From: Nitrospirota bacterium
Lineage (GTDB): Bacteria > Nitrospirota > UBA9217
Reading direction: 5' to 3'
Assembly (NCBI GenBank): GCA_963840455.1
Contig: CAWIYV010000011.1
Coordinates: forward strand, 832,001 to 896,000
DNA length: 64,000 nt
Shown here: piece by piece, positions 1 to 64,000 of the stretch
How positions within the stretch are numbered: the first letter of the stretch is position 1
How the letters are laid out: each line of letters begins with the position of its first letter
Position numbers and translations under genes: made by a program
Notes under the pieces: model-generated
Seen by the model: only the letters and a program-made list of their open reading frames with translations
What the model was told of the DNA's origin: nothing
The model's database searches: none

Positions 1-11
1 ATTATGCCGCT

Positions 12-575
12 ATGAAAAAGTATAGAGATTATATGATCGAACGTGCCAGGGATCTCAAGAATATGGACAGGGCCGAGCTCGCCAAAGAACTGGGAGAGTT
101 CGCCTACCATACGAAGAAGGTGTTGTTCAGCCAGATCCCGGGCGTCAGCGCCATTGCGGGGCTCGTCGCGGGATCGTGGGTGGCAGGGACCTTCACGAGC
201 TCTCCGGTCAAAGGATTCCTGTCCTCCCACGGGTTCATGAAGGGCGGAACCCACGTGGTCAGCGAGACGACCTACAAGTTCCTTTCCGTGCTGCTGCCCG
301 TCCTTGCCATCGCCGTTACGGCATACGTGGTCCAAAAGGCAATGAAGGCATATCGCGAGAAGCAGCTGCAAAGAAATATGGCCTGCGTACCGTCGCTGAA
401 GGAGGAGGTCCAGGCCGAGCTGCGGGCCAAGATGGACATTCTCGATAAGGCCAAAGGGTCGGGTCTTCTCTCAGAAAGCGAACATAGAACGAAAATGGCC
501 ACGCTGTATCAATCGTATTTCAGGAGCGACCGCTCCAGGATCGAGGAGATCATCATCGAGAAGATCGAAGGCTGA
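12..575 (+). CDS. Hypothetical membrane protein with a possible C-terminal SHOCT-like helical region
   Basis: 187-aa ORF with two hydrophobic segments and a C-terminal LDKAKGSGLLSESEHRTK stretch. Confidence 0.6.
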   Translation: MKKYRDYMIERARDLKNMDRAELAKELGEFAYHTKKVLFSQIPGVSAIAGLVAGSWVAGTFTSSPVKGFLSSHGFMKGGTHVVSETTYKFLSVLLPVLAIAVTAYVVQKAMKAYREKQLQRNMACVPSLKEEVQAELRAKMDILDKAKGSGLLSESEHRTKMATLYQSYFRSDRSRIEEIIIEKIEG

Positions 576-612
576 CCGCTGGTGAAACGGGCGGGGAATT
601 GTTCATGGCTCA

Positions 613-662
613 TTGAAGCTCCCTGCAGCAAGCTACGGGGAATGAGCTCGCTCCTGGATTCA
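613..662 (+). repeat. Repeat family A (REP/REPIN-like), short copy
   Basis: TTGAAGCTCCCTGCAGCAAGCTACGGGGAAT..CTCGCTCCTGGATTCA; related copies at about 3866, 33033, 39487, 41266 and 46105. Confidence 0.85.
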
Positions 663-903
663 TGAAGTGACCCGATACTGCCTTTACCCCGTACGTGTCC
701 TTTAACAGCTATTTCCTCCTATCCTTCGAGCAATATCTGCTTGCCCCGAACAGCCGCTACAGTCCTCCCTTGCCGATCGAGGATTTCTTCGCGTGCACGC
801 TGAGGAATGAGCAGGGAAAGAACGTGGGGCGTTCTAAAAGACACGGCCCCAAGATGTTTTGGCGACTCGCATTTCATCTTTTCAGGCCTGACCCCGGACT
901 GCA

Positions 904-1818
904 TTAGAGCTCGACGATTCTCGTGCTGATCTCTATCGCCGCCTCGGCGCCCTGGCCTGCGGAGATGATCGCCTGGGAGTGGCCCGTGCGGAGAGCTCCC
1001 AGGACAAAGAGGCCGGGGATGCTCGACTCGCCGTTGCCCTTCGTCATGATCTTGAACCCCTCGGCGTCGCGCTCCAGGTCCAGGCCCTCGAGATACTCGT
1101 CGTTCAGCGAGATCCCGCCCCACCCCAGGATCACCTCGCAGGGGATGACGCTGCCGTCGCTCATCCGCACCCCCTCGAGGGTCGTCTCGCCGAGAAGTTC
1201 CTCCGGCCGGCCCTCGACCAGGCCGATCCCCTCCTCCTCGAGCAGCGCCCGGTACACCGGCGCCAGCGTGAATCCATGGGCGAGAAAGGTCACGTCCTTG
1301 GTGTACATCTGCTTCATGCCGACGCTCAGGCGCACGCCGTTCACCGTGCGGTCGATGACGAGCAGCTTCTTGCCCGTGGTGCGGTAGCCGTCGCAGATCA
1401 TGCAGGTGTAGTAGGAGTGGCCGAAGAAGCGATGGAGGTTCTTAAAGGGCGCGAGGGTCTCCCTGGCCCCGGAGGCGGCGATGACGAAGCGCGAGCGATA
1501 GGTCTTGCCCCCGGCCAGCACCTCGAAGTTGCCGTCCCGTGGCGTGACGCGGTCCACCTTGGCGTTCTCGATGGTGACGCCGAAGCTCTTCACCTGGCTG
1601 AGGCCGGTCTCCAGGAGCTCCGGGCCGGAGACAAGACGAAGGCCGAGGTAGTTCTCGAGGTGCTTCGCGTAGCTTGTCCGCCCGCCAGGGGTGTGGAACA
1701 GCATGACGCGAAAATTGTAGCGGCCCAGGTGGATGCAGGCCTGCAGGCCTCCCGGCCCTGCGCCGATGACGATGCAGTCGAGAGGTGTTTCCCTGCCTGT
1801 GGTGTCCGCTTGTCCCAT
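904..1818 (-). CDS. Thioredoxin reductase-like NAD(P)/FAD-dependent oxidoreductase
   Basis: GAGPGG FAD motif, CMICDG redox CxxC and C-terminal GLFVLG. Confidence 0.85.
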   Translation of the reverse strand: MGQADTTGRETPLDCIVIGAGPGGLQACIHLGRYNFRVMLFHTPGGRTSYAKHLENYLGLRLVSGPELLETGLSQVKSFGVTIENAKVDRVTPRDGNFEVLAGGKTYRSRFVIAASGARETLAPFKNLHRFFGHSYYTCMICDGYRTTGKKLLVIDRTVNGVRLSVGMKQMYTKDVTFLAHGFTLAPVYRALLEEEGIGLVEGRPEELLGETTLEGVRMSDGSVIPCEVILGWGGISLNDEYLEGLDLERDAEGFKIMTKGNGESSIPGLFVLGALRTGHSQAIISAGQGAEAAIEISTRIVEL

Positions 1819-1920
1819 CGCCGCTCCCCCTGCACCCCGGGGAACAGCACCCGGGGCGTTCGATTAAAATGTTCTCATCGTCCGATTCCGCCCGGCCCTG
1901 TCAAGCCGCACGAACTGACC

Positions 1921-2943
1921 CTATGGGTTTGCCTTCTCCATCCTATCGGAGTACCTGCCGTACCGCGCGGCACCGTTGCACTTCGCCCGGTGATGGAACA
2001 GCATCTGTGCCGGGACGACATTTATTGGCGATCCTTTCCAGGCCTTGAGGCTGGGTTCCTGCAGCGCCCGCCCATAGGAGAAGCTGATCTCCCAGGGCTG
2101 CGCGCCGAGTGCGTTCATTGCATTGAGATGTTCCGTGGCCAGCTCGGGGCTCTGACCGCCGGAAAGGAAGACCATGCCCGGAACAGCTGCGGGCACCGCG
2201 CGCCGGAGCGTCCTGAGGGTCGCCTCCGCCACCTGGCCGACGCCGGCCTGCTTCAACGCCTTTTTGCCCGCAAGGACCATGTTGGGCTTCAGCAGCATGC
2301 CTTCGAGGGCCACGTTGTACTCCCGGAGCTCATGAAATACGTTGACGAGCGTCGCCAGCGTCGCTTCTTCACAGCGTTCGATGTCATGGTCGCCGTCCAT
2401 CAATACTTCGGGTTCCACGATAGGGACCAGCGCCGCTTCCTGCGAAAGGGCGGCATAGTGCGCGAGGGCATGGGCGTTGGCATTGATATTGGAACGGCTG
2501 GGCATGCCGGGCCCGATCGTTATGACCGCCCGCCACTTGGCGAACCGGGCCCCCAGGTCGCGGTATTCCTTCAGGCGCTCGCGCAGTCCGTCAAGGCCGG
2601 CGGTGATCTTCTCGTCGGGGAAGCCGGGCATGGCAATGGTCCCCTTGTCCACCTTGATGCCGGGAATGATGCCCCTGCTTTTGAGAACATCCACGAACGA
2701 TCTTCCGTCCGCCGCTTTCTGGCGGATGGTCTCGTCGAACAGGATGACACCGCTGATGAACTCCTCGATGCCCGGCGTGGTGAACAGCGTCTCACGGTAT
2801 GCGCGCCGGTTCTCTTCCGTGGATTCGATGTTCAGCGCGGCAAAACGTTTTTGGATCGTCGGCTGGCTCTCGTCGGCCGCCAGGATCCCCTTGCCCTTCG
2901 CTACCAAAGACCGTGCAGTGGTTTCCAGCTCCTTGGATATCAT
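1921..2943 (-). CDS. Fructose-bisphosphate aldolase class I
   Basis: KGILAADES, KWRAV, IVEPEV, LLKPNMV, FLSGGQ and FSYGRALQ motifs; ATG at 2943 after a GGAGG RBS. Confidence 0.95.
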   Translation of the reverse strand: MISKELETTARSLVAKGKGILAADESQPTIQKRFAALNIESTEENRRAYRETLFTTPGIEEFISGVILFDETIRQKAADGRSFVDVLKSRGIIPGIKVDKGTIAMPGFPDEKITAGLDGLRERLKEYRDLGARFAKWRAVITIGPGMPSRSNINANAHALAHYAALSQEAALVPIVEPEVLMDGDHDIERCEEATLATLVNVFHELREYNVALEGMLLKPNMVLAGKKALKQAGVGQVAEATLRTLRRAVPAAVPGMVFLSGGQSPELATEHLNAMNALGAQPWEISFSYGRALQEPSLKAWKGSPINVVPAQMLFHHRAKCNGAARYGRYSDRMEKANP

Positions 2944-3169
2944 CGTACACACCTCCCGCCAGGATATTGAGACTTTTATTTTTTGGATACTTCCGTATTG
3001 AGTGGACGAAATGACAGCTCTTGTCAGGGAGAACAAGCAGTATGCACAAAAGGCTCATTTATCTCAATCTTTAAGTCTGACCCCAGTTGTCCTCCTTTCT
3101 TCGGGCAAGCAAGAAAGCTGCAGATTGAGACGTATCTGGATCTCTTTTTCTGCACATCCGCTTCGCGTC

Positions 3170-3975
3170 CTTGAATTAAGATACTTGACCCGTCTACGGC
3201 CACGTCCGCTCGCCCGCGCAAATTCTCGGCTCTCCGGCCTCAGACATGCGCGGCGCCCCTTCGGGACGCTTGCCTTTGGCCAAGACGTGGCCCTAAAGTC
3301 TTTACTAGGGCCGCTCCGTGGACGTGCGGTGATTTGGGGTAGGGCAAGGACTTGAGAAGTCCCCATGCGAACATTCCCGGCAGGCGACCGAGTCCGAGGG
3401 TTAAACAATTTAGACTGTCTGAGCCGCAGACGAGTTTCTAAAATGTACTGAGGACGACCGAGCATGCTGCGAGATCAGAAGGTTCGCCAGATGCCTCTGC
3501 TTTTTGTTACCTTTCTTCGGGCACGCAAGAAAGTGACCCAAAGAAGGGCACCCGACGAAAATTCTTCACGGCACGCTCGGTGTCCTCAGTACATTTCGGA
3601 AACTCGCCCTGCGGGCTCAGACATCCGAAATGCTTCACCCTCGGACTTGGTCGCCTGCCTGGAATTTTCGAATGGGAATGCCTCAGCGGCAACGGCCACT
3701 GTCGCTGCTTCTGCCTTACCCAAGCGCCGGGTAGCCCGGCTGCGAAGTCTGTGCGTATGCATGGGCAGACATCCTCAACCCACTTGCAACGGGGGAAGCC
3801 TTTTATTTTTTAGTGTAGCACAACACCGGCTTCATGCCGGGCATGCACCGCGCGGTTTCTGTTGTCGCTCCCTGCAGCATGCTGGAGGGAGGCTCCGAGT
3901 CCTCAAGGAAGATATTGTTCTAATCGCTCGCTGACCCCGCCAAAAGGCTGCGGGTGGCATTCGCTCCTGGATTCA
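3170..3975. repeat. Intergenic mosaic of REP/MITE-like repeat families (D 3170-3345, B 3360-3765, A 3866-3975)
   Basis: The same blocks recur at 36635-38015 and 50060-50655, in both orientations. Confidence 0.8.
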
Positions 3976-4042
3976 CCGGGATGCAGGCGCTTTTTGGAAA
4001 GGCAAAGCAACAGAGCAGTCTCATTCGGTTCCTGAGAGCGTG

Positions 4043-4432
4043 TTACCTCTTCCCCGGCGTGGAATGTCTTCGGAACCATGCGGCCGCATCCTGAACATCC
4101 CTCTTCTTGAGGGCCATATCCAGGGTAAAGGTCTCAAGTTCCTTCTGCGACGCATTAAGCTCATATCCGTTCAGCATCAGAAAGAGCCCTGCAGCGGAGA
4201 TAGCGGTACGCTTGTTCCCGTCGAGGAAAGGATGGTTGCCGATGAGCGACCCCAGGAGCGCCGCCGCCTTGTGGAACAGATCGCGATACAGGTCCTTTCC
4301 TTCAAAGGTTGCCCGCGGCCGCTCAACGGCCGATCTCAGCAGCCCGACGTCTCGTACGCCGTGCATGCCCCCGGTCTCGGTGACGAGCCGCGCATGGATA
4401 AAGAGCACCTGTTCCGCCGTCAGGTACCTCAC
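4043..4432 (-). CDS. doc: Doc/Fic family toxin
   Basis: Fic motif HPFLDGNKRTA, 129 aa, overlaps the upstream antitoxin. Confidence 0.92.
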   Translation of the reverse strand: MRYLTAEQVLFIHARLVTETGGMHGVRDVGLLRSAVERPRATFEGKDLYRDLFHKAAALLGSLIGNHPFLDGNKRTAISAAGLFLMLNGYELNASQKELETFTLDMALKKRDVQDAAAWFRRHSTPGKR

Positions 4433-4677
4433 TTCTTCGCGAGCTCCTTCAGCGCGGGGCGGTACTTCTCAATGAACTCGTTCACTTGACCGGCGAACGC
4501 CTTGTCGATCCCCGGCACCTTCCGCTTCTTTCTGACCGGAGCGATCACGATCCTTTCCTGTTCTTCATCCAGCTCGACATTCACGTCCGAGCCGGCGGTA
4601 AGATCGAGCTTGTTCAGGATCTCGACCGGGATCGACACACCTTTGCTGTTCCCTATGGCAACGACCTTTCTGTGCAT
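4429..4677 (-). CDS. AbrB/MazE-family antitoxin
   Basis: RKVVAIGNSKGVSIP AbrB signature; ATG at 4677 after a GGAGG RBS. Confidence 0.88.
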   Translation of the reverse strand: MHRKVVAIGNSKGVSIPVEILNKLDLTAGSDVNVELDEEQERIVIAPVRKKRKVPGIDKAFAGQVNEFIEKYRPALKELAKK

Positions 4678-4919
4678 TGTCGCCTCCTTCAGTGTTATAA
4701 CGACATTATAACATTGCCCGGAGCGGTGTAAAGGGGATATTGCGTGCTGGAGATCAGGACCTTGATCAGCGGTGATCATCAACAACTACGGAATCTGGCC
4801 TGACCCGAAGATGTTAGTACAACGTCCCCTACGGTTCTTTCCCCTCCTTTTCGGTGCCTTACGGGACCTCCGTCCCCGCTTGCAGGCTGGCCGGCTCGCA
4901 GGCTGATATGCTTGTTGCA

Positions 4920-4947
4920 TTGACAGGCCCTGAAAACAGGTTATAAT
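4920..4947 (+). promoter_or_regulatory. Sigma70-type promoter
   Basis: TTGACA-N16-TATAAT with both hexamers at perfect consensus. Confidence 0.75.
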
Positions 4948-5050
4948 TAGGATAGAAGCTATCCTGAATATTCCCGGAAGGTTGGCGTACCGCGCAGGTT
5001 GCTGCCGCGCTCCGGCGTCAGGAATGGTTCAGGAAAACGGAGGAATGACT

Positions 5051-5215
5051 ATGGCTACCACAGTGAAAAAGGCCCGCCCGGCCGATAAGGGCAGGAAAAA
5101 GGCAGTCGCTCCGGCAAAAGACCGGATCAAACCAAAGATCAAAGAGGAAGTGTGCTACAGCACTGACACGGCATACGCCGAGAGACAGTGCTGTTGCGAG
5201 GATCTCTGCTGCTGA
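5051..5215 (+). CDS. Small protein (54 aa), Lys-rich N-terminus and Cys-rich C-terminus
   Basis: GGAGGA RBS, upstream promoter and downstream terminator; ends CYSTDTAYAERQCCCEDLCC. Confidence 0.7.
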   Translation: MATTVKKARPADKGRKKAVAPAKDRIKPKIKEEVCYSTDTAYAERQCCCEDLCC

Positions 5216-5238
5216 CCAACGCACAAAAGGCAGATCGC

Positions 5239-5295
5239 ATCCCCCTTCTGTTTCTGCTGTTTTGTTTCTAGAGCAGGAACAGAAGGGGGATTTTT
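5239..5295 (+). terminator. Rho-independent terminator
   Basis: ATCCCCCTTCTGTTTCTGCT / AGCAGGAACAGAAGGGGGAT stem followed by a T-run. Confidence 0.8.
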
Positions 5296-5720
5296 ATTAT
5301 GGCGAGTATCTCACGATGGTAAATTCCCTGACGATTGCTGCACAGAGCGTAACCTGCCCTTTTCATGTCAAAAAACGGTATTCTCAGGCCTGTGGCTGGG
5401 CGCTTTTTATGATCATACGCTAAGTATTTCATTTAGTTGTCTTGGTCCGACCCTGATATTCGCATCCTAATTTCAAAGTCAGACTCCAGAGGTTCCTGCT
5501 TTTATGGATGGCTTTCGAGCGCCGCAAATGCAGGGTCAAGAGTGAAGTCGGGAGAGCCGCAATCTCACATGACAACCTTATTCTTAGGTGACCAGTATAT
5601 GACCCTGCAACAAAAGAGACCTGTATAACCATATAAAGGGCACCTCCAGAGCATACCAGAACGTTTAAGCTCTGATATGCTCTTGGGAGAAGAGACCAAT
5701 CTCATCCCAGGAGGTGCTGT

Positions 5721-6278
5721 ATGCGATTGTACACAGGAATTGATCTGCATTCAAGCAACAGTTATCTGGCGATCATCGATGAAACTGGTAAACGGGTGTT
5801 CAAGAGGAAGCTCCCCAATGATTCGGAACAAATTCTTTCCGCCCTCGCACCCTACATTGATGCAATTACCGGCATCGTCATCGAGTCCACGTACAACTGG
5901 TACTGGTTGGTGGATGCACTCATGGCGGAAGGATACAAGGTTCATCTCGCCAACCCTACGGAGATTAAACAATATAAGGGACTCAAGTATTCAGACGATC
6001 AGCATGATGCCTTCTGGCTGGCCGAGATGCTGCGGCTCGGAATCCTGCCCGAAGGCTACATTTACCCGAAAGAAGATAGACCGATCCGCGACTTGTTACG
6101 CAAACAAGAAGAGCGGCAACAAGTACCTGGCGTGGGCCGGGCATTTTACCAGCGAAAGATGCAAAAGACCAACGCAATGATAGCGCATCAAGCCCTGTCA
6201 CACAAACTGGCACGAGCAGCGTATTACATCATGAGAGATGGAGTGTCCTTTATGCCGGAGAAGCTCTTTACGCAATGA
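5721..6278 (+). pseudogene. IS110 transposase with two internal deletions
   Basis: N-terminal GIDLH/IEST DEDD domain intact; 155 aa shorter than 28192-29214. Confidence 0.88.
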
Positions 6279-6660
6279 AAGTTCACAAGCTGGCTGGGAC
6301 GGTGAACCTGCCTTAGGGTTGGTAAAACCACGAGACCTGATTGGTAATCCGTCCCACCCTTTTATAGCGTTATCAGCATCTTTACTGCCCATACCGCGAG
6401 CCATCTTGGGGCTGGTTAACAACCATAAGACTTGTACGAACTCCTGGACACGGCATGGAACCGAAGATTTTCTGGTCCGCCAAAAGGCGGAAAGGGTCAT
6501 GGATAAAAGAGCTCCACCAATGACCTTAATCCCGATGGGTGACTGGTGCAGTGAAGACTGACGCCGAAACCGAATGAAACTGCGGCAATGGTGAAGATGA
6601 AGATAACGACAAGGCTAGGCGAGAAACGTTTCGTTTCTCGCCACAAGATAGCTGTTTTCG
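6279..6660 (+). ncRNA. Candidate bridge/seekRNA in the IS 3' non-coding region
   Basis: Stem GGGACGG/CCGTCCC encloses TAGGGT and GAGACCTG, which match the two halves of the target; ATGGGTG at 6535 matches the IS right end. Boundaries approximate. Confidence 0.6.
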
Positions 6661-6829
6661 CTTGACGGTGCCCTTTAAATGGGTGACCCTAGGAGGTTCC
6701 AGACAGCTATAAGATCGTACCGGAACGGCGCAAAAAAAAAGACCTGCGTGAGCAGATCGTTCAAAGAGTGAAACTATGGCACAGGATGCAGAGAAGAACA
6801 GGATCGGGTCGAACAGCAGAGAGCTGGTC

Positions 6830-7111
6830 CTACAGCGTCGCCGCCTGCTCTAACGCCTCCTTCGTGCTTCTCTTCTTGATCACCGGTTTCTTTATGTTGC
6901 CGGCAATCTCCGTCAAACTTGCAATAGTCGTTTCCCGTTTGGCAACAATGTCAGCCTGATCGGTCGTCGACATCTGCCTCAATTCCTGGATCAGCCCGCG
7001 TGCCTGTTCCAACTGCTCCATGGATTCAGCGATCGACTTATTTTTGATCGACACTTTTGTCCCATCGATCAAAGCATCTATGGCAGCCCTTACCCGTGTG
7101 AATTCCTGCAT
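6830..7111 (-). CDS. Hypothetical helical protein
   Basis: 93-aa ORF with AAGGAG upstream. Confidence 0.55.
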   Translation of the reverse strand: MQEFTRVRAAIDALIDGTKVSIKNKSIAESMEQLEQARGLIQELRQMSTTDQADIVAKRETTIASLTEIAGNIKKPVIKKRSTKEALEQAATL

Positions 7112-7212
7112 AGTGATACCCAGTCTCCTTTGTGAAATGTGATGCGTCATTGTACGTCTTCTTGAGGGCAATAGCTCGTTAAAAGAGCAGGCCGAACGAG
7201 GGAAATCCGAGG

Positions 7213-7340
7213 ATGGTCCCGGGAAACCGGGAAGCAGGCAGCGGGGGAAAATGGAGGAGTAAGCCGTGTCGAGGGCAGCACATTTCGAGAACTGAAGCCT
7301 GGCGCTGGACGGTCATGTCCAACCGTATGGACCTGACCTT
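7213..7340. repeat. Imperfect direct repeat, copy 1 (copy 2 at 8055-8200, partial copy at 9485-9555)
   Basis: CCCGGGAAACC..GGCAGCGGGGGAA..GTGTCGAGGGC..AAGCCTGGCG..TATGGACCTGACC shared between copies. Confidence 0.8.
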
Positions 7341-7483
7341 GCGATGTTCATCAGGAGATGCAAAATCAGAAATAGAGATAGAAACCATCCTTTTTTACTT
7401 GCACCGGGCGGCGAATTTCGCTATACTTGACACAATCAGGACAGCACGAGTCCTCAATAAGCCTGTCCAAGGAGGGATACCGC

Positions 7484-7993
7484 ATGACCACCGCCGCACC
7501 GTTGGAGTACCAGAACGACTTCTTCAGCATCAAGATCAGCCCGCTCAAGCACCGCTCCGGGGCCTACCATTACAGCATCGGCCTGAACCTTCCCAAGTTC
7601 AATCCCATCATCTGGGGAAGGACCGGCATCTGCTCCAACGCGGCGTTCAAGGGCCTGCAGCAGCTCCGCGCCGATGTATCGCACTACGCGCATCAAAAGG
7701 GGTGCTCGACCATGGACGCCGGCATTCCCTGCACGAACCTGTGCAGCCATGTGAATGGCTGGTACCAGGAGAGCGATCTCATCATTGAGAACGCGTCGCC
7801 TGAACTGGTCAGCGACATCCTCGCCTTCAGCGCCCGGACCCTGGTCCAGACCATCCTGACCGCGGCCCATCACGACGTCACGGTCGAGGACGGCCTCGCC
7901 CCCGCGGAGTCGCAGCGCCTGCTCGAGTCACTGGGCGTGCCAAATTACCAGGAGGCCGCTCCGCCGCCGATCGCCAAACCGCAGGCAGCCTGA
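7484..7993 (+). CDS. Hypothetical protein
   Basis: 169 aa, AAGGAGG RBS, host-like codon bias, terminator downstream. Confidence 0.7.
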   Translation: MTTAAPLEYQNDFFSIKISPLKHRSGAYHYSIGLNLPKFNPIIWGRTGICSNAAFKGLQQLRADVSHYAHQKGCSTMDAGIPCTNLCSHVNGWYQESDLIIENASPELVSDILAFSARTLVQTILTAAHHDVTVEDGLAPAESQRLLESLGVPNYQEAAPPPIAKPQAA

Positions 7994-8020
7994 TACAGAC
8001 ACGGACCGATGCAAAAAAGC

Positions 8021-8052
8021 AGGCCCGGGACCTTCCCGGGCCTTTGTTGTTT
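8021..8052 (+). terminator. Rho-independent terminator
   Basis: AGGCCCGGGA-CCT-TCCCGGGCCT with a T-rich tail. Confidence 0.75.
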
Positions 8053-8054
8053 CA

Positions 8055-8200
8055 TGGTGTTCCCGGGAAACCTGGGATCCGGCAGCGGGGGAAGATGGAG
8101 AGGCGGGCGTGTCGAGGGCGGCACATTACGATAACTCACGTACTCAAGCCTGGCGATGGACTGTCAAGTCAGACAGTATGGACCTGACCCCAAGGTGTTC
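8055..8200. repeat. Imperfect direct repeat, copy 2, ending in GACCTGACCCCAAGGTGTTC
   Basis: Aligns by eye with 7213-7340. Confidence 0.8.
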
Positions 8201-8281
8201 CGGGTCTTTCAAGAAAGGTCTTCTTGCGCTTCAGAAGAATTACCTCTACAATAGCCATGCAGATGATTTCGGAGGCTGATC

Positions 8282-8725
8282 ATGAAAGCAAAGACCCTTT
8301 CTCCATCAAAGAAAAAGGCCGGCTCTGGCGCAAAGAAGAAGACCCTATCTGCGTCAAAGAAGAAACCGGCAGCTGCTGCGGCAAAAACAAGGCCTGGCGC
8401 CGCCTCAAAGGGAAAGCCTGTCTCTCTCGCAAGGCAGAAACTTGAATTGCACAAGCAGGTCATGGAGTTTGTCACGTCAGCGTTCAAAGGCAAGCGAATG
8501 GCATATTTTGTAAGCGGCGCCGAACGCAAAGGGCGCGCTTATATCATGTGTTTTGCTGTCGAGGGTGAAGCCGGATTCTATAAAGCGGACTGGGGCTGGC
8601 ATTGCAGCCTTGCCAGGGCAAAGGCGGAAACCGCTCTGATGAACAAAAAACTCGGCTTGAACGAAGAGGAAGTGAACAGGATCATCATTTCTACCATGGG
8701 ACCGGTGATCCGTCAGAAGAAATAG
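8282..8725 (+). CDS. Hypothetical protein with a Lys/Ala-rich histone-like N-terminus
   Basis: GGAGG RBS; KKKAGSGAKKKTLSASKKKPAAAAAK. Confidence 0.7.
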   Translation: MKAKTLSPSKKKAGSGAKKKTLSASKKKPAAAAAKTRPGAASKGKPVSLARQKLELHKQVMEFVTSAFKGKRMAYFVSGAERKGRAYIMCFAVEGEAGFYKADWGWHCSLARAKAETALMNKKLGLNEEEVNRIIISTMGPVIRQKK

Positions 8726-8740
8726 CGGAGAGATAACAAC

Positions 8741-9100
8741 ATGACACCAGAGGAAGAGCGTGATAAGGCGTTAGCGGCACTTGGCCCGTTCTGGCCTGAA
8801 GTTTCCCTGGTGTTCAGAGAGTGTTATCTATCATCAGGAAAAGGCGCCGTTCTTGTCTATACCGATCCGGTGATCAACGGCACTATTCCCACTGACGATG
8901 ATTACCTGACCAGGCACGATGTTCTTGAAATAATCGACGGCAAAGAACCTAAAGCCCGCCTGGCTGCGCTTTTAGGCAGCTACGACCCCCATTCGGAAGG
9001 GATCCTGGTCCTGATCGCGAGCTCTACGAATGCATCGTTCTTTCATACCGTCAAGCTGATATCGCGGCACAATGAACACGAGGAGATGGGGCACCGTTAA
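8741..9100 (+). CDS. Hypothetical protein
   Basis: 119 aa, GGAG RBS, 15 bp after the previous gene. Confidence 0.6.
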   Translation: MTPEEERDKALAALGPFWPEVSLVFRECYLSSGKGAVLVYTDPVINGTIPTDDDYLTRHDVLEIIDGKEPKARLAALLGSYDPHSEGILVLIASSTNASFFHTVKLISRHNEHEEMGHR

Positions 9101-9106
9101 TGCCTC

Positions 9107-9448
9107 CTATCCGCCCAACCGTTTCGGTCTATACCCCATCTTGCCCAGCTCTGCCATGATCCCATCGCGATGGTCCCCCTGGATCTCGAGCGCGCCATTC
9201 TTAACAGCTCCGCCGGTGCCGAACTTTGTCTTTAATTGCTTCAGAAGCTTTTCGCTGTCCTCAGCCGGGAGCTGAAGCCCCTCTATCACCGTGACCGTTT
9301 TGCCGCCCCTGCCTTTCCGGTCGAGGCGCACGATGGTCCTGCATTTTGCAGGATCAGCAGGAGTCGGAGCGCTGCGAACAGCCGGCTTTCCCTTCCTTGG
9401 GATGACCTCTTCAGTCGAATAGACCAGTCTGGAATTGGAATCAGTCAT
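9107..9448 (-). CDS. yciH: SUI1/YciH translation initiation factor family protein
   Basis: RKGRGGKTVTVIEG, GTGGAVK and IQGDHR motifs. Confidence 0.93.
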   Translation of the reverse strand: MTDSNSRLVYSTEEVIPRKGKPAVRSAPTPADPAKCRTIVRLDRKGRGGKTVTVIEGLQLPAEDSEKLLKQLKTKFGTGGAVKNGALEIQGDHRDGIMAELGKMGYRPKRLGG

Positions 9449-9536
9449 GGAGAGAAAATATCAGAGGGAAAAGGGCTAAGTAGCCATAACTCCACGTACT
9501 CAAGCCTGGCACGGGACCGTCAGGTCAACCATTCCG

Positions 9537-11054
9537 CTAGGGACCTGAACCCAAGAGGTTGTTCTTGTCCGACGATCTGAACGATCTCCCGTCCCGTTCG
9601 CAGATCGCCTGTATCGCCTTCCTGCCGGACAAGGCATTCATGAACAGAGCAGTGGCCGAGCTCACCCATTGTCCGACCATGGAGAAACCGGACAAACGCG
9701 GGAGCGTCATCTCCTCCTTCCGGAACAGCGAACCCAGCAGCGACATCTTTTTATTCGGCAGGTTCGCGAAACCGTGGGTGCCGCCCATGTACCGCTCCCA
9801 GGTGATGATCGTGGGCACATCGATCACTTCGACCTGGCTCGCGAGCCCGCTGAAATACTGGTGCTCCAGGATCCCGATCACCTGTGAGGCTATCTTCTGC
9901 TTCTCTTCGGTATATCGTTCCCGGTCCGCGTACAGCTTCTTCCAGAAGGAATACCGTGAGAACAGCTCGACCTTGATCACCCCCTTGCCTGCAGGCGCCA
10001 TGGTCCTGTCGCACCCGTACATCTGCATGGCGATGCTGTGCTGTTCATGCCCGGCGATCACGACCGGTGCATCGAGCAGCATCACGAGGTTTGAAGGCTC
10101 CCGGGAAAGGTCCCTGTTCGCGCCGAGAAACACGTGGACGCCAAAGTTCATTTCATCCGGGGGCTCCCCGCAGTACTGCCTGATCCGTTCATTGGTATAG
10201 TTGTTCCCGAGCATCTCCATGATCGTCTTCCTGCCGTCCGCATTCGAGATGACCAGGTCGGCCCGATGCTCGGTTCCGTCAGCGAGCCGTATCCCCTTTG
10301 CCGCGTCATGCTCGACCAGTATCTTTTCAACGCGGCTTTTGTACAGTATCTCTCCTCCCAGGTCCCGGTATTTCCGTTCAAGGGACCGGGCAAACTCCCG
10401 GGAACCGCCGATGGGCCATTGGATCGCGTTGTTCAGGCCGTACCCGTGGCGGATGAGGTGGATCATGACGGAGATTTCCGGCGTGTTGTACAGAAGGAAG
10501 GGGAAGGCCCGCCTCAGAAAGGGGTCTGAAAATTTCTGCCCGAACTCCTGCATGGTCGGTTTCATCCAGGGAAGCATGGGCAGGATGTTCTTCGCTGTCC
10601 TCAAGACCCCGCCCTTGCTTTCCATGATCGAATCGCCCCAGGCGTCCCTGTCGCTGAATGCCTGTATCCCCCTGATATAGTCCCTGATCGCTTTCTGGTC
10701 CCCGCGGGAAAGGCTGTTCAGGTGCTGCTCCAGCCTGTCGAGGTCATAATAGTCGTAAAAGAGCTTGCCATCCGGCGACAGAACGCTCGTGCATTCATTG
10801 GTCCTGACCATCTCGCGGGGCATGGCCCCGAGTTCCTGCCAGAGGTCATAGATCTTCGAATAAGGGCTGCAGCCGAAGAGATCGTGAATGCAGCCGTCGA
10901 ATACATACTCCTTGCGCTTCCACCCGGCGCACTGCCCGCCCGGCTTTGAATGCATCTCGAAGATGCGCGTTTCATAGCCGTTCATCCTGGCGTAGATGCC
11001 CGCAGCAAGCCCGCCCATTCCCGCGCCGATGATGATTATGGATCTGTCTGCCAT
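9537..11054 (-). CDS. Phytoene dehydrogenase-like FAD-dependent oxidoreductase
   Basis: IIGAGMGGLAAG and PGGQC N-terminus, ADLVISNAD, VGQWV. Confidence 0.85.
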   Translation of the reverse strand: MADRSIIIIGAGMGGLAAGIYARMNGYETRIFEMHSKPGGQCAGWKRKEYVFDGCIHDLFGCSPYSKIYDLWQELGAMPREMVRTNECTSVLSPDGKLFYDYYDLDRLEQHLNSLSRGDQKAIRDYIRGIQAFSDRDAWGDSIMESKGGVLRTAKNILPMLPWMKPTMQEFGQKFSDPFLRRAFPFLLYNTPEISVMIHLIRHGYGLNNAIQWPIGGSREFARSLERKYRDLGGEILYKSRVEKILVEHDAAKGIRLADGTEHRADLVISNADGRKTIMEMLGNNYTNERIRQYCGEPPDEMNFGVHVFLGANRDLSREPSNLVMLLDAPVVIAGHEQHSIAMQMYGCDRTMAPAGKGVIKVELFSRYSFWKKLYADRERYTEEKQKIASQVIGILEHQYFSGLASQVEVIDVPTIITWERYMGGTHGFANLPNKKMSLLGSLFRKEEMTLPRLSGFSMVGQWVSSATALFMNALSGRKAIQAICERDGRSFRSSDKNNLLGSGP

Positions 11055-11179
11055 GAAGTAATTATACGTCAAAGGAGGTGGGGAGGAGGTGAAATCTGGA
11101 AACGTCAAAAGGGAGGTGACATGATTCACCCCGTTAGAGATCGGGCGACATGCAGGGAATAAGACTTCACAGAAGAAAG

Positions 11180-11269
11180 TTACTGGCTATCATACAAGCT
11201 TGCGGATGTGCCGGCTTTCTCTAATGGGGTAAACTTCGCCGGGGTATCAATGCGGAGCGGACGGGCCAT
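11180..11269 (-). pseudogene. Possible 5' remnant of a REP-associated tyrosine (Y1/HUH) transposase
   Basis: Reads MARPLRIDTP, like the MARPLRIEYPG start of these transposases, and then degenerates; GGGTCAGGTC lies 41 bp upstream. Confidence 0.5.
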
Positions 11270-11385
11270 GGACGGACTAGAGCAAAAAAAGGCAGGATGG
11301 CAAGAAAGTAGACCTGACCCTATAGGTTGTGCAATCTTTAACTCTGACCCTATGAGTGCCCCATACACCCCCCTCAGGGGTATGT

Positions 11386-11796
11386 CTATTCGTTGGTCGA
11401 AGCCATCAGCCGTTCCCTGTCCTTGAACAGCATATCGCATTTGTTGGCATAGAGCTTCATGACAATGCCCCTGCCGAATGTTTGGTGATTGACGATTTCG
11501 CCGATGCGGTATTTCGAATCCATGCTGTAATCGCGCTCTTTTCCTTTTGCCTCTGCAAGACCGGCCGCCCAGACGATCTCCGCTGTCTCTACTCCTCCGG
11601 CGCCCTTTCTCGCTCTCGGCTTCCGGACTTTTTGAGCGTCAAGGGAACTCGTAAATTTGTGCATACTGCCGCACGTCTTGCATCTCACTTTCGCGATCGT
11701 CTCTCCATCCATTGTCATAATGGTATGATCGCGGCTCAGCTTGCACTTCCCGCAGTAGGAATCAATGTCCCGACCTGCTGAGTTCTTTGCCAGCAT
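11386..11796 (-). CDS. Hypothetical zinc-ribbon protein
   Basis: CGKC and CKTC pairs, HQTFGRGIV C-terminal region, GGAGG RBS. Confidence 0.8.
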   Translation of the reverse strand: MLAKNSAGRDIDSYCGKCKLSRDHTIMTMDGETIAKVRCKTCGSMHKFTSSLDAQKVRKPRARKGAGGVETAEIVWAAGLAEAKGKERDYSMDSKYRIGEIVNHQTFGRGIVMKLYANKCDMLFKDRERLMASTNE

Positions 11797-12022
11797 ACTA
11801 CCTCCTCGTGTACTATCTTTCTGTGTATGATGATGTGTCGGTAACGCGAAACTGGTCGAAGAGAGGGGTGAATTCGGAGAGATGCCGGAGTTTACGCTTC
11901 TCTAGGTAGAATCATTATACACTTTACTGGCGGGAAAGCTTTAACTCATTTTGCAGCAGTAGAAGGATGATCGTTTGCTATCCGCCGAAGCATATCGGGG
12001 TCAGGTCTACTTTCATGTCATT

Positions 12023-12271
12023 TTACTTCTTCGCGAGCTCCTTCAGCGCGGGGCGGTACTTCTCAATGAACTCGTTCACCTGACCGGCGAACGCCTTGTC
12101 GATCCCCGGCACCTTCCGCTTCTTTCTGACCGGGGCGATCACGATCCTTTCCTGTTCTTCATCCAGCTCGACATTCACGTCTGAGCCGGCGGCAAGATCG
12201 AGCTTGTTCAGGATCTCGACCGGGATCAACACCCCTTTGCTGTTCCCTATGGCAACGACCTTTCTGCGCAT
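12023..12271 (-). CDS. AbrB/MazE-family antitoxin, orphan copy of 4429-4677
   Basis: Differs from the first copy at 3 residues; no toxin gene follows. Confidence 0.85.
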   Translation of the reverse strand: MRRKVVAIGNSKGVLIPVEILNKLDLAAGSDVNVELDEEQERIVIAPVRKKRKVPGIDKAFAGQVNEFIEKYRPALKELAKK

Positions 12272-12537
12272 TGCCGCCTCCTTCGTGTTATAACGAAATC
12301 ATAACATTGCCCGGAGCGGTGCAAAGGGGATTGTCGCGGGCCGGAGATCAGGACCCCGATCAGCGGTGACTCTTCAACGATCGCGGCGGGGTCAGGTCTT
12401 GAAACGACAGTTTCTTCAAGACATGGCCCCCACCAGCCCTCACTTCCGCGTCGCCGTCCAGCCCTCGCCGCGTTTAGCGATTTGGGGCAAGGACTTGGCT
12501 GCCGAATTCGTCTTCCGGCCGCAACCAGTTCGCGGCC

Positions 12538-14295
12538 CTAAAGGAGTCCCGCGTCGTCGAGAAGCTTGCCGACCTGAGTGGCATCGAGCCTCTCGAGGAG
12601 CATCCTCTCGAGAAACTGAGGTGCGGGGATCTTCAGGGGTTGTCCTCCCCGCATGACCGCAGTCGCTTTGAGCAATGCACGGACATCGTACGTCGAACCG
12701 AACACTTCCGGGATACCCCGCTCCACGCCAAGCAGCGTGTAGGCCGCTTCCATGGCGGTGCGCACCGAGTACTCCGTCGTGAAAATGCAGTCACGGCCCG
12801 TCTCGGCGAACTGCCCGATGAAGGCAAAGTTCCTGGCGCCCTTCGGAACCACGTCCGGGCGATCGCCGGCCTTGCGTGGCAAAAAGAAGGACGTCACGTA
12901 GGGCATCATGCACGGGACGCAGTTCGCGCCCGTCGCGGCCATTTCCGGGATCTCCTCGACGGGCACGCCCAGGTGATACAGCCACTCCTTCACGATCTCC
13001 TCGCCCGTACAGTCCTGCATGGGTTTCTTGACATAGTCGCCCGGGGCTTCAACGAACAAGCCGTACATCCAGGCGACGATCTCGGTGGACTTCTGAGCCT
13101 TGAAGTGCGGCTGCCGGTTGACGGTCCAGCTCATCAGCCAGCGGGAGTCGCGCACCGTGACAATGCCCCCGGTAACCACCTTGCCGGAGAAAGGATCGCG
13201 CTTGCAGATCTTTTGGATGTACTGAGGGATGCGCTCGTCGAGCGTGGTCGCGGTGGCGGACTCCCACTTGCTCCGGGGGATGTTGCCGCAAAAGACCTCA
13301 GGCCGACCGAACGCAGGGTCTTTGGCCGCAATTCGCTTCCACAGTTCCCAGGCCGAGGCCGGGCCGGTGTTGAGCCTGGCAGGGGTCTGGTGGTCGCCCT
13401 CGTCGGCGTTGTCGACCAGCGAACCGATGGTCATGAGCACGAGGTCGTCCTCCGTCAGGTCGACCCCACCCGGCTTGCCACGCTGCAGCCAGTGAATGCG
13501 CGTGGCCTTCTTGTGCTCTGGAGCGATCGCAAAGTCGACATCCGTGACGTCGATCCCGTACTCGAACTTGACCCCTCGCTCTGTCAGCCAGCGGATCAAA
13601 GGCAGCACGAAGGATTCGTATTGGTTATATTTTGTGAATTTGATGGTCGATAGGTCAACCAGGCCGCCAAAGTGATGAACGAAGCGGTGGAGGTACAGCT
13701 TCATCTCCAGGGCGGAATGCCATTCCTCGAAAGCGAACATGGTGCGCCAGTACAGCCACATGTTGCTGTCCAAAAAGTCGCGCCCGAAAACCTCGTCGAT
13801 CCGCTTGCCCTCGAGCTCCTTGCGCGTACACAGGAAGATCTTCGACAGGTCCTTGCGCGCCTTCTTGTTCAGCTTCAGTGAGCGCCATTCCGGGACGTCC
13901 TGTCCGCGGTTCTGGGTCACTCGCTGCATCGAGAAGTTGGGGTCGTCCTTGTTCAGCCAGTAGAACTCGTCAAGAACCGACGCACCTTCGATCTCAAGAG
14001 AGGGAATCGAGCGAAAGCAATCCCAGAGGCACTCGAAGTGGCTCTCCATCTCCCGACCTCCCCGGATCACGAAACCTTTTTCGGGAACCTTGAATCCGTC
14101 CAGTGCTCCACCCGGCAATTCGCGCTTCTCGAGGATGGTGATGTTTGCTCCCGGAACGCCAGCGTCGCGAATGAAAAAGACCGCCGCTGACAAGGAGGCG
14201 AGTCCATTGCCGACCAACCACACCGTCTTGCGCTCCGCGTCCTTCACTGGGCGCGGCCGAGCGAACGCCTCGTAGTTGCCGCTGCTTTGGTACAT
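12538..14295 (-). CDS. ohyA: Oleate hydratase (myosin-cross-reactive antigen family)
   Basis: GNYEAFARP, RGGREM, YNQYES and FTTEYSVRTAMEA motifs. Confidence 0.93.
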   Translation of the reverse strand: MYQSSGNYEAFARPRPVKDAERKTVWLVGNGLASLSAAVFFIRDAGVPGANITILEKRELPGGALDGFKVPEKGFVIRGGREMESHFECLWDCFRSIPSLEIEGASVLDEFYWLNKDDPNFSMQRVTQNRGQDVPEWRSLKLNKKARKDLSKIFLCTRKELEGKRIDEVFGRDFLDSNMWLYWRTMFAFEEWHSALEMKLYLHRFVHHFGGLVDLSTIKFTKYNQYESFVLPLIRWLTERGVKFEYGIDVTDVDFAIAPEHKKATRIHWLQRGKPGGVDLTEDDLVLMTIGSLVDNADEGDHQTPARLNTGPASAWELWKRIAAKDPAFGRPEVFCGNIPRSKWESATATTLDERIPQYIQKICKRDPFSGKVVTGGIVTVRDSRWLMSWTVNRQPHFKAQKSTEIVAWMYGLFVEAPGDYVKKPMQDCTGEEIVKEWLYHLGVPVEEIPEMAATGANCVPCMMPYVTSFFLPRKAGDRPDVVPKGARNFAFIGQFAETGRDCIFTTEYSVRTAMEAAYTLLGVERGIPEVFGSTYDVRALLKATAVMRGGQPLKIPAPQFLERMLLERLDATQVGKLLDDAGLL

Positions 14296-14576
14296 GATCA
14301 ATCCCCCCTTTCCTACGGCGACGTGGACGGGAGACTGCTTCGACGGGCGCGGAGAACACGCTCGTTGCTCACCCCGGCGCACTGCCCGCCCATTCCCGCG
14401 CCGATGATGATTATGGATCTGTCTGCCATGAAGTAATTATACGTCAAAGGAGGAGGGGAGGAGGTGAAATCTGAAAACGTCAAAAGAATCAAGGGAGATG
14501 AGATACGGCAAAAGGTAAGACCCGTGCCCGGTAAAAGACCTTGATCCAGATGGGTGACCCTAAGGTGTTCCCAAGC

Positions 14577-15386
14577 CTATCTCAAGACAAGTGAAATAGC
14601 CCCGGTCGAGCATGCCGTACGACACAATCCGCACCCGAAGCATTGCTGCGGGTCGATATGCGCGTGAGATCCGTTGCCGTGTTTGTGGCTGTTGATCGCC
14701 TTGAAATTGCATGCAGCATCGCACATACCGCACCCGGTGCAGAGCGACTCGTCCACCCGGGCCACATGCTCTGCCCGCGCCATGATCTCGACCGTTGTGC
14801 GGGAGAGGGTCAGCATGGCAAGACAGTCCTCAGGCCGGCAGTTGCAGATCGCACCAATGAACGGGGTCATCATGGTCCAGATGGTATGGACCGAGCCCTG
14901 CTCTTCCATGGCCGTCATCTGGGAGATCGCAGCCTCCGGGGTGAGCGGCTCAAGCCCTTCGTCCGAGGCCTTGCCGAAGTACGACATGTCGATGCCCTGG
15001 TACCACGCCTCGGGTCCGTAGCTTATGGCGTAGCAGCAGCGCTCCTCTTTCTTCCCGATGTTCCACCGGCAGGCGCACGGCATGCGGACCACGGTCCTGG
15101 CCTTGCTGACCACGTGCCCGATCTCCTCGATAGGCAGGACCTGGCCGAAGTGCTCGGCCTTGGCCTTGGCGACCATGGCCTCGGCAACCGCGCGCGGCAG
15201 TTTTCCCTTTTTACGGTAAATGGTCTCGAGCCTGCCCAGGGTTTCGAAACCATCCGCGAACGCGGACGTGAGAAAGCCTTCGATATATCGCCGCCGGTTG
15301 AGATCGGACAGAAGGTCCTGTCCGTAATTCGCGGCGTTCTTATACCAGATCTTTCCTTCCCCGTGCTTGGTACAGAATTCACACAT
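14577..15386 (-). CDS. 4Fe-4S dicluster domain protein
   Basis: CTGCGMCDAAC and CFGCGLCRTAC plus N-terminal Cys motifs. Confidence 0.85.
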   Translation of the reverse strand: MCEFCTKHGEGKIWYKNAANYGQDLLSDLNRRRYIEGFLTSAFADGFETLGRLETIYRKKGKLPRAVAEAMVAKAKAEHFGQVLPIEEIGHVVSKARTVVRMPCACRWNIGKKEERCCYAISYGPEAWYQGIDMSYFGKASDEGLEPLTPEAAISQMTAMEEQGSVHTIWTMMTPFIGAICNCRPEDCLAMLTLSRTTVEIMARAEHVARVDESLCTGCGMCDAACNFKAINSHKHGNGSHAHIDPQQCFGCGLCRTACSTGAISLVLR

Positions 15387-15613
15387 GGCGTATTGTAACT
15401 ACAGAAGGCGCAGATGTATACATTATTTTGGCAGGACGGCGACGTGGGTAAAAACTATCCTAAGGAGAATGGCGAAATACAAGACGTGACCCTATAAGGC
15501 TCTATTCAGTGCAACAAAAGAGACCTGATCCTAAGTGTTCGCAATTTGTGACTAGTACAAATAACTACAGATTCATGTCTGACCCCAAACACCTACCACA
15601 ATGCTCCTAGTTG

Positions 15614-16327
15614 CTAAGCCCACATCTCCATCCTGAGCCCATTCCGATCTTCCGTCTGAGGACCTAGTACGCGGGCGCTGCCTGATAAGACCCTCCTGGC
15701 TGTCCACAATGCGGCAAAAGCGTCGTTCAGATCGTCACGTTTGAAATCAGCGCCGGACATTTCTGCAAGTATCTTGGACCGACACGCAGGCCACTCACCG
15801 TCAATGAGACATTCGCGCTCAGCCCTGCCATCGGGCTTGGATTTTTTATACAGCATTGGTTTATAGTTATTCCATATGGCGAAACACACTTCCGGATGAA
15901 CTTCACGAACCCTCTGCTGAAGCGAAGGCTTCGCACTGAGAACTGCATCGACTTCATCTATTTTTGGAAGGATTGCAAAGGACTGCTTCGATAGAGCGCG
16001 GCCGTCAATCTTCCGATGTGTCTCACAAGCCGTATGGTAATCTTTTATGGAGATCACACTGCGAATGGGTGCCGAAAAGACACTGCTGGCACGAGGACGG
16101 CCAAGCAGGTCGCGGGCGGCCTTGTCGCATTGTCGTTGCCCACTTTCCGACAAACCAATCGGAACATCAATGGCGATTATTGCAGCCGTAGTGAGGCCAT
16201 CAAGCAATTCATTAAAAGTCTTGAAGACCCGTCCAGTAACCGTAGCGTCAATTTCTTCTATGCACAGCCAGCCTCCGTGACAGCCATCAATACCGGCTAT
16301 ATGTGCTTTTGGAGTATATGAATTCAT
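15614..16327 (-). CDS. DUF429-like predicted RNase H-fold nuclease
   Basis: GIDGCHGGW, IDVPIGL, EVHPEVCF and DDLNDA motifs. Confidence 0.8.
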   Translation of the reverse strand: MNSYTPKAHIAGIDGCHGGWLCIEEIDATVTGRVFKTFNELLDGLTTAAIIAIDVPIGLSESGQRQCDKAARDLLGRPRASSVFSAPIRSVISIKDYHTACETHRKIDGRALSKQSFAILPKIDEVDAVLSAKPSLQQRVREVHPEVCFAIWNNYKPMLYKKSKPDGRAERECLIDGEWPACRSKILAEMSGADFKRDDLNDAFAALWTARRVLSGSARVLGPQTEDRNGLRMEMWA

Positions 16328-16338
16328 AGCACGAGAAC

Positions 16339-17007
16339 CTAATTCTGGATCTGCAACCACCTATCTATGTCAGCCCTTATCTGTTTCAATTGTCCGTGTA
16401 TCTGAGCAGATGAAAAATGATATATCTCTTTGACCATATTCCCGTTGATCGATCCGGCAAATCGCCGCCCCGATTGCTCCGTACCGCTTAGCCACGCGAA
16501 AAGAGGCTGGTTCTTCTGTATCCATCGCATATCACTTAGAACGCCGCTGGAGACAAAGAAGAGCTTGTGCCCGCCACCGCTGATCAGACGGTCAAGATAA
16601 GCCAAATGTAACGGCGAGAACAGGTCGAAATATTCCTGGCGCCCTTGCGTTTTGTTCCCTATGGTCGGGACATCGAGGAGCTCCAGGAATGATATGTGCT
16701 TAGCGTGATCCGGGCTAATGCCCAGCTTGCTGAAGTTCCTGTGGAACGGGACACCGTCCCCGTTTCGTTTGAATGGGTACTCCGGCAGGAGAAACGGATG
16801 ATGACACCGATGTCGCTGCCAGAAAGCTACGCCGTCAGCATGATATTCGAGAATGCGCTTGAAGAAAGGCTTGTTGGAGACTTCAGGCGAGTAATTCGCA
16901 TCGGAACTTAAGAAGATGATCGAAGCGCTTTCCGGCGCTTGCCCTTGAAAAGGCCTGTTATGAAAAAGATCGTCCAGGTCTAAAGATGGATGCTTTTGGA
17001 ATTTCAT
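16339..17007 (-). CDS. Hypothetical protein
   Basis: 222-aa ORF co-oriented within the island. Confidence 0.7.
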   Translation of the reverse strand: MKFQKHPSLDLDDLFHNRPFQGQAPESASIIFLSSDANYSPEVSNKPFFKRILEYHADGVAFWQRHRCHHPFLLPEYPFKRNGDGVPFHRNFSKLGISPDHAKHISFLELLDVPTIGNKTQGRQEYFDLFSPLHLAYLDRLISGGGHKLFFVSSGVLSDMRWIQKNQPLFAWLSGTEQSGRRFAGSINGNMVKEIYHFSSAQIHGQLKQIRADIDRWLQIQN

Positions 17008-17062
17008 GTTGGAAGGTGTTCCATGATAGATTAAATCAGCAACTCGCCAATTTGTTTTAACA

Positions 17063-17563
17063 CTAATTTGTTTTTAATATCCGCCAATTATCACGAAATT
17101 TCACCAAATCAATCGGCGAAACGGCTGCGTGCGTTGACTCAGGATTCCTTGGTCGTCTCCCTCCATGTTCGCCGAGCCATTTACTCTGATTTTTGAAAAT
17201 AATATTTTGTAATTGTGCCTGCTTGAAGATATAAAACTCGTCGCCACCTCGTGAATCAGCCAGTTTAATATAAATACAAATCAATTTAGAATAAGGAAGT
17301 CGCTTTTTCCCGTTTATCTTCTGGATGCCACTTGGTGTTATCGTAATATCTAAGAACTTCGCGGCGTCAAACTGCCAGCTACCACCTCTAATCGTTTTCA
17401 CTTTTATTGGAGTGGTTTTGTATTTATCGTTTACCGCAAGGATATCAAAGTATGGCACATTACCTGTAAAAGAAGTTGCAATAAAACCACGTCTGGATAA
17501 CTCAGCACAGACTAGATATTCACCAATAGCTTTTGCAAGATGCATTTCTCTGCCTGTTGCCAT
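17063..17563 (-). CDS. PD-(D/E)XK-fold nuclease-like protein
   Basis: GEYLVCAELSRRG..FDILAV..IKVKT. Confidence 0.7.
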   Translation of the reverse strand: MATGREMHLAKAIGEYLVCAELSRRGFIATSFTGNVPYFDILAVNDKYKTTPIKVKTIRGGSWQFDAAKFLDITITPSGIQKINGKKRLPYSKLICIYIKLADSRGGDEFYIFKQAQLQNIIFKNQSKWLGEHGGRRPRNPESTHAAVSPIDLVKFRDNWRILKTN

Positions 17564-17622
17564 GTATCACCTCTCTGTGCGTTTTGTATTTTTTTCTCTT
17601 ATAACCTAGACAAACGTTTTAA

Positions 17623-18559
17623 TTAACACATTTCCCTAAACTGTTCATAACGAATCGTTAACAGTTTTGGATCAGGTCGTAGAGCAATCGCCTTAGGAAC
17701 AAAGATACTTTGACCATGAAGTGCCTGAATAGCATGAGCTAGTGTTGGGCCATCCTTTTCTCGCAGAATATCTGGACGCACCTCCAGTTTATAATCCGGT
17801 CGGATACCGATGAACCTGCGATCGAACGCGCTATGATGGAGCGTACAAAGAGCGATTCCATTACGAACAACAGGCCTCCCTTCTGGATGAGAATCAGGAA
17901 TAATATGCGCTGCTTCCAACATCTCTTCATGTCGAAACCGACAGAAAGCACATTGTCTTCTGTATGCTTCTAGCACCCGTTCGCGAAAGGATTGTTGATG
18001 TAATCGGACACGAACGGATGACGTTATATAACTTCGACGGGCATCTTCTTCTGAATCATGCACACCAGCTGCAACTGCACTATCACCACCAAACGATACG
18101 TGTCGTTCATCATCCACTGCAACAGTAACCGTCAAATTAGTTGCATCATCACCTACGACATAGACTGGCCACACCGCCATGTACTTGCCGGGTAATACCA
18201 AACAAGTATACGAGAGGAATGCGATGCTGCATTGCCATTCGCAAACCTCGGTTCTCTCGATGCTCAGGATCATTCCCACGATATCGATACATTAGCAGTT
18301 TATCGGCAACTTGTTTATCATTATAAGGGCTGTTTGGAGTAGTTGTGATAGATAGCGGAATATGCCCAAGAGCCTTAGGTATAAAGATTCCCTGCGGACC
18401 AAGCAAAGGCACGCGAATGCCATCAAAGGTAAAGCCGGAGGCAAGAAGCTCTCGTGGAAGAACATCACCATGGAGGGCAACTTGCTCTAATAGCCATGCA
18501 AATGCTGCCGCTCGTATTTGTCTATCGTGTTCGAGATCCATATATACCACCGACATCAA
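17623..18559 (-). pseudogene. HNH restriction endonuclease-like gene, frameshifted near 18193
   Basis: Two overlapping ORFs join as LVYLFGI/PGKYMAVWPV; C-terminal CAFC, AAHII, NGIALCTLHHSAFD. Confidence 0.8.
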
Positions 18560-18957
18560 GGTGAGCGCTGATATTGTCCTAAATACGCATCCAGCACGGG
18601 ACGATCAGCCTCAGCCCAATCGAGTTCGTGAAGCTTCTCTGGCTGAAGCCACGTAAAAGCCTTATGCTCGTGAAGCTTTATTTCACCGGCTGTGATTCTG
18701 CAAACAAAGGGGTAGAGAGTAATAATAAAGGTAGGATATTGGTGTGTTGTCGGGGCGAGAGACCGAGATATAGCTATGGCAATACCAAGTTCTTCATGTA
18801 ATTCACGCTTGAGGCATTCATCTGGCTGCTCCCCGTCGTTGATCTTTCCGCCTGGGAACTCCCACTTCAGGGGTAAGCTCATTGCCTCGCTACGTTGAGT
18901 TGAGAGCACCTTGCCGTCTTTTTCTATGATTGCACAGGTTACGTGAATGTGTTTCAT
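18556..18957 (-). CDS. NUDIX (MutT-like) pyrophosphohydrolase
   Basis: WEFPGGKINDGEQPDECLKRELHEELG Nudix box. Confidence 0.92.
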   Translation of the reverse strand: MKHIHVTCAIIEKDGKVLSTQRSEAMSLPLKWEFPGGKINDGEQPDECLKRELHEELGIAIAISRSLAPTTHQYPTFIITLYPFVCRITAGEIKLHEHKAFTWLQPEKLHELDWAEADRPVLDAYLGQYQRSP

Positions 18958-19043
18958 TAAGCCGCTAGTTGTATAAATAGTCTGCTTTTAACTGCATTCA
19001 AACGCAATTCCTAACCCTAAAGACCCCATGGTTGAAAAACCCA

Positions 19044-20433
19044 CTAGAGCAAGTCCAGTTGGCCGCTCGCAATCTTCTTCTTTTTGTAGTGTTTCAATAA
19101 AGCATTTACCTTTTCGTATTTTGAGTGGACACTACCATCAAAATGATTTCCGTGTACGATCTTAATAAATTCCTCTTTTTGCGTTGGCGATAATGCTGAT
19201 ACTTGTTTCTTCCATGCAACAGCTCCGTTGGATTTGTGCTTATCTCTATAAATAATGTAATTGTCTGGCATGAGAATTAGCTTCTTAAACTTATCAACAT
19301 TTTTACCAAACGCAGCCTCAAAGAATTCTCTTCTCGGGCTGACGACACCATGAGTAGCATGGAGAATGCATTGAATGCCTCGCAAATAACGTGCATTCCA
19401 ATGCTCGCCTACATACTTACGATCTTTGTTTTTAATCGGGATATACTTCATTGGAAATGAGAATATTTTCGTACCGAGGCGCTCATTTAACATTACATTA
19501 ATGCGCAAGCGTTCATAGAAATCTTCTGGTTTATCATGAAAATTGTAGAGGATGTAATTCGACAGGTTAAGCATTCCAAACTCAGCAGCCCACTCTATTT
19601 TCTGTATATACTGCTCCTTCATACCAATATGATCAAAAGCAATTCTCAATGGTTTGATAGGAAGCTCCGAGAGTCTTTTCATCTTCTCCTTTGTCAGCTT
19701 CCTCATATCAACGCCTTGATTGAAATCAACATGCCGCTCCTTCTTATTTAATTTTGCCCCTTTATAAAAACCTGCCTTTTTAATTTCATCTACAATGTCG
19801 TCAAATCTATCTGACGCCAGCACATTATTATCCAACAATAGCAAATCCGTCATCTTTCCATACTTCTTATCGATTTGTTGAATTTGCTTCAACAACGGAA
19901 TGTACTCAACATATTTTGGTTCAAGTGTTGGCACTGCACAAAATTCACAATGCCTGATGCAACCTCTAGTCATGTATGAAAAATAAGCGTCATTGGCAGG
20001 ATATTTGTATTCTATTTCTTCGAGAATGCTATAGTCAGGTACTAAATTGTCTATTCTATAATCGTAAGGCAGCTTAATCTTTCCCTTTTCATTCAACAAA
20101 CCCACAACCGGTTTGAAACCTGTTTCTTCTTCAATTTCCTGTAACATGATAGTCGCCATAGGACCGCCAATATAGAGATTCTGTCGGATCTTTCACGCTA
20201 TATTCGTAATATTTTATCGTCTTTATTGTTTCGGCCCAATAGAAACTGAACAGAGTTGTGATATATATTCTGTCCCAGGCTTGTTCTCTTATTTCAGCGT
20301 TTAAGCCTTTAATAAAGCGGACGTGCTCTCCACGCTCCTTATGAAAGGCGGCTATTTTCATAAGACCAAGCGGTGGATACTTGTTTTTATATGCAGGTTC
20401 AACAAGTAATATATGACTCTTTCTTTTCTTCAT
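19044..20433 (-). pseudogene. Radical SAM protein with a B12-binding-like N-terminus, frameshifted near 20184
   Basis: N part YPPLGLMKIA, C part RGCIRHCEFC (CxxxCxxC); frames join as KDP/QNLYIGGPMAT. Confidence 0.82.
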
Positions 20434-22742
20434 AGAGGGTGACTTAACCGAGCCAAAATTTCTTCCCATTTATTCCTTTCTTCAATATCTTTTGGTTCAT
20501 TTCTAGCGATCAAGTTAAAGAGAGAACGAAATAAGTTACTCTCTGCATTTGAAGTTGTTTGAATCGCCAAACCAGTTGACAATAAATACGCAATGTAACC
20601 ATTACTTAATGTTTGTACAGATTCGAAAAGATCATCCAGCTCTGCCGACTTGCGGATGGCCTCTTCAAGATAGATTCTCTTATCCAAATCCGTTACATGT
20701 GGCAATTCCTCTCGCATCATTGCAGTACTTATTCCAGTCGCTGCTTGCCAGCATCTTTCCTCATCTGAACATTGCCTGATCAAACCGTCGACAACGGTTC
20801 TCATATCACTTATTGCCTTCTGATATTGTTTAATGTAGCTGCCTATTGTCGCTTCGTTTGTGCTTAGTACAACATCCTTGACCGCCCCACCATTCGCAAG
20901 AAGAACATCTATCCTTTCATCATGACTCAGCGAAGACCAAACACTAGCGACAGTCACGTTTCTTAATGAATCTAGAATCTGGGACGCTTTCTCAATGTCA
21001 TATGTCCTAAAAGCAACTGCGATGTCGTGTAATAGCCCCCCGCTTTTTTGATAAATGATCACGTCCTCAGCTGACTTAGACTCATCTGGCTCATCGAAAC
21101 CCCGCATCCCGCAAAAAGTTGCGAAACTTGTAAATATATCAACGTCCTTATATTGTGTATTCATCATATAATATTTTAGAAAGTCGGCAATGAGTCCCAG
21201 ATTGCGACCTGAGGCGACGACTTCCAGAATGTCATTTGGATTGTCAATAATACAAGATAACGCTATTAGGCGACCGTTAATGTATAGTTCTTTTTCTTCT
21301 TGATCCCAAGGATTTAAATCAAACGTAGCAGCGGCGACATCCCTAATCAAAGTGTTCCGCGTCGCAGGCCCCAGATGGAAACCGGACTTAACGCTTTCAT
21401 AAAATACCTTTTTATAAATGCCGAGGCCATCCCTTATGGGCAATGTCCTCAGAATTTCATCTTTCGGAGCATGAGGCGGCATTCGATCTTCGGAATAATA
21501 CTTTATGGTTCTTTGCGATTCGCCTTCTTCAACGTCACTGTAAGATATTTGATCCCATTCGACTGGCTCGCCCGAAAAATAGCACATGCATTTCCTGGAA
21601 TCTAACAGAACAAAAAGCCCGATATCGCCAGGCAAGCATTTTATAGAGGGATGTATTTTCTGTGCTGTAGATTGAATTGCAGCTACAAGAGGACCTCTAA
21701 TGTCATTAAGCTCTTCACCAAATTCAGATACGATGCAGAGATCTGGCTTCCAATTCTCGATAGTGCTGATAGTGCCTAATATGCCAAGGTGCTTTTTGTA
21801 ATATTCTTTCTTAGTTATTTCCTCATTCGCGAATTCACTTCTCTTAATTGTGCCTATGTGTGCAACTAACACGTCTACTGCGTCCGTTGCATTTTCCACC
21901 CTCGTATGAACACTATGCTCCCTTAAGAACGCTTCATTTAGGTCTGCGATGTCGAAATCCCAGCCAGTATCGCCCGTTAATAACAAATTTCTACCACTGA
22001 CGCGAAAACATGCCCCAAGTGAATAATCGGCTGTTATAATTTCGTGATGCTTCGTATATATTGTTAGAATCTCGAAATCAAGATCATCTCTACCAGGCAC
22101 TCTTATTGATTGACCGGGGCTCATAACCGTTACTTTGCCGATATAATTCTTAAAATCCGTATTTGCGAGGTCCAAGTAATTAGAAAACTTCTTAAAGGAA
22201 CCAACATTTAGAAACAGATCTACCTTCTTTGAGGTTCTATGGTTAAGATATTTATCGTTCCGTTGATAAAGCAGACTAAGTAAAGACTCAAAGTCATTGG
22301 TGTGATCGTTATGTGCGTGAGTAATAAAGATGCCGTCAATATCATCTAGGCAAAAGCCGGCCAAACCGAAATTATGAATAAAGTTATATCCGGGGTCAAT
22401 TACGAGCCCGTAGCCGGATTTCAGGCTATTCTCTTGCCCTTGCACATATAAGAAATAACCGCCACCAATACTATACTGGTTAATTCTCTTTATTTGATCA
22501 GATTCTATTGGCAAACTAGGCGTGTATGAATTCCACTTTCGCAGAACGACAAAGAAACTCTCACATCCTAAAGGTATTCGTCGATATTGCGAAATAAAAG
22601 CCGCTCTCTTTTCCTCAAGCTGTTCGACAGATTGTAAAAAATCGTAAGGTTCCCCCTGCGAAAGCCGTTCTCTGATACCCGGCATCTCGTTATTTAGGAA
22701 ATGCAATAAATCTTGCCTACGGTTTTCTCTAGTTTTATACAT
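20430..22742 (-). CDS. MBL-fold metallo-hydrolase, 770 aa, with a long C-terminal extension
   Basis: VIDPG, THAHNDH, LLTGDTG and HLG motifs. Confidence 0.85.
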   Translation of the reverse strand: MYKTRENRRQDLLHFLNNEMPGIRERLSQGEPYDFLQSVEQLEEKRAAFISQYRRIPLGCESFFVVLRKWNSYTPSLPIESDQIKRINQYSIGGGYFLYVQGQENSLKSGYGLVIDPGYNFIHNFGLAGFCLDDIDGIFITHAHNDHTNDFESLLSLLYQRNDKYLNHRTSKKVDLFLNVGSFKKFSNYLDLANTDFKNYIGKVTVMSPGQSIRVPGRDDLDFEILTIYTKHHEIITADYSLGACFRVSGRNLLLTGDTGWDFDIADLNEAFLREHSVHTRVENATDAVDVLVAHIGTIKRSEFANEEITKKEYYKKHLGILGTISTIENWKPDLCIVSEFGEELNDIRGPLVAAIQSTAQKIHPSIKCLPGDIGLFVLLDSRKCMCYFSGEPVEWDQISYSDVEEGESQRTIKYYSEDRMPPHAPKDEILRTLPIRDGLGIYKKVFYESVKSGFHLGPATRNTLIRDVAAATFDLNPWDQEEKELYINGRLIALSCIIDNPNDILEVVASGRNLGLIADFLKYYMMNTQYKDVDIFTSFATFCGMRGFDEPDESKSAEDVIIYQKSGGLLHDIAVAFRTYDIEKASQILDSLRNVTVASVWSSLSHDERIDVLLANGGAVKDVVLSTNEATIGSYIKQYQKAISDMRTVVDGLIRQCSDEERCWQAATGISTAMMREELPHVTDLDKRIYLEEAIRKSAELDDLFESVQTLSNGYIAYLLSTGLAIQTTSNAESNLFRSLFNLIARNEPKDIEERNKWEEILARLSHPL

Positions 22743-23785
22743 TACAGTAATCCCTTAGATGCGAGAGATGTGTTGAACTTTTCTGCCAAGATATTTACCC
22801 CTTTAAAACCGCCGGCAGACTTATCATAGTAATCTACATTTGCTTGCCTCATTGCTGACGCATAGGCGTGAAAATCAACTCTATCGGCTTTCTTCTTGTC
22901 TAGATTTGCAACTAATATGAAGCGTAGTGTTTTGACCAATGCATTAAATCCAACGCTCTTTAAAAGTATTGTTGAATTATTCCACTCCTGTGCAAAATTC
23001 TTTCGAACGGCAGCAAAATATCTTTCGAGCAAATGCACTTTCTCCTGCATAGAGTAACTACTGCCTAGTAATTCCAAAATATGATATTTTGTTGTTAATG
23101 CTTCAACCAAAGATGCTTGGCTTACATGGCCGGTTCCTATCCCCAACATTTTTATCATTCCATACAGCGGAGATTCGACATTGCTGTTTAAAGCAGATAC
23201 GATTTCATGAGCTTCCTTATACTTAACAAAATCCGGGTCTTTGTTAAAAGCAAGTAAGTCATATACCAACGATTTGCTCACGGGTTTTTGATAGTAATTA
23301 ATCCTAGTGAATATTTCGGCGATCGTTGGTAGCTCCAGGCCGAAGTAGGCAGCAACTACTAAGTCTAGCTGATTACCTTTACTATATTTTGATGCGAACG
23401 CTTTTAAGCGATGTTGTCCATCGATAACGTAAGCCGATTTTTCTTCAACGCTTATAGTCAACAAACTCTTTTTTGGGTCGTAAAACTCGTCCTTGTACGC
23501 GAGGGGAATATTAAGAATTATTGAATTGGGGAAGAACGGGTGCTCAGATGAAATAAATTGGCCAATCTCCTTATCCCTATCTTCTTTATGAGCTCTTTGA
23601 ACGCCAAGAGGAGAATCTGTTCTTGACAGGAATTTCGCAATGTCGAGCACAATATTCGATGGCAGTGAAAATATGAAGAAGTCATTTTCCTTCGAAAAGT
23701 CGTCTTCATCAAAGAGAGTTTCTTTAGAGCGCTGTTTAACTTTAATAGCAGCTGCCCGTATATTTATGAATCCACCTGCTGGCAT
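22742..23785 (-). CDS. DGQHR domain protein (DndB/ParB superfamily)
   Basis: GVQR, FPNSIIL, VIDGQHRL and IFTRINYYQKPV motifs. Confidence 0.92.
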   Translation of the reverse strand: MPAGGFINIRAAAIKVKQRSKETLFDEDDFSKENDFFIFSLPSNIVLDIAKFLSRTDSPLGVQRAHKEDRDKEIGQFISSEHPFFPNSIILNIPLAYKDEFYDPKKSLLTISVEEKSAYVIDGQHRLKAFASKYSKGNQLDLVVAAYFGLELPTIAEIFTRINYYQKPVSKSLVYDLLAFNKDPDFVKYKEAHEIVSALNSNVESPLYGMIKMLGIGTGHVSQASLVEALTTKYHILELLGSSYSMQEKVHLLERYFAAVRKNFAQEWNNSTILLKSVGFNALVKTLRFILVANLDKKKADRVDFHAYASAMRQANVDYYDKSAGGFKGVNILAEKFNTSLASKGLL

Positions 23786-23794
23786 GAAACCTCC

Positions 23795-24823
23795 TTAAGA
23801 ATCCAAGCCAATTTCGCGACAGAACCTTGCGAATTTTCTATAACATTGTTGTAATTCGGCCTTCTTGTTCTTGTTCTCTTCCATTTCTTCTCTTACTTTT
23901 TTAATCTCCGACTCTTCAAGCAATTCCCTGAACTCTCTCACCTTTTTATAGAATCGATCAACCTTCTCAGGCTTATGTTCATACAGGACATGCTTGCCCT
24001 CATCAAACGCAAACTTTGGATCTCCCTCCGTAAATGCTTTCATTGCTTTTTTATGACTCAAGATTTTAGGGAGGTCCCTAACATTCTGTGCCTTCTTTAA
24101 TCTATCTTCCCTGACCCACCCAACAAATTCATCAAGAAATTCCGGCGTGTCTTGCGTTCTTTTTACAAGCTCTTTTTGAAGATAAAAAGCCTCAAAATAG
24201 CTGTACTTCTTTAACTCGTCACGTGAGCCATTAACCAGTTCTTCATTTTTATCATTGGCAAGATATTTTTTAGACATTACTTCATATGCGTTCAACATGG
24301 CATCAATGGACTTCCTTTGCTTACCAAGCTGTTTCGCAATTACGTCAGGACTTTTTTTTAGGGTCTTGATCATTTTGTATATATAAGCTGCCTTTTCATA
24401 TGCGTCCCACTCCGTTTTCCCCTTAATATGAAACGTTCCTAAAATATAGAAAAGTTCATCTTCCGTTACATCTTCCTGTAGAATCCTCGCTTTGATAAAT
24501 TTCCATGTCTTTTCTTTTGGATATTTCTTATTCAACCTTCGAAATGCGCAAAGACGGGTATTCCCTTCAACTACCTTATTCCCAAGCACATATATTTCGT
24601 CTAAGAGACCTTTGTTTTCTTCCAGATCTTTAATTCTCTCTTTAGTAGAATCCAGTTTCAATAATTCTTGCTCGATGAATTCCTGTGTTACTCTCTTCGG
24701 TGGATTTCTACTCACGATGTAGTTGATGCGCGGGTTTTCTCGATAAAACTCGACGTTATAAATATCGACGTCTTTAATCTCATAAAATATTTCTCTGCCT
24801 AATACTGTAATCGATTCTTGCAC
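23795..24823 (-). CDS. ParB/Srx-like N-terminal domain protein
   Basis: ENPRI, VVEGNTRL and WDAYEKA; paralogous to 26657-27674. Confidence 0.8.
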   Translation of the reverse strand: MQESITVLGREIFYEIKDVDIYNVEFYRENPRINYIVSRNPPKRVTQEFIEQELLKLDSTKERIKDLEENKGLLDEIYVLGNKVVEGNTRLCAFRRLNKKYPKEKTWKFIKARILQEDVTEDELFYILGTFHIKGKTEWDAYEKAAYIYKMIKTLKKSPDVIAKQLGKQRKSIDAMLNAYEVMSKKYLANDKNEELVNGSRDELKKYSYFEAFYLQKELVKRTQDTPEFLDEFVGWVREDRLKKAQNVRDLPKILSHKKAMKAFTEGDPKFAFDEGKHVLYEHKPEKVDRFYKKVREFRELLEESEIKKVREEMEENKNKKAELQQCYRKFARFCREIGLDS

Positions 24824-24827
24824 CGCG

Positions 24828-26257
24828 TTAGCCCCCCAAAATAGTCAATAGTTCTTTTTTGTTTAAAAGAAACTCAGAACTGTCGGGCCGCAATTCTTTT
24901 CGATCACTTTGCACAAAGGCAGCAATATCTGTTTTAACCTCAATAACCCTGTCAATGTATTCGTCTATTGTATGTTTTCCGATTATTTTATAGATATTAC
25001 ATGGTTTAGTTTGAGATATTCTATGTATTCTGTCCTGCGATTGCAAGTAATCAACAAGATTAAAATTTCTATCTAGATAGATTGCATTGTTAGCCCTTGT
25101 TAATGTCAATCCCTCTCTAGCTGCTGCAGGATTCGCTATCAGAACTTCATTCTTATCAGACTCTTGAAATGCTTTAACAGCTTCAGCTCGCTCTTTTATC
25201 GGCACATCGCCGTGTATAATTAGCGGATTATATTTCTTGTACCTTGATCTTAAAGTCGTTATATTTTCTACAAAGCTGGTCCAAACAATAGCCTTCTCTC
25301 CTCTAGAGGTTATCTCCTCCAAAAGGTCATCCAACGTGTTAAATTTGGCAGGCGTGCCATTGTAGCTTTTATCGACCATATGTGGATTACTTGCAATTTG
25401 AGTTAGCCTTAATAGCTTTTTGAGGATATTATCAGCTTCATCAATTACCCTATTCCCATCCATGTCTTGGACTTCGATACGCAATTCTTCACGTAGTTTG
25501 TTGTATTGTTCGAGTTGTTTGCCGGAAAGCTCGACGTATACATTTGTATATTTTTTCTCGGGAAGCTCAAGAACATCATCTTTACAGCGACGCAATGAGT
25601 GCTGCGAGATTATAATTTTCAACTCATCAAGCTGCTCTGTGTAATCATCATTCTTTTCATTGTATTTAGATTTAAATTCGCTAAAATCATCACCAAGAAG
25701 TTTGCCTCCATCTAGAAAATAATATTGCGACCACAAATCAATTGGCTTATTAGCGACCGGTGTTCCGGTAATAATAATTCGTTTTTCAGAAAAGGGCCGA
25801 AGAACAAATAATGCCTGAGCTGTTTTTGTTGCTGGATCCTTAATGCGTGCTGATTCATCAGGACTATTGCAACCTGGCGACTCTTACAAAATCGCTTAAT
25901 TCGTTCTAGCTCAGCGACGACACCTTCGTAGTTAGTTATATAGAAATTTGCCCCGGTTAGGAATTTATATCGTTTTTCTTTTTCTCCACCTCGCAACACT
26001 ATTGGAATGAGAAATGAGTGCTTTGCAACCTCCTGCTCCCAGTTATACAGCAAAGACATTGGCGCCACAACGAGGACGCCTTCTAACGCACTGTTCTTCA
26101 TTGAGAGACACAGTGAGTCTATTACTATCTTGGTTTTTCCTAACCCCTGCTCATCAAATAGGGCGACCTCTTGTTTATCGTATAGGTAGTTGATCGCCTC
26201 TATCTGGTGTGGCATTGCTTGCGTCTTGGGCTTAAATATTTGCTTTTTTCTAATCAT
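24828..26257 (-). pseudogene. SNF2-family helicase, frameshifted near 25860
   Basis: DEQGLGKT Walker A; restoring one base gives VLDESARIK..ITGTP; C-terminal GLTLT and QSQDRIHRISQ. Confidence 0.88.
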
Positions 26258-27674
26258 TTATTATTTCATCAGGTACATAAAGGATCGTGATATTTGTAGA
26301 CAAATGCAATCCAATTTTTTCCAAGCCTTTCAGAATTGTCTTTTCAACAGACTTAGGAACTCCTATATAGACATCGCATTTCATCCCATTCAGTTCGAGG
26401 TTAGCAAAATCTCTTAACTGCTCGAAAGTTCGCGTGTTCATGATATCATTTTCTGTTTTTGCCTCGCCAATGCAGATCTGACCGTTCTCCTTTACACCCA
26501 TTGCATCCGGCCTATGTCTTATAATCGTAGGTGGCATCGGACATGCTTCTCCAAATAATCCCGGATATGTTCCGTCTACGCATGATATTGTAGCTCCGTC
26601 TTCGCGCATCTTCTTTATGACAAGTCCGAGAATAAATTGATGTCTATTGCCCGCCATTACGAAATGGTTCCGATATTCTTTAAAAAGATTAGTAACAGTA
26701 TCATGTAGTTTTTTTAGAGATTCGATTTTTGCGGGCTGCAATCCCCGTTTTATCTCATCAAGCTCGCTAAACGGTATGCCTTCCAATCCCACGATAACGT
26801 CTTCTACTTTTTCAAATAGCTTTGATTTTGCCGCAGGATTCTTTTGTTCTAGTTGGTCAAGTGCCGCCTGAAAGTTATCGTCCATAAGAGCTTGTTTCGA
26901 TTGTTCATCATTTAGCACCATGGGAAGTTTTCGAATGTCTTCACCTCGTTTGAATTTACCATCACCAACCCATTCGCAAAAATCCATTAGTGATACTTTC
27001 CCATCTTTTACAAGTCTCTTTAACTCCCTGTTTTTTCGAAATTCCACGAAGTAGCTGAACTTTAGCCGTTCTGATGGCTTATTGTATTTAGGAAGATATT
27101 GCTCTTCCATGTCTGTATAAGCTTGTATGTTATTTCTTATTTCATTGGCTCTTAACTTCGTTAGCTGCTCAAGACGCTTTAGCGAGTAATCCTCGTCTGT
27201 ATGGAGGCGGTATAGTTCCCTTGCTTTTTCATACGCAGCCCACGGCGTTGCTCCAAATAGATGTTTTTCCAGCCTTATGAAGTTAATTACGTTTCGATCT
27301 ATCTTATACGGCAACTCGTACGCATCAATTGTTTTCCACTTGTCATCGTTTACGTACTTTTCTGATAGTTCTTCGTATATAAAAGACCTCGTATTACCCT
27401 CAATCACAACATAATAATTATCCTTCGGCACTACCCAAATCGGGTCATAGATACCGCCGTTCAGCTCTATATGCTCTTTCAGCTTTTCGTACTGATCATT
27501 ACCTTCAGCAAGAGCGAACTTTATCTTATCTTGAGTTACATTATCATTCAGACGGGTATCGAGAAAATATTGGATACGGGGATTTTCAATATCGAGAATG
27601 AGTTGCTTAATAGGAATCTTAGTTCGCTTAATTTCAGTTGATACTCCGTCTAGATTAACAGTTATATTATCCAT
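26250..27674 (-). CDS. ParB-like protein (about 26657-27674) apparently fused to a PD-(D/E)XK nuclease (26250-26657)
   Basis: ENPRI, VIEGNTR and WAAYEKA in the N part; RPDA..IGEAK in the C part. Confidence 0.8.
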   Translation of the reverse strand: MDNITVNLDGVSTEIKRTKIPIKQLILDIENPRIQYFLDTRLNDNVTQDKIKFALAEGNDQYEKLKEHIELNGGIYDPIWVVPKDNYYVVIEGNTRSFIYEELSEKYVNDDKWKTIDAYELPYKIDRNVINFIRLEKHLFGATPWAAYEKARELYRLHTDEDYSLKRLEQLTKLRANEIRNNIQAYTDMEEQYLPKYNKPSERLKFSYFVEFRKNRELKRLVKDGKVSLMDFCEWVGDGKFKRGEDIRKLPMVLNDEQSKQALMDDNFQAALDQLEQKNPAAKSKLFEKVEDVIVGLEGIPFSELDEIKRGLQPAKIESLKKLHDTVTNLFKEYRNHFVMAGNRHQFILGLVIKKMREDGATISCVDGTYPGLFGEACPMPPTIIRHRPDAMGVKENGQICIGEAKTENDIMNTRTFEQLRDFANLELNGMKCDVYIGVPKSVEKTILKGLEKIGLHLSTNITILYVPDEIIND

Positions 27675-27809
27675 GTATGCTCCTTGACAAGGAAACCTTA
27701 TATTGGTCAGGACCGTTTGGGGTCAGGCCTGAAAAGATGAAATGTTGCCCGCCCCCTCGTTTTACGCTTCGGCCCCCATAGGGTCACCCATTTAAAGGGC
27801 ACCGTCAAG

Positions 27810-28191
27810 CGAAAACAGCTATCTTGTGGCGAGAAACGAAACGTTTCTCGCCTAGCCTTGTCGTTATCTTCATCTTCACCATTGCCGCAGTTTCATTCGG
27901 TTTCGGCGTCAGTCTTCACTGCACCAGTCACCCATCGGGATTAAGGTCATTGGTGGAGCTCTTTTATCCATGACCCTTTCCGCCTTTTGGCGGACCAGAA
28001 AATCTTCGGTTCCATGCCGTGTCCAGGAGTTCGTACAAGTCTTATGGTTGTTAACCAGCCCCAAGATGGCTCGCGGTATGGGCAGTAAAGATGCTGATAA
28101 CGCTATAAAAGGGTGGGACGGATTACCAATCAGGTCTCGTGGTTTTACCAACCCTAAGGCAGGTTCACCGTCCCAGCCAGCTTGTGAACTT
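27810..28191 (-). ncRNA. Candidate bridge/seekRNA of the full IS copy
   Basis: Reverse complement of 6279-6660. Confidence 0.6.
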
Positions 28192-29214
28192 TCATTGCGT
28201 AAAGAGCTTCTCCGGCATAAAGGACACTCCATCTCTCATGATGTAATACGCTGCTCGTGCCAGTTTGTGTGACAGGGCTTGATGCGCTATCATTGCGTTG
28301 GTCTTTTGCATCTTTCGCTGGTAAAATGCCCGGGCCTCCGGATAATGGCGCCGGGCAATCTCGGCAGCTTCGGAAAAGGCCCACGCCAGGTACTTGTTGC
28401 CGCTCTTCTTGTTTCCTTTGCCCTTTTTCTTATCGTTGCTGATCCATTTTGTTGAAACCTTTCGGCAGTAGGAGCAGTAGTTGCCGACTTGCGCAAAACG
28501 GCTGATGGGGCCGGTTTCTAGCATGATCGTAAGTCCCAACGTTTTCCCCACACCTTGCATGGTGAGGAGCTTCGTGTATTGTTCGCGCAGCTCCATTCTT
28601 TCTTCGACGACGTTTTCAACGGCTTTGATCTGGCGCGTCAGAAAATCTATGGACTCCTTGCTGATCTTGCCAGCCAATGCCAGGTCCTCGTTCTGTTCAA
28701 GAAACGGCGCAACGCGATCTGTATTCAATGCCTTGACGTCATTCGTCTTGATCCGAAACCCATTGTTGCGGCAAATAATGTTCTGCAAGCTGATGATGAG
28801 CGAAGTCCTGAGCTTTACGAGATGACTTCTTTTGCGTAACAAGTCGCGGATCGGTCTATCTTCTTTCGGGTAAATGTAGCCTTCGGGCAGGATTCCGAGC
28901 CGCAGCATCTCGGCCAGCCAGAAGGCATCATGCTGATCGTCTGAATACTTGAGTCCCTTATATTGTTTAATCTCCGTAGGGTTGGCGAGATGAACCTTGT
29001 ATCCTTCCGCCATGAGTGCATCCACCAACCAGTACCAGTTGTACGTGGACTCGATGACGATGCCGGTAATTGCATCAATGTAGGGTGCGAGGGCGGAAAG
29101 AATTTGTTCCGAATCATTGGGGAGCTTCCTCTTGAACACCCGTTTACCAGTTTCATCGATGATCGCCAGATAACTGTTGCTTGAATGCAGATCAATTCCT
29201 GTGTACAATCGCAT
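28192..29214 (-). CDS. IS110 family transposase (DEDD recombinase)
   Basis: GIDLH, IEST, SDDQHDA, MQGVG, GNKYL and KLARAAY motifs; 340 aa. Confidence 0.95.
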   Translation of the reverse strand: MRLYTGIDLHSSNSYLAIIDETGKRVFKRKLPNDSEQILSALAPYIDAITGIVIESTYNWYWLVDALMAEGYKVHLANPTEIKQYKGLKYSDDQHDAFWLAEMLRLGILPEGYIYPKEDRPIRDLLRKRSHLVKLRTSLIISLQNIICRNNGFRIKTNDVKALNTDRVAPFLEQNEDLALAGKISKESIDFLTRQIKAVENVVEERMELREQYTKLLTMQGVGKTLGLTIMLETGPISRFAQVGNYCSYCRKVSTKWISNDKKKGKGNKKSGNKYLAWAFSEAAEIARRHYPEARAFYQRKMQKTNAMIAHQALSHKLARAAYYIMRDGVSFMPEKLFTQ

Positions 29215-29313
29215 ACAGCACCTCCTGGGATGAGATTGGTCTCTTCTCCCAAGAGCATATCAGAGCTTAAACGTTCTGGTATGCTCTGGAGGTGCCCTTT
29301 ATATGGTTATACA

Positions 29314-29765
29314 GGTCTCTTTTGTTGCATTTCCCTCTTCCCCGCACCTTCGGACGCGGTCCCCTTCCCCTGCGAACCTCTCGCGGTCGGGTCGATACTG
29401 TCTCCCTTTATTGATCCATCTACCCCGCACCCCGTTTCACTCCTTCAGTATGCCTCATCAACCAAAGCAGCCGCTCATTTGAATGCGACGGCCGGATGGA
29501 GCTGGGCTGTTTCGAAGGTGATCAGTCCCGCCTGGACGAGCGGGTCCTGGTTCACGACCTTGTCGGCTTCCTCCCTCGTCTCCGCCCTGACGACGATCAT
29601 ACCGCCATGGTCGCCCCACTTGCCGGCCTGCACGAGGACGCCCGCTGCGAGCTGCTGCCTGGCCCATTCCCGGTGCAAGGGGATCGCCTTGCTGATCTGC
29701 GCCCGGTCCGCGTTGGATTTGAACTTGTTGATCGACATGAAGTACATGCTTGTATCCCTCTTGGG
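29314..29765. repeat. Block of about 450 bp duplicated at 32466-32917
   Basis: Near-identical sequence including the YciI gene and its downstream region. Confidence 0.9.
29475..29747 (-). CDS. yciI: YciI family protein
   Basis: HREW, AGKW..GGMIVV and DPLVQAGL motifs. Confidence 0.85.
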   Translation of the reverse strand: MYFMSINKFKSNADRAQISKAIPLHREWARQQLAAGVLVQAGKWGDHGGMIVVRAETREEADKVVNQDPLVQAGLITFETAQLHPAVAFK

Positions 29766-29992
29766 ACCCCTCAGGATCAGGTCTCTTTTGTTGCATTTCC
29801 TTCTTGCCGGGAGCCCGCGAGGGTCACGATACTTCCGACACGGTGACAGGGAGACGCGGAGACACGGGGATAAGCAGAAGTCGTCCGAATCTCAGAGAAC
29901 CCGTTACGCCGCCGCCTTGCGCGCTCTGTACTTCAGGGTCATGGGGCACGGGCCAGCGGTTCGATCCAGTTCTGCTGCGACCGGCAGCCTGG

Positions 29993-30382
29993 TCAACGGG
30001 CGCCGATCTTCTTTTCGACAAATGCCCGCAGCGCCCGCACCATGTCCAGAGCGGCCGTGCGGTCAAGTTTCGTCTCCACGGAAATGTCTTCATAGCGCAA
30101 CAGCGTGCCGTAGGGTGTCAGCAGGTCGAGGTCGGCGAGGGAGGACGGCAAGGGGTGTCCGGCATCCGTTAAAAGGTCCATCAACAGCCGTAGATTGTGC
30201 GTGCGGGGAAAGTGAACGCTGAATTCAGAGAGCAGCGCCTTGAGGAGCTTTTCCGAGGCCTGCTGGGCATGGAATCCGAATATCTCATTGCTGATCCGCT
30301 CCCGGTCGACCACTTCGGCGAGAAGCGCCTCGTCCTCGACGGCCTTGCGGACGAACAGGAGCGCCTGTTCATGCTGCCTCAT
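29993..30382 (-). CDS. HEPN domain toxin
   Basis: FHAQQASEKLLKA, PRTHNL and RY motifs. Confidence 0.88.
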   Translation of the reverse strand: MRQHEQALLFVRKAVEDEALLAEVVDRERISNEIFGFHAQQASEKLLKALLSEFSVHFPRTHNLRLLMDLLTDAGHPLPSSLADLDLLTPYGTLLRYEDISVETKLDRTAALDMVRALRAFVEKKIGAR

Positions 30383-30686
30383 ACAGCACCTTGCCTTCGC
30401 GGAGAGCGTCAAAATACACGTTGCCGGGCGTGGTAGCCCAATACTCGAACGTAGCCTGGCTTACCACGAGGAGGTCGACGGAGATGCGGAGCGGGCTCAG
30501 AACGCGGTTCAGGCGTGCCATTTCAGCAACGCGGTCCTTGACATCGGCCTCCACGATCAGCAGATCGACGTCGCTGTCCTCGCGCGGCTCGCCCCTGCCG
30601 TAGGAACCGAACAGAATGATCTTGCGCGGACGGGCCGCGTCCGAGAGGATCCTCGCTGCCTCCGCGATCTTTTCCTGTGCGACCAT
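30369..30686 (-). CDS. Minimal nucleotidyltransferase (MNT) antitoxin
   Basis: LFGSYGRGEPREDSDVDLL. Confidence 0.9.
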   Translation of the reverse strand: MVAQEKIAEAARILSDAARPRKIILFGSYGRGEPREDSDVDLLIVEADVKDRVAEMARLNRVLSPLRISVDLLVVSQATFEYWATTPGNVYFDALREGKVLYEAA

Positions 30687-30918
30687 GCTCTCACGGCCTC
30701 CTGACCGGTACACCTTTTTGTAGCATAACGGGACGCCAAATACAAGGCGAAACCGGCAGCCACTGCGATCTAAAATCATGACACGGGGACGCGGTGACAC
30801 GGAGACGATACTTCCGACAGGGAGACGCGGTGACACGGGGACACGGTGATATGACCCCCTGAGGGTCAGTTCTTTCCTCTCGAAATTCCCCGTTTGCCCA
30901 CCTGCCTTTTTCTTGAGC

Positions 30919-31146
30919 TCAGCAGCAGGAACTGATCTCAGCGGTTATGTCTATGACCGGGATGTCTTGCAGAAATCGCTTGAGTTTCTGTTCTTCCTGC
31001 GGGGTTATGGACGGATAGGACAGGACTTCCAATTCGGTGATAAAAGAAACGGAGAATTCGCCCTCGGGCAGGGCATCGACGGGGATTTTCTTTCCAATCA
31101 GGTAGAGCAGGATATTGGTGTCGAGCAGGAACCTATTTCCACTCAC
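30919..31146 (-). pseudogene. PIN/VapC toxin, 3' truncated
   Basis: LLDTNIL and SFITELEVL present, but only 75 aa with the C-terminal acidic motifs missing. Confidence 0.7.
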
Positions 31147-31348
31147 TCCTTACTCTCCTTTGATAGCTCAACGGTTCTTCTTCGATATGCACGATCCCGG
31201 CATAGTCTCTCAATTTTTCCCTGACCATGCCGTGCTGTCCCGGCTCCAGGATCCGCTCGATCTTCGTCCATTCAGCGTAGTCGATGATGACTTCCACCGG
31301 TTTGTTGTGCTCGTCCAGCACGATCTTTTTATGGATTGTTCCGCTCAT
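31133..31348 (-). CDS. Putative antitoxin
   Basis: Short ORF (VLDEHNKPVEVII..YQRRVRSEW) overlapping the PIN gene start. Confidence 0.65.
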   Translation of the reverse strand: MSGTIHKKIVLDEHNKPVEVIIDYAEWTKIERILEPGQHGMVREKLRDYAGIVHIEEEPLSYQRRVRSEWK

Positions 31349-31708
31349 AGCAGCCGCCGAAAACCACGGTTTTTCCGCACCATTCGTTCTCAAAATGACT
31401 ATAGTACAACGAGAGGGAAAATGCAATGAGAAGTTACCGTTTTGCTCTTCGGCATTCTTCTGCGCCGCCAGACGCGGGGATGTGCAGAAGTCCCCCGAAT
31501 CTTAGACCACCTGCGGGTCAGGGCCATACGGAAGATCATTCCTTTGCTTTTTCCAGCCGATCCAGCAGTGACCTCATAGGGTCGGACTTAAAGATTGAAT
31601 TACTTCCCAGCGCCCAGTTGGGGGTCAACTCTTTACCGTTGACATTCCCCGCTGTTTCGCTTCTGCTGTGCCCATTCTTCCCCGCTCCCGCCTGCACGAC
31701 CCCGCGCT

Positions 31709-32482
31709 CTATTTAAGCACATCGACCTGAACATTCCCATAGGGATTTTCATCGGCATCGAGCCTATATCCCATGCAGGACGGCATGGGCGTTGCCCCGT
31801 CATTGGCAAATATGCCCCACCGCGCGAAAAAGGCGTCGACAACGGCTCCGGTGAAAACAGCCGGGGCCAGGAAAAGATCTGCATTGCTGGGCTTGACGTG
31901 GAAGTGGATATGGCTTCCGATCCCCGCGTTCGGAGGCAGGTACATGTACGCAATGATGTCGCCTTTCGTGACGCGCTGCCCCCGGGAGACAAGGATGAAC
32001 TGCTTGTAGAAATCCGTCGACGGTTCGGGGATCATCGGTTCGATGCTATAGGAGAAGCGATAGACCGTTGAGCCTTCCCGGGCATAGGCGATATCGATGC
32101 CGTACCGGTCATTCGACCCGACCGGAAAGTTATAATCGATCCTGTCGATGTAGCCGTCCGCCACGGCGTAGATGGCGGGATAATTGGACGGCGCCGTTCC
32201 GCCCGTTGGCCAGACGTTCGAGGTATTGTCCCAGTGAACGTGCGCCCCCTGATGGGGTGTGTTCGACCGCCGTCCCTTGAACGGATGCCCGGCGTCGACA
32301 TACTGGACGTCTACAAGGAACCGGTCCGAGCGGTTCGCCTGGACCTGCGCGCGGGTGGGCAGGCCCGGGTAGGGATCGACCGCGCCGCCGCCTGATCCGC
32401 CCCCTCCGCATCCCGGGGACAGGACGAAGGTAAGGGTAATGGCGATGAGGAACCCTATGGGGTCAGGTCTCTTTTGTTGCAT
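31709..32482 (-). CDS. M23 peptidase-like putative lipoprotein (start uncertain)
   Basis: Lipobox-like SPG-C, IYAVADG, GQRVTKGDIIA and HIHF. Confidence 0.65.
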   Translation of the reverse strand: MQQKRPDPIGFLIAITLTFVLSPGCGGGGSGGGAVDPYPGLPTRAQVQANRSDRFLVDVQYVDAGHPFKGRRSNTPHQGAHVHWDNTSNVWPTGGTAPSNYPAIYAVADGYIDRIDYNFPVGSNDRYGIDIAYAREGSTVYRFSYSIEPMIPEPSTDFYKQFILVSRGQRVTKGDIIAYMYLPPNAGIGSHIHFHVKPSNADLFLAPAVFTGAVVDAFFARWGIFANDGATPMPSCMGYRLDADENPYGNVQVDVLK

Positions 32483-32626
32483 TTCCCTCTTCCCCGCACC
32501 TTCGGACGCGGTCCCCTCCCCCTACGAACCTCTCGGGGTCCGGTCGATGCTGGCTCCCATTATTGATCCATGTACCCCGCACCCTGTTTCTTTCCTTCAG
32601 TGTGCCTCATCAACCAGAGCAGCCGC

Positions 32627-32899
32627 TCATGTGAATGCGACGGCCGGATGGAGCTGGGCTGTTTCGAAGGTGATCAGTCCCGCCTGGACGAGCGGGTCCT
32701 GGTTCACGACCTTGTCGGCTTCCTCCCTGGTCTCCGCCCTGACGACGATCATACCGCCATGGTCGCCCCACTTGCCGGCCTGCACGAGGACGCCCGCTGC
32801 GAGCTGCTGCCTGGCCCATTCCCGGTGCAAGGTGATCGCCTTGCTGATCTGCGCCCGGTCCGCGTTGGCTTTGAACTTGTTGATCGACATGAAGTACAT
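32627..32899 (-). CDS. yciI: YciI family protein, second copy
   Basis: Differs from 29475-29747 at 3 residues. Confidence 0.85.
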   Translation of the reverse strand: MYFMSINKFKANADRAQISKAITLHREWARQQLAAGVLVQAGKWGDHGGMIVVRAETREEADKVVNQDPLVQAGLITFETAQLHPAVAFT

Positions 32900-33199
32900 G
32901 CGTGTATCCCTCTTGGGCTTAGAGGTCAGGTCCGTTTGGGGTCGGACTTCAAGACTTAAGGTTCTCTTACTCTGACCAACTCTTTAAGATGAAGGACTGA
33001 ATACGCTCGGGAACAGGTCTTTCATTTCGACATTGAAGCCCCAGGCAGCTGCTGCAGGAAATCTTCGATCCTCGAGGTCGCACTAATTTCAGGTCCTAAT
33101 GGCTCGTCTTACTCCGGATCAACCTGGCGGGGACGCGCTCGGTCCTGGATTCTCCTTCTCCCGCTCGTCCGATACGCGGCCTTGTTCTCACTGATATAT

Positions 33200-33640
33200 C
33201 GATCTTTCGCTTCGGCTTATCCGGCACCACCAGAGCTGCCGGATTGCGGCAATGATATCCTGAATCGCTGCATCATGCCCTCCGACCTTTTGCTCCAGTT
33301 CGCCCAGTTTATGCGCCAATTCCCTGCTGGTAGCCAGCAAATCACGAAGTCGCACAAACGTTCTGACGACGTCAATGTTCTCACGTCAGCGGCCCGGTGC
33401 GAGTTCAACTACGACCTGCTTGTCCTCAACGTGTCCGGCATCAGAAGAACCCTGAGGCCAGGTCTTTTCGGGCTGTTGCCCGAACGGATTCGATCTTCCG
33501 GGGTCAGGCTGGAATCCTGGAATGCTATCTCTCCACCGCCCGCTGCCACGCGAACTTGATGTTCCAAAATGGCACTTCAAGTTGTCGAACTCATCTCTTG
33601 CGTGCTCAACCATAAATCATCGGGAACCGCGCATATTCAT
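33200..33640 (-). pseudogene. ORF6N-domain protein remnant
   Basis: Fragments DEFDNLKCHFGTSS and NIDVVRTFVRLRDLLATSRELAHKLGELEQK separated by unrelated sequence. Confidence 0.6.
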
Positions 33641-33662
33641 CTTCCCGCCCGATCACTGCCGA

Positions 33663-34064
33663 TCAGGCGCTCCAGTCGACAACTTTAAGGTCCTTTATCT
33701 GCTTAAACTCTTTGGTATTATTGGTGACGAGGGCCGCGCCGAGCGCGAGGGCGTGGGCGCCGATCAGCATATCCATGGACCCGATCGGTTTCCCCGCTTT
33801 TTCAAGATCGGCCCGGACCGCTCCATACGCCGCAGCCGACTTTTCATTGAAGTCCTCTATCTCGAGGGGCAGGATGAACTCATCGAGGGCCTGACGGTTC
33901 TTCTCGACGTGCTGGCTCTTCGATACGCCGTACCGAAGCTCGGCAAGGGTTATGGAGGAAATGCCGATATCACCGACCGCATGGGACTTGAAATGCTTGA
34001 GCACTTTGGGAGGCTTTTGCTTGATGAGGTAAATGCAGATGTTCGTATCCAGCATATACTTCAT
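33663..34064 (-). CDS. vapC: VapC PIN toxin
   Basis: YMLDTNICI, GKPIGSMDMLIGAHA and LVTNNTKEF. Confidence 0.93.
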   Translation of the reverse strand: MKYMLDTNICIYLIKQKPPKVLKHFKSHAVGDIGISSITLAELRYGVSKSQHVEKNRQALDEFILPLEIEDFNEKSAAAYGAVRADLEKAGKPIGSMDMLIGAHALALGAALVTNNTKEFKQIKDLKVVDWSA

Positions 34065-34291
34065 CAAAACCCCTCCCGCTTCTGCGCCTTCGGTTGCTTC
34101 CTCTCTGACATGAAGTCATTGGTGAATTTATCGAGGCTGTGTATCAGGGTGTCCCAGGAATTCTTTGTCGGGAGCAGCACCACGGCATTTCCGGACTTCT
34201 TGACGAACACGTGGTCGTCCTCGAACCGGAATTCCTTGGGCAGACGAACAGCCTGACTCTGGCCGTTCTGGAACAGTTTCGCGGTCTTCAT
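34064..34291 (-). CDS. vapB: VapB antitoxin (AbrB type)
   Basis: KLFQNGQSQAVRLPKEFRF. Confidence 0.93.
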   Translation of the reverse strand: MKTAKLFQNGQSQAVRLPKEFRFEDDHVFVKKSGNAVVLLPTKNSWDTLIHSLDKFTNDFMSERKQPKAQKREGF

Positions 34292-34718
34292 AATGCACCT
34301 CCTCGTAATCTATACTCATAGTATAGACTAAGCTCGGTCGGCGTGCAAGGGCTTTTTTGTGCAGCCTGAGAATCTGCAAGAATGCGGGCCAGGTCTTTAA
34401 AACGACCCATGGCAATTAAGAAGTAAGAATTATGAATTAAGAAACTCAACTTTTCGTAATCTTTCCTTTTGTATTTTTAATGATCGCTACAAATATGGCT
34501 ATCAGCTCGTCACATTCTTTCTGCAGATCAACAAGCCGCTTATCTTCAACAATCTCGCCCTATTATTTTTCTTCCTTCCTCATTCTTCCTTGCATCCCCT
34601 GCGGTGTCAGATCTTTAATGTTTATATTCCTTCAGCTTCTTCCTCTTTGCCTTCTTCCCCTTCTTCCCCTCCACCAGCGGACAAGCTGCCGGGCTTACAA
34701 GCCAGCATGCTTCGCCGG

Positions 34719-35465
34719 CTAGAGGCCGATGAGCATGCGGACCAGGCGCTTGCCCGTGGGGACCGCGAAGAGGGCGAAGTCCTTCCCTGTCGCATCCGGG
34801 CCGACATAGGTGCCGAACATCCTGTCCCAGACCGTGAAGACAAAGCCGAGGTTCTTGTTGGTCAGCCCCTTCGCCCCGTGGTGGATCCGGTGATAGTTCG
34901 GCGTGATCAGGACCTTTTCCAGGGGTCCGAGGTCCACCCAGATGTTCGCATGGATCCAGATGTTGACCACGACGCCGAAGGAGAACGCCGCGCCCGCTTC
35001 TGCGACCGACAGGTGGAGAAGAACATAGACGATCACGATCTGGGGAACGGCGAACAGGAAGAGGTGCGTGACGCTCGTCCGCGCACCGGAGAGCCACCAG
35101 ATCTCCCCGATGGAATGGTGAAAGGAATGGGTGCGCCACAGGAAGGGCGTGTGCATCGCCCGGTGGACCCAGTAGAGACCGCAGTCGACCAGGACGATCG
35201 CGAACAGTATCTTCGCAGGGCCTGGAAGGCTCCGGAGGCGGTCCACCGACAGCGCGGCATCCAGGTCGAGCGCGGCGCACCCGGCCAGGACCAGCCGCTT
35301 CGACAGCTCCCCCGCCACGATGACCACGAGGATCGCCGCGATATTGAGCCCGAGCTCGCTGCGCCGGTCCACGGAGAAGCCCGGACGGCGCCGCTCCAGA
35401 CGATCGACGATGAACACAACGAGCATGAGGGTGACGCCTTGGTAGAGTTGCTCCGGCTGGACCAT
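34719..35465 (-). CDS. Sterol desaturase / fatty acid hydroxylase family protein
   Basis: His boxes YWVHRAMH, HSFHHS, HAN and HRIHH. Confidence 0.88.
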   Translation of the reverse strand: MVQPEQLYQGVTLMLVVFIVDRLERRRPGFSVDRRSELGLNIAAILVVIVAGELSKRLVLAGCAALDLDAALSVDRLRSLPGPAKILFAIVLVDCGLYWVHRAMHTPFLWRTHSFHHSIGEIWWLSGARTSVTHLFLFAVPQIVIVYVLLHLSVAEAGAAFSFGVVVNIWIHANIWVDLGPLEKVLITPNYHRIHHGAKGLTNKNLGFVFTVWDRMFGTYVGPDATGKDFALFAVPTGKRLVRMLIGL

Positions 35466-35782
35466 GGCTCTCCTGTTCTCCCCGCAGATACGTTGGAGGC
35501 GGGGGTATCTGCAGAGCATTTATGAAGTGCACCCCCGCAGCGTCAGTTCTACTTTCTTGTCATCGTGTCCTGCTTGCAGTGCATTTCTGGGAGGTCGAAG
35601 GATGGGATTGGGAAGAACGGGCAGAGCCTCCCGACAAATCGAGAGTACTATAACCGCCTTCTGTTTGCAAGGACTTCGATGGATAACAGAGCTTTCTGAT
35701 ATACTCTAAGAAGGAAGACACCTGCCGGGTGTGGTACAAGGCCAGAAAAGCAATTATATCCATATTTGTTGAAGGAGGCATT

Positions 35783-36634
35783 ATGTTAAAGCGTATCCTG
35801 GGAATTCTGCTGCTGGTCGTGTGCGTAAGCCCGCTGGCTCCGGTCCTGGCGGCCAGCGATCCCAACGATGCCGAGGGCAGCAAGGACCCGGCCCTGTTCA
35901 GCCGCATGCCCGGGTTTCACATCTATAACTACAAGGAGATTGATTTCGATCGCTTCGAATTTGAGGTCGGACCCCGCAAGACGCAGGCGATCGAGGGCCG
36001 GCATGTTTATGTCGATTACTATGCCAACGAGGGCATCAAAGTTCCCAGCGGCCTGCAGATCACCCGGAATTACATCAATGCCGCCAAGGCTGTGGGAGGA
36101 ACATCGGTCTATGAGTTCGAGGACGGCGGCGTTCAGTATGTCACGCTGAAGGTCGTCAAGAACAATGTCGAGGCCTGGGCCAGGGTCGAAGGGTCCGGGA
36201 ACGGGACGTACAAGGTCCACATCATCGAAAAGCAGCTTATGAAGCAGGAGGTGGTGGCCAATGCCGAAAGCCTGGCGGGCAGCATCCGGGAGACCGGCAA
36301 GGCCGCTGTCTATGGCATCTATTTCGACACCGGCAAGGCCGAGATCAAGCCGGAGTCGGAGGCGGCCCTGGCTGAGATCGCCAAGCTGCTCAAGGCCGAT
36401 CCCAAGCTGAAGCTCTATGTGGTCGGCCACACCGACAACGTCGGCCTCTTTGGCTCCAATATCAAGCTTTCCGATGACCGGGCAGCTGCGGTCGTCAAGG
36501 CCCTGGTCGGCAAATACGGCATCGTCTCCTCCCGCCTTACGCCCTTCGGCGACGGCCCCACGGCGCCGGTGGCCTCCAACAAGAGCGAGGAAGGACGGGC
36601 CAAGAACCGCCGGGTGGAGCTGGTGGCACAGTAA
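35783..36634 (+). CDS. OmpA family protein with signal peptide
   Basis: IYFDTGKA, VGHTDNVG, LSDDRA and NRRVEL. Confidence 0.9.
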   Translation: MLKRILGILLLVVCVSPLAPVLAASDPNDAEGSKDPALFSRMPGFHIYNYKEIDFDRFEFEVGPRKTQAIEGRHVYVDYYANEGIKVPSGLQITRNYINAAKAVGGTSVYEFEDGGVQYVTLKVVKNNVEAWARVEGSGNGTYKVHIIEKQLMKQEVVANAESLAGSIRETGKAAVYGIYFDTGKAEIKPESEAALAEIAKLLKADPKLKLYVVGHTDNVGLFGSNIKLSDDRAAAVVKALVGKYGIVSSRLTPFGDGPTAPVASNKSEEGRAKNRRVELVAQ

Positions 36635-38015
36635 GAAGGGCACCCCACTGAAAACACCTTTACTACATGCCCGGTCGTCCTCAGTACATTTCGGAAACTT
36701 GCCCTGTGGGCTTCGGACATCCGAAATGCTTTACCCTCGGACTCGGTCGCCTGCCTAAATTTAAGCTCCCAGGTGCAAACGGCAGTGGAGCTTCGATCCT
36801 CAAGGTTGTGTATTTATTCTAATCGCTTTCTATCCCCGGATACAGCTGCGGGGATGCGCTCGCTCCTGGATTTTCGTATGGGACTGCCTCAGCGGCAACG
36901 GCCACTGTCGCTGCTTCTGCCTTACCCAAGCGCCGGGCAGCCCGGCTGCGATGACTGTGCGTATGCATGGAACGATCACAGAACACAGGACTACCGCATG
37001 GCTAAAGCAGACACGGCCGAACTCGGTCTTTTACGGGCGAGGGGAAGTGCTGCGATCGCCACAAAATATCGTTTGCTTAAACAATCCCCACATGCTTAGC
37101 ACAGCAAGCCACCGGGTTGCCCAATAAAACCAAGGAGCCTGAACATCTGCGATGACCCGGATCTTTACGTCATGATGCCTCTGCCTTTTGTCCCCTTTCT
37201 TGCGTGCCCAAGAAAGTGACCCAAAGAAGGGCACCCGACGAAAATTCTTCACGGCATGCTCGGTCGTCCTCAGTACATTTTCGGAAACTTGCCCTACGGG
37301 CTTCGGACATCCGAAATGTTTTACCCTCGTCCTCTGTCGCCTGCCTAAATTTTCGTATGGGACTGCTCTAGGGGCAGACTCACGTCTTTCCCCTTACCCC
37401 GCACTTTCCCGGAGTGGCCCTACGCCCTGCACTCGTGATGCCGCTCGTAAACGCTGGGTGCAGGTGAAATTCTTGGGCACCCGTCTTGGCCTAAGGTAGC
37501 GTCCCCCTGGGGGCGAACGCGCATGTCCGAGGCCGCAGGCTGAGTTTGCGCGGGCGAGCGGACGTGGCCTTAGACGGGTCAAGAAATGCATTGTCGCCCT
37601 CTGCATCACACTGCGGGGGGCTCCGATCCTCAAGGAAGTTGCAATTCTAACCGCTCGCTATGCGCTCGCTCCTGGATTCAGGACACGAAGGGGTGGTGCA
37701 AAAAAGAGCTCAAGATACAAGCTCTTTGTCACCTTTCTTGCGTGCCCAAGAAAGTGACCCAAAGAAGGGCACCCCACTGAAAACACCTTTGCTACAGGCT
37801 CGGTCGTCCTCGGTACATTTCGGAAACTCGCCCTGTGGGCTCAGACATCCGAAATGTTTTACCCTCGTCCTCTGTCGCCTGCCTAAATTTAAGCTCCCAG
37901 GTGCAAACGGCAGTGGAGCTTCGATCCTCAAGGTTGTGTATTTATTCTAATCGTTTTCTATCCCCGGATACAGCCGCGGGGATGCGCTCGCTCCTGGATT
38001 TTCGTATGGGACTGC
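36635..38015. repeat. 1.4-kb mosaic of REP/MITE-like repeats, including a direct repeat of about 250 bp (36635-36890 / 37765-38015)
   Basis: Same blocks as 3170-3975 and 50060-50655. Confidence 0.85.
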
Positions 38016-38043
38016 TCAGCCAACTGCTAACTGCTTTTGGATC

Positions 38044-38505
38044 CTAAATTCTTGACGCTATTATTTTCCCGAGCGCTTTCAGTTGTTCCATGGTTAAAAA
38101 GGGCATGACATCCTTGCTATTTATATATGCTGTCAGTTCGACGTATAATTTGTCCTTTTTAAAGGAAAGCATATAGGGAGTGGCGACGTTGGGGCCGTAA
38201 TACGCATCTTCTCCAATTCCCTGGACTTCCCCTTTTATCTGCCCTAATTTTGTCGCTTCAGCCTTGTTATAGAAGGAAGGGCTATTAAACCGCGCCAAAA
38301 GAATAACTTTCCCGTCCTTGTTCTTGAATTGCAGAGACCCGGCCGAACCTTGTTGCGTGCTCTTCGATAACTTCACCTCTTTAAACCTGGTAACTTTTTC
38401 GATGTCGGCTGTCGATAAATATTTATCAAATGTTTCCGCCTGCGCAGCCGTACAAAAACACAGGATGAACATCACCGATAAGGAAAGAAATGACCTGCTG
38501 TTCAT
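38044..38505 (-). CDS. Hypothetical secreted protein
   Basis: Signal peptide ending AQA; AAGGAGG RBS. Confidence 0.75.
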   Translation of the reverse strand: MNSRSFLSLSVMFILCFCTAAQAETFDKYLSTADIEKVTRFKEVKLSKSTQQGSAGSLQFKNKDGKVILLARFNSPSFYNKAEATKLGQIKGEVQGIGEDAYYGPNVATPYMLSFKKDKLYVELTAYINSKDVMPFLTMEQLKALGKIIASRI

Positions 38506-38583
38506 TGTATGACCTCCTTTGAAAATAAATATGGCCCGTTTAGGGTTCAGTTCTTTCTTTTTGACATTCCCCCTCCGCCTTTG

Positions 38584-39426
38584 CTACCGCCCGAAGACAT
38601 CCGAGATCTTTGTTATGCTCGGATCATGCGCATGGATGACCCAGGCCGCTCCAAAGGCGATCGCCAGCACGACGAGAAAAGGTATGTACGTATCCTTGAA
38701 CACGCTCCCCATCCAGTCAGGCTTGTTCATCTTCCGGTAGCTCCTGATCAGGCTGGTCCCGAGCAGGAAATCGAATGCCGCCTCGGACAGGATATGCGGC
38801 GCGATAGAGATAAGGTAGATCGCTCCGCCGACCGTTGCCGCCAGCAGGATACCGAGGGCGATCAGGATGATGCCGTCGTCATCGAAGATACCGGACACGG
38901 CATCGCCCACCGAGCTCAGCGCGCCGGACGATGATCCTGCGTCTGCTGGAGGAGGCACGACCATTGCCTGGCTATTCGCCGCCGTGCCATCGAACGCTGC
39001 TGATGCTCCGCCGCCTCCGGAACCGCCGCCTCCGCCGCTGAAGGTAGGCGCTGACCCGCCGGAACCGGAGCCCCCGGAGAAGCTCGGGAGGTCAGGCAGC
39101 ACGTCGCCCGCGGAATCCAGCCCCTTGAGCGGCTGCGACGCGGCCACGTACTTGAGCCACAGCTTCACGAAGAGAAAGAACGCCAGATAGGCGAAGACGA
39201 CCGCCAGCGGATAGCGGACCATGATGCTGTCCACGTGAAGGAGCAGCAGGACCTTCGCGGTCAATACGCCGGACAATGCCGTCGCCAGGAGGATCAGGGA
39301 CATATGGAACCGCAGGAAGAACCGCTCCTGGACCCTCCGCATGAACGTCTTGCGCACCCGGCCGACAGGGTCTTCCTGTTGGACCGGTTTCCGGGGAACC
39401 TTAAGGTCAGATCGTTCTCCGTGCAT
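38584..39426 (-). CDS. Hypothetical membrane protein with a Gly/Ser-rich linker (start uncertain)
   Basis: Several hydrophobic segments; FSGGGGGSGGGGAS. Confidence 0.75.
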   Translation of the reverse strand: MHGERSDLKVPRKPVQQEDPVGRVRKTFMRRVQERFFLRFHMSLILLATALSGVLTAKVLLLLHVDSIMVRYPLAVVFAYLAFFLFVKLWLKYVAASQPLKGLDSAGDVLPDLPSFSGGSGSGGSAPTFSGGGGGSGGGGASAAFDGTAANSQAMVVPPPADAGSSSGALSSVGDAVSGIFDDDGIILIALGILLAATVGGAIYLISIAPHILSEAAFDFLLGTSLIRSYRKMNKPDWMGSVFKDTYIPFLVVLAIAFGAAWVIHAHDPSITKISDVFGR

Positions 39427-39486
39427 TTAGGGAACCCTTAGGGTCAGGTCAAAAGAAACCAGCGAACAAGCCCGGCTCTCTCTCAA

Positions 39487-39603
39487 TTGAAGCTCCCTGC
39501 AGCAAGCTGCAGGGAATCTTCGATCCTCAAGGTAGTACTATTTATTCTCATCGCTCGCTAACCCCGCAGCAAGCTGCGGGGAATGCGCTCGCTCCTGGAT
39601 TCA
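39487..39603 (+). repeat. Repeat family A, full 117-bp double-palindrome copy
   Basis: CCCTGCAGCAAGCTGCAGGG and CCCCGCAGCAAGCTGCGGGG hairpins. Confidence 0.88.
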
Positions 39604-39621
39604 TGGCATCCGGACCGGGTC

Positions 39622-39855
39622 TCATCGGCTTGGCCCGGGTACCGGCAGCCCGACGCTCAACTCCCTGATCAGGTCATCCAGGACGCGCGGCAATTTCATC
39701 ACGAGCTGGAGCCGCAGCTCGTCGCTGAGCATGAGCCTGTGATTCACCCGGGTCCCCACTGTCGGGGCTCCGTTGCAGGTGCCGGCCGCGACCTCGATCG
39801 TGATCGCGCCCAGTGTCTTCATGTCGGGGACATCTTCTTCGTTATCGTATTCCAT
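39622..39855 (-). CDS. Hypothetical protein
   Basis: 77 aa, GGAGG RBS. Confidence 0.5.
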   Translation of the reverse strand: MEYDNEEDVPDMKTLGAITIEVAAGTCNGAPTVGTRVNHRLMLSDELRLQLVMKLPRVLDDLIRELSVGLPVPGPSR

Positions 39856-39909
39856 GGTCCCTCCGCGATACACGGGTCGCGCCGCTGTTCGCCGGGTTTC
39901 CTTGCCGGC

Positions 39910-40443
39910 TCAGCCATACTTCAGCATGACCTCGATGTTCTTTATCTGGGCCTCTGCGCGTTCCCAGATCACCCTGATCGAATCCCCGGAAATGCTCTTC
40001 CAATGAGCCCCCGTGGATTTATATACGTGGGTCTCGGTTGGCAGATCGTATTTTTTCACAAGAGGATCGAGTTCCTGTGTCACATAGATCCGTCCCTTCG
40101 GGATGAACTCAAAACCGGACAAATGGCTGCGGGACCGGCAGAGGAGCAGGCCATCCCGGGAGATGGTCACCAGGCTCGCGTAGGCCGAGACCAGTTCGCG
40201 CTCCGCCTTTGAGGCTGTCTTGTCCTTCAAAGCCGTTATTCCCGCAGTCAGTCGCTGCAGGACCGCATCAGGAAGGCCGCAGGGATCTCCGGATCTGAGC
40301 GCGGCCTTCAGGTCCCGGCTCGCCCAGTCCAGCTCGGCAAATTTTCCCTTGTCCAGGCCCGGCTCCGCTGTACAGCCCAAAGCGAACAGCAGGAGTGCAG
40401 AGAACAGGATGATGACGGAACGTTGTGAGGTCACGGTATTCAT
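39910..40443 (-). CDS. Putative lipoprotein
   Basis: Hydrophobic N-terminus with ALG-C lipobox. Confidence 0.65.
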   Translation of the reverse strand: MNTVTSQRSVIILFSALLLFALGCTAEPGLDKGKFAELDWASRDLKAALRSGDPCGLPDAVLQRLTAGITALKDKTASKAERELVSAYASLVTISRDGLLLCRSRSHLSGFEFIPKGRIYVTQELDPLVKKYDLPTETHVYKSTGAHWKSISGDSIRVIWERAEAQIKNIEVMLKYG

Positions 40444-40864
40444 TGGCCGCTCGGGGCGAGACTTGAATATTGAGATCACGCTGCCGGGACGTTGGTTCTC
40501 AGCATGCTTTCCCCGTAACTCCCCCGCGGCCGTTCCTTGCTGTTCCTGTTCCGTCAGCGTCTTCGCCGTTCCTTCTCCTTCTCCGCCTTCCCCGCCCTGA
40601 ACAGCGCCGCACGCTGCTTCAAAGAACCGGCCGTGCGAGCACCGCCGGATCATATCCCAGCGCCGCTGCGCCCTCCCTGCCCGTGGGATAGGAGAACCTC
40701 CCTGCCGCTGAACGGGAGACCTCATCGTACTTGCTCCGGATGGCGCTCCTGATCTACTCCCGGTCCGCGGTCGCTCCGATCGGGAGTCTCTCCGCTTCTT
40801 TTGCGGGATTATGTGAATGAAGAAAGGAGAATTGCCGCAACCTTCATAATTCTTACTTCTTGTT

Positions 40865-41260
40865 TCACGCTCCGGGGAACTTCCTGAACAGCTTCTGTTC
40901 CTCCGTCTGGATCCTGTCCTTCAGCGTCAGATAGAGCAGCTTGATCTCGCCTGCAAACTCCATTTCGTCCCCGCCCCGGTCGTACTTATTGAAGAGCCGC
41001 ATTGCCTTCGCGCTGACAGCCTCCATGTCGGCGATGAAGAACTTCATCAGCACCGCGAGTTCCCGGTCGCTCTCGGCGGCTTTCCGGAGCCTGGGATAAA
41101 AGAGCTCATCCTCTTTCCGCATATGCGCCAGGAGCAGGTCGCGGGCCGACAGCAGCCGTTCCTGTCCGGCCTGCGATGAGATGCCGAGGGCCTTCACCTC
41201 GCCGAGGATCTCGAGGAGCGCGGCATGTTCGTTCTGCAGTTCCTGGATCAGAGCATTCAT
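40865..41260 (-). CDS. Hemerythrin-like domain protein
   Basis: LQNEH, AHMRKEDELFYP and RIQTEE..LF. Confidence 0.8.
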   Translation of the reverse strand: MNALIQELQNEHAALLEILGEVKALGISSQAGQERLLSARDLLLAHMRKEDELFYPRLRKAAESDRELAVLMKFFIADMEAVSAKAMRLFNKYDRGGDEMEFAGEIKLLYLTLKDRIQTEEQKLFRKFPGA

Positions 41261-41563
41261 GGAAGTTGAAGCTCCTTGCAACAAGCTGCAGGGAATCTTC
41301 GGTCCTCAAGGTAATAATAGATCATTCTAATCGCTCGCTAACCCCCTGCACTCGCGGTTCCACTCGTAAACGCTGGGGGCAAGACCCCGCAGCTAGCTAC
41401 GGGGAATGGGCTCGCTCCTGGATTCAAGTAAGAATTAAGAAATTATCTCCAGGTCTTCTCCCTATCAAGCGGGTGATACAAGCTTCGAAGTCGGGCATGT
41501 TTCTGCCACCGGTTCACAGCTCCGTGCAGTCATGCAGGGCTGGTATTTGCGTCACCGTGGGGG

Positions 41564-41851
41564 TCAAATCTTTGCCGTTGACACAGTAGCTGCTTCACCC
41601 CCTACCACGTGCCCTGCCTTTGCTCGCTTCTTCGCCTTCCCCAGCCTCTCCAGCAGCGCCTGCAGCGTCTCCGCCGCATGGTCCTGCGACCGGAAATACT
41701 CGGGACGCAGCAGGAATCCGTACTGGCCGGGATGATCCGGCCGCTCGATCGCACATTCGAGGATCTCCTCGTCCGTCATGTTCCTGATCTCCTCGACGGA
41801 CAGTCCGCTGAGGTACCGGTTGTATTCTTTCAGCGGATCATCGTCTTCCAT
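41564..41851 (-). CDS. Hypothetical protein, paralog of 43758-44039
   Basis: Shared PL.EYN..LS..AIERP.HP..YGFLL..FRS pattern; GGAGG RBS. Confidence 0.65.
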   Translation of the reverse strand: MEDDDPLKEYNRYLSGLSVEEIRNMTDEEILECAIERPDHPGQYGFLLRPEYFRSQDHAAETLQALLERLGKAKKRAKAGHVVGGEAATVSTAKI

Positions 41852-42030
41852 CGTGCCTCCCGGACCTTCGGAGGCACCGCAGAGTGTCAGGTCTTACGAT
41901 TGACAGTGCCGTTTTTTTCATCGTCCCGTAGACACCAGGGCAAGGTCGACGTTTTTGTCATGCTGCAATCTCTCGGTCTTAAGCTGGGCCCTCTGAGGGC
42001 CGGTCCGCGTGACCGCCGTCGCTGCGGGCA

Positions 42031-42726
42031 TCAGGCGCCGTCGTTCTTCAGGCTCTCCATGAATTGCAGGAGAACCTCTACTGCGCTGTCGGTCAGTTCC
42101 GTGAACTCCACGCCGACGGCATAGCCTCCCTGGCTCCGATCCCTCGACGTTCGGCAGGAAACGACCCTTCCCATGAAGCTGACGGGCGCTGCGGCGTTGA
42201 GCGACAGTTCCAGAAGGATCATGCTGTCAATGTCCAGTTGCTGCTCGGTCCGGATGATGACGCCGCTTCTGCTGATGTCCTGTATCGTGAACTGTGCCGG
42301 AAATTCCAGGACCTTCTCGTTGGGAGTCGTGAGGTTGAACTGGACGTCGCGGAAGCGCCAGTTCGCGGTCGCCGGCATTTCCACCTTCTTGCTCTGTTCA
42401 ATGGAATCCAGGAAATCCCTGACCGTGCCTGCTGATTCGTCCTTGAACACGATGCCGACGAGGTAGCAGGTGACCGACTTGTTCAGGGACCGCTCGTCGA
42501 TCCCGCACAGTTCGGACCGGATGACCAGGCCCTTCACGGGATAGTGCGTTCCGCGATATCCGAACAGGATCGAACATTCTCTTCCGATCGCCAGCCTCCC
42601 TTCCGTTCTCAACAAGACCCCGCCCGGGCTTATGTCGACCACGTCCACTTTGCCGACCAGGTTCACTTTGCTCTCAATATTGATCAGGCGGATACTGAAT
42701 CTCTTATGCTTTCTCTGGTTCTGCAC
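42031..42726 (-). CDS. Tandem PilZ domain protein
   Basis: QRKHKR..DISPGG and a second DISRSG..GVEF. Confidence 0.82.
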   Translation of the reverse strand: MQNQRKHKRFSIRLINIESKVNLVGKVDVVDISPGGVLLRTEGRLAIGRECSILFGYRGTHYPVKGLVIRSELCGIDERSLNKSVTCYLVGIVFKDESAGTVRDFLDSIEQSKKVEMPATANWRFRDVQFNLTTPNEKVLEFPAQFTIQDISRSGVIIRTEQQLDIDSMILLELSLNAAAPVSFMGRVVSCRTSRDRSQGGYAVGVEFTELTDSAVEVLLQFMESLKNDGA

Positions 42727-42800
42727 AAGGGCACCTCTTGTCCTGGAGGCCTGGAGAGCCAGGTCTTTTTTTCACAGCTGCCGGTTCCCGGCCGCTCCCG

Positions 42801-43556
42801 TCACACCATGAACATCCCGCCGTTGACCGGAATGTACTGGCCGTTGACATAGTCCGAGAGCCGGGACGCGAGGAAGACCGCCACGCCCGCCACGTCATCC
42901 GGCAGGCCGAGCCGCCGAAGGGGCGTGAAGGACGCGATCTGCTCGTGCATCTCCCTGGGCTGGTGCTTCGTGGCGTCCGTCAGCGTAAGGCCCGGCCCGA
43001 TGACGTTCACCGTGACGCCCTGCGGCCCGAGCTCCGCTGCCATCACTTTGGCCATGCTGTCCATGGCGCCTTTGGCCGCCGCATGGGCCGAGAACCCGAA
43101 ACCCGGCGATCGCGACAGGCTGCTGCTGACGAGGATGAGCTTCCCGGCCTTCTTCGCAAGCATGGACGGCAGCACTGCCTGGGAGCAGTTCACCAGGGCC
43201 TTCATCTCGCCCATGAGCTTGGCCTCGAACTCCTCCCAGCTGAAGTCCGCGAAGGCCTTGACCGGAAAGCTGATGTTCGCGTTGTTCACCAGGATGTCGA
43301 TCCCGCCGAGCTCCTTCGTCACGGACTGCACCATTGCGTTCACGGCCGCGCGGTCCCGCACGTCCGCGCAGGCGAGCATGGCCGTGCCGCCCTGCTGCCT
43401 GACCTCCTTCAGGACGTCGTCAGCCGTTTCCTGGCCGCAGAGATAGTTGATCGCCACCCTGGCGCCATGGGCGGCGAGCGCCTTTGCCGTCGCCGCTCCG
43501 ATGCCCCTGCCCGCTCCGGTCACCAGCGCCACCTTTCCTTTCAGTCCCAGGTCCAT
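42801..43556 (-). CDS. Short-chain dehydrogenase/reductase (FabG-like)
   Basis: TGAGRGIG and DILVNNA; HxxxK in place of the usual YxxxK. Confidence 0.9.
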   Translation of the reverse strand: MDLGLKGKVALVTGAGRGIGAATAKALAAHGARVAINYLCGQETADDVLKEVRQQGGTAMLACADVRDRAAVNAMVQSVTKELGGIDILVNNANISFPVKAFADFSWEEFEAKLMGEMKALVNCSQAVLPSMLAKKAGKLILVSSSLSRSPGFGFSAHAAAKGAMDSMAKVMAAELGPQGVTVNVIGPGLTLTDATKHQPREMHEQIASFTPLRRLGLPDDVAGVAVFLASRLSDYVNGQYIPVNGGMFMV

Positions 43557-43757
43557 AGAAACCTCCGTTCAGGGGGCTGCCTGGGGACGTTGTTGCTCCT
43601 GTTTCTTTCGTCCATGTTCTTGTTCTCTCCGTTCCCCATCATTTCTCCGGTCAGCGCGTGGCTATATAACTGCGAGACCGCTGAGGGCAGACTTGATTTG
43701 CTGACTTAGTCCCATTCCCCGCTTTCGGCGATCGCGACTACCGGCCTGAACGGAAGA

Positions 43758-44039
43758 TCATCCTTTTGCTTTTGCCAGCCGCTCCAGCAGCGCGTTCATC
43801 GTTTCAGCTACATGTGCATCTGACCGGAAAAAGGCCGGGCTAAGCAAAAAGCCGTACTCACGCGGATGACCCGGCCTCTCGATAGCAAGCTCACGGATCT
43901 CTTCGTCTGAAAGGTTCTCGATCTGCTCGCGGGACAGCTTGCTGATGAAAAGATTATATTCCCTTAACGGTTCCTCGCTATCCAATTTTTCTCCGGGAGA
44001 TCGGGTCCCTAAGGGTCGTGTCTTCTTTCTCGTCATCAA
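43758..44039 (-). CDS. Hypothetical protein, paralog of 41564-41851
   Basis: AIERPGHPREYGFLL; overlaps the TfoX stop. Confidence 0.65.
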   Translation of the reverse strand: MMTRKKTRPLGTRSPGEKLDSEEPLREYNLFISKLSREQIENLSDEEIRELAIERPGHPREYGFLLSPAFFRSDAHVAETMNALLERLAKAKG

Positions 44040-44407
44040 GCCCTATACTCCTTCAGCGTCTTTTTCTTCTTCGCCTTCCCCTTTTTCTCCGGCAAGGACA
44101 GCGCGAACTCCTTCCCGATCCCGATCCACTTCGCCAGCCCTACAGCGCTCTTCCACCCCGCTTCCTCCACCATGACCCACCCGGCCATTGGCCTGCCGGT
44201 GATGTCGAAGGGCTTTACGTTCCTGGCCTTGAGGCTCTTCTCTCCCTGTTCCTTGTCCATCCGCACGATCAGGAAATCCTTCAAGATGCCGAAGCACATG
44301 TTGCCCTTGAGCAGGTAGCACACGCCGCCGAACATCTTCTTCTTGTCCACGTCCTTCCAGCGCTTCACCGCGCTGTCAATCGCTGTTTCCAGTTTTTCGT
44401 TATACAT
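44036..44407 (-). CDS. TfoX/Sxy N-terminal domain protein
   Basis: KKMFGG..GNMCFG..GRPMAGWVMV. Confidence 0.85.
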   Translation of the reverse strand: MYNEKLETAIDSAVKRWKDVDKKKMFGGVCYLLKGNMCFGILKDFLIVRMDKEQGEKSLKARNVKPFDITGRPMAGWVMVEEAGWKSAVGLAKWIGIGKEFALSLPEKKGKAKKKKTLKEYRA

Positions 44408-44419
44408 TCGAATCTCTCG

Positions 44420-44554
44420 TTATTTTCCGTCTATCAGCCGCTCCAGCACGAACCACGCTGCCACCAGCGCCGCGATCAGGAAAATGATCTTCCCGATGTT
44501 CTTCCAGGCACTGACTGTTTCCTGGTCCCCCGGTCCTGTTGGCTCATTACTCAC
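44420..44554 (-). CDS. Small single-pass membrane protein (44 aa)
   Basis: GTG start after AAGGAG; IIFLIAALVAAWFVL. Confidence 0.5.
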   Translation of the reverse strand: MSNEPTGPGDQETVSAWKNIGKIIFLIAALVAAWFVLERLIDGK

Positions 44555-44820
44555 GGTGATCGCTCCTTTCGTCTTTTCAAGCATGACCCCGCAAAGGCCT
44601 CCAAGAACCACTGTCTCTTGAAGGTTCTGATGACCTATGGCATGAACAACCATGCAGCTTTGCATTAAGGACAGCGTACATTCGATTGCCCCCGTTTGGT
44701 CGGGACGTTCAGCTTCTGCGAGCAGCTCTGACAGGTGATTATGGTCGTTGTCGTCAATTCTCCGGTATCAAGCGCCTTTGGGGTCAAAATCTCATTTAAT
44801 GACCCTGTTGATGATATGAT

Positions 44821-45924
44821 CTACCGGGTCTTCTCCGGCGCCTCGCAGGCTGCAGGACCGGCTCCCTTTTCCGACGCCGGCAGGGCCGGCGAAGGGCACA
44901 TCTCGGGCCCGAGCAGTACGGCGATCCATTGCGTGCTTTTATTGTTCTCGCATACAAACTTCAGGGTCATGGTCAGCGGTATGCACAGGACCACGCCGAT
45001 AAGACCGAGCAGGCCGCCCCAGAAGATCAACGAGAGAAAGACGACCAGCGTGGACAGGCCAAGCCTCCGGCCCATCAGCATCGGCTCGACCACGTTGCCA
45101 AGAATGAAATTGACGGACAGATATCCGGAAGCCGCGAGCGCGGCAGGACCTATCCCGAGCTGGATGAGGGCGAGAGAGACCGCGGGTACGGAGGAGATGA
45201 GGGCGCCGATATTGGGCACATAGTGGAGCAGGAATGCCAGGAAACCCCAGAGAATGGGAAAATCCACGCCGAGGATCCAAAGCCATATCCCGATCAGGAC
45301 ACCCGCTGTCATGCTGATCACTGTCTTGATGCCCATGTACCGGTTGATATCATAGACGAACCGCATAAAGGCGTGAAAGTCCCTTTGCGGTTGGCCGAGG
45401 ACCGCGCGGAGCTTGGCGGGAAAGCTCGAGGCTTCCAGGAGGATGAAGGTGACGGTGAGCAGCACCAGGACGACCTCGAACAACGTGGAGCCCAGACCCG
45501 CGAGCAGGCTGGCGGTCAGGCGCCTCACCGTTTCCGGCGTTACCGGGTCGAACTGGATCGAGTCCGCGAACCGGATCCCCTTGGTCGCCAGGAACGTCTG
45601 GAGCGAAGAAACATGCTTCTGCAGGCGCACCTGGTACTCCGGGAGGTCGGCATAAAAACTGTTCAGGGACGTGCCGACCAGCACGCCGATGACCGCGAAA
45701 ACAGCGGCCATGCCCGCCACCACGATCAGCACCGCGGCGGTATAGGGAACGCGTTTCCGCTCGAGCCAGAGGACCGACGGCGCGCCGATGGCGGCCAGGA
45801 AAACAGCGATGAGAATAAATTCCATCACCGATTGCGCCAGATGGATGCTTGCCGTGATGATCGCGAGCGCTGCCACGGCCACGAGAATGCGCGTTCCGCG
45901 ATGAGGATCACTTTGTTCAGTCAT
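44821..45924 (-). CDS. AI-2E family transporter
   Basis: YVPNIG, GNVVEPMLMG and FWGGLLG motifs; multiple TM segments. Confidence 0.9.
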   Translation of the reverse strand: MTEQSDPHRGTRILVAVAALAIITASIHLAQSVMEFILIAVFLAAIGAPSVLWLERKRVPYTAAVLIVVAGMAAVFAVIGVLVGTSLNSFYADLPEYQVRLQKHVSSLQTFLATKGIRFADSIQFDPVTPETVRRLTASLLAGLGSTLFEVVLVLLTVTFILLEASSFPAKLRAVLGQPQRDFHAFMRFVYDINRYMGIKTVISMTAGVLIGIWLWILGVDFPILWGFLAFLLHYVPNIGALISSVPAVSLALIQLGIGPAALAASGYLSVNFILGNVVEPMLMGRRLGLSTLVVFLSLIFWGGLLGLIGVVLCIPLTMTLKFVCENNKSTQWIAVLLGPEMCPSPALPASEKGAGPAACEAPEKTR

Positions 45925-46232
45925 GGACGATCATCCCTTCGATAAAGAGCTGTGTGGTGACTTTGATGCTTTTCCGAATAGCAACGTGCGGCCACTGTTT
46001 CTAACTTAGAACCTGAGGGTCAGGTCGATATCACACATTCATAACTCAAGATTCAAAATTCAATATAAATCAACTAACAAGCTGGCAAGCGCGAGAACAG
46101 CGCATTGAAGCTCCCCGCAGCAAGCTACGGGGAATTCGCTCGCTCCTGGATTCAAAGTTCAATGTTCAAGGTTCACTAAATCTGCTAAAAGGAGACCCCC
46201 TGAGGATCAGGTCTTTCTCTGTGCCTCAGCCA

Positions 46233-46640
46233 TCAAAGGATGTCGATCCCCTCAACCTTCTTATAATGCTTGCTGTCGAACGTGGCGACCCTGGTGTACT
46301 CCTTCGATCTCATATATGCGATGTTATAGGCATCGATGAAATCCATGTTCCCCGCCGTGTAGAGACCGGCCGCATGGGCGATCTTCGCATGATTGGCTAT
46401 CTTGAGGTTCCGTGAAGCAAGGAGGGTGCTCAGCACTTCGACGATCTCTTTCCTTGCAAACCCGTAGAAGGACTCAAGGACCCAGACGATCTCGGCGATG
46501 ACGAGCTCGCTCGTTTCGAGCTTGATCTTTCCGGCTTCGGCCTTTTCGAACAAAGCCCGCGCCTTCTCGTACTGGGCTTCCACGTCCCTCACGAAGAAAC
46601 GCAGGAACACGTTGGTATCGACAAAGACGGGATCATCCAT
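46233..46640 (-). CDS. PIN domain (VapC-like) toxin
   Basis: VDTNVFLRF, EIVWVL, DFIDAY and TFD. Confidence 0.88.
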   Translation of the reverse strand: MDDPVFVDTNVFLRFFVRDVEAQYEKARALFEKAEAGKIKLETSELVIAEIVWVLESFYGFARKEIVEVLSTLLASRNLKIANHAKIAHAAGLYTAGNMDFIDAYNIAYMRSKEYTRVATFDSKHYKKVEGIDIL

Positions 46641-46643
46641 GTG

Positions 46644-46889
46644 CTAGACGCCTTCCCGGGCGATCTTCCGGGCAACCGCCTTTTTGGCGTATTCCCGCTC
46701 GCTCCCGGTCCCCAGCTTCCTTCCCTTTGCGATCCCGCCGAGGTTCAGCAGGGACTTCCGCTCTTTTCGCCTGAGAATGAGCACATTATCCTTCACCTCG
46801 AACTGCAGGCTGTCCCCTTCCTTGATGTGGAACCGGTCACGGACGGGCTTGGGGATCGTGACCTGGCCTTTCTTCGTTACGGTCGACAT
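46644..46889 (-). CDS. AbrB-family antitoxin
   Basis: VTKKGQVTIPKPVR. Confidence 0.88.
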   Translation of the reverse strand: MSTVTKKGQVTIPKPVRDRFHIKEGDSLQFEVKDNVLILRRKERKSLLNLGGIAKGRKLGTGSEREYAKKAVARKIAREGV

Positions 46890-47192
46890 ATTCCTACCTC
46901 CAAATGAGTATTACCTATAGTGTAGGTATTACCGGCGCGAAAGTCAACGCCAAACAGCGGGGACAGGGATCAGGGGAGTATACGTTGGGATCGTTGTTTT
47001 CTGCGTTGAAGTGCCAATACTGCTAAAGAATCCCTGCGAACGGGATCAGCGTTCATCATCAGAACCTGAGGGTCAGGTCGATAGAAACCCGCTCACAGGC
47101 TGGTACGCATACAGGCACACAAGCCAACGGCCCCCCCGGAGTCAGGTCCTTACTGTTAGCATTCCCTTCCATTATTGATTATGTCGAGTGCG

Positions 47193-47537
47193 CTACCGCC
47201 GGAACAATACAATGAACGAAACGCCTAGTGCGATACAGGACACAATGATCGCTCCAATACAAAGCGCAGCTATCCGCCTGAACCTCGATTCAGCGAGTGA
47301 CGCCCCCTGCTCAAGAGCAGCGACGGTCTTTTGCAGCTGCTCGGCCAGCGCTTTGATGTGCACCGCGTTCTGCGAAGCAGCAGACTGAAGCTCGGCGATC
47401 TGTTGCTGCAGGAGTTGTGCTTGCGCTGCAGCAGCCTCATCGCTTTTTCGCGTAGTAAAGACCGGCATCGCCGCTGCAACGATCGTGCTTACGTAAGGCA
47501 AGATCGCTTTTACTGCGGGAACGAACCACGCTGCCAT
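47193..47537 (-). CDS. Hypothetical coiled-coil protein with a C-terminal TM helix
   Basis: GGAGG RBS, Gln-rich heptads and hydrophobic tail. Confidence 0.65.
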   Translation of the reverse strand: MAAWFVPAVKAILPYVSTIVAAAMPVFTTRKSDEAAAAQAQLLQQQIAELQSAASQNAVHIKALAEQLQKTVAALEQGASLAESRFRRIAALCIGAIIVSCIALGVSFIVLFRR

Positions 47538-47640
47538 TGATCCTCCCTAAGAACGTGAGGCGGACACCCTGAGGGGCCCGCTTGGGATCAGGATGAACTA
47601 TTGAGCTCTTCTTCCTGTGTCCCTCGAAGGTTCCGATGAC

Positions 47641-48678
47641 CTATGGCGTGAACAGCCATGCAGCTTTGCATTGAGGACACCGTACATTCAATTGCCCGCG
47701 GTTGGTCGGGACGTTCAGCTTCTGTGAGCAGCTCTGGCAAGTGATGATGGTTGTTGTCTTCAATTCTCCGGCATCGTTCAGCTCAGGCTGATAGAGCCGC
47801 CGCATGCCGCACTCAGGGCAGGTTACGGTTATCACCCCCTGGTCGATCGGCACCTTCAGCTGCTTGTTGCATTCTAAACAAACGATGATCGTCGTATGCT
47901 CCGAAGGAACGGCCTCTGAAGCCCCGGGGGATTCAATGCTCTGCACTTCCTGCACTTCCTCGGGCAGCTCCTCTCTGGCAGTCTCTTCCAACGATGTTTG
48001 CTCCGGTTCCAGCGCTTGTAACGGTTCTGGAACCTGTACCGGCTCCGGAGCCTGTATTGGTTCTGGAGCTTTTACCGACTCTGGGGCCTGTGCCGGTTTC
48101 GGAGCCTGTACCGGTTCTGGCGCTTGTACCGGTTCTGGAGCCTGTGCCGGTTTCGGAGCCTGTACCGGTTCTGGAACTTTTACCAGCTCGTGTGCTTTCT
48201 TCAGGTCAGATACAGCAACCCTCTCATAGGATGCAACGCTGATGGTCTGGCGAGCACCTGCGGGGATGGTCTTTGCCTTTGGTCCCAGTTCAGGCATCTT
48301 GCCGGTCCGGATGAACGCATCGCCGAACGCGGCCTGCAGCAGTTCTGACGTCCGCTTGCTGCTGTACAGGATAATGCCTTTCCCGGCTGCGAAATCGTAC
48401 GCTTCCGGTGAGCAATCGGTCGTGGTGATCAGATATCCTTGCGTGCAACGGAGCCGGATCATTGCTCCATAGAATTGCTGAAGAACCGGCCGGCCGATGA
48501 ACGCCCCGTGGTATTTCTTGCAGAGAATGCCGATCCGCGCGCCGTTCTTGCCGAGCAGTACACCGTCAGCGCCGGCGGCACTGCTCTGTTCCACCGCGTA
48601 ACCCTGCCGCGCAAACGCCGCGAGCGTCAGCCGCAGGAAATCTGCGTGGGAAATTGAATCGAAGATAGTTGTTGCCAT
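47641..48678 (-). CDS. Mrr-like restriction endonuclease domain protein with PEPVQA repeats and two zinc ribbons
   Basis: GADG..ILCKKY..IGRPVLQQF..GYLITT; four CxxC pairs at the C-terminus. Confidence 0.72.
   Translation of the reverse strand: MATTIFDSISHADFLRLTLAAFARQGYAVEQSSAAGADGVLLGKNGARIGILCKKYHGAFIGRPVLQQFYGAMIRLRCTQGYLITTTDCSPEAYDFAAGKGIILYSSKRTSELLQAAFGDAFIRTGKMPELGPKAKTIPAGARQTISVASYERVAVSDLKKAHELVKVPEPVQAPKPAQAPEPVQAPEPVQAPKPAQAPESVKAPEPIQAPEPVQVPEPLQALEPEQTSLEETAREELPEEVQEVQSIESPGASEAVPSEHTTIIVCLECNKQLKVPIDQGVITVTCPECGMRRLYQPELNDAGELKTTTIITCQSCSQKLNVPTNRGQLNVRCPQCKAAWLFTP
48005..48180. repeat. 18-bp coding tandem repeat (about 9-10 units)
   Basis: GGTTCTGGAGCCTGTACC-like units encoding APEPVQ. 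Confidence 0.9.
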
Positions 48679-49000
48679 CGCTGTGAACCCTGGAGGCAGG
48701 ACCGCTTGGGGTCCGACTGAGATATGGAGATTCTCTATGCCCGCTGGGCCCCGCTCCGGAGGAGCGAGGATTGCGCGGGCACGGCACGTTCGCGGGCTCT
48801 GTCTTCGAGGCCTTGGACCATAACAGCTGTGCGATGAAGAACCGCTCGTAACAGGGCCCTTGATATGGTTTGAGGATAGTACAAAGAACTGAGAATTGCA
48901 AGAGGTTGCGGCTGTACGTGATACTGCACGGCCCTTCAAGGCAGCCACTTACTTTTGTCCGTTGCGGTTTTCCGGGAGATTGTGTAAGATTGCCGTAACC

Positions 49001-49936
49001 ATGCTGGTTTACCTTTTCAAACGTCTCCTCCTGTTCATCCCGACCCTCCTCGGCATCACGCTCATCACCTTCCTGCTCATGCAGGCCCTGCCCGGCGACC
49101 CGGTGCAGGGCATGGCAGGAGAACGGGCGAACCCCGAGACGCTTGCCCGCATCCGCGCCGAGCTGGGCTCCGACCGGCCGCTGCCCCTCCAGTACCTGGG
49201 CTATCTCAAGCTCCTCGCGCAGGGAGAGCTCGGCAGGTCCTATTACACGAACCGGAAGGTCGCCGACGACCTTCTCCAGAAGTTCCCGAACACCGTAAAG
49301 CTCGCGCTTGCAGCGATATTCTTCGCTTCCCTGGGCGGCATTGTCCTCGGCGTCATCTCAGCGGTCAAGCACGGGACTGCCTGGGACCGTTTTGCGTCCA
49401 TCGTTGCCATCGGCGGGATATCGCTTCCCGTGTTCTGGCTCGGCCTAACGCTCATGCTCGTCTTCGCCCTCGATCTCCGGTGGCTGCCGCCGTCAGGCAT
49501 GGGCAACGGGTCATTTCAATATCTTATCCTGCCGGCGATCACGCTGGGCACCTACTCTTTGGCGTACATCGCGCGCATCACCCGCACGAGCATGATGGAG
49601 TCGCTCTCCCAACCCTACGTGACCACGGCGCGGGCAAAGGGCCTCGCGGAAATGGCGGTCGTTCTGAAGCACGCACTGAAGAACTCCCTGATCCCCATCG
49701 TCACCCTGATCGGCCTCGACCTCGGCTCTTATCTGAACGGCGCAGTGCTGACCGAGACGATCTTCGGATGGGACGGCCTGGGCAGATACGCGCTCGACGG
49801 CATCATGAAGCGGGACTACCCGGTCATCATGGGTGTGGTGCTCTTCGGCGCCGTCGTCTTTGTGGCCATGAACCTCATCGTTGACCTTTCCTATCACGTT
49901 CTTGACCCGCGGGTGCGCGTGAAAAGCGAGTCGTAG
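49001..49936 (+). CDS. Peptide/nickel ABC transporter permease (OppB/DppB family)
   Basis: PGDP, ARAKGL, KHALKNS and RDYPVIMG. Confidence 0.92.
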   Translation: MLVYLFKRLLLFIPTLLGITLITFLLMQALPGDPVQGMAGERANPETLARIRAELGSDRPLPLQYLGYLKLLAQGELGRSYYTNRKVADDLLQKFPNTVKLALAAIFFASLGGIVLGVISAVKHGTAWDRFASIVAIGGISLPVFWLGLTLMLVFALDLRWLPPSGMGNGSFQYLILPAITLGTYSLAYIARITRTSMMESLSQPYVTTARAKGLAEMAVVLKHALKNSLIPIVTLIGLDLGSYLNGAVLTETIFGWDGLGRYALDGIMKRDYPVIMGVVLFGAVVFVAMNLIVDLSYHVLDPRVRVKSES

Positions 49937-50059
49937 ACAGGCTGAACCGCGAAGGCGCAGCCAAAAGTAGGCGCGCTTCTGAGCGAAAGCGCGAAGGAGA
50001 GACATCAATCGTACGGGAAAAAATGACGTTCAAGATGCTAATGTTTTTTGGGCAGCCTG

Positions 50060-50655
50060 GTGGCTCGCTGTGCTAAGCATGCATGATACTGTTTCACGCT
50101 CCTGTATTGATCCATTATCTCCCGGCAGCGCTTCCCCTGCGGACGCGCTGCTTTCAGGTCGGTACTTGTTCCACGTCTGGTCGAGGCATGCATACGCACA
50201 GTCTCGCAGCCGGGCTGCCCGGGGTTTGGGTATGGCAGAAGCAGCGACAGTGGCCGTTGCCGCTGAGGCATTCCCATACGAAAATCCAGGAGCGAGCGCA
50301 TCCCCGCGGCTGTATCCGGGGATAGAAAGCGATTAGAATAAATACACAACCTTGAGGATCGAAGCTCCACTCCGTTTGCACCTGGGAGCTTAAATTTAGG
50401 CAGGCGACAGAGGACGAGGGTTAAACATTTCGGATGTTTGAAGCCCGAAGGGCGAGTTTCCGAAATGTACCGAGGACGACCGAGCATGGAACAAAGGTGT
50501 TTTCAGCGGGTGCCCTTTTGTGGAGGTCCTTAGTCCGAGCCGGAGGCTCCCTGTATGGCGACCTCCCGCGACTGACGCATCCGGACTCAGCCCCGGATCA
50601 CCTGTCGCAGGGATTCGGCCACCTTTCTTGGGCACGCAAGAAAGGGGACAAAGGT
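50060..50655 (-). repeat. Repeat mosaic (families A/B/C) between the ABC permease genes
   Basis: Reverse complement of blocks at 36635-36970 and 52872-53055. Confidence 0.8.
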
Positions 50656-50739
50656 CTCAACAGCTCTGCAGTCGCATCAATAGCGTTTTCCTTTTGTGAT
50701 GACTGGAATTTTCACCGGTTGTTTTATCAAATAAACATT

Positions 50740-51576
50740 ATGTCTAACAATAATCACGTCACTGACCTTGCCGGCAATCTCCCGGCTCTCATCGCGGTCG
50801 TCGTGCTGGCTGTCCTGGTGCTGACGGCGCTCATCGGACCTCTCCTCGTCAGGTACGACCCGCTCGCCGTGGACCTGGACAATTCGCGGCAGCCGCCGGG
50901 GAGGACGCATCTGCTCGGCACGGACAATATCGGCAGGGACATCCTGAGCCGCATGGTGCATGGAGCCCGCATCTCTCTCGGCGTCGGCATTGCCGCCTCG
51001 CTCTTCTCTCTCTGCATCGGCACCGTCTTCGGCCTCGTCGCAGGATACTTCGGCGGCAGGACGGATCTTGTCCTTTCCCAGGTATTCGATATTTTCCTGG
51101 CCTTCCCCAGCCTGATCCTGGCCATCGGGATAAGCGCCATCATGTCGCCCGGTCTCTTCTCGGCGATGCTGGCCATCACCCTCGTGAGCTGGGCCGGCTT
51201 CGCCCGGCTCGTCCGAGGCATGACCCTGTCCCTGAAGGAGCAGACCTACGTCGAGGCCTCGCGCGCCATAGGCGCCACGACCGGCAGGGTCCTCTTCCGG
51301 CACATTCTTCCGAACGCTCTTCCGCTCCTGCTGGTTGCCGGCAGCCTGCGCGTCGGCGGGTTCATTCTGCTCGAGGCCGCGCTGTCCTTCTTGGGGCTCG
51401 GCGTCCAACCCCCCACACCCACCTGGGGCTCCATGATCAGCCTGAACCGGATGTACATCAACTCCGCACCCTGGATGGTCATCTTCCCGGGGCTCGCCAT
51501 CAGCATCACGGTCGTCTCGTTCAACATCCTCGGGGACTTCCTGCGCGACAAACTGGACCCGCGGTTCCAGGCGTAG
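50740..51576 (+). CDS. Peptide/nickel ABC transporter permease (OppC/DppC family)
   Basis: HLLGTDNIGRD, RHILPN and LSFLGLG..PTWG. Confidence 0.92.
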   Translation: MSNNNHVTDLAGNLPALIAVVVLAVLVLTALIGPLLVRYDPLAVDLDNSRQPPGRTHLLGTDNIGRDILSRMVHGARISLGVGIAASLFSLCIGTVFGLVAGYFGGRTDLVLSQVFDIFLAFPSLILAIGISAIMSPGLFSAMLAITLVSWAGFARLVRGMTLSLKEQTYVEASRAIGATTGRVLFRHILPNALPLLLVAGSLRVGGFILLEAALSFLGLGVQPPTPTWGSMISLNRMYINSAPWMVIFPGLAISITVVSFNILGDFLRDKLDPRFQA

Positions 51577-51607
51577 CAGAATCCGTACATACGATGGACA
51601 ATGGCTT

Positions 51608-51708
51608 AACCGCGAAGACGCTAAGGACGCGAAGGAAGTCCTAGGAAGGCAGATCCGTAAAGACTGATCGACAACGGTTTTCTTGGCGCTCTTCGCGCCT
51701 TCGCGGTT
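51608..51708. repeat. Imperfect palindrome built from 9-bp units
   Basis: AACCGCGAAGACGCTAAGGACGCGAAGG / CTTGGCGCTCTTCGCGCCTTCGCGGTT. Confidence 0.65.
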
Positions 51709-51763
51709 CAAAGAAGCTGATCCGCACTTTCCGGAGTACTGCAGTACGGCCATTCAGAAGGAT

Positions 51764-52564
51764 ATGCATATATACCCGAAAAAATCCCTCGGCCAGAACT
51801 TTCTCACGGACCCTCACTATCTCCGGAGGATCGTTGACGCAGCGCAGGTCGGTCCTGCGGACCAGGTGCTCGAGATCGGCCCGGGGTTGGGGCATCTCAC
51901 GCGGGAACTCGCCGCACGGGCAGGCAGGCTCGTGGTCATCGAGCTGGACGACCGTCTCATTCCCCGGCTCCATGAGGAGTTCGGCCCGGTGCCTCATGTC
52001 GAGATCGTGCATGCTGACGCACTGACGTATGACTACGGGCTGCTTACGGGAACGTGGAAGGTCGTTGCGAACCTTCCTTACTATATTTCAACGCCCATCC
52101 TCCAGCGGTTGATCGGCCATCGCGACCGCTTCACCACGCTTACTCTCATGCTCCAGAAGGAGGTCGCAGAACGGATCGCGGCATCACCTGGGGGAAAGGA
52201 ATACGGATTCCTATCGGTGCTGGTCCAGTATTCGGCATCGCCCCATATGGAGTTCATCGTGCCGGCGGGCGCCTTCTCTCCCCGTCCGAAGGTCGATTCG
52301 GCCGTAGTGACGCTGACCATGCGCGTGCACCGGGAGCATATTGCCGGGGACGAATCGTTCTTTTTGCGTGTGATCAAGGCAGCATTCTCCCAGAGAAGAA
52401 AGACCCTGCGGAACTCCCTGTCACAGCTCGGCTATCCTCGTGAGGTTATGGACAGCGTCCCGGCCGGGACCGGCATAGACCTGGGCCGCAGAGCTGAGAC
52501 CTTGAGCGTTGCTGAGTTCGTGCTTCTTTCGGATTTTCTAGGGAGAGAACATATTGAAAAATAA
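51764..52564 (+). CDS. rsmA: 16S rRNA adenine dimethyltransferase
   Basis: KKSLGQNFL, EIGPGLG, NLPYYI and QRRKTLRN. Confidence 0.96.
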   Translation: MHIYPKKSLGQNFLTDPHYLRRIVDAAQVGPADQVLEIGPGLGHLTRELAARAGRLVVIELDDRLIPRLHEEFGPVPHVEIVHADALTYDYGLLTGTWKVVANLPYYISTPILQRLIGHRDRFTTLTLMLQKEVAERIAASPGGKEYGFLSVLVQYSASPHMEFIVPAGAFSPRPKVDSAVVTLTMRVHREHIAGDESFFLRVIKAAFSQRRKTLRNSLSQLGYPREVMDSVPAGTGIDLGRRAETLSVAEFVLLSDFLGREHIEK

Positions 52565-52587
52565 GTATAAATATAAACTTGAAAAAC

Positions 52588-52616
52588 TTGACAAGACTAA
52601 ATTAATATGGTATATA
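52588..52616 (+). promoter_or_regulatory. Sigma70-type promoter with no downstream CDS
   Basis: TTGACA-N17-TATATA with extended TG, in an AT-rich tract. Confidence 0.55.
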
Positions 52617-52871
52617 TTGTTCAGTCCTTAACGGCATGAGGCACATCCCGATCTTGCGACGGATCGGGACTCCGGCCTTAGGCCTCCCTCCAAAACCCCG
52701 GCAGATGATGTACTGTTTGCCGGGGTCCTCCTTTTTAGGGTCGTCTCCTTACGTCAAGCAATGGATGATAACGGTGAGACTTTTTTCCGGCAGGTGCCGT
52801 GTTTTCACAGGGCCGCTCCGGGGACGGGCAGGGAGGGGTGATAAGCAAGCTCTTGAACCTGCTCACCCCAA

Positions 52872-53300
52872 CCCCGGGCAGCCCGGCTGCGACGTCTGGG
52901 CGTATGCATGGCCCTTCACCATACTGAACAAGCACAGATGCTTCTTAGCAGCGCGTCCGCAGGGGAAGCGCTGCCGGGATTCGACGAAGCGATTCGGAAC
53001 ACCAAGCAGCGTTCTGCATGCTTAGCACTGCGGAGCCACCGGGCTGCCCAAAAAGAGAATCATTTTTCTTCTGCGGTCCGGCTCGCACTGCGCTGCAGGC
53101 ATGCAGTTTGTCAGTGGTTTCCTTTTCTGCTCTATCCTATCCTCAGCACTTCCGCTGGCGCACGTGCTGGAAGCGACACGGTGATTTGCCATGCTTCCGT
53201 GACCCATGCCTATGCATCGTCAGTGCTCACGGACCGCAGGGGCCTTTGGAACTGCGAGAATCTAAGTCTTGAGCCTGCCTCACCCCAACACCGAGGTAGC
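52872..53300 (+). repeat. Repeat family C, left arm of an inverted pair of about 430 bp
   Basis: Near-identical to the reverse complement of 55020-55449. Confidence 0.9.
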
Positions 53301-53406
53301 CCGGCTGCGATGACTGGACGTATGCATGTGGGCCCTGGCTTCCCCCTTTTACCTTGACATTTCACCGTCGTATTTTATAATACTCCATCATTTTTCTGGA
53401 GAGCAT

Positions 53407-53985
53407 ATGAAGGAAGCGATCATCAAGATAGTTGAAGAAGGCGCGCGTGTAAAGACGGCGTTCTTCAAGGAGAACGCGGACCGGATCGTCGAGGTCGTGC
53501 ACCTCATCGCCCAGGCGTTCCGCGACGGCAAAAAAGTGCTCCTCTTCGGGAACGGCGGCAGCGCCACCGACGCGTGCCACATCGCCGCGGAGTTCGTCAA
53601 CCGCTTCCTCATTGACCGCCCGCCGCTCCCGGCAATCGCGCTGAACACCGATCCCGCGGTGCTCACGAGCATCAGCAATGATTTCGGCTACGACCAGATA
53701 TTCTCCAAGCAGCTCCGGGCCCTCGGACACGACGGGGACGTGGTCATCGGCCTCAGCACCAGCGGCAATTCATCCAACGTCATCAAGGCACTCGAGGTGG
53801 CGAAGAAGGGCGGCATGAAGACCGTGGTCCTGACCGGCGGCAGCGGCGGCAAGATGGTGAACATGGCCGACTTCACCTTCATCGTCCCGTCGAAGCACAC
53901 GCCGCACATCCAGGAGACCCACATCACCCTCGGTCACATTATCTGCCAGATGGTGGATGAAGAACTCTTCGGCGGGAAGCGGTGA
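53407..53985 (+). CDS. gmhA: D-sedoheptulose 7-phosphate isomerase
   Basis: GNGGSA, NDFGY, STSGNS and IQETH. Confidence 0.95.
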   Translation: MKEAIIKIVEEGARVKTAFFKENADRIVEVVHLIAQAFRDGKKVLLFGNGGSATDACHIAAEFVNRFLIDRPPLPAIALNTDPAVLTSISNDFGYDQIFSKQLRALGHDGDVVIGLSTSGNSSNVIKALEVAKKGGMKTVVLTGGSGGKMVNMADFTFIVPSKHTPHIQETHITLGHIICQMVDEELFGGKR

Positions 53986-53989
53986 ACCC

Positions 53990-54925
53990 ATGAGCGCCTT
54001 CGACCCCACGCGGATCAAGACCTACTCCCTCAAAGACCGCGCCAGCAAGGTCCGCATCGACGAGCTCGCCTCGCCGCACCGGAAAGGCGGATCCTTCAAG
54101 GACTTCTTCTCATCGCTCCCGCACATCCTCGCTTCAAAGCACCTGCACGACGTGGCCGCTGCCGTGGTGCAGGCCCGCAGGGACAAGCGTCCGGTCATGC
54201 TCGGCATGGGCGCCCATCCCATCAAGGTCGGCCTCACCCCGGTGATCATCGACCTCATGGAGCGCCGCATCATCACCAGTCTGTCGCTCAACGGGGCCGG
54301 GATCATCCACGACTTCGAGTTGGCGCTGATCGGTCAGACCTCGGAGGACGTGGACAAGGAGATCCTCTCGGGCGCATTCGGCATGGCCGAGGAAACGGGC
54401 AGCATGATCAACAACGCGGTCCGGAGCGGAGCAGAGCAGGGCCTGGGCATCGGCGAAGCAGTGGGCAGGATGGTCCTGTCCGGCGACTTCCCCTATAAGG
54501 ACAAGAGCCTTCTGGCAGCCGGAGCGCGTCTCGGCATCCCGGTGACCGTTCATGTGGCGATCGGTACCGACATCATCCACATGCACCCTTCATTCGACGG
54601 CAAGGCGACCGGCGAAGCGGCGGCCCGGGACTTCCGGAAGTTCTGCTCTCTCGTCGCAGACCTCGAGGGCGGCGTCTACATGAACCTCGGTTCGGCGGTC
54701 CTCCTGCCCGAGATATTCCTGAAAGCGGTGACCCTCGGCCGCAACCTTGGTCACACCCTCAAACACTTCACCACGGTGAACATGGACTTCATCCAGCACT
54801 ACCGCCCGAGCGCCAATGTGGTGCGCCGCCCGACCCACGGCGGAGGAACGGGTTTTGCCCTCACCGGCCACCACGAGATCATGTTCCCCCTCCTCGCCGC
54901 TGCCATCATCGAGCTGTCCTCGTAA
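53990..54925 (+). CDS. Conserved hypothetical protein, possibly deoxyhypusine-synthase-like fold
   Basis: GAHPIKVG, GSAVLLPEIFLK and GHHEIM; strong codon bias. Confidence 0.75.
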   Translation: MSAFDPTRIKTYSLKDRASKVRIDELASPHRKGGSFKDFFSSLPHILASKHLHDVAAAVVQARRDKRPVMLGMGAHPIKVGLTPVIIDLMERRIITSLSLNGAGIIHDFELALIGQTSEDVDKEILSGAFGMAEETGSMINNAVRSGAEQGLGIGEAVGRMVLSGDFPYKDKSLLAAGARLGIPVTVHVAIGTDIIHMHPSFDGKATGEAAARDFRKFCSLVADLEGGVYMNLGSAVLLPEIFLKAVTLGRNLGHTLKHFTTVNMDFIQHYRPSANVVRRPTHGGGTGFALTGHHEIMFPLLAAAIIELSS

Positions 54926-55019
54926 TCTCACTGCCCACATGCTCTCCGCGTGCAGACCAATCCATGTAAGGAAATAAGAATCAAACACTTCACAGATGTT
55001 CGCGATGCTGTTTTTTTGG

Positions 55020-55449
55020 GTAGCCCGGTGTTGGGGTGAGGCAGGTTCAAGACTTAGATTCTCGCAGTTCCAAAGGCCCCTGCGGTCCGTGAGCACTGAC
55101 GATGCATAGGCATGGGTCACGGAAGCATGGCAAATCACCGTGTCGCTTCCAGCACGTGCGCCAGCGGAAGTGCTGAGGATAGGATAGAGCAGAAAAGGAA
55201 ACCACCGACAAACTGCATGCCTGCAGCGCAGTGCGAGCCGGATTGCAGAAAAAAAATGATTCTCTTTTTGGGCAGCCCGGTGGCTCCGCTGTGCTAAGCA
55301 TGCAGGGCGCATGTGCTTGTTCTCGTCATGATCTGGCATTTCCCGGCAGCGCTTCCCCTGCGGACGCGCTGCTAAGAAGCATCTGTGCTTGTTCAGTATG
55401 GTGAAGGGCCATGCATACGCCCAGACGTCGCAGCCGGGCTGCCCGGGGT
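55020..55449 (-). repeat. Repeat family C, right arm of the inverted pair
   Basis: Reverse complement of 52872-53300. Confidence 0.9.
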
Positions 55450-55649
55450 TTTGGTAAAAGCTTAAGATTAGTTCAGACTCTCGCAGTTCCCAGAGCCCTT
55501 TCGGTCCGTGAGCACTGACGGTGATCAATTTCGTTCTGGACGCGAAGGAGGTGCAAAAATGGCTGACCTTTAGAATTCTCCGCGTTTGAGGGAAGGTAGT
55601 TTCAACACCGATGGCTGCATGGGTAACGGCTGATCAGGGGATGGTCATA

Positions 55650-56750
<1,101 letters not shown>

Positions 56751-56767
56751 TCACCGGCCTGCAAGGA

Positions 56768-57637
56768 CTACCCGATCTTCCGGTATACGGTTGAGGTAAT
56801 GCGCCGAAGCGGCAGGTCAAAGCCGTGGACGCTCTCGGAGTGCCCCAGGAACAGATACCCGTCAGGCTTCAGCACGCGGCAGAAGCGGGAAATGAGCCGC
56901 TCCTGGGTGCTCCGGTCGAAGTAGATGATGACGTTCCGGCAGAAAATAATGTCCAGCGGATCGGAAAAGGAAAAGCTCTCTTCCATGAGGTTCAGCCGTT
57001 TGAACTGTACGGCAGCCCGCAGCTCGGGCACGATGCGCACAAGGTTCCTTCCCCGGTCCTTGCTCCGGAGAACGTATCGCTGCTTGAGCGCGTCAGGTAC
57101 TGCCGCGATCCGGTCTTCGTCGTAGATCCCATCCCTGGCGCGGTCAAGGACCTTGGTGGAAATATCCGTTGCAATGATAGAGAAGCGGAGCGCCGGATGC
57201 TGGTATGCAAATTCGGAAAGCACCATGGCAAGCGTATAGGGCTCCTCGCCTGTCGAACAACCGGCGCTCCAGAGGAACAACGGCCTGTCCCTCAGCTTCG
57301 ACCCCTCCTTCTCTGAAAGAACCTCGGGGAGGATCGTCTTGGCAAGATATTGGAAGTGGGCCGGTTCGCGAAAAAAGTCGGTCTTGTTCGTGGTCACCGC
57401 GTCGAGCATATGGACCAGCTCGCCGCGCCCGTCCTCACCGCGAATGAGCGCGAAGTACTCTTTGAAGGTGGGGATGTTCAGGGCCCGGAGCCGCTTCTGG
57501 AGGCGGGCCTCGAGCATGATCTTCTTGCTCGGCGGCATCTTGATGCCGCATTGGCCGATGATGAACTCGCTGAACCGGCCGAACTCGGCCTGCGTCATGG
57601 CTTTTGCGACCCCGGGGGAATAAGTTCGGTCGTTCAT
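56768..57637 (-). CDS. cheR: Chemotaxis methyltransferase
   Basis: TTNKTDFFRE, WSAGCSTGEEPY and CRNVIIYF. Confidence 0.96.
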   Translation of the reverse strand: MNDRTYSPGVAKAMTQAEFGRFSEFIIGQCGIKMPPSKKIMLEARLQKRLRALNIPTFKEYFALIRGEDGRGELVHMLDAVTTNKTDFFREPAHFQYLAKTILPEVLSEKEGSKLRDRPLFLWSAGCSTGEEPYTLAMVLSEFAYQHPALRFSIIATDISTKVLDRARDGIYDEDRIAAVPDALKQRYVLRSKDRGRNLVRIVPELRAAVQFKRLNLMEESFSFSDPLDIIFCRNVIIYFDRSTQERLISRFCRVLKPDGYLFLGHSESVHGFDLPLRRITSTVYRKIG

Positions 57638-57652
57638 GCGTTCATCTGCCGG

Positions 57653-59263
57653 TTATGATCGCGCTTCGCCGCTGCTTTGATGCGGACGGCCCCTGTCCGC
57701 ACCCGGCCGCGGACTGCCGGGGAGCGCATGCGTTCCGGTCCCGGCCGATAGCCGGTCCGTTTCCCGCTCGGCGACCCGAAAGAAGGCGATCGTGTTCTGC
57801 AGCTGATCGGCCTGCGACGCGAGCTCCTCTGCCGTGGACGCGACCTCCTCGGTAGCTCCCGCGTTCTGCTGCACCACCTGGTTCAGCTGCTGGATGGCAT
57901 TGTTGATCTGCTCCGCCCCCGATTTCTGCTCCCTGCTCGCTGCGCTGATCTCCTGCACGAGCTCCGCCGTCTTTTGGATATCCGGCACCAGGCGTGACAG
58001 CATGGCGCCGGCCTGCTCCGCCACGAGGGCGCCCACTGCAGACAGCTCGCTGATCTCCGCGGCTGCCGCCTGGCTCCGTTCCGCCAGCTTGCGCACCTCC
58101 GCCGCCACGACGGCGAATCCCCTGCCGTGCTCCCCTGCCCGCGCCGCTTCGATCGCCGCGTTCAGGGCCAGCAGGTTCGTTTGGCGGGCGATCTCCTCGA
58201 TGATCGAGATCTTCTCGATGATGTTCTTCATCGCCGTCCCGGCCTCTGCCACGGCATTTCCGCTCTCCCGGGCGTCCGCCGCGGACTTGACCGCCATCTT
58301 CTCGGTCTGGGCAGCATTGTCGGCGTTCTGCCTGATGGTCGCGTTCATTTCCTCGATTGATGCCGATGCCTCTTCGGTCGAGGCGGCCTGCTCCGCGGTG
58401 CCCTGGGACATTGCTCCGGCGCCAACCGAGAGCTGCTCGCTTCCCGAGGCGACATTGTTCGCCGCCGTCCTCACGTCGGCGACCACGCTCCGCAGCTTTT
58501 CGACCATGTGCTGCATGGCGATCAGCAGCTGACCCATCTCATCCTTGCCCCATGCCGCGATCGATACATCAAGATGTCCCGCTGCCAGTTCCGTGGCGAT
58601 CTTGACACCTTTCCTGAGCGGCAGCGTGATGCTCCGGGTGATGAGCACCGCAATGCTGATGCCCAGCAGGATGGCGCCCCCTCCCAGCAGCGCAAGCGTT
58701 AACGGGGCCTGGCGGGCGGTTTCCACGTTCCGCTGGGAAAGGATCTGGGCCTCGCCGACCTGATCCAGCCGGAACGCGTTGACCTTATCCACCAGCAGGT
58801 TCGCCGCCCCGTTCACCGGCTCCATCGCCCGGTTGCCGGCGGAGGTGCCTTCCTTGGTATACGTGTCGGCCATGCGTTTTCCCATGTCGTAGAACCGGTC
58901 GAACAGGGTCTCCAGCGCCTCGATCTCCTGTATCCCCTTGGCATTGTTCTCTTTGACGAACATCTCCCGGAACGACCGCGCTCCGTTCCGGAAGCCTTCC
59001 GCCGCAGATTCAGCGCTGTTCATGCTTTTCGGATCGCGCGTGGCAGCCACGTCCGTGAGGAACTGCTGTGTCTGCACTACCTTGAGCGCCATGGTCTCGG
59101 CGAGCAGTGCATGCGGAAGACGCTCATCAGCGAGCAGGCGGGAGTTTGTCTCGATATCCCTGACCGCAATGCTCGTGAGGAGGATCGCCAGACCGAATAC
59201 AGCCAGGAGAACGCCGAAACCGAGGAACAGCCGCATGCCGATCTTGAGATCACCTAACTTCAT
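57653..59263 (-). CDS. Methyl-accepting chemotaxis protein
   Basis: Two TM segments, HAMP domain and [27 protein letters not shown]. Confidence 0.96.
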
Positions 59264-59322
59264 GGTCCTGTTCCGCCTTTTTTCCGATGGAGGGTGCGAT
59301 CTGTCGCGCGCGCACGGTAGCG

Positions 59323-59826
59323 CTACACGATGACCTGTGCAGGCCCTTCCCCCTGCTTTACCAGGGCAAGCTCATCCATCGAGAACACCCGGTCAATGTC
59401 CAGGATGATGATGAAACGGTCCTGCTGCCTGCCCATACCCTTGATGAACTCCGTCCTGAGCTTGGTCCCGATCCTGGGCGGCGGCGCGATGCTCGCTGCA
59501 TCGAGATCGAGCACTTCCTGCACCGAATCGGCGAGCGCGCCCAGTACGACCGTATCATTGTCCACTGAGACCTCGGCGATGATGATGCAGGTGTTCACCG
59601 TCTTCTCTGTTGCGGTCATGCCGAACTTGAGCCGCAGATCGACGACCGGCACCACGCTCCCCCGGAGATTGATGACCCCCCGCATGAAATCCGGCGTTCG
59701 CGGCACCTTGGTCACGGTGGTGAAGTCCAGCACCTCGCGAACCTTGGTGATATCGAGCGCAAAGATCTCGTCATCCAGCCTGAAAGTCAGGTACTGCGTC
59801 ATTTCCGTCAGATCGGGTGTGGCCAT
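59323..59826 (-). CDS. cheW: Chemotaxis coupling protein
   Basis: [15 protein letters not shown]. Confidence 0.95.
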
Positions 59827-59898
59827 GGCTGCCTCCTGGTGAGATCCGGGAAGCGTGTCACCGCCTGCTTCCCGGCAATCCATCGTAGCGCCACTCTC

Positions 59899-62022
59899 TT
59901 ATGCCTTCGTGTCTTCCCTCTCCACTGTCTGGATGAGCTTGGGCACATCAAGGATGAGCGCAACGCTCCCGTCGCCGAGGATCGTCGCGCCGGAGAGGCC
60001 TTCGAGGCCCTTGTACATCCTGCCGAGGTTCTTGATCACCGTTTGGTGGCCGCCGACCACGTGGTCCACCACGAAGCCTACCCGGGCGTTCTCCACCTTC
60101 GTGATCACGACCTGTTCGATCGCAGGCCGATCGCCGGATATGCCGAACCGTTCCCGCAGCCGGATGAACGGCACGATCTCGCCCCGCACGTTCAGGAGAT
60201 CGCGGTCGCCGGTCTTCGCCAGCGCCGCGGAAAGCTCGACGCATTCATCGACAAGGGACAACGGGAACACGAAGTGGTCGGTCCCGATCTTGGTCAGGAA
60301 TCCGTCGATGATGGCGAGGGTCAGGGGTAGTTTGAGCGTGATGGTCGTTCCCGTTCCCCGCGTACTGCCGATCTCCAGGTTGCCGCGCAGCGCCTCGATC
60401 GCCTGCTTCACCACGTCCATGCCGACGCCCCGGCCGGAGACATCGCTCACCTCTTTGGCCGTTGAGAAGCCCGGCGCAAGAATGAGCGTAAACAGGTCCT
60501 TCTCGGACAGCTCCGCGTCCGGGGAGATCATTCCTTTTTCGATGCCTTTTCGGCGGATGGCCTCAACATTGATCCCGGCTCCGTCGTCCTCGATCCGAAT
60601 AAGCACGTGTGCGCCGGAGTGGGCGGCCGACAGCCTGATCGTACCGTGGCGCGGCTTCCCCAGAGATTCACGCTCGCCGGGCATCTCGATGCCGTGATCG
60701 ATGCAGTTCCGGATGAGATGGACCAGCGGGTCGTGGAGCTTTTCGATGACCGACTTGTCGAGCTCCGTGTCTGCGCCATCCATGATGAGCTCCACGCTCT
60801 TGCCCAGGTTCTGTGACAGATCGCGCACGACGCGCTTGAACTTCGTGAAGATCGTACCGATGGGAAGCATCCGGATGCTCATGGTATTATCCCGGAGCTC
60901 GGCGGTGAGCCGCTCCACTTCCTCGGCGATGGACAACAGGACTGCGCTTGTCCCTGCCGTCGCCACCTGGGTCAGCCGTGCCTGTACCGTGACGAGCTCG
61001 CCGACAAGGTCCACCAGCTTGTCGAGCTTGCCGGACTGGACCCGGATGCTCATCATCTCTTCGGATTTCTGTCGCTCCCGCCGGAGTTCGCGCACGTGCT
61101 GCTGTTCGGTGAGCGCGGCCTCCACCCGGTCGTTGTCAGCAAGCCCCTTCTCTACAACAATCTCGCCAAAGCGCTTCTGCTCCGATGAGATGTTCTGCAC
61201 GTCCGCAGGTGACAGGTCGCCACGCGCCACAAGGATCTCGCCCAGTTTTTTATACTCCTCGTGCTCGGTCAGATCCCCTTCCATCTCGATTGGCTCGATA
61301 AGGATCTCGCTCGAATCCTGCACGAAGATGAACACGTCCTTGATGGCGTTCAATCCGCGTTTTGTGGTCAGGATAACGTCCCAATAGACGTAGCAGAGCT
61401 CGGGATCCAGCGTGTCCAGCGGCGGGATGTCTCCAAGCTGCGCCACGACCCGGCACGAGCCGAGGGAACGGAGCTCGTCGAGCAGGTTCTGGGGATCGGT
61501 CCCGGTCTGGAAAATCGTCCGCGAGGGCCGGAACCGTATCCGATACGTGGCTTGCCGTTGTTCTTCGCTCGCTGACGATTCGGCAGGCGGTGCCGGTCGC
61601 TTCGTTTTCCGGTTGAAGCCTTCCGGCAGCAGGCCCCGGAAACCGCCGATAATCTGCTCCGTGGCCCCGTGCGCCGCGGGTTTCTTCCCGTAGAACTCAT
61701 CGAACAGGGCTGCGATCTGGTCGCGGGCAGCCAGGGTCAGGTCGATGATCTCCCGGGACACCGCCAGCTTGTCATTGCGAATGGCGTCGTAGACGGTTTC
61801 GACCTCATGGGCGAAATGGGATATGTTCTCGAACCCGCAGGCGCCGCCCGATCCCTTGATCGTGTGCAGGGCGCGAAAGACCCTGCCGATCACTTCCTTG
61901 TCCCGCGGGGCCTCTTCGAGGGCAAGCAGGGCGCTCTCGAGCTCACCGAGGAGCTCGTATGCCTCGCTCTTGAACATCTCCCGCAGAACATTCAGATCAA
62001 AGGCATCGTTCTGTTCGCTCAT
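59899..62022 (-). CDS. cheA: Chemotaxis histidine kinase
   Basis: HTIKG Hpt, RNCIDHG, DDGAG, SGRGVGMDVV and a CheW domain. Confidence 0.96.
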   Translation of the reverse strand: MSEQNDAFDLNVLREMFKSEAYELLGELESALLALEEAPRDKEVIGRVFRALHTIKGSGGACGFENISHFAHEVETVYDAIRNDKLAVSREIIDLTLAARDQIAALFDEFYGKKPAAHGATEQIIGGFRGLLPEGFNRKTKRPAPPAESSASEEQRQATYRIRFRPSRTIFQTGTDPQNLLDELRSLGSCRVVAQLGDIPPLDTLDPELCYVYWDVILTTKRGLNAIKDVFIFVQDSSEILIEPIEMEGDLTEHEEYKKLGEILVARGDLSPADVQNISSEQKRFGEIVVEKGLADNDRVEAALTEQQHVRELRRERQKSEEMMSIRVQSGKLDKLVDLVGELVTVQARLTQVATAGTSAVLLSIAEEVERLTAELRDNTMSIRMLPIGTIFTKFKRVVRDLSQNLGKSVELIMDGADTELDKSVIEKLHDPLVHLIRNCIDHGIEMPGERESLGKPRHGTIRLSAAHSGAHVLIRIEDDGAGINVEAIRRKGIEKGMISPDAELSEKDLFTLILAPGFSTAKEVSDVSGRGVGMDVVKQAIEALRGNLEIGSTRGTGTTITLKLPLTLAIIDGFLTKIGTDHFVFPLSLVDECVELSAALAKTGDRDLLNVRGEIVPFIRLRERFGISGDRPAIEQVVITKVENARVGFVVDHVVGGHQTVIKNLGRMYKGLEGLSGATILGDGSVALILDVPKLIQTVEREDTKA

Positions 62023-62053
62023 CGTCCCGCTCTCCCTTCCGCGCGGCGCCCCG

Positions 62054-62410
62054 TCATGGCTCGGGCGCCGGGTCCTGCAGCCACAGGCAAGGCGTGCGGA
62101 TATTCTCATGACAGACTGTCTGGCGGGAAAATCCGGAACGGAGCAGCATGGTGCCGAACCGTTCCTGTGCCAGTCCGGTGATCGTCAGGGTCTTGTTCTG
62201 CGCGGCAGCGGTGCGGTGTGCCGAGCACAGCAGTTGCGGAAAGGAGACATCCATGGTGCCGATGTCCTCCACGGCCACCTCCACCGCGGAGGAGCTCCGT
62301 ACCGCTGCGAGGAGCTCCACCTTCAATGCTGCGGCGCTGGATACGGTCAGGTCGCCGCCCAGGGTCACGATCGTCCGTTCACCTTCCTGCCGTCGACGAA
62401 TGTCCGCCAT
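62054..62410 (-). CDS. STAS domain protein
   Basis: LGGDLTV..MDVSFPQLL; lies between cheY and cheA. Confidence 0.8.
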   Translation of the reverse strand: MADIRRRQEGERTIVTLGGDLTVSSAAALKVELLAAVRSSSAVEVAVEDIGTMDVSFPQLLCSAHRTAAAQNKTLTITGLAQERFGTMLLRSGFSRQTVCHENIRTPCLWLQDPAPEP

Positions 62411-62427
62411 GGCTCATGACCTCGCTC

Positions 62428-62793
62428 CTATTTCATGAATTTGCTGACGACCGCCAGGAGCTTTTCGGGCGAGAAGGGCTTCACGACCCATCCGCTCGCG
62501 CCCGCGGCCCTGCCTTCTTCCCGCTTCACCACCTGGGACTCCGTGGTCAGCATCAGGATCGGGACGAACTTGTAATCGGCCATCGACCGGAGCTCCCGGA
62601 TCAGCGTGATCCCGTCCATCTCCGGCATATTGAGGTCGGTGATCACCATGTCCGCCTTCGCGCTCTTCAGCTTGTCGAGGGCTTCCCGGCCGTTCGCCGC
62701 GAGCAGCACTTCATGTCCGGCCTGCTGGATGGTGAACGCGATCAGCTGTCGCATGGATGCCGAATCATCGATGATCAGGAACGTTTTCGCCAT
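62428..62793 (-). CDS. cheY: Chemotaxis response regulator
   Basis: IIDDS, TDLNMPEMDG, LTTES and KPF. Confidence 0.93.
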   Translation of the reverse strand: MAKTFLIIDDSASMRQLIAFTIQQAGHEVLLAANGREALDKLKSAKADMVITDLNMPEMDGITLIRELRSMADYKFVPILMLTTESQVVKREEGRAAGASGWVVKPFSPEKLLAVVSKFMK

Positions 62794-63289
62794 GCTGCCT
62801 CCCGTGGTCAGCGGAAACGGTGCCGCGCCGGCCTGGATCGCTGCCGCCTTTCCGCTACGATACAGGTCCTGCGGTCCTGCCAGGTCTGCAGCGATCCTCC
62901 TCCGGCCGACGATGGTCGTCAACGTCCCATCATACAGGAGGCACCCGGCATCGCCGGAAAAGATCATAGGCCTCAGGAAAAATGGTCGGTTGCGACCAGA
63001 CATTGTACAGGAGGAGGCCCTGTACCGGCATGTTGTATTATAGCAAAATATCGCAAAAAAAGGCACCCGGTGCGGCGGATATCGCGTTGATAATCAAACG
63101 AAGTTCCGGAAGCGGTGAGGCAGGCGGTCCGGGAATGTGCAGTCGGACAGGACGTCCGCTGACGGCAGGAAATGGCTTTATAGAGAGCATCCTGGGAGGG
63201 CGGCGGGACACGGAGCGGCGATGCCGCGGCTGATGAGCTGAGATTGCTGGAGTGATGCGCTCTCGGGCGCTTTATTTACTGTAGCGCAA

Positions 63290-64000
63290 TCAGGCGGCTG
63301 CAACGGGAGGCAGCAGGAACACCGGCCAGTGCAACCGCTCGGACTCATCGAGCAGGATCGTAGCGGCCTTCGTCAGCTCGGACGGGATCGTGCTGCCCGA
63401 CGGCAGAAGAATGAGCGACACGGCGTGCTCACCGGCGGCCTTCAGGATCTCCTCGTCGGGATAGCCGGAGCGGATCGATTCCAGGACCTCGATGCCCTTG
63501 TCGGCAAGCGTCTTCTTCAGCTGCTTCACGCTGGAAGCCGTTTCCTTCTTCACGCGCTCCAGCTCCTTTTTCTCTTCCCTGCTGTAGAGATGGACCGGAA
63601 CAACGCCGAGCGCCAGCACTTTCGAGCCGGTCGCCAGGGCCTCGTGAACGATCGTATCAAGCGCCGCCGCGGAACTTTTCGTGTTGTCCACCGGCACGAG
63701 AATGGTCCCGGGGACCATGGTGACCGGGCAGGGCAACGATGAAGCGATATCGCGGAACCGGGGCGGAGCGAGCACCAGGTCCGGCCGAACTGCGCCGACA
63801 TGGTAGGCGACCCTCTCGCTGGCCGCACCTTCGTCCGTGATGAACGAGACCGTGATTCCGGCAGACATTTCGCCAGTGATCGTCTTGGCCTCTTCGAGCT
63901 GCCGTGCTGATTCTGAGCGGGCCATCTCTTCCGCCCGGAGACCTGCGTCATAGTCGACATAGAGGTTGCGATCGAAGACCTGCAGAACGGTCAGCGACCC
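63290..64000 (-). CDS. Universal stress protein (5' end outside the window)
   Basis: ILVPVD and GYPDEEIL; frame stays open to the window edge. Confidence 0.75.
   Translation of the reverse strand, partial: GSLTVLQVFDRNLYVDYDAGLRAEEMARSESARQLEEAKTITGEMSAGITVSFITDEGAASERVAYHVGAVRPDLVLAPPRFRDIASSLPCPVTMVPGTILVPVDNTKSSAAALDTIVHEALATGSKVLALGVVPVHLYSREEKKELERVKKETASSVKQLKKTLADKGIEVLESIRSGYPDEEILKAAGEHAVSLILLPSGSTIPSELTKAATILLDESERLHWPVFLLPPVAAA

What the first reader, a model, noticed from the sequence alone, without database searches (positions are those of the whole stretch)
600..47600. Oriented site of about 20 bp punctuates a 47-kb cassette-like array and flips polarity around the central island
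Seen: a site with core GACCTGACCC, often continuing TnA-GG..GTTC, sits in most intergenic gaps. Left of the island it reads GACCTGACCC on the + strand (885, 1913, 3074, 4797, 5616, 7329, 8181, 9541, 11311, 11341, 14551, 15483, 15521, 15577; exceptions 11997 and 12388). Right of the island it reads GAACC-TnA-GGGTCAGGTC (27719, 27781, 29774, 30863, 31579, 32460, 32923, 39441, 46017, 46204, 47070, 47139). I did not see it between the housekeeping genes after 48 kb. Sites abut or overwrite gene ends: the aldolase stop at 1921, the oxidoreductase C-terminus at 9537 and the lipoprotein N-terminus at 32482. They also bound duplicated or truncated fragments. The cargo (TA modules, YciI, small hypotheticals) resembles integron cassette content, but the site is not attC-like. 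Inference: a gene-capture array built by repeated site-directed or one-ended insertion, growing outward from a centre. The enzyme could be a Y1/HUH transposase acting in trans, since I found no intact candidate here.
Basis: partly seen in the sequence, partly recalled or inferred. Interest (0 to 1): 0.88.

Follow-up and report, generated by a model that had tools for sequence, protein, structure and literature searches.

The report
Transposase end-repeats punctuating a variable gene island
The repeated site is the end-repeat of a little-studied family of single-strand DNA transposase elements, and here dozens of orphan copies line up in two facing rows that separate accessory genes in a highly variable genome island.

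Summary
A site of about 45 bp (aATGTCAA-N4-TAAAGACCTGACCC-TAnnGnTTCC) is clustered and polar. Across the whole island 15 of 18 copies read '+' on the left and 22 of 22 read '-' on the right. It is not attC-like.

In related genomes, whose records are labelled Nitrospiraceae, the same site flanks a 280-290 aa Y1/HUH transposase gene on both sides, inverted, tips outward, in 9 of 12 loci. The protein passes NCBIfam's REP-associated tyrosine transposase model. This is the TIRYT/'TIRtron' arrangement of Di Nocera 2013. The window's sites are therefore orphan terminal inverted repeats (TIRs).

This genome keeps only decayed transposase pieces, one of them in the window at 11222-11269.

The sites lie in a 74-kb island. 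Two same-genus genomes have only 3.8-4.6 kb between the same flanks. Homology between paralogous or related modules often breaks just outside a TIR tip.

An IS110-family element has inserted twice exactly in the tip at a TG core. Both copies have matched half-sites, which rules out an inversion between the IS copies.

Gene capture by the transposase acting in trans is plausible but unproven.

The parts
600..15590 (+). Left arm of the orphan-TIR array as seen in the window. It continues left to about C11:809 kb. Tips point right, towards the centre.
   Evidence: Over the whole arm, 15 of 18 sites at 13 bits or more are '+'.
27720..47148 (-). Right arm of the orphan-TIR array. Tips point left, towards the centre. 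Nearly all genes are on '-'.
   Evidence: 22 of 22 sites are '-'. By hand tally, 15 of 21 inter-gene gaps hold a site.
1912..1921 (+). TIR tip 10-mer (GAACTGACCC) that meets the stop codon of the class-I aldolase ORF 1921-3036(-).
7310..7339 (.). Tail-to-tail TIR dimer: reverse-complement tip, 10 nt, then tip. It looks like a transposase unit with its interior gone. Similar dimers lie at about 8160-8190 and 9517-9551, with a shared left context.
8181..8190 (+). TIR tip. Homology with a same-genus genome (G005) starts 7 nt outside it, at 8197.
9542..9551 (+). TIR tip inside the last codons of the FAD-oxidoreductase ORF 9537-11129(-).
11222..11269 (-). Remnant of the Y1 transposase (TIRYT) gene. 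Its first residues are MARPLRID, against MARPLRIE in intact copies. The ATG lies 41 nt from the TIR tip, against 43 nt in L010.
11311..11320 (+). TIR tip belonging to that remnant; it points away from the remnant. It is followed by a third-subfamily copy at 11341-11350.
11998..12007 (-). One of the two opposite-strand exceptions in the left arm. The other is at 12389-12398.
15483..15531 (+). The last two '+' TIR copies (15483, 15522) before the central island.
5624..6683 (+). Internally deleted IS110-family copy, inserted in a TIR tip at a TG core. Half-sites: GAGACCTG at 5616-5623 and TGACCC at 6684-6689.
27787..29311 (-). Intact IS110-family element (transposase 28192-29214, 340 aa), inserted in a TIR tip at a TG core. 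Half-sites: 29312-29319 and 27781-27786.
15614..27674 (-). Central low-G+C island (38-46% against about 58%). It carries DUF429, HNH, NUDIX, radical-SAM-like, MBL-fold and DpdB-like genes and a split SNF2 helicase. Both arms point at it.
29441..29783 (-). YCII module, copy 1, with the TIR tip at 29774-29783 just upstream. Homology with its paralogue and with G003 and G005 starts 10-11 nt outside that tip.
32460..32932 (-). YCII module, copy 2 (94.8% identical to copy 1 over 289 nt), bounded by TIR tips at 32923-32932 and 32460-32469. The site at 32460 is the uninterrupted version of the IS target. It also encodes the start and first 11 codons of the lipoprotein-like ORF 31709-32482.
30863..30872 (-). 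TIR tip upstream of the NTase/HEPN pair. In G003 a different module follows this conserved site.
35540..35549 (-). TIR tip. Metagenome contigs from two runs break 10-12 nt outside it, at 35528-35530.
39441..39450 (-). TIR tip at one end of a 2.5-kb, four-gene stretch (39451-41993) that G003 lacks.
46204..46213 (-). TIR tip 19 nt after the PIN/MazE pair. Homology with G003 ends at 46206, and a contig from run X5 breaks at 46197.
47070..47148 (-). The outermost two TIR copies of the right arm (47070, 47139), next to the core flank.

Best explanation
**What the site is.** It is the terminal inverted repeat (TIR) of a family of 'TIRtron' elements. Each element is a gene of about 0.95 kb for a RAYT-like Y1/HUH tyrosine transposase (TIRYT), bounded by two copies of the repeat in inverted orientation. 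The most conserved 10-mer, GACCTGACCC, sits at the outermost tip. The family is common in the relatives searched, whose records are labelled Nitrospiraceae.

**State in this genome.** The transposase genes have decayed. About 70 orphan or dimeric TIR copies remain, concentrated in a few variable regions. The largest is this 74-kb island between conserved flanks. There the orphan TIRs, mostly of the left-end type, form two arms whose tips face a recently acquired low-G+C defence-like island.

**Shown:**
- the link between the TIR and the transposase gene
- the family-wide spread of both
- the clustering and polarity of the sites
- the variability of the island between genomes
- frequent homology breaks at or just outside TIR tips
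- precise targeting of the tip by an IS110-family element

**Inferred.** The Y1 enzyme, supplied in trans or in the past, cuts and rejoins single-stranded DNA at the tip. TIR-ended segments would then be the units that were inserted, lost or swapped, and new DNA would tend to be joined immediately outside an existing tip. That would make co-oriented rows.
For: **TIR and transposase gene**
- An exact 23-mer of the site occurs in 4 other records labelled Nitrospiraceae or Nitrospirota. In three of them it lies next to the Y1 gene; in the fourth (L009) the upstream flank resembles the reversed gene start.
- In 12 fetched full-length loci, 9 have the site on both sides, inverted and pointing outward. 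The other 3 have only the 3' copy, and 2 of those lie at contig edges.
- The protein matches Pfam Y1_Tnp at E 2e-13. It scores 84.8 bits against NCBIfam NF047646, REP-associated tyrosine transposase (cut-off 80).
- It carries NHYH, FQGRY and YVVLNP motifs. These fit the table for subclass 2.1 in Quentin 2018 (passages read).
- Between genomes, homology among these units ends 9-25 nt after the start of the 10-mer. The tip is therefore the end of the element.
- Di Nocera 2013 (passages read) describes this arrangement (TIRYT, TIRtron). Its TIRs share GGGGWSAS, and its TIR families occur as single, dimeric or grouped copies.
- Here the reverse complement reads GGGGTCAG where the base after the 10-mer is C, and AGGGTCAG elsewhere.

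**Spread in the family**
- The site model finds a match in 58 of 64 family genomes. The protein finds one in 57 of 64.
- The median site count is 10 in the 31 genomes with a close transposase (E 1e-100 or better) and 2 in the other 33. Related genomes are not independent samples.

**This genome**
- Only fragments of the gene remain, each next to sites.

**The island**
- In G001 and G002 the same two flanks lie 4.6 and 3.8 kb apart with no site between them.
- G003 and G004 have TIR-bearing DNA at the same flank.

**Breaks at tips**
- The YCII paralogues and G003/G005 comparisons break at +10/11. The G005 block breaks at +7 from the tip at 8181. G003 breaks at +17 (42739), +31 (30832) and at the tips at 39441 and 46204.
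- Metagenome contigs break 3-12 nt outside tips at 35528/35530, 38540 and 46197.
- By hand tally, 10 of 26 block ends lie within -12 to +31 of a tip.

**Other**
- A second island, in G005, shows the same facing polarity: 9 '>' sites, then mostly '<'.
- Both IS110 insertions lie at the same TG of the tip.
Against: - No intact transposase is present in these 14 contigs. Any activity here must be past, or come from an unassembled or foreign copy.
- No consensus hairpin is predicted for the site. The recognition mode known for Y1 enzymes is therefore not evident.
- 16 of 26 block ends are not at a tip. One clear indel end lies about 100 nt from the nearest good site.
- Block ends fall in intergenic DNA anyway, so the enrichment at tips is less striking than it looks.
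- Genome-wide, the gap downstream of a site is not significantly shorter than the gap upstream: medians 125 and 171 nt, Wilcoxon p 0.9, using my own crude gene calls.
- Of four stretches sampled from three genomes of other genera, three showed mostly isolated transposase units and no stretch showed a long array. The arrays may be peculiar to this genus.
- Polarity is not explained by replication direction. GC skew stays negative across the contig and across the switch.
Confidence: 0.72

Rival explanations
1. This is a true gene-cassette system run by the Y1 transposase. Two directly repeated TIRs and the gene between them are excised as a single-stranded circle and re-inserted next to another TIR tip. 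The arrays would then be built module by module, as in an integron but with HUH chemistry.
For: - Modules of one or two genes are each followed by a TIR.
- The YCII module occurs twice with its downstream TIR but with different upstream junctions.
- G003 has a different module between two conserved TIRs.
- Module order and content differ between genomes that are about 90% identical.
- The rows are co-oriented.
- The cargo is integron-like: toxin-antitoxin pairs, YCII and small unknown genes.
Against: - No circle, empty site or joint between TIRs was seen. The only joints in laid contigs join copies of an unrelated 118-nt repeat.
- Junction positions relative to the downstream gene vary: 11 nt in this genome and about 35 nt in G003, with no TIR at all in G005.
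- Some module ends are not at TIRs.
- In the left arm many genes run against the TIR direction.
- No activity of any TIRYT is reported in the passages I read.
Confidence: 0.17
2. The orphan TIRs are small mobile repeats of their own, like REPs or MITEs. They settled in tolerant intergenic DNA of an island that varies for other reasons. They mark gene boundaries only because that is where insertions survive.
For: - Dimers with nothing between the two tips exist at 7310/7330 and 9517/9542.
- A TIR is present here but absent in G003 upstream of the same PilZ gene.
- REP-type repeats are known to sit just after coding regions (Di Nocera 2013 abstract).
- Other dispersed repeats crowd the same island.
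Against: - Independent insertions should give mixed orientation, not 22 of 22 and 15 of 18.
- Where the TIR differs between genomes, the DNA on its inner side differs too. No clean TIR-sized indel in otherwise conserved DNA was found; the one core-region site examined was present in both genomes.
Confidence: 0.08
3. This is an integron-type array whose sites are unusual attC sites, served by the integron integrase.
For: - The cargo and spacing resemble chromosomal integron arrays.
- A broken integron-integrase-like gene exists at C7:125.1-126.3 kb. Its N-terminal half scores 135.6 bits against TIGR02249, and a C-terminal fragment is also present.
Against: - That gene is on another contig, is interrupted, and has no site within about 18 kb.
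- Conservation of the site is confined to about 45 nt, with no paired distal half.
- No consensus structure is predicted.
- The site flanks a Y1 gene instead.
- Only two intact tyrosine-recombinase domains are found in the genome, at C1 and C9, both outside the site clusters.
Confidence: 0.01
4. The site is a promoter or regulator-binding site shared by accessory genes. Alternatively, the polarity switch is a single inversion between the two IS110 copies.
For: - In the right arm the site lies 14-38 nt upstream of co-oriented start codons in 9 cases.
- The reverse strand carries TTGAC(A/T), which sits where a -35 box for the transposase gene would be (by eye).
- The two IS copies are in inverted orientation.
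Against: - In the left arm the tip meets the 3' ends of opposite-strand genes.
- The downstream gene is co-oriented in only 39 of 60 sites.
- No conserved second promoter box lies at the right distance.
- Each IS copy lies between the matching left and right halves of one site. An exchange between the copies would have produced mismatched halves.
- '+' sites continue far to the left of the left IS copy.
Confidence: 0.02

Closest known systems
TIRYT / TIRtron (Di Nocera, De Gregorio & Rocco 2013, BMC Genomics 14:522). This is roughly TnpA-Y1 subclass 2.1 of Quentin et al. 2018 and RAYT group 1 of Bertels et al. 2017, as cited by Quentin.
   Same: - A RAYT-like Y1/HUH gene is flanked by long inverted repeats instead of REP hairpins.
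- The TIR carries a GGGGWSAS-like tip.
- The 3' TIR overlaps the end of the gene.
- TIR copies form a moderately abundant repeat family with single, dimeric and grouped copies.
- The protein is longer than classical RAYTs.
   Different: - The family is reported here from genomes labelled Nitrospiraceae. I found no paper that does so.
- The gene is multi-copy in many genomes.
- Orphan TIRs are arranged in long co-oriented rows, in two facing arms, that separate accessory gene modules inside a hypervariable island.
- An IS110-family element is specialised on the tip.
- None of these points appears in the passages I read. The figures and supplements of both papers were not visible to me.
Classical REP/RAYT systems (REPtrons, REPINs, BIMEs)
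   Same: - A Y1 transposase gene is flanked by inverted copies of a short repeat that is also dispersed between genes.
- The repeat often sits right after stop codons.
- IS110-family elements are known to target such repeats (my recollection, not from a call).
   Different: - There is no GT[AG]G head and no predicted hairpin.
- The copy number is tens, not hundreds.
- Copies are clustered in islands rather than spread over the chromosome.
- Rows are co-oriented rather than alternating doublets.
- The transposase is often multi-copy.
Chromosomal integron cassette arrays (and CALINs)
   Same: - Short modules of one or two genes (toxin-antitoxin pairs, small unknown genes) are each followed by a recombination-type site.
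- Orientation is uniform within an arm.
- Content differs strongly between close relatives.
- IS110/IS1111-type elements are known to target attC sites (my recollection).
   Different: - There is no attC structure and no adjacent intI.
- The associated enzyme is an HUH Y1 transposase, not a tyrosine recombinase.
- There are two facing arms.
- Junctions with the next gene are not at a fixed distance.
IS200/IS605 family elements
   Same: The catalytic domain is Y1/HUH. By analogy, single-strand cleavage would occur at the element ends.
   Different: - The ends are inverted repeats, not subterminal hairpins in direct orientation.
- The protein is about twice as long.
- The NCBIfam IS200 model scores only 16.1 bits against a cut-off of 55.

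Membership tests
TIRYT / TIRtron | Encodes a RAYT-like Y1 transposase with an HUH motif and a catalytic tyrosine | tested here: met
   In relatives: Pfam Y1_Tnp at E 2e-13, NCBIfam NF047646 at 84.8 bits against a cut-off of 80, and NHYH, FQGRY and YVVLNP visible. In this genome only fragments remain.
TIRYT / TIRtron | The gene is flanked by terminal inverted repeats | tested here: met
   9 of 12 full-length loci have both copies, inverted with tips outward. The other 3 have only the 3' copy, 2 of them at contig edges. Homology between units ends at the tip.
TIRYT / TIRtron | The TIR shares the GGGGWSAS motif | tested here: met
   The reverse complement of the tip reads GGGGTCAG where the next base is C (for example W32460, W8181, W885). 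In most transposase-flanking copies it reads AGGGTCAG, a 7 of 8 match. The motif itself is taken from passages.
TIRYT / TIRtron | TIR copies form a dispersed repeat family (single, dimer, grouped) | tested here: met
   71 hits at 17 bits or more, against 4-8 in simulated genomes. Dimers lie at 7310/7330 and 9517/9542, and there are groups in six regions.
TnpA-Y1 subclass 2.1 (Quentin 2018) | C-terminal helix-turn-helix / DnaA_C-like extension | tested here: inconclusive
   The protein has about 150 residues beyond the Y1 domain. Pfam reports no second domain at E 0.01 or better. No structure was predicted.
Classical REP/RAYT | The repeat is an imperfect palindrome with a GT[AG]G head | tested here: not met
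   No consensus pairs were predicted on 38 aligned copies. The consensus has no GT[AG]G.
Classical REP/RAYT | Usually one full-length gene per repeat family per genome | tested here: not met
   Several genomes carry five or more full-length copies without stops, for example G010, G016 and G060.
Integron (attC array) | attC site with paired R''/L'' and L'/R' boxes that folds as a hairpin | tested here: not met
   Conservation is limited to positions -15 to +19. No consensus structure was predicted. No attC covariance model was available to me.
Integron (attC array) | An integron integrase lies next to the array | tested here: not met
   The best TIGR02249 match is a broken gene on contig C7 (135.6 bits against a cut-off of 265), with no site nearby.
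IS110 family (the inserted element, not the site) | DEDD transposase with an IS116/IS110/IS902 C-domain, and insertion at a specific sequence without inverted ends | tested here: met
   Pfam PF01548 and PF02371. NCBIfam NF033542 at 173.7 bits against a cut-off of 140. Two insertions at the same TG of the site.

The most novel reading that the evidence does not exclude
Rows of left-end-type orphan TIRs, together with a TIRYT enzyme, form a second, HUH-based way of capturing and shuffling gene cassettes. Single-stranded circles holding one TIR and its gene(s) would be cut out between direct TIRs and joined in just outside another tip. Arrays would then grow tip-first from both edges of an island towards its middle. 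A guide-RNA IS110 element has specialised on the same tip.
Probability: 0.15. Interest if true: 0.85.

Novelty: new variant of a known kind. Interest (0 to 1): 0.55.

Why it matters
The biological role of TIR-flanked RAYT-like transposases is unknown. The passages I read report only that their TIRs can form repeat families and that no autonomous mobility has been shown.

This locus ties such TIRs to the architecture of a hypervariable island in a lineage related to nitrifying bacteria. The rows are polar and face each other. Module boundaries fall at the tip. A second mobile element is aimed at the same tip.

If the enzyme builds these rows, it would be an integron-like gene-shuffling device based on single-strand HUH chemistry. 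If it does not, the locus remains a clean natural test bed for two questions: what TIRYTs do, and how IS110-type elements choose repeated targets.

Tried and rejected
- **Integron reading.** I searched the genome for integron integrase and for all tyrosine recombinases, and read the broken intI locus. Rejected for the reasons given under the rival explanations.
- **Known RNA or tRNA.** The Rfam gathering scan and ARAGORN found nothing in the window. ARAGORN found no tRNA at the island edges.
- **Hairpin.** RNAalifold on 38 copies predicted no pairs. A 4-5 bp stem (ACCC-loop-GGGT) that I saw by eye shifts register between copies, and I did not test it further.
- **Replication-linked orientation.** GC skew shows no switch, and orientation shows no tie to skew sign: 23 '+' and 31 '-' in negative-skew DNA, 5 '+' and 12 '-' in positive-skew DNA.
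- **Tight downstream, loose upstream gaps.** Not significant genome-wide.
- **My first relatives pattern** had a wrong gap range and missed this genome's own sites. It still showed the 23-mer in four relatives.
- **Presence/absence of a site in core DNA.** At C11:349690 the site is present in both this genome and G003, so the case is uninformative. I fetched the C7:144546 locus but did not analyse it.
- **Left-end versus right-end typing of orphan copies.** The result is only suggestive: 14 left-type, 4 right-type and 9 unclear of 27.
- **Target-site duplication around transposase units.** None was seen in 9 loci.
- **Reads across circular junctions.** Only Logan contigs were on offer, and the best run holds 0.27 of the sampled words. 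The laid contigs cannot show rare circles. Parts without cover mean nothing.
- **Plasmid search with the transposase.** It found only distant relatives (45% identity or less), annotated 'transposase' or left unannotated. I did not use this.
- **Literature.** Searches for TIRYT, TIRtron, REPtron, RAYT with Nitrospira, and RAYT with gene cassettes found nothing beyond Di Nocera 2013 and Quentin 2018. For both papers I read only passages returned by 'find'. Their figures and supplementary files, which list the TIRs and species, were not visible and may already include relatives of this family.

Full report
**1. The observation**

The core GACCTGACCC occurs 9 times in the window against 0.16 expected. 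It occurs 26 times in the 4.03-Mb, 14-contig genome in which the window is C11:832001-896000. Aligning the sites in one orientation shows a longer consensus. Positions -15 to +19 around the 10-mer are conserved, roughly aATGTCAA-N4-TAAAGACCTGACCC-TAnnGnTTCC, and nothing is conserved further out.

A weight matrix from 32 window sites finds 123 genome hits at 14 bits or more and 71 at 17 bits or more. Two simulated genomes give 29-37 and 4-8. The window's own sites match by construction, so the 41 strong hits elsewhere are the independent part. They too are clustered, at C4 106-127 kb, C7 6-26 kb, C9 431-439 kb, C10 121-134 kb, C14 1-18 kb and C11 811-832 kb.

Over the whole island, 15 of 18 sites read '+' in the left arm and 22 of 22 read '-' in the right arm. 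There is none of 14 bits or more after 47.2 kb. It mixes three repeat subfamilies that share the tip CTGACCC and includes half-sites created by IS insertion.

**2. What lies around the sites**

The genes are accessory. They include Fic/Doc with MazE, PIN with MazE twice, HEPN with a nucleotidyltransferase, and a RelB-like pair. There are two YCII copies, PilZ, hemerythrin, TfoX_N, an SDR and an AI-2E transporter. Also present are a class-I aldolase, flavoproteins, an MCRA hydratase and several ORFs without a family.

The centre (15.6-27.7 kb) has 38-46% G+C against about 58%. It carries defence-like genes: DpdB-like, a split SNF2 helicase resembling DpdE/ZorD, and HNH.

**3. An IS110 element shows the site is a recognised target**

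The intact element lies at W27787-29311 and has a 340-aa transposase. It scores 173.7 bits against NCBIfam 'IS110 family RNA-guided transposase'. An internally deleted copy lies at W5624-6683. Both sit inside a site.

The uninterrupted site at 32460 reads ...AAAAGAGACC TG ACCCCATAGGG. Both IS copies have ...GAGACCTG on one side and TGACCC... on the other. Each copy therefore keeps the two matching halves of one site. A recombination between the inverted copies would have produced mismatched halves. The polarity switch is not such an inversion.

**4. Identity of the site**

An exact 23-mer found in relatives occurs in four public records labelled Nitrospiraceae or Nitrospirota. In most of these records the DNA beside the site is the reversed start of a gene. 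That gene is a 287-aa protein with Pfam Y1_Tnp that passes NCBIfam's REP-associated tyrosine transposase model.

The gene has the site on both sides, inverted, with tips outward. In 12 further full-length loci from the family, 9 show both copies and 3 show only the 3' one. The 3' copy overlaps the stop codon. The 5' copy lies about 43 nt before the ATG. Homology between units from different genomes stops 9-25 nt after the start of the 10-mer, so the 10-mer is the tip of the unit. No target duplication is visible.

This is the arrangement that Di Nocera et al. 2013 named TIRtron, with a TIRYT enzyme. Their TIRs share GGGGWSAS and form repeat families (passages). Quentin et al. 2018 equate it with TnpA-Y1 subclass 2.1 and with RAYT group 1 (passages). 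The protein's NHYH, FQ and Y..LNP motifs fit their table for that subclass.

**5. Distribution**

The site model matches 58 of 64 family genomes, with 1-45 hits each under strict filters. The protein matches 57 of 64, often in several full-length copies. Genomes with a close copy have a median of 10 sites and the others a median of 2. Related genomes are not independent samples.

This genome has only fragments:
- C7:13762-14102, with stops, flanked by sites at 13707(-) and 14164(+)
- C14:8030-8149
- C9:438559-438818
- in the window, MARPLRID... at 11269-11222, 41 nt from the site at 11311

**6. The island**

In G001 and G002, orthologues of C11:800-806.6 kb and of W48.9 kb lie 4.6 and 3.8 kb apart with no site between them. 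Here they are 74 kb apart. G004 and G003 carry TIR-bearing DNA at the same right flank.

Shared modules are about 90% identical to G003, but their order and neighbours differ:
- G003 lacks the four genes between 39451 and 41993.
- It has 374 nt where this genome has about 2 kb between PilZ and the AI-2E gene.
- It has another module in place of the NTase/HEPN pair.

**7. Where homology breaks**

The two YCII copies share the gene and the downstream site but differ upstream from 10-11 nt outside the upstream tip. G003 and G005 break at the same place.

Other breaks lie at:
- +7 (8197)
- +17 (42739)
- +31 (30832)
- within or at the tips of 39441, 38544, 44013 and 46204

Among the 32 contig pieces shown of 4796 laid, four break 3-12 nt outside tips.

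By hand, 10 of 26 block ends fall within -12 to +31 of a tip. The rest do not, and one indel end lies about 100 nt away. Block ends fall in intergenic DNA in any case, so this is supportive rather than decisive.

**8. Polarity**

The transposase unit has tips pointing outward. The island's arms have tips pointing inward, at the low-G+C centre. A second island, in G005, shows the same facing pattern. By eye, so does the C4 cluster of this genome.

Nested insertion of whole units would give the opposite pattern. Replication direction does not explain it. Gene direction does not either, since left-arm genes mostly run against the sites.

The simplest mechanism that yields co-oriented rows is joining of new DNA just outside an existing tip. 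Each arm would then extend towards the middle. This is inference.

Of four stretches sampled from three genomes of other genera, three showed mostly isolated units, so the rows may be special to this genus.

**9. Verdict**

The site is the orphan end-repeat of a TIRYT family, a known kind of element. Here it appears in a newly seen arrangement: polar, facing rows that partition a hypervariable island, with an IS110-family element aimed at the tip.

Gene capture remains a hypothesis. 'Outward growth' and the IS-inversion alternative are not supported.

Noticed in passing
window 27787-28191 (3' non-coding part of the IS110-family element): The roughly 410-nt region after the transposase contains the 9-mer GAGACCTGA, identical to the target across the TG core. 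It also contains ATGGGTGAC, identical to the junction between the right end and the flank. This is what guide segments of an element-encoded RNA would look like. The Rfam gathering scan found no family here.
   Followed up: partly
window 15614-27674: A low-G+C (38-46%) block with a DpdB-like gene, an SNF2 helicase split into two ORFs (24828-25736 and 25712-26257), HNH, NUDIX, radical-SAM-like and MBL-fold genes and unknown ORFs. It looks like a recently acquired defence island. No complete known system was recognised.
   Followed up: partly
window 39486-39603 (similar copies near 41320-41380 and 46115-46135): A repeat of about 118 nt with an internal palindrome is present in dozens of copies, 83-98% identical, in G003, G004 and G005. 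Its summed depth in four metagenome runs is very high. All joints seen in laid contigs connect copies of this or neighbouring repeats.
   Followed up: partly
window 36670-38020, 50026-50650, 52806-53330: Further dispersed repeat families (units of about 125 and about 190 nt) occur in tens of copies across this genome and its genus, also between housekeeping genes.
   Followed up: no
G000:C7:125148-126316 (L001, L007): A broken integron-integrase-like gene. Its N-terminal half and a C-terminal fragment lie in different frames, with a GxxExxY-type small gene between them. No cassette array or TIR site lies beside it.
   Followed up: partly
window 32438-32482: The TIR supplies the ATG and the first 11 codons (MQQKRPDPIGF) of an ORF that continues into a lipoprotein-type signal peptide ending in a ...LSPGC lipobox-like motif. 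A repeat copy has become the start of a gene.
   Followed up: partly
L020 about 1005-1025, L019 about 300-320, L017 about 1097-1125; L032 about 4510-4575: Immediately outside several TIR tips the flanking 9-16 nt is tandemly duplicated, with the unit starting inside the last bases of the tip. In G005 a 10-nt unit is repeated about six times after a third-subfamily tip. This could be a scar of repeated cutting and rejoining.
   Followed up: no
window 873-894 (+) and 27720-27741 (-); also C4:120507, C14:231296, 237166, 243166, 315901: A second repeat subfamily (CATTTCATCTTTTCAGGCCTGACCCC; its 14-nt left part occurs 7 times in the genome) shares only the tip. One copy lies near a different decayed Y1 gene at C14:236722. 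A third subfamily (CAATCTTTAAGTCTGACCCC, 5 copies) lies at 3067, 11334 and 31579.
   Followed up: partly
L031 (G003:C510) 4598-4774: G003 has a 177-nt insertion exactly between window positions 30932 and 30933, 60 nt upstream of the conserved TIR. Its nature was not examined.
   Followed up: no

Follow-up and report, generated by a model that had tools for sequence, protein, structure and literature searches.

RNA-guided recombinases of the IS110/IS1111 type are under development as genome-writing tools, and their IS1111 branch is less understood. Within this branch, the seekRNA elements ISEc11, ISPa11 and ISKpn4/ISPst6 (Siddiquee et al. 2024, PMC11187229) resemble the element that we analyzed here, which is present in two copies in a 64-kb stretch of DNA (the window). 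Shared features are subterminal inverted repeats, probably with short asymmetric extensions, a long downstream non-coding region, a DEDD transposase about 340 aa long, a first stem-loop of about 70 to 80 nt with the top-strand match 5' of the bottom-strand match, site- and orientation-specific insertion, and natural reprogramming among relatives. For ISEc11, ISPa11 and ISKpn4, the report describes the same guide order and an RNA encoded downstream of the transposase gene (PMC11187229). The published seekRNAs are short (82 to 96 nt) or long (148 to 172 nt), whereas the structured region of our element spans about 265 nt (6292-6555); the role of the long IS1111 RNA is stated as open (PMC11187229). 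Our element further differs from those of the report by a second target-like pair and a match to its own right end, which the supplementary long-RNA folds of that paper may already show, by Ser-Asn in place of Ser/Thr-Gly and by the use of a different repeat as the target, and some of these differences may already have been described there as well.

The bridge RNA of IS621 and the IS110 group (Durrant et al. 2024, PMC11208160; PMC13626964) offers likely parallels in its internal loops reading both target strands, its separate part reading the element's own end, its handshake guides, dinucleotides whose pairing is confined to the recombined product, and the use of a junction promoter. A relationship to the solved transposases of IS621 and ISCro4 can be detected through weak matches to the copy A protein. 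The IS621-type RNA is encoded at the 5' end and has two simple internal loops, one for the target and one for the donor, which each read both strands, whereas the candidate RNA region of our element lies at the 3' end and has the reversed guide order. A third comparison concerns the attC- and REP-targeting elements (ISPa11, IS621 and ISPpu9), which also use a repeated, partly palindromic intergenic sequence at gene boundaries as a safe place to land.

A full-length element and a deleted derivative

An initial annotation of the window had placed an IS1111-type element at 5606-6695. The type was correct, but the element at this position is not a full one. Copy B (5624-6685, plus strand) is a deleted derivative of copy A (27785-29311, minus strand), a full-length element of 1527 bp, including the right-hand TG, whose end motifs could be located. 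Copy B has lost 419 and 46 nt in two internal deletions but has kept both ends and the entire 3' non-coding region, and outside these deletions the copies differ nowhere (0 mismatches in 1064 aligned nt). A genome-wide search identified copy A as the sole full copy in the 4.03-Mb genome, which holds four element fragments besides copies A and B; the right flanks of element remnants in the genome read ACCCTA, ACCCCT and ACCTCT. Copies A and B share orientation and site, and their flanks agree for 14 nt to the left and 6 nt to the right but diverge further out. Because the flanks differ outside the shared site, the two copies are separate insertions and not the product of a segmental duplication.

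The copy A transposase gene (28192-29214, minus strand) encodes a DEDD-type protein of 340 aa. It has the N-terminal DEDD/RuvC-like domain and the C-terminal Transposase_20 domain of the IS110 family, matching PF01548 (DEDD_Tnp_IS110) with an E value of 4e-19 and PF02371 (Transposase_20) with an E value of 2e-11, and it scores 173.7 bits against the NCBIfam model NF033542 ("IS110 family RNA-guided transposase"; cut-off, 140). The nearest named relatives are transposases of the ISGsu4 family, a label found on annotated plasmid records, with about 48% identity over 99% of the protein. An identity of less than 50% means that ours is a different element, for which an ISfinder name may exist. Copy B retains a truncated frame of 185 aa (5721-6278, plus strand), in which only the N-terminal DEDD domain is detected and the coiled coil and most of the C-terminal domain are absent.

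The layout of the element is that of the IS1111 group, with 407 nt of non-coding DNA downstream of the transposase gene versus 97 nt upstream. The subterminal inverted repeats of 14 bp, ATATAAAGGGCACC and GGTGCCCTTTAAAT, match at 13/14 positions (11 perfect), in keeping with the perfect or nearly perfect repeats of about 11 to 13 bp in that group. In copy B, the left end (5624-5644, plus strand) consists of the extension TATAACC (5624-5630) and the left repeat (5631-5644), and the right end (6662-6685, plus strand) of a -35-like TTGACG (6662-6667), the right repeat (6667-6680), the extension GGG and TG. The left extension is 7 bp long, against 6 bp in most relatives, and the right one 3 bp. 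The IS1111 group has 7 (or 6) bp and 3 bp, respectively; in our element a TG stands at both junctions, and the count changes with its assignment. Together with the Pfam and NCBIfam matches, the repeats and the long downstream region bear out the IS1111-type assignment: the element is clearly an IS1111-type (IS110 family) insertion sequence and a further example of a known mechanism. A conserved hairpin, GGCGAGAAACG/CGTTTCTCGCC (6618-6642, plus strand), separates the RNA domain from the right end; its stem is retained despite base changes in relatives, and the terminator scan did not call it as a terminator.

The target is a repeat at gene boundaries

Both copies had been described as joined to their host DNA at CAACAAAAGAGACC-TG on the left and TG-ACCCTA on the right, and we find exactly this arrangement. 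The left half CAACAAAAGAGACC with the TG core lies at 29312-29327 (minus strand) in copy A and at 5608-5623 (plus strand) in copy B, and the right half ACCCTA at 27779-27784 (minus strand) and 6686-6691 (plus strand), respectively. There are five exact occurrences of CAACAAAAGAGACC in the window and six at up to 2 mismatches, compared with 0.43 expected, a number that none of 100 shuffles reached. The segment GAGACCTG occurs eight times in the window (2.2 expected), five times at sites, twice in the copies of the non-coding region and once elsewhere.

Three further sites had been presented as empty versions of the target. Each does contain the left half and TG, but the right halves are not ACCCTA: they read ATCCTA at 15512-15533 (plus strand), ATCCTG at 29772-29793 (minus strand) and ACCCCA at 32458-32479 (minus strand). 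The left flank of the last site is 95% identical to the copy A left flank over 300 nt (family D2). The target belongs to a dispersed repeat that occurs at gene boundaries and has about 16 clear copies. A 93%-identical element in two other genomes occupies a AAGACCTG site in 5/5 copies, with the right flank ACCCTA in three of the five; a repeat model made from this genome recovered 1 intact site only among 62 relatives' loci.

The initial annotation proposed an RNA-guided recombinase aimed at an "array site". The guide part of this proposal is upheld by the covariation described below, whereas an array site in the attC or REP sense is not established. The IS1111-attC group targets one end of an integron attC. 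Inverted-repeat scans around our sites revealed no consistent attC-like paired arms and no attC-like long imperfect palindrome; the best match to the integron integrase model TIGR02249, located on contig C7 and not on this contig, reached 135.6 bits (cut-off, 265); and a genome search with the tyrosine recombinase model PF00589 returned two Xer-like genes plus fragments, none on this contig. Because of these three results, we do not call the target attC. A REP/RAYT search returned two Y1-transposase-like stretches with internal stops on other contigs, which speak neither for nor against a REP nature of the repeat, and a literature search on integrons and attC in Nitrospirota found nothing relevant.

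Is the element still mobile in this genome? The guide system could be real while the element is immobile here, with copy B dead and copy A a resident relic, owing to its Ser-Asn motif or to the lack of a promoter. The genome has one intact and one deleted copy plus the four fragments only, and the three near-cognate sites in the window are empty, as this reading would have it; neither the single intact copy nor the vacant sites give a sign of recent movement. The promoter and terminator scan found nothing on the transposase strand and no sigma-70-like promoter inside the linear element. In addition, IS1111 transposases are reported with Ser/Thr-Gly (PMC11187229), and at the position aligned to this part of the C-terminal motif G-L-x-P-x4-S/T-G our protein has S-N. 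However, the identity of the copies over 1064 nt means that the latest transposition and both deletions happened recently, and members of the family normally rely on a junction promoter or on read-through (PMC11187229; PMC13626964). The S-N is moreover common to the clade, in the context Y-C-R-K-V-x-x-x-W-x-S-N in 15/16 aligned members (the 16th, L065, is frameshifted), with T-N in one relative, and the clade includes multi-copy elements, with 7 copies in one genome. Since Ser-Asn is conserved clade-wide, including in multi-copy elements, it is compatible with activity. We regard immobility as possible but the less probable state, and the element may be active at present.

Guide segments in stem-loop 1 covary with the host flanks

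A conserved stem-loop 1 starts just past the transposase stop codon. In copy B it occupies 6292-6359 (plus strand), with an outer stem formed by 6292-6302 and 6349-6359 and an internal loop that holds the guides; the sequence of the corresponding seekRNA-like stem-loop in copy A (28111-28178, minus strand) is identical. As had been noticed, GGGACGG (6296-6302) and CCGTCCC (6349-6355) enclose TAGGGT (6314-6319), the hairpin TGGTAAAACCA (6320-6330) and GAGACCTG (6332-6339). The top-strand guide T1, TTAGGGT (6313-6319, plus strand), contains the reverse complement of the right half ACCCTA and covaries with the right flanks. The bottom-strand guide B1 (6332-6341, plus strand) consists of GAGACCTG, in the sense of the left half and its TG, and a subsequent AT; it covaries with the left flanks. 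In copy A the two guides lie at 28151-28157 and 28131-28138 (minus strand), respectively, on opposite sides of the internal loop. [quoted passage not shown] The published matches overlap in the target (PMC11187229), whereas T1 of the window's type ends at the flank base beside TG. At the left handshake position of the window's type, the bases after B1 (AT) differ from the start of the left end (TA), but they match in most relatives.

Guide/target covariation across homologs had been put forward as a check of the guides. We compiled 42 loci from other genomes in which both flanks were readable, representing 24 guide types, and in these loci the T1 and B1 positions track the host flanks. The median suffix shared by B1 and its own left flank is 7 nt, compared with 2 nt, the invariant TG, for the flanks of other types. 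When flanks were permuted among 17 classes, a test that ignores the kinship of the elements, none of 10,000 permutations reached the observed sum for B1 (53; mean, 7.2) or for T1 (90; mean, 64.6). The guides AAAAGTG, AGAAATG and AGAAGTG are each paired with identical flanks, and TCTATG and TCAATG guides go with CATAGA and CATTGA flanks, respectively. Among the matches listed for independent metagenome contigs, B1 equals the left flank over at least 6 nt in 16/18 loci, T1 shares at least 5 nt with the right flank in 22/36, and 44/122 right flanks begin with ACCCTA. Matching of the right half is loose, as the T1 match is short (4 to 6 nt) in many loci, and there are one-sided failures, namely L033 and L035 (left, 3 nt), L032 (left, 0 nt) and L039 (right, 2 nt).

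Could the transposase protein alone read the site, with the 3' region being no more than untranslated structure that has a part in mRNA stability, in termination or in antisense control, and with incidental matches? The subterminal inverted repeats are likely protein-binding sites, the hairpin at 6618-6642 and the highly structured region could serve regulation, and an RNA-protein complex is only predicted. However, T1 and B1 change with the host flanks over the 17 classes while the protein remains 60 to 95% identical, and because the host flanks lie outside the element and yet correlate with these segments, the reading mechanism must sit in T1 and B1. An RNA-guided mechanism has also been demonstrated experimentally for members of the family (PMC11187229). 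In the IS1111 group, the RNA is purified along with the transposase, and movement depends on it. We consider reading by the protein alone very improbable.

Our preferred reading, drawn from sequence comparison, is that the DEDD transposase is aimed by a predicted RNA from the 407-nt downstream region, and we put its probability at roughly 0.85. The structure of the region is conserved. In the structure alignment, 97.5% of cells are paired, compared with 33 to 43% when the partners are slid, and eight pairs have changed on both sides, which was reached by 3/500 shuffles. At two stem pairs of stem-loop 1, G-C and A-U are interchanged in 6 to 7 of the 15 sequences. The fold z-score is -4.0, and many G-U pairs fit only the transposase-sense strand. 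A search of the whole window against Rfam gave no family at the gathering score, and matches within the region at E values up to 10 were at chance level. No sequencing run searched contained half or more of the words of the element. In four RNA libraries, contigs cover the non-coding region and gene parts of relatives with 88 to 95% likeness; these are relatives' contigs and no indicator of transcription or of RNA ends here, and gaps in their coverage mean nothing.

A multi-loop domain with a second target-like pair and a right-end match

Downstream of stem-loop 1 lies a multi-loop domain, closed by TTTACTG/CAGTGAA, at 6381-6555 (plus strand) in copy B and at 27915-28089 (minus strand) in copy A. 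It contains a second target-like pair (6404-6434, plus strand) consisting of T2 TCTTGGGGC (6404-6412), a hairpin (6413-6425) and B2 TAAGACTTG (6426-6434), which in copy A lies at 28058-28066 and 28036-28044. B2 tracks the left flanks (0/5000 permutations), and T2 tracks the right flanks weakly (18/5000 permutations). This second pair is weaker than T1/B1.

The same domain contains ATGGGTG (6535-6541, plus strand), which, as the initial annotation stated, is identical to the right end of the element, its last 7 nt including TG (6679-6685). The match continues with AC (to 6543), the two bases with which the right flank begins; in copy A, the right-end match and the two flank bases lie at 27927-27935. 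Among 47 loci, the segment equals the right end in 46, including one G-to-A change present in both, and the 2-nt extension equals the flank in 46, across six different dinucleotides. The right-end segment also agrees at 56/62 junctions among the matches listed for metagenome contigs. A donor match within a multi-loop has been noted for many IS1111 members (PMC11208160; PMC13626964), and Extended Data Fig. 10c and Supplementary Table 5 of PMC11208160 may already contain second loops or donor matches of such members. In contrast to the IS621-type bridge RNA, the flank-matching extension of our element is on the bottom-strand-type guide, and we found a right-end half donor guide only, with no segment complementary to the left end at a conserved position. 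Three candidates were rejected. GTTATCA (approximately 6368-6374) is complementary to TG and ATAA in several types, though not in the distant ones; CCTTAAT near 6524 resembles the inverted repeat, yet it is invariant where the repeat changes; and CACCC, which follows stem-loop 1, could pair with the right end but ignores the G-to-A change and belongs to a stem.

The internal matches could also be captured target DNA, functionless relics of an old nested insertion or end duplication, as 6520-6543 resembles a degenerate right-end copy and the relative L027 has a tandem or nested right end, but a relic would not update at each target change, the two halves face each other across a conserved internal loop in opposite senses, and the surrounding stems stay paired through compensatory changes, which makes this the least credible of the alternatives.

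How might the parts of an RNA-guided element work together? A speculative view, which we hold to be rather unlikely, is that the RNA of this clade is a three-module guide, unlike the one-loop seekRNA and the two-loop bridge RNA. It would combine a strict target loop (stem-loop 1 with T1 and B1), a relaxed second loop and a right-end guide with a flank-reading extension. The U- and G-rich guides of the second loop (UUGGGG and AGACUUG) could pair with the occupied site via G-T and U-G wobbles and would pair perfectly with AGACT-TG-…CCCCAA variants of the repeat. Such a loop might broaden the target range, store guides for swapping or hold the flanks during excision. If this view is true, the flank-reading 2-nt extension would explain why IS1111 excision needs donor flanks that match the RNA.

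Predicted mechanism and life cycle

In the mechanism that we propose, stem-loop 1 would be the counterpart of the published short seekRNA or target-binding loop, and the RNA, once produced, would be bound by the transposase. Of the two sides of its internal loop, the 5' one (UUAGGGU) would base-pair with the right half (ACCCTA) on the top strand, and the 3' one (GAGACCUG) would do so on the bottom strand, with the left half (GAGACC) and the TG of strand exchange. In the multi-loop, AUGGGUG-AC would pair with the bottom strand of the right end and the first two flank bases. As this segment covers both end and flank, it matches the right junction after insertion or before excision, in the fashion of a handshake guide. 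The clade provides a natural series of close relatives with at least 17 guide/target pairs, and hence evidence on the programmable positions, and it offers two testable leads: the second target-like loop and, on the right-end guide, the extension that would read the flank.

Copy A would be the autonomous element. In an end-joined circle, TTGACG of the right end would come to lie 18 nt from TATAAC of the left end, presumably creating a junction promoter. Copy B lacks the catalytic C-terminal half of the transposase but has kept the ends and the RNA region, and it would be movable only with the copy A enzyme. The finding accounts for two interruptions of the gene-boundary repeat, by one autonomous and one dependent copy. 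A deleted derivative that keeps its RNA region is also reminiscent of ISPpu9, for which extra copies of the small-RNA gene ssr9 are described (PMC12288879).

The IS1111-type element and its insertion sites

The comparison of sequences supports the reading of this IS1111-type element as RNA-guided and confirms the observation made in the initial annotation. The mechanism itself has been known since 2024; hence, the element adds to a kind already described. What may be new is a flank-reading extension, a second guide pair, and a Ser-Asn motif in the transposase.

The genome (4.03 Mb in 14 contigs) has two copies of the element, both in the window (C11:832001-896000). Copy A, delimited by its end motifs and sequence, is a full 1527-bp element at 27785-29311 on the minus strand, with a 340-aa transposase reading frame (28192-29214, minus). 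The protein matches both Pfam DEDD_Tnp_IS110 and Transposase_20 and passes the cut-off of the NCBIfam model "IS110 family RNA-guided transposase." The solved ISCro4 and IS621 transposases are weak sequence relatives, and the closest annotated relatives (~48-51% identity) come from plasmid records, some with the ISGsu4 family label. At the position reported as Ser/Thr-Gly in IS1111 transposases, clade comparison shows Ser-Asn (Thr-Asn in one relative) at about residues 250-262 (window 28430-28470, minus), within a conserved Y-C-R-K-V…W-x-S-N stretch followed by K-G-K-G-N-K-K. Copy B (5624-6685, plus), the copy named in the initial annotation, aligns to copy A over 1064 nt with no mismatch but lacks two stretches, of 419 and 46 nt; its frame is open for 185 aa, and the N-terminal domain is the only one detected. 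The genome has no further copies of the transposase protein, and four fragments of related elements lie outside the window.

Both copies read CAACAAAAGAGACC-TG-TATAACC-ATATAAAGGGCACC … GGTGCCCTTTAAAT-GGG-TG-ACCCTA, which bears out the claim that they occupy one site with TG at each junction, and their 14-bp subterminal repeats are identical at 13 of 14 positions. The left flanks of the two copies agree for 14 nt and the right flanks for 6 nt before they diverge; hence, the copies represent two separate insertions. Three empty sites had also been proposed. The left half and the TG are indeed present and unoccupied in them, but the right halves read ATCCTA, ATCCTG, and ACCCCA. The left flank of the empty site at 32479 is common with that of copy A over 300 nt (95% identical), and together the two show the left junction before and after insertion. 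The duplicated stretch (29312-29611 and 32464-32763) comprises the repeat and a 90-aa YCII-domain gene; the element lies beside one copy, and the second copy is unoccupied.

Two arrangements of related elements were seen in passing. One of the four fragments, a 384-bp remnant (L004, 77% identical), lies 18 kb upstream of the window (G000 C11:813557-813940) in the site CAACAGTAAAGACC-TG … TG-ACCCCT; it has retained its two ends and the distal RNA region but neither the transposase gene nor the first stem-loop. At locus L027 (about 3.5 kb, from a Nitrospirota assembly), one element's right end runs straight into another, incomplete right end, beyond which comes RNA-region sequence from inside a further copy; the arrangement is tandem or nested.

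Proposed guide segments follow the host flanks

The first stem-loop starts 14 nt past the transposase stop codon and has a ten-pair stem (6292-6302 with 6349-6359) around an internal loop. The loop carries the proposed guides T1 (TTAGGGT, 6313-6319, plus) on its 5' side and B1 (GAGACCTG, 6332-6339, plus) on its 3' side, with the small hairpin TGGTAAAACCA between them. T1 is the reverse complement of the right target half and B1 equals the left half plus TG, so the target halves do lie in a 3' non-coding stem-loop on opposite strands, as first suggested. Siddiquee et al. describe the same guide order, in an RNA encoded downstream of the transposase gene, for three IS1111 members (PMC11187229).

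Scanning a single genome from each species yielded 62 loci with transposase relatives (39-94% identity), mostly in Nitrospirota assemblies and otherwise in assemblies labelled Syntrophales or delta-, gamma-, or alphaproteobacteria. Together with copy A, 63 sequences were examined; loci cut by contig ends, fragments, and loci without the anchor motifs were set aside, and in 42, representing 24 guide types, the two ends, the flanks on either side, and the stem-loop could all be read. In these 42, B1 shares a suffix of median 7 nt with its own left flank, versus 2 nt (the invariant TG) with the flanks of other types. When flanks were permuted among 17 classes, each represented by a single locus, the observed match was reached in 0 of 10,000 permutations for T1 and likewise for B1; the test ignores the kinship of the elements, and the flanks are host DNA whose distal parts vary between loci. 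Clearest are closely related elements in which the guides AAAAGTG, AGAAATG, and AGAAGTG sit in flanks of just these sequences. Matches are poor on the left at L033 and L035 (3 nt each), L029 (4 nt), and L032 (0 nt) and on the right at L039 (2 nt).

Metagenome contigs scanned for the element's right end gave at least 122 junctions. Among the matches listed, the right flank starts with ACCCTA in 44 of 122, 16 of the 18 loci whose left flank could be read have a B1 match to it of ≥6 nt, and 22 of the 36 whose stem-loop could be read have ≥5 nt of T1 in common with the right flank; where TCAATG stands instead of TCTATG, the element occupies a CATTGA rather than a CATAGA site in two of three listed cases. 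Guide/target covariation across homologs, named in the initial annotation as a check, is hence found in the genome set, and the metagenome agrees.

Predicted fold of the RNA region and further guide-like segments

A consensus fold from an alignment of 15 types recovers the first stem-loop together with a bigger multi-loop, which TTTACTG/CAGTGAA closes. With the inner helices read as we propose, pairing reaches 97.5% of cells, versus 33-43% with the partners slid. Changes on both sides are seen in eight pairs, a count that 3 of 500 shuffles attain, and two pairs of the first stem alternate between G-C and A-U in 6 to 7 of 15 sequences. G-U pairs are frequent, and these are compatible only with the strand in the sense of the transposase gene. 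Folding the single sequence gives a z-score of -4.0.

Within the multi-loop, a second unit (6404-6434) is built like the first: GAGCCA, T2, TGG…CCA, B2. B2 tracks the left flanks (0 of 5000 permutations) and T2 the right flanks weakly (18 of 5000), with poorer matching than in the first pair. In the window element, the exact match with the occupied sites is 2 nt for B2 (AAGACTTG) and 3 nt for T2 (CTTGGGGC). Allowing U-G and G-T wobbles, the pair could bind most of the site, and exact matches occur in variants of the repeat, e.g., AAAGACTTGACCC on contig C4.

ATGGGTG at 6535-6541 equals the element's last 7 nt, as had been claimed. A G-to-A change in the right end of relatives is mirrored in this segment (agreement in 46 of 47 loci), and in 46 of 47 loci the two bases that follow it are those that open the right flank, with six kinds of dinucleotide (AC, TC, CA, GC, CT, and TA); the metagenome figure is 56 of 62 among the matches listed. 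Hence, what the segment matches is the right end joined to its flank rather than the junction of a circle. In this it resembles the handshake guides described for IS621, which pair better once strands are exchanged (PMC13626964); here the extension is on a bottom-strand-type guide. IS1111 donors are reported to need target flanks for excision (PMC11187229), and we infer that a flank-matching extension would fit this need. In many IS1111 members, donor-binding bases lie within a multi-loop, according to Durrant et al. (PMC11208160). A guide for the element's left end was looked for and not found.

A scan of the linear element found no promoter-like site on the transposase strand. In a circle, TTGACG (6662-6667) would stand 18 nt upstream of TATAAC (5624-5629), and TTGAC is kept at that right-end position in relatives; junction promoters are reported in the family (PMC11187229). 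Contigs of four sediment RNA libraries cover the region in relatives, which is no proof for the present element.

The target repeat and its surroundings

The target repeat is roughly 30 nt long, with a consensus near GTCAAC-GGT-AAAGA-NN-TGACCC. A profile search of the genome found 16 copies at E <0.001, and the window has 7 of these in addition to the two occupied sites; copies cluster on C4, C9, and C11. Between 29700 and 47250, about a dozen copies share one orientation on the minus strand and separate unrelated minus-strand genes (YCII, M23-like protein, PilZ, short-chain dehydrogenase, AI-2E transporter, Mrr-like nuclease, and toxin-antitoxin pairs), an arrangement that looks like a cassette array. 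However, no attC-like arms were found around the sites, no integron integrase above cut-off in the genome, and no tyrosine recombinase on the window's contig, and we give the repeat no family name.

Away from the repeat clusters, the integron-integrase model gives a split sub-threshold match (G000 C7:125148-126316), whose N-terminal part scores 135.6 bits and is followed some 700 nt on by a short C-terminal stretch; the match may come from a degenerate integrase. The repeat also occurs in close inverted pairs (GGGTCAAATCTTTA … TAAAGATTTGACCC, 10 to 25 nt apart) at C11:812860-812920, C10:125956-126030, and C9:279530-279595, which are reminiscent of paired REP units or of a very small inverted-repeat element. 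Another repeat family, about 55 nt long, is present at window 608-662, 39482-39603, 41261-41426, and 46100-46154 and has a GC-rich hairpin (CCCCGCAGCAAGCTGCGGGG) with GCTCGCTCCTGGATTCA after it, and six further families (D5, D6, D9, D12, D16, and D20; 50-175 nt) are common to 3504-3764 and 36633-38025. Nine 18-nt tandem units (48005-48202) lie in a 435-aa frame (47641-48948, minus) with an Mrr-type nuclease domain. Finally, a 260-nt duplicate (4431-4690 and 12025-12284, 97% identity) carries a small antitoxin-like gene, which lies beside a frame at 4043-4432 that appears Doc/Fic-like on inspection of its translation alone.

Follow-up and report, generated by a model that had tools for sequence, protein, structure and literature searches.

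The locus lies in a window of 64,000 nucleotides, the whole stretch of DNA analysed, taken from a Nitrospirota bacterium (GenBank assembly GCA_963840455.1, contig CAWIYV010000011.1, positions 832,001 to 896,000). It is an operon on the minus strand between positions 19044 and 27674 of the window, where the GC content is about 0.39 compared with about 0.58 in the flanks (0.37-0.42 over 19-28 kb, and 0.55-0.65 for most of the window). The operon encodes two ParB-like proteins (ParB1 and ParB2), a small nuclease, an SNF2 ATPase, a DGQHR protein, an MBL-fold hydrolase and a radical SAM enzyme (rSAM), as collected in Table 1. The genes are closely packed: the ORF encoding ParB1 and the nuclease overlaps the SNF2 gene by 8 nt (26250-26257), gaps of 4 nt (24823/24828) and 9 nt (23785/23795) separate the ParB2 gene from the SNF2 and DGQHR genes, the DGQHR and MBL genes share 1 nt (22742), and the MBL and rSAM genes overlap by 4 nt (20430-20433) if the rSAM starts at an internal ATG, the likely true start being the ATG at 20433. 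An earlier note on this DNA had described an AT-richer, close-packed minus-strand run, and the ORFs, junctions and low GC are as it claimed. A NUDIX gene lies directly 3' of the operon.

Table 1. Features of the operon and its flank (positions in the window).
Feature	Coordinates	Strand	Length	Remarks
ParB-like 1 + nuclease ORF	26250-27674	minus	474 aa	
ParB-like 1	26673..27674	minus	residues 1 to about 334 of the 474-aa ORF	invariant NPR, EGNTR
Small putative PD-(D/E)xK nuclease	26250..26657	minus		fused here to ParB1; alignment A7
Minimal SNF2 ATPase	24828..26257	minus	about 476 aa if intact	split over two frames, 25712-26257 + 24828-25736; Pfam SNF2-rel_dom, Helicase_C in two pieces
ParB-like 2	23795..24823	minus	342 aa	full-length paralogue of ParB1; usually abuts the rSAM gene
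DGQHR (DndB/DpdB-type) protein	22742..23785	minus	347 aa	first gene of optional cassette; motif intact, TIGR03187
MBL-fold hydrolase	20430..22742	minus	770 aa	Pfam Lactamase_B_2, Lactamase_B
rSAM with B12-binding-like N-domain	19044..20469	minus	about 450-460 aa if intact	split over two frames, 20131-20469 + 19044-20159; alignments A2, A4
IS110-family transposase	28192..29214	minus		island flank, outside the system; Pfam DEDD_Tnp_IS110 4e-19, Transposase_20 2e-11

The motifs ENPRI, EGNTR and W.AYEKA, which the earlier note had listed, can be read in the translations of both ParB-like proteins, and the paralogy it proposed is supported by a comparison of alignments A5 and A6 with hhalign (probability 100%, E 1.5e-49). 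NPR is invariant in both families, together with EGN(T/S)R among 20 ParB2 orthologues (alignment A5) and with EGNTR among 13 ParB1 sequences (alignment A6). Membership of the ParB fold is only partly shown for the two proteins; besides the motifs, the signs of it are Pfam ParB_N, matched by 2 of the 13 ParB1-family members (best E 2e-5), HTH_ParB, matched by 3 of the 20 ParB2 members (best E 0.0096), and weak ParB matches of ParB1 in the PDB, which fall on the EGNTR region (E about 1). In PADLOC, the N-terminal 170 residues only of ParB1 matched PD-Lambda-5_A (E 5e-7), and ParB2 gave a partial match to PDC-M38A (3.4e-8). Profile comparison with the DGQHR protein by hhalign was not significant for either ParB1 (E 0.22) or ParB2 (E 0.083). 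The claim of three ParB-fold proteins is accordingly firm for the DGQHR protein, while ParB1 would be included through the two ParB_N matches and ParB2 through its paralogy alone.

The nuclease was assigned to the PD-(D/E)xK group from its motifs, and neither Pfam nor PADLOC returned a family match. A His, the Asp of HRPD and the E-A-K of GEAKT are invariant in 18 sequences (alignment A7), which bears out the catalytic motif of the PD-(D/E)XK domain first reported; the nuclease is, however, normally a separate gene and not a domain of ParB1, being an ORF of its own, of 135-145 aa, in 18 other loci. The minimal SNF2 ATPase was recovered as described, with Pfam SNF2-rel_dom and Helicase_C found across the two pieces, and its intact orthologues measure 475-477 aa. 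Against PADLOC, the C-terminal piece matched DpdE (down to 3e-31), the N-terminal piece weakly matched PbeA (3.8e-5), and the pieces drew generic helicase matches to ZorD, DrmD and BrxH.

The DGQHR protein was rightly named, since it scores 134.2 bits against TIGR03187 (cut-off 58.85). It stays below the cut-offs of TIGR04172 DGQHR_dnd_1 (124.1 bits vs 450) and NF041060 DpdB (82.4 bits vs 300), matches Pfam DndB (2e-11) and PADLOC DpdB (7e-28), and has the DGQHR motif invariant in alignment A9. The 770-aa MBL hydrolase likewise corresponds to its first description: it exceeds the Lactamase_B_2 cut-off (34.7 vs 27), and the metal ligands of its catalytic domain (N-terminal, about 420 aa), namely HxHxDH and later His/Asp residues, are invariant in 18 sequences (H142, H144, D146, H147, H232, D258, H295 and H318; alignment A1). 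The C-terminal half is helical and is seen in the long form only. The protein is weakly similar to RNase Z (4.5e-6) and to the cyclic-nucleotide phosphodiesterase Apyc1, and about 45 stand-alone MBL homologues had no conserved neighbours.

The CxxxCxxC motif from which a radical SAM enzyme had been recognised (C155, C159 and C162) is invariant in 52 sequences, and 51 of these 52 family members match Radical_SAM (PF04055) at E<=0.01. The window fragment scores 25.2 against this model, below the cut-off of 29.5, while intact orthologues lie above it (30.1 and 34.9). The B12-binding model (PF02310) gave a weak match to 18 of the 52 members (best E 2e-4, under Pfam's cut-off); relatives of the rSAM carry the NCBI name 'cobalamin-binding domain-containing protein'. 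When the rSAM profile was compared with PDB sequences nothing informative was found, the single rSAM-domain chain having an E of 0.69. Judged by sequence, the rSAM belongs to a distinct family, which counts 506 representatives at E<=1e-30 (50% identity); at E<=1e-20 there are at least 7999 clusters (90% identity). Anaerobic and environmental metagenomes are rich in this family.

Horizontal acquisition of the locus is indicated by the low GC of the island, the adjoining IS110 transposase and the absence of the operon from relatives: among 40 relatives' genomes nothing comparable was found, the best (G010) having two separate partial matches of about 1e-32, and none of 5 same-genus genomes had a match better than 2e-5. 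That the operon is missing in close relatives is typical for defence islands.

Elsewhere, the genes do occur together, as the earlier note had expected of a real system. The gene order of the window recurs in 21 other loci of the same type (type A), in at least two other phyla; these are L001 (Nitrospiraceae), L004 (Ca. Brocadia), L006 (Nitrospirota) and 18 metagenome loci. The conserved core consists of ParB1, the small nuclease, SNF2, ParB2 and the rSAM; in line with the proposed translocase-nuclease part, the predicted translocase-plus-nuclease arm and the rSAM arm are the parts conserved across loci. The DGQHR and MBL proteins, which the earlier note had listed in the set, do not belong to the core, both being absent in 14 of the 22 type-A loci, where ParB2 abuts the rSAM directly. 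They form an optional cassette placed before the rSAM; the pair is present in 5 of the 22 loci, in 7 loci the DGQHR gene follows ParB2 and precedes the rSAM (an eighth, L129, has it upstream of ParB1), and the MBL is found in 5 and absent from 17.

The rSAM extends beyond the type-A set. Among 84 rSAM-bearing rows, whose metagenome part comprises the best 80 of 575 confirmed matches to a type-A query, so that architecture proportions are biased, 22 are type A (window included), in 40 the rSAM closes a Pbe-like operon and in 11 it follows a DGQHR protein or a DGQHR fusion. The Pbe-like operons contain an HKD-helicase, a CxC ABC ATPase and a DndE-like protein; in L110, the PADLOC matches are to PbeA for the helicase (6e-226) and to PbeC for the ABC ATPase (1e-175). 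Pairing with GHKL ATPases was found in 17 of 79 viral-collection loci and in L002, L097, L118, L124 and L137, and pairing with HerA-like ATPases in further loci. On alphaproteobacterial plasmids of cultured hosts the order is PIN-like, ATPase, DGQHR, rSAM, ATPase. Relatives occur on conjugative plasmids, and the family is found on plasmids of cultured, harmless alphaproteobacteria, among them pNL1 of Novosphingobium aromaticivorans with its DGQHR-rSAM cluster. In one locus (L090) the system is co-located with a type III restriction-modification system and BglII; together with the Pbe-like genes, HerA and GHKL ATPases, these neighbours agree with the defence-type setting that had been suspected. 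No ParA partner was seen at any locus. A NUDIX gene 34% identical to that of the window lies near the L002 system, and the other 21 type-A loci are without one.

The tree of the rSAM mixes these architectures, with 21 label changes against a minimum of 5, and one clade of 10 rows holds type A, B, C and 'other' loci; the rSAM has been swapped between motor-plus-nuclease sets. It is therefore a portable module that serves different sets of DNA-tracking NTPase and nuclease, and it is the hub of the arrangement, common to Pbe-like and other architectures. In this portability it would behave as modification enzymes do. The viral collection has the type-A set in 7 of 79 loci, and in the remaining 72 the rSAM is without the partner genes. 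Phage genomes carry shorter homologues without partners; they are distant (25-35% identity over partial length) and may differ in function from the rSAM described here. In LoVEphage the homologue adjoins Dam methylase and PAPS-reductase genes, and in phiCT453B it lies within the replication module. By analogy, such stand-alone homologues would fit the pattern of orphan modification genes.

We propose, with a probability that we put at roughly 45%, that the locus is a copy of a conserved seven-gene, restriction-modification-like defence system in which the rSAM marks DNA. No member of the rSAM superfamily is known to serve a restriction-modification-type system as its modifying enzyme. In the modification arm, ParB2 (with the DGQHR protein where present) would be an NTP-dependent DNA clamp or loader that brings the rSAM to host DNA, where the enzyme would set a covalent self-mark by radical chemistry; a reaction typical of its type would be a class-B-type methylation, either on an unactivated carbon or on the backbone. 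In the restriction arm, ParB1 would recruit the small nuclease and SNF2 would translocate, and incoming DNA that lacks the mark would thereby be cut. The MBL might be a metal-dependent phosphodiesterase, either an auxiliary effector or a processing enzyme, which is a guess and the weakest step of the scheme. The catalytic motifs of the nuclease, the rSAM (its cysteines), the MBL (its metal ligands) and the DGQHR protein are all invariant. DGQHR proteins are described as partners of DNA-modifying enzymes: a passage of PMC12839542 presents DpdB as an ATPase needed for DpdA-dependent base insertion, and DndB is discussed in a part of PMC10853773. CxC/Pbe systems, in the relevant passage of PMC10853773, carry phosphorothioation genes or cytosine methylases in the slot where the rSAM sits.

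Other functions were weighed against this one. It is improbable, in our judgement, that the system is directed at nucleotides and works in an abortive or chain-terminating manner. In that case the rSAM would make an antiviral analogue or a signal from a free (deoxy)nucleotide, the ParB family would act as NTP sensors, the MBL (perhaps with the NUDIX) would process the nucleotide, and SNF2 and the nuclease would be a back-up effector. Viperins and the cobalamin-dependent OxsB do act on nucleotides, and the resemblance of the MBL to RNase Z and Apyc1, the NUDIX gene directly downstream and its counterpart near L002 would all suit such a system, as would the binding and hydrolysis of NTPs by ParB/Srx-family proteins (passages of PMC10853773 and PMC12839542). 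However, the MBL is missing in 17 of the 22 type-A loci and the NUDIX in the other 21, the proteins that constantly accompany the rSAM are DNA-tracking ones (ParB-like, DGQHR, CxC-ABC with DndE-like, GHKL, HerA) and nucleases rather than kinases or genes of nucleotide transport or processing, and the PDB profile search, with its one rSAM-domain chain, named neither viperin nor OxsB. We give even less credence to an rSAM that acts on invader DNA, by radical damage or by stripping or changing phage hypermodifications and so opening the DNA to the nuclease. The observed linkage of the rSAM to DNA-tracking NTPases and nucleases speaks for this role too, and without a separate methyltransferase a system lacking a self-mark is conceivable; but every architecture already has a dedicated nuclease (PD-(D/E)xK, HKD or PIN-like), solo phage homologues are hard to square with an enzyme that harms phage DNA, and in Pbe-like loci the rSAM fills the slot of the modification gene. 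It is very unlikely that the locus is no immune system at all but a module, made of ParB-like proteins and a remodeller beside an unrelated rSAM, with which a mobile element segregates or maintains its DNA. The ParB-family proteins, the IS or plasmid contexts and the relatives on conjugative plasmids count in favour of such a module; against it speak the missing ParA partner, the tight coupling to nucleases, the company of type III restriction-modification and BglII (L090), Pbe-like genes, HerA and GHKL ATPases, and the absence from close relatives that defence islands typically show.

A separate matter is the state of the window copy, which differs from its orthologues by three 1-nt indels. 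An extra base near 26677-26688 fuses ParB1 to the nuclease (DNA alignment of the window with 4 of 4 orthologues), a 1-nt deletion at 25859/25860 breaks SNF2 inside motif II (V-L-D-E; against 3 of 3 orthologues), and an extra base at about 20184 breaks the rSAM between D-P and Q-N; a search of its own genome returned two rSAM pieces in different frames. Because of these frame-changing indels, the window copy is probably inactive, a decaying copy that has lost its presumed restriction motor and its presumed modification enzyme. Contigs of about 85-99% identity from two soil runs of one study both carry an extra base behind 25859, which restores the frame, and a near-identical contig of one soil run is without one base at 26688. 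It seems doubtful that the operon is intact, with the indels being assembly or base-calling errors and the proposed mechanism at work in a functional copy. All three lesions are single-base indels, one of them in a run of five identical bases, none of the other ORFs is shortened and their catalytic residues are invariant, and the genome consists of 14 contigs, which may mean long-read data, as a guess. Yet two of the three sites lie outside homopolymers, the assembly has rpoB and rpoC with uninterrupted frames (1387 and 1390 codons, 8.3 kb together), and a fourth split gene in the island (HNH_2, 17623-18559) suggests local decay.

Returning to the marking of DNA by the rSAM, a wider claim is advanced more tentatively: the B12-type rSAM family would comprise unrecognised DNA-modifying enzymes that label self DNA in four or more restriction architectures (ParB-SNF2, Pbe-like, DGQHR fusions and the GHKL/HerA/PIN types) and that phages have borrowed for anti-restriction, with ParB-type clamps as dedicated loaders. 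The radical-installed mark could be, for example, a C- or backbone-methylation beyond the reach of ordinary methyltransferases. If the rSAM does mark DNA, radical chemistry would join methylation, phosphorothioation and 7-deazaguanine among the few epigenetic self-marks of prokaryotic immunity, ParB-like NTPases would gain a new role in loading a modifying enzyme, and the stand-in for modification genes would be explained in the many Pbe/CxC-type loci without phosphorothioation or methylase genes. Cultured plasmid hosts such as that of pNL1 open the DNA-marking idea to direct testing. With regard to the present genome only, the result is a modest one: an island of foreign origin with a probably dead copy.

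The claim of a new system withstood the PADLOC check: no system model of PADLOC-DB 2.0 or NCBIfam fits the gene set, and full-text literature searches found no description of it. Comparison of the eight ORF products with Pfam, PADLOC and NCBIfam also agrees with the reported lack of DndC/D/E, DpdA, a methyltransferase and BREX/DISARM core genes, the generic DrmD, BrxH and DpdE helicase matches aside. No component of Zorya (ZorA/B), DISARM (DrmA/B/C) or BREX (PglX/PglZ/BrxC) was matched beyond SNF2-level ZorD, DrmD and BrxH.

With Dnd (DndABCDE) the window shares a DGQHR/DndB-type protein above the TIGR03187 cut-off, but the DGQHR_dnd_1 equivalog score is far too low (124 vs 450 bits), the gene is optional here, and DndA, C, D and E (PP-loop DndC, DndD/DndE, cysteine desulfurase) are absent among the eight ORF products. 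The 7-deazaguanine restriction-modification system Dpd, made up of DpdA/B/C and the helicases DpdD-K, also has a DGQHR protein beside a DNA-directed enzyme, and its DpdE resembles the SNF2; in the window, however, the enzyme beside the DGQHR protein is the rSAM (and the MBL), there is no DpdA (TGT) or DpdC, and the DpdB equivalog cut-off is not reached (82 vs 300 bits). With class B rSAM enzymes, which use cobalamin and two SAM per turnover, the window family may share the layout of a B12-binding-like N-domain followed by a CxxxCxxC radical SAM core, but it is not significantly similar to any solved rSAM, and its cobalamin binding is putative; to our knowledge, no class B enzyme has DNA as its substrate.

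PD-lambda-5, a compact two-gene prophage RM+Abi system with a methyltransferase (as outlined in PMC9519451), resembles the operon in the N-terminal ~170 residues of ParB1, which match PD-Lambda-5_A, a ParB_N-like domain on a modification/restriction protein; only that domain matches, and the window operon has no methyltransferase. Menshen (NsnABC) combines a ParB-superfamily protein, the ParB-DUF262 sensor NsnA, with an ATPase and a nuclease effector (part of PMC12065111), and PIN-like and ATP-binding genes also occur in the plasmid form of the rSAM cluster; Menshen differs in that no window protein has a PADLOC Nsn match and that the same part of PMC12065111 gives Menshen no rSAM.

A further close comparison is with Pbe (PbeABCD), which consists of an HKD-helicase, a small protein, a CxC ABC ATPase and a DndE-like protein. 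The window operon lacks PbeA, PbeC (no PADLOC match among the window proteins) and the DndE-like protein, while sister loci of the L110 type have the Pbe set; scanning would here fall to SNF2 together with the pair of ParB-like paralogues, and the predicted nuclease type is PD-(D/E)xK, not HKD. The passages of PMC10853773 that describe Pbe name phosphorothioation genes or cytosine methylases and mention no rSAM. Even so, the same rSAM family ends 40 of the 84 operons examined (metagenome loci being the best 80 of 575), and both designs share one logic, a DNA-scanning NTPase and a nuclease-helicase beside a presumed modification gene.

The stretch 19044-27674 of the minus strand is occupied by consecutive open reading frames (ORFs), which touch their neighbours or share 1-9 nt with them, and the GC content across this operon region is 0.37-0.42, whereas most of the 64-kb window lies at 0.55-0.65. 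The earlier note had described a tightly coupled, AT-richer run of these genes from the sequence alone, and its description was correct, since the ORF layout and the GC content are as it stated and its domain assignments agree with the Pfam and TIGR03187 matches. PADLOC gave partial, domain-level matches only (PD-Lambda-5_A, PDC-M38A, ZorD/DpdE-type SNF2 and DpdB), and none of its models matched the window's MBL-fold hydrolase (MBL) or its radical SAM protein (rSAM). A promoter and terminator scan returned 28 promoter-like sites where 28.8 were expected, an Rfam scan of 14000-32000 found nothing, and the window contains no tRNA genes.

Features of the operon, its island and related loci (positions are those of the window unless a locus is named)
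Feature	Position	Strand	Remarks
Product 1, 474 aa		minus	NPR and EGNTR in first ~334 residues; H...D...E-x-K in last 135
Product 2, SNF2 ATPase		minus	split over two frames; Pfam SNF2-rel_dom and Helicase_C
Product 3, ParB2, 342 aa		minus	paralogue of product 1
Product 4, DGQHR protein		minus	TIGR03187, 134 bits (cut-off 59)
Product 5, MBL-fold hydrolase, 770 aa		minus	
Product 6, radical SAM protein		minus	CxxxCxxC; split over two frames
Indel 1, ParB1	near 26677-26688		extra base
Indel 2, SNF2	25859/25860		missing base
Indel 3, rSAM	~20184		extra base
HNH_2 piece, 136 aa	18149-18559	minus	
HNH_2 piece, 218 aa	17623-18279	minus	Pfam HNH_2, 3.5e-12
MutT-like NUDIX gene	18556-18957	minus	directly downstream of rSAM
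NUDIX gene of L002	L002 2599-3000		34% identical; ~6 kb upstream of the L002 system
IS110 transposase	28192-29214		
35-nt inverted repeats	15510-15544 / 29761-29795		89% complementary; 14.2 kb apart
18-35-nt repeat copies	15510-15544, 29312-29342, 29761-29808		direct pair 466 nt apart near IS110
G-rich arrays	29837-29879, 30780-30858		8-nt periodic, GACNCGGN-like; 3-4 overlapping copies each; ~930 nt apart
End of ParB1 in L001	L001 5942-6080		last ~45 codons out of frame; several stops on straight read-through
Plasmid run, Bradyrhizobium plasmid	L153 3221-11203		
Plasmid run, N. aromaticivorans pNL1	L154 3075-11119		
LoVEphage (Bacteroides phage)	L157 2951-6624		rSAM homologue beside Dam methylase fragments and a PAPS-reductase-like gene
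Phage phiCT453B	L156 4965-5840		rSAM homologue in replication module
Pbe-like rSAM loci with ~900-1170-aa protein	L074, L077, L081, L085, L102, L103, L108-L110, L117, L121, L125, L130 and others		

Eighteen full-length MBL relatives were aligned and the alignment was scanned against one genome per species. The window's gene order recurs in metagenome-assembled genomes (MAGs) of a Nitrospiraceae member (L001), a Candidatus Brocadia (L004) and a Nitrospirota member (L006); together with metagenome loci of the same arrangement (type A), these show that the order is conserved across genomes, which upholds the operon proposed in the earlier note. In a Syntrophomonadaceae MAG (L002), DGQHR and MBL stand beside different partners. 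SNF2 (475-477 aa) and rSAM (445-462 aa) are single open frames in those MAG genomes.

Relative to its orthologues, the window's copy carries three indels: an extra base, seen against all four aligned orthologues, removes the stop of ParB1 and fuses it to the nuclease; a base is missing in SNF2 motif II when compared with three of three orthologues; and rSAM has an extra base. Soil-metagenome contigs (about 85-99% identical, from two runs of one study) have an extra base behind 25859, in one contig per run, and one of them is without a base at 26688; the ancestor was therefore intact at both of these sites. Two DNA runs of one study match, with small shares (0.05-0.06), and no RNA run is among the runs listed. 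ParB1, SNF2, ParB2 and a portion of rSAM are represented in the soil contigs, whereas DGQHR-MBL (20484-23651) and the site of the rSAM frameshift fall outside them, with loose ends at 23839 and 20350/20392; this gap was taken as evidence neither way, and the soil relative may carry a different cassette in place of DGQHR-MBL. An HNH_2 endonuclease gene of the same AT-rich island (17623-18559, minus strand) is split into two overlapping frames and looks like another frameshifted defence-type gene. Assembly errors would also account for the indels; this explanation is rather unlikely, because the HNH_2 gene is split as well, while the assembly's rpoB and rpoC run through 1387 and 1390 codons without a frame break, and we favour real decay as the probable cause. 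The presumed restriction motor and the presumed modification enzyme would both be lost, as expected of a dying restriction-modification-type module, which hints at such a module. Since the local copy is probably dead, the interest lies with the rSAM family rather than with this copy.

The island is foreign. It is low in GC, contains an IS110 transposase and is bracketed by 35-nt inverted repeats, and no comparable rSAM match was found in 40 related genomes, the best of which (G010) gave two separate partial matches at ~1e-32; in five same-genus genomes no rSAM match was better than 2e-5. The copies of the 18-35-nt repeat may be the boundaries of a mobile segment. Two G-rich periodic arrays were also observed.

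A scan of metagenome contigs with an alignment of intact rSAMs gave 594 pattern matches, of which 575 could be confirmed; the 80 best were retained, and all loci were compared by tblastn and de novo ORF clustering. An rSAM of 370 aa or longer is present in 84 rows (the 80 metagenome loci less one, four genome loci and the window), which comprise 22 of type A (ParB1, small ORF, SNF2, ParB2, rSAM), 40 of type B (large HTH protein, helicase, small ORF, ABC ATPase, ~150-aa protein, rSAM), 11 of type C (a DGQHR protein or DGQHR fusion immediately upstream of rSAM) and 11 with a different arrangement or a truncated contig, proportions that are not a census because retention by similarity to the type-A query biases the sample towards it. 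ParB2 directly adjoins rSAM in 14 of the 22 type-A loci; between the two genes lie DGQHR and MBL in five (window, L001, L004, L006, L066), DGQHR and an unrelated 279-aa protein in two, and a 212-aa protein in one. It follows that the DGQHR-MBL cassette is optional and its site variable. Loci L002, L090 and L098 also have the DGQHR-MBL-rSAM triad, there with other partners; the one in L090 follows a type III methylase, a Res helicase and a BglII-like nuclease. The idea that the 279-aa protein found in place of MBL in L064 and L065 is a degenerate MBL was rejected (hhalign E 0.23). NUDIX was likewise rejected as a system member, being present only in the window and near L002, with none in other type-A loci.

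The MBL has intact metal ligands, generic MBL matches in the PDB and faint similarity to RNase Z and Apyc1, and is probably a phosphodiesterase that acts as an accessory effector. About 45 further homologues are stand-alone and lack a conserved neighbour; fusion to TPR repeats is frequent among them. The catalytic domain belongs to a family of stand-alone proteins of 600-1100 aa (L005-L053) from bacteria and archaea. F-BAR matches (2e-5) to the helical C-terminal half were regarded as coiled-coil noise.

In the putative nuclease domain of the window's first protein, listed in the earlier note as PD-(D/E)XK, the H, D and E-A-K residues are invariant in the alignment; it is, however, normally a separate ORF of 135-145 aa, as found in 18 other loci. 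The ParB1-nuclease fusion, confined to the window and due to one extra base, was accordingly rejected as Rosetta-stone evidence. The L001 copy of ParB1, whose end is out of frame, may also have an indel. ParB1 and ParB2 are paralogous over their full length (hhalign probability 100%, E 1.5e-49), and in their alignments NPR and EGN(T/S)R are invariant. Several lesser pointers suggest a place in the ParB superfamily: Pfam ParB_N matches two of 13 ParB1-family members, HTH_ParB matches three of 20 ParB2 members, and there is the PADLOC PD-Lambda-5_A match. Among PDB sequences, ParB1 found ParB chains only at E ~1 and ParB2 had an RpoE chain as its best match (E 0.034). When the ParB profiles were aligned with the DGQHR profile, EGNxR fell on DGQHR, not significantly (E 0.22 and 0.083).

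The rSAM family is distinct and large. At least 7999 clusters at 90% identity reach E<=1e-20 (7999 of the 8000 scored), and among 1.84 billion representatives at 50% identity there are 506 with E<=1e-30 and only 3177 with E<=1e-3. Of 52 members, 51 have Pfam Radical_SAM and 18 have a weak B12-binding domain; relatives bear the NCBI name 'cobalamin-binding domain-containing protein', and the best PDB match is at E 0.39 with the single sequence and 0.69 with the profile. The rSAM tree of the 84 rows mixes architectures, with 21 label changes (minimum 5, shuffled mean 41.2): one starred 10-row clade combines type-C, type-B, type-A and other loci, and the window's rSAM lies beside that of L001 in a starred 12-row clade of type-A loci.

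Type-B loci resemble Pbe, the CxC-ABC-ATPase systems: the PADLOC models PbeA and PbeC match, respectively, the helicase (6e-226) and the ABC ATPase (1e-175) of L110, and no PADLOC model matches the rSAM. CxC-ABC/DndE/HKD-helicase systems are linked to phosphorothioation genes or cytosine methylases, and some are described with no known modification gene (Aravind and colleagues 2024, PMC10853773); the searchable text of that paper makes no mention of an rSAM or MBL partner, and its supplementary neighbourhood tables might list such loci. Pbe-like rSAM loci begin with a conserved protein of ~900-1170 aa, with Pfam matches only to sigma-70 region 4 and an RNA-polymerase-alpha-CTD-like domain and weak PADLOC matches to MzaA and PglW.

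Other partners are GHKL-type ATPases (L002, L097, L118, L124, L137 and 17 of 79 viral-collection loci) and a HerA-like ATPase (L136). Alphaproteobacterial plasmids (14 records, including Novosphingobium aromaticivorans pNL1) carry a run of PIN-like, ATP-binding, DGQHR, rSAM and ATP-binding genes, all with generic annotation, which in cultured bacteria offers a tractable relative of the system. A second DGQHR gene (769 aa) lies on the opposite strand of pNL1. The viral collection gave 561 pattern matches, 539 of which could be confirmed; among the 79 loci kept, seven are type-A-like and 72 are without ParB, SNF2, Pbe or DGQHR partners. Named phages have shorter rSAM homologues (N-domain and core, 25-35% identity), that of Marinitoga camini virus 1 lying beside HerA and an exonuclease.

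These results show rSAM as a portable gene whose constant companions are a nuclease and proteins that clamp, scan or translocate on DNA, and we infer that it supplies the modifying enzyme of a restriction-modification-like system. For type A we propose that ParB2, together with DGQHR in loci that have it, loads rSAM onto host DNA or activates it there, that the restriction arm consists of ParB1, the PD-(D/E)xK nuclease and SNF2, and that the MBL would be an accessory effector. The roles proposed for ParB2 and rSAM are drawn by analogy with the Pbe/Dnd arrangement and with DpdB, described as a ParB-like ATPase needed for DpdA-dependent base insertion (PMC12839542). The rSAM family may represent a new class of DNA-modifying enzymes, a tentative reading to which we assign a probability of about 0.35. 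Class-B-type enzymes typically methylate unactivated carbon or phosphorus. The same genes could instead form an abortive system that senses NTPs or works through a nucleotide analogue, which we consider unlikely, or the rSAM could act on invader DNA, which seems somewhat less likely still; a maintenance module with no immune role is very improbable.

The earlier note had put the operon forward as undescribed, and the set was matched to no already named system: no model in PADLOC-DB 2.0 or NCBIfam matches it, RefSeq annotation of relatives is generic only, and a full-text literature search did not find the gene set described. Membership tests rejected Dnd, Dpd, Pbe, Zorya, DISARM, BREX, Menshen and PD-lambda-5 as the identity of the locus. 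Its parts are nevertheless known domain families, and its overall logic is similar to that of Dnd, Pbe and Dpd.
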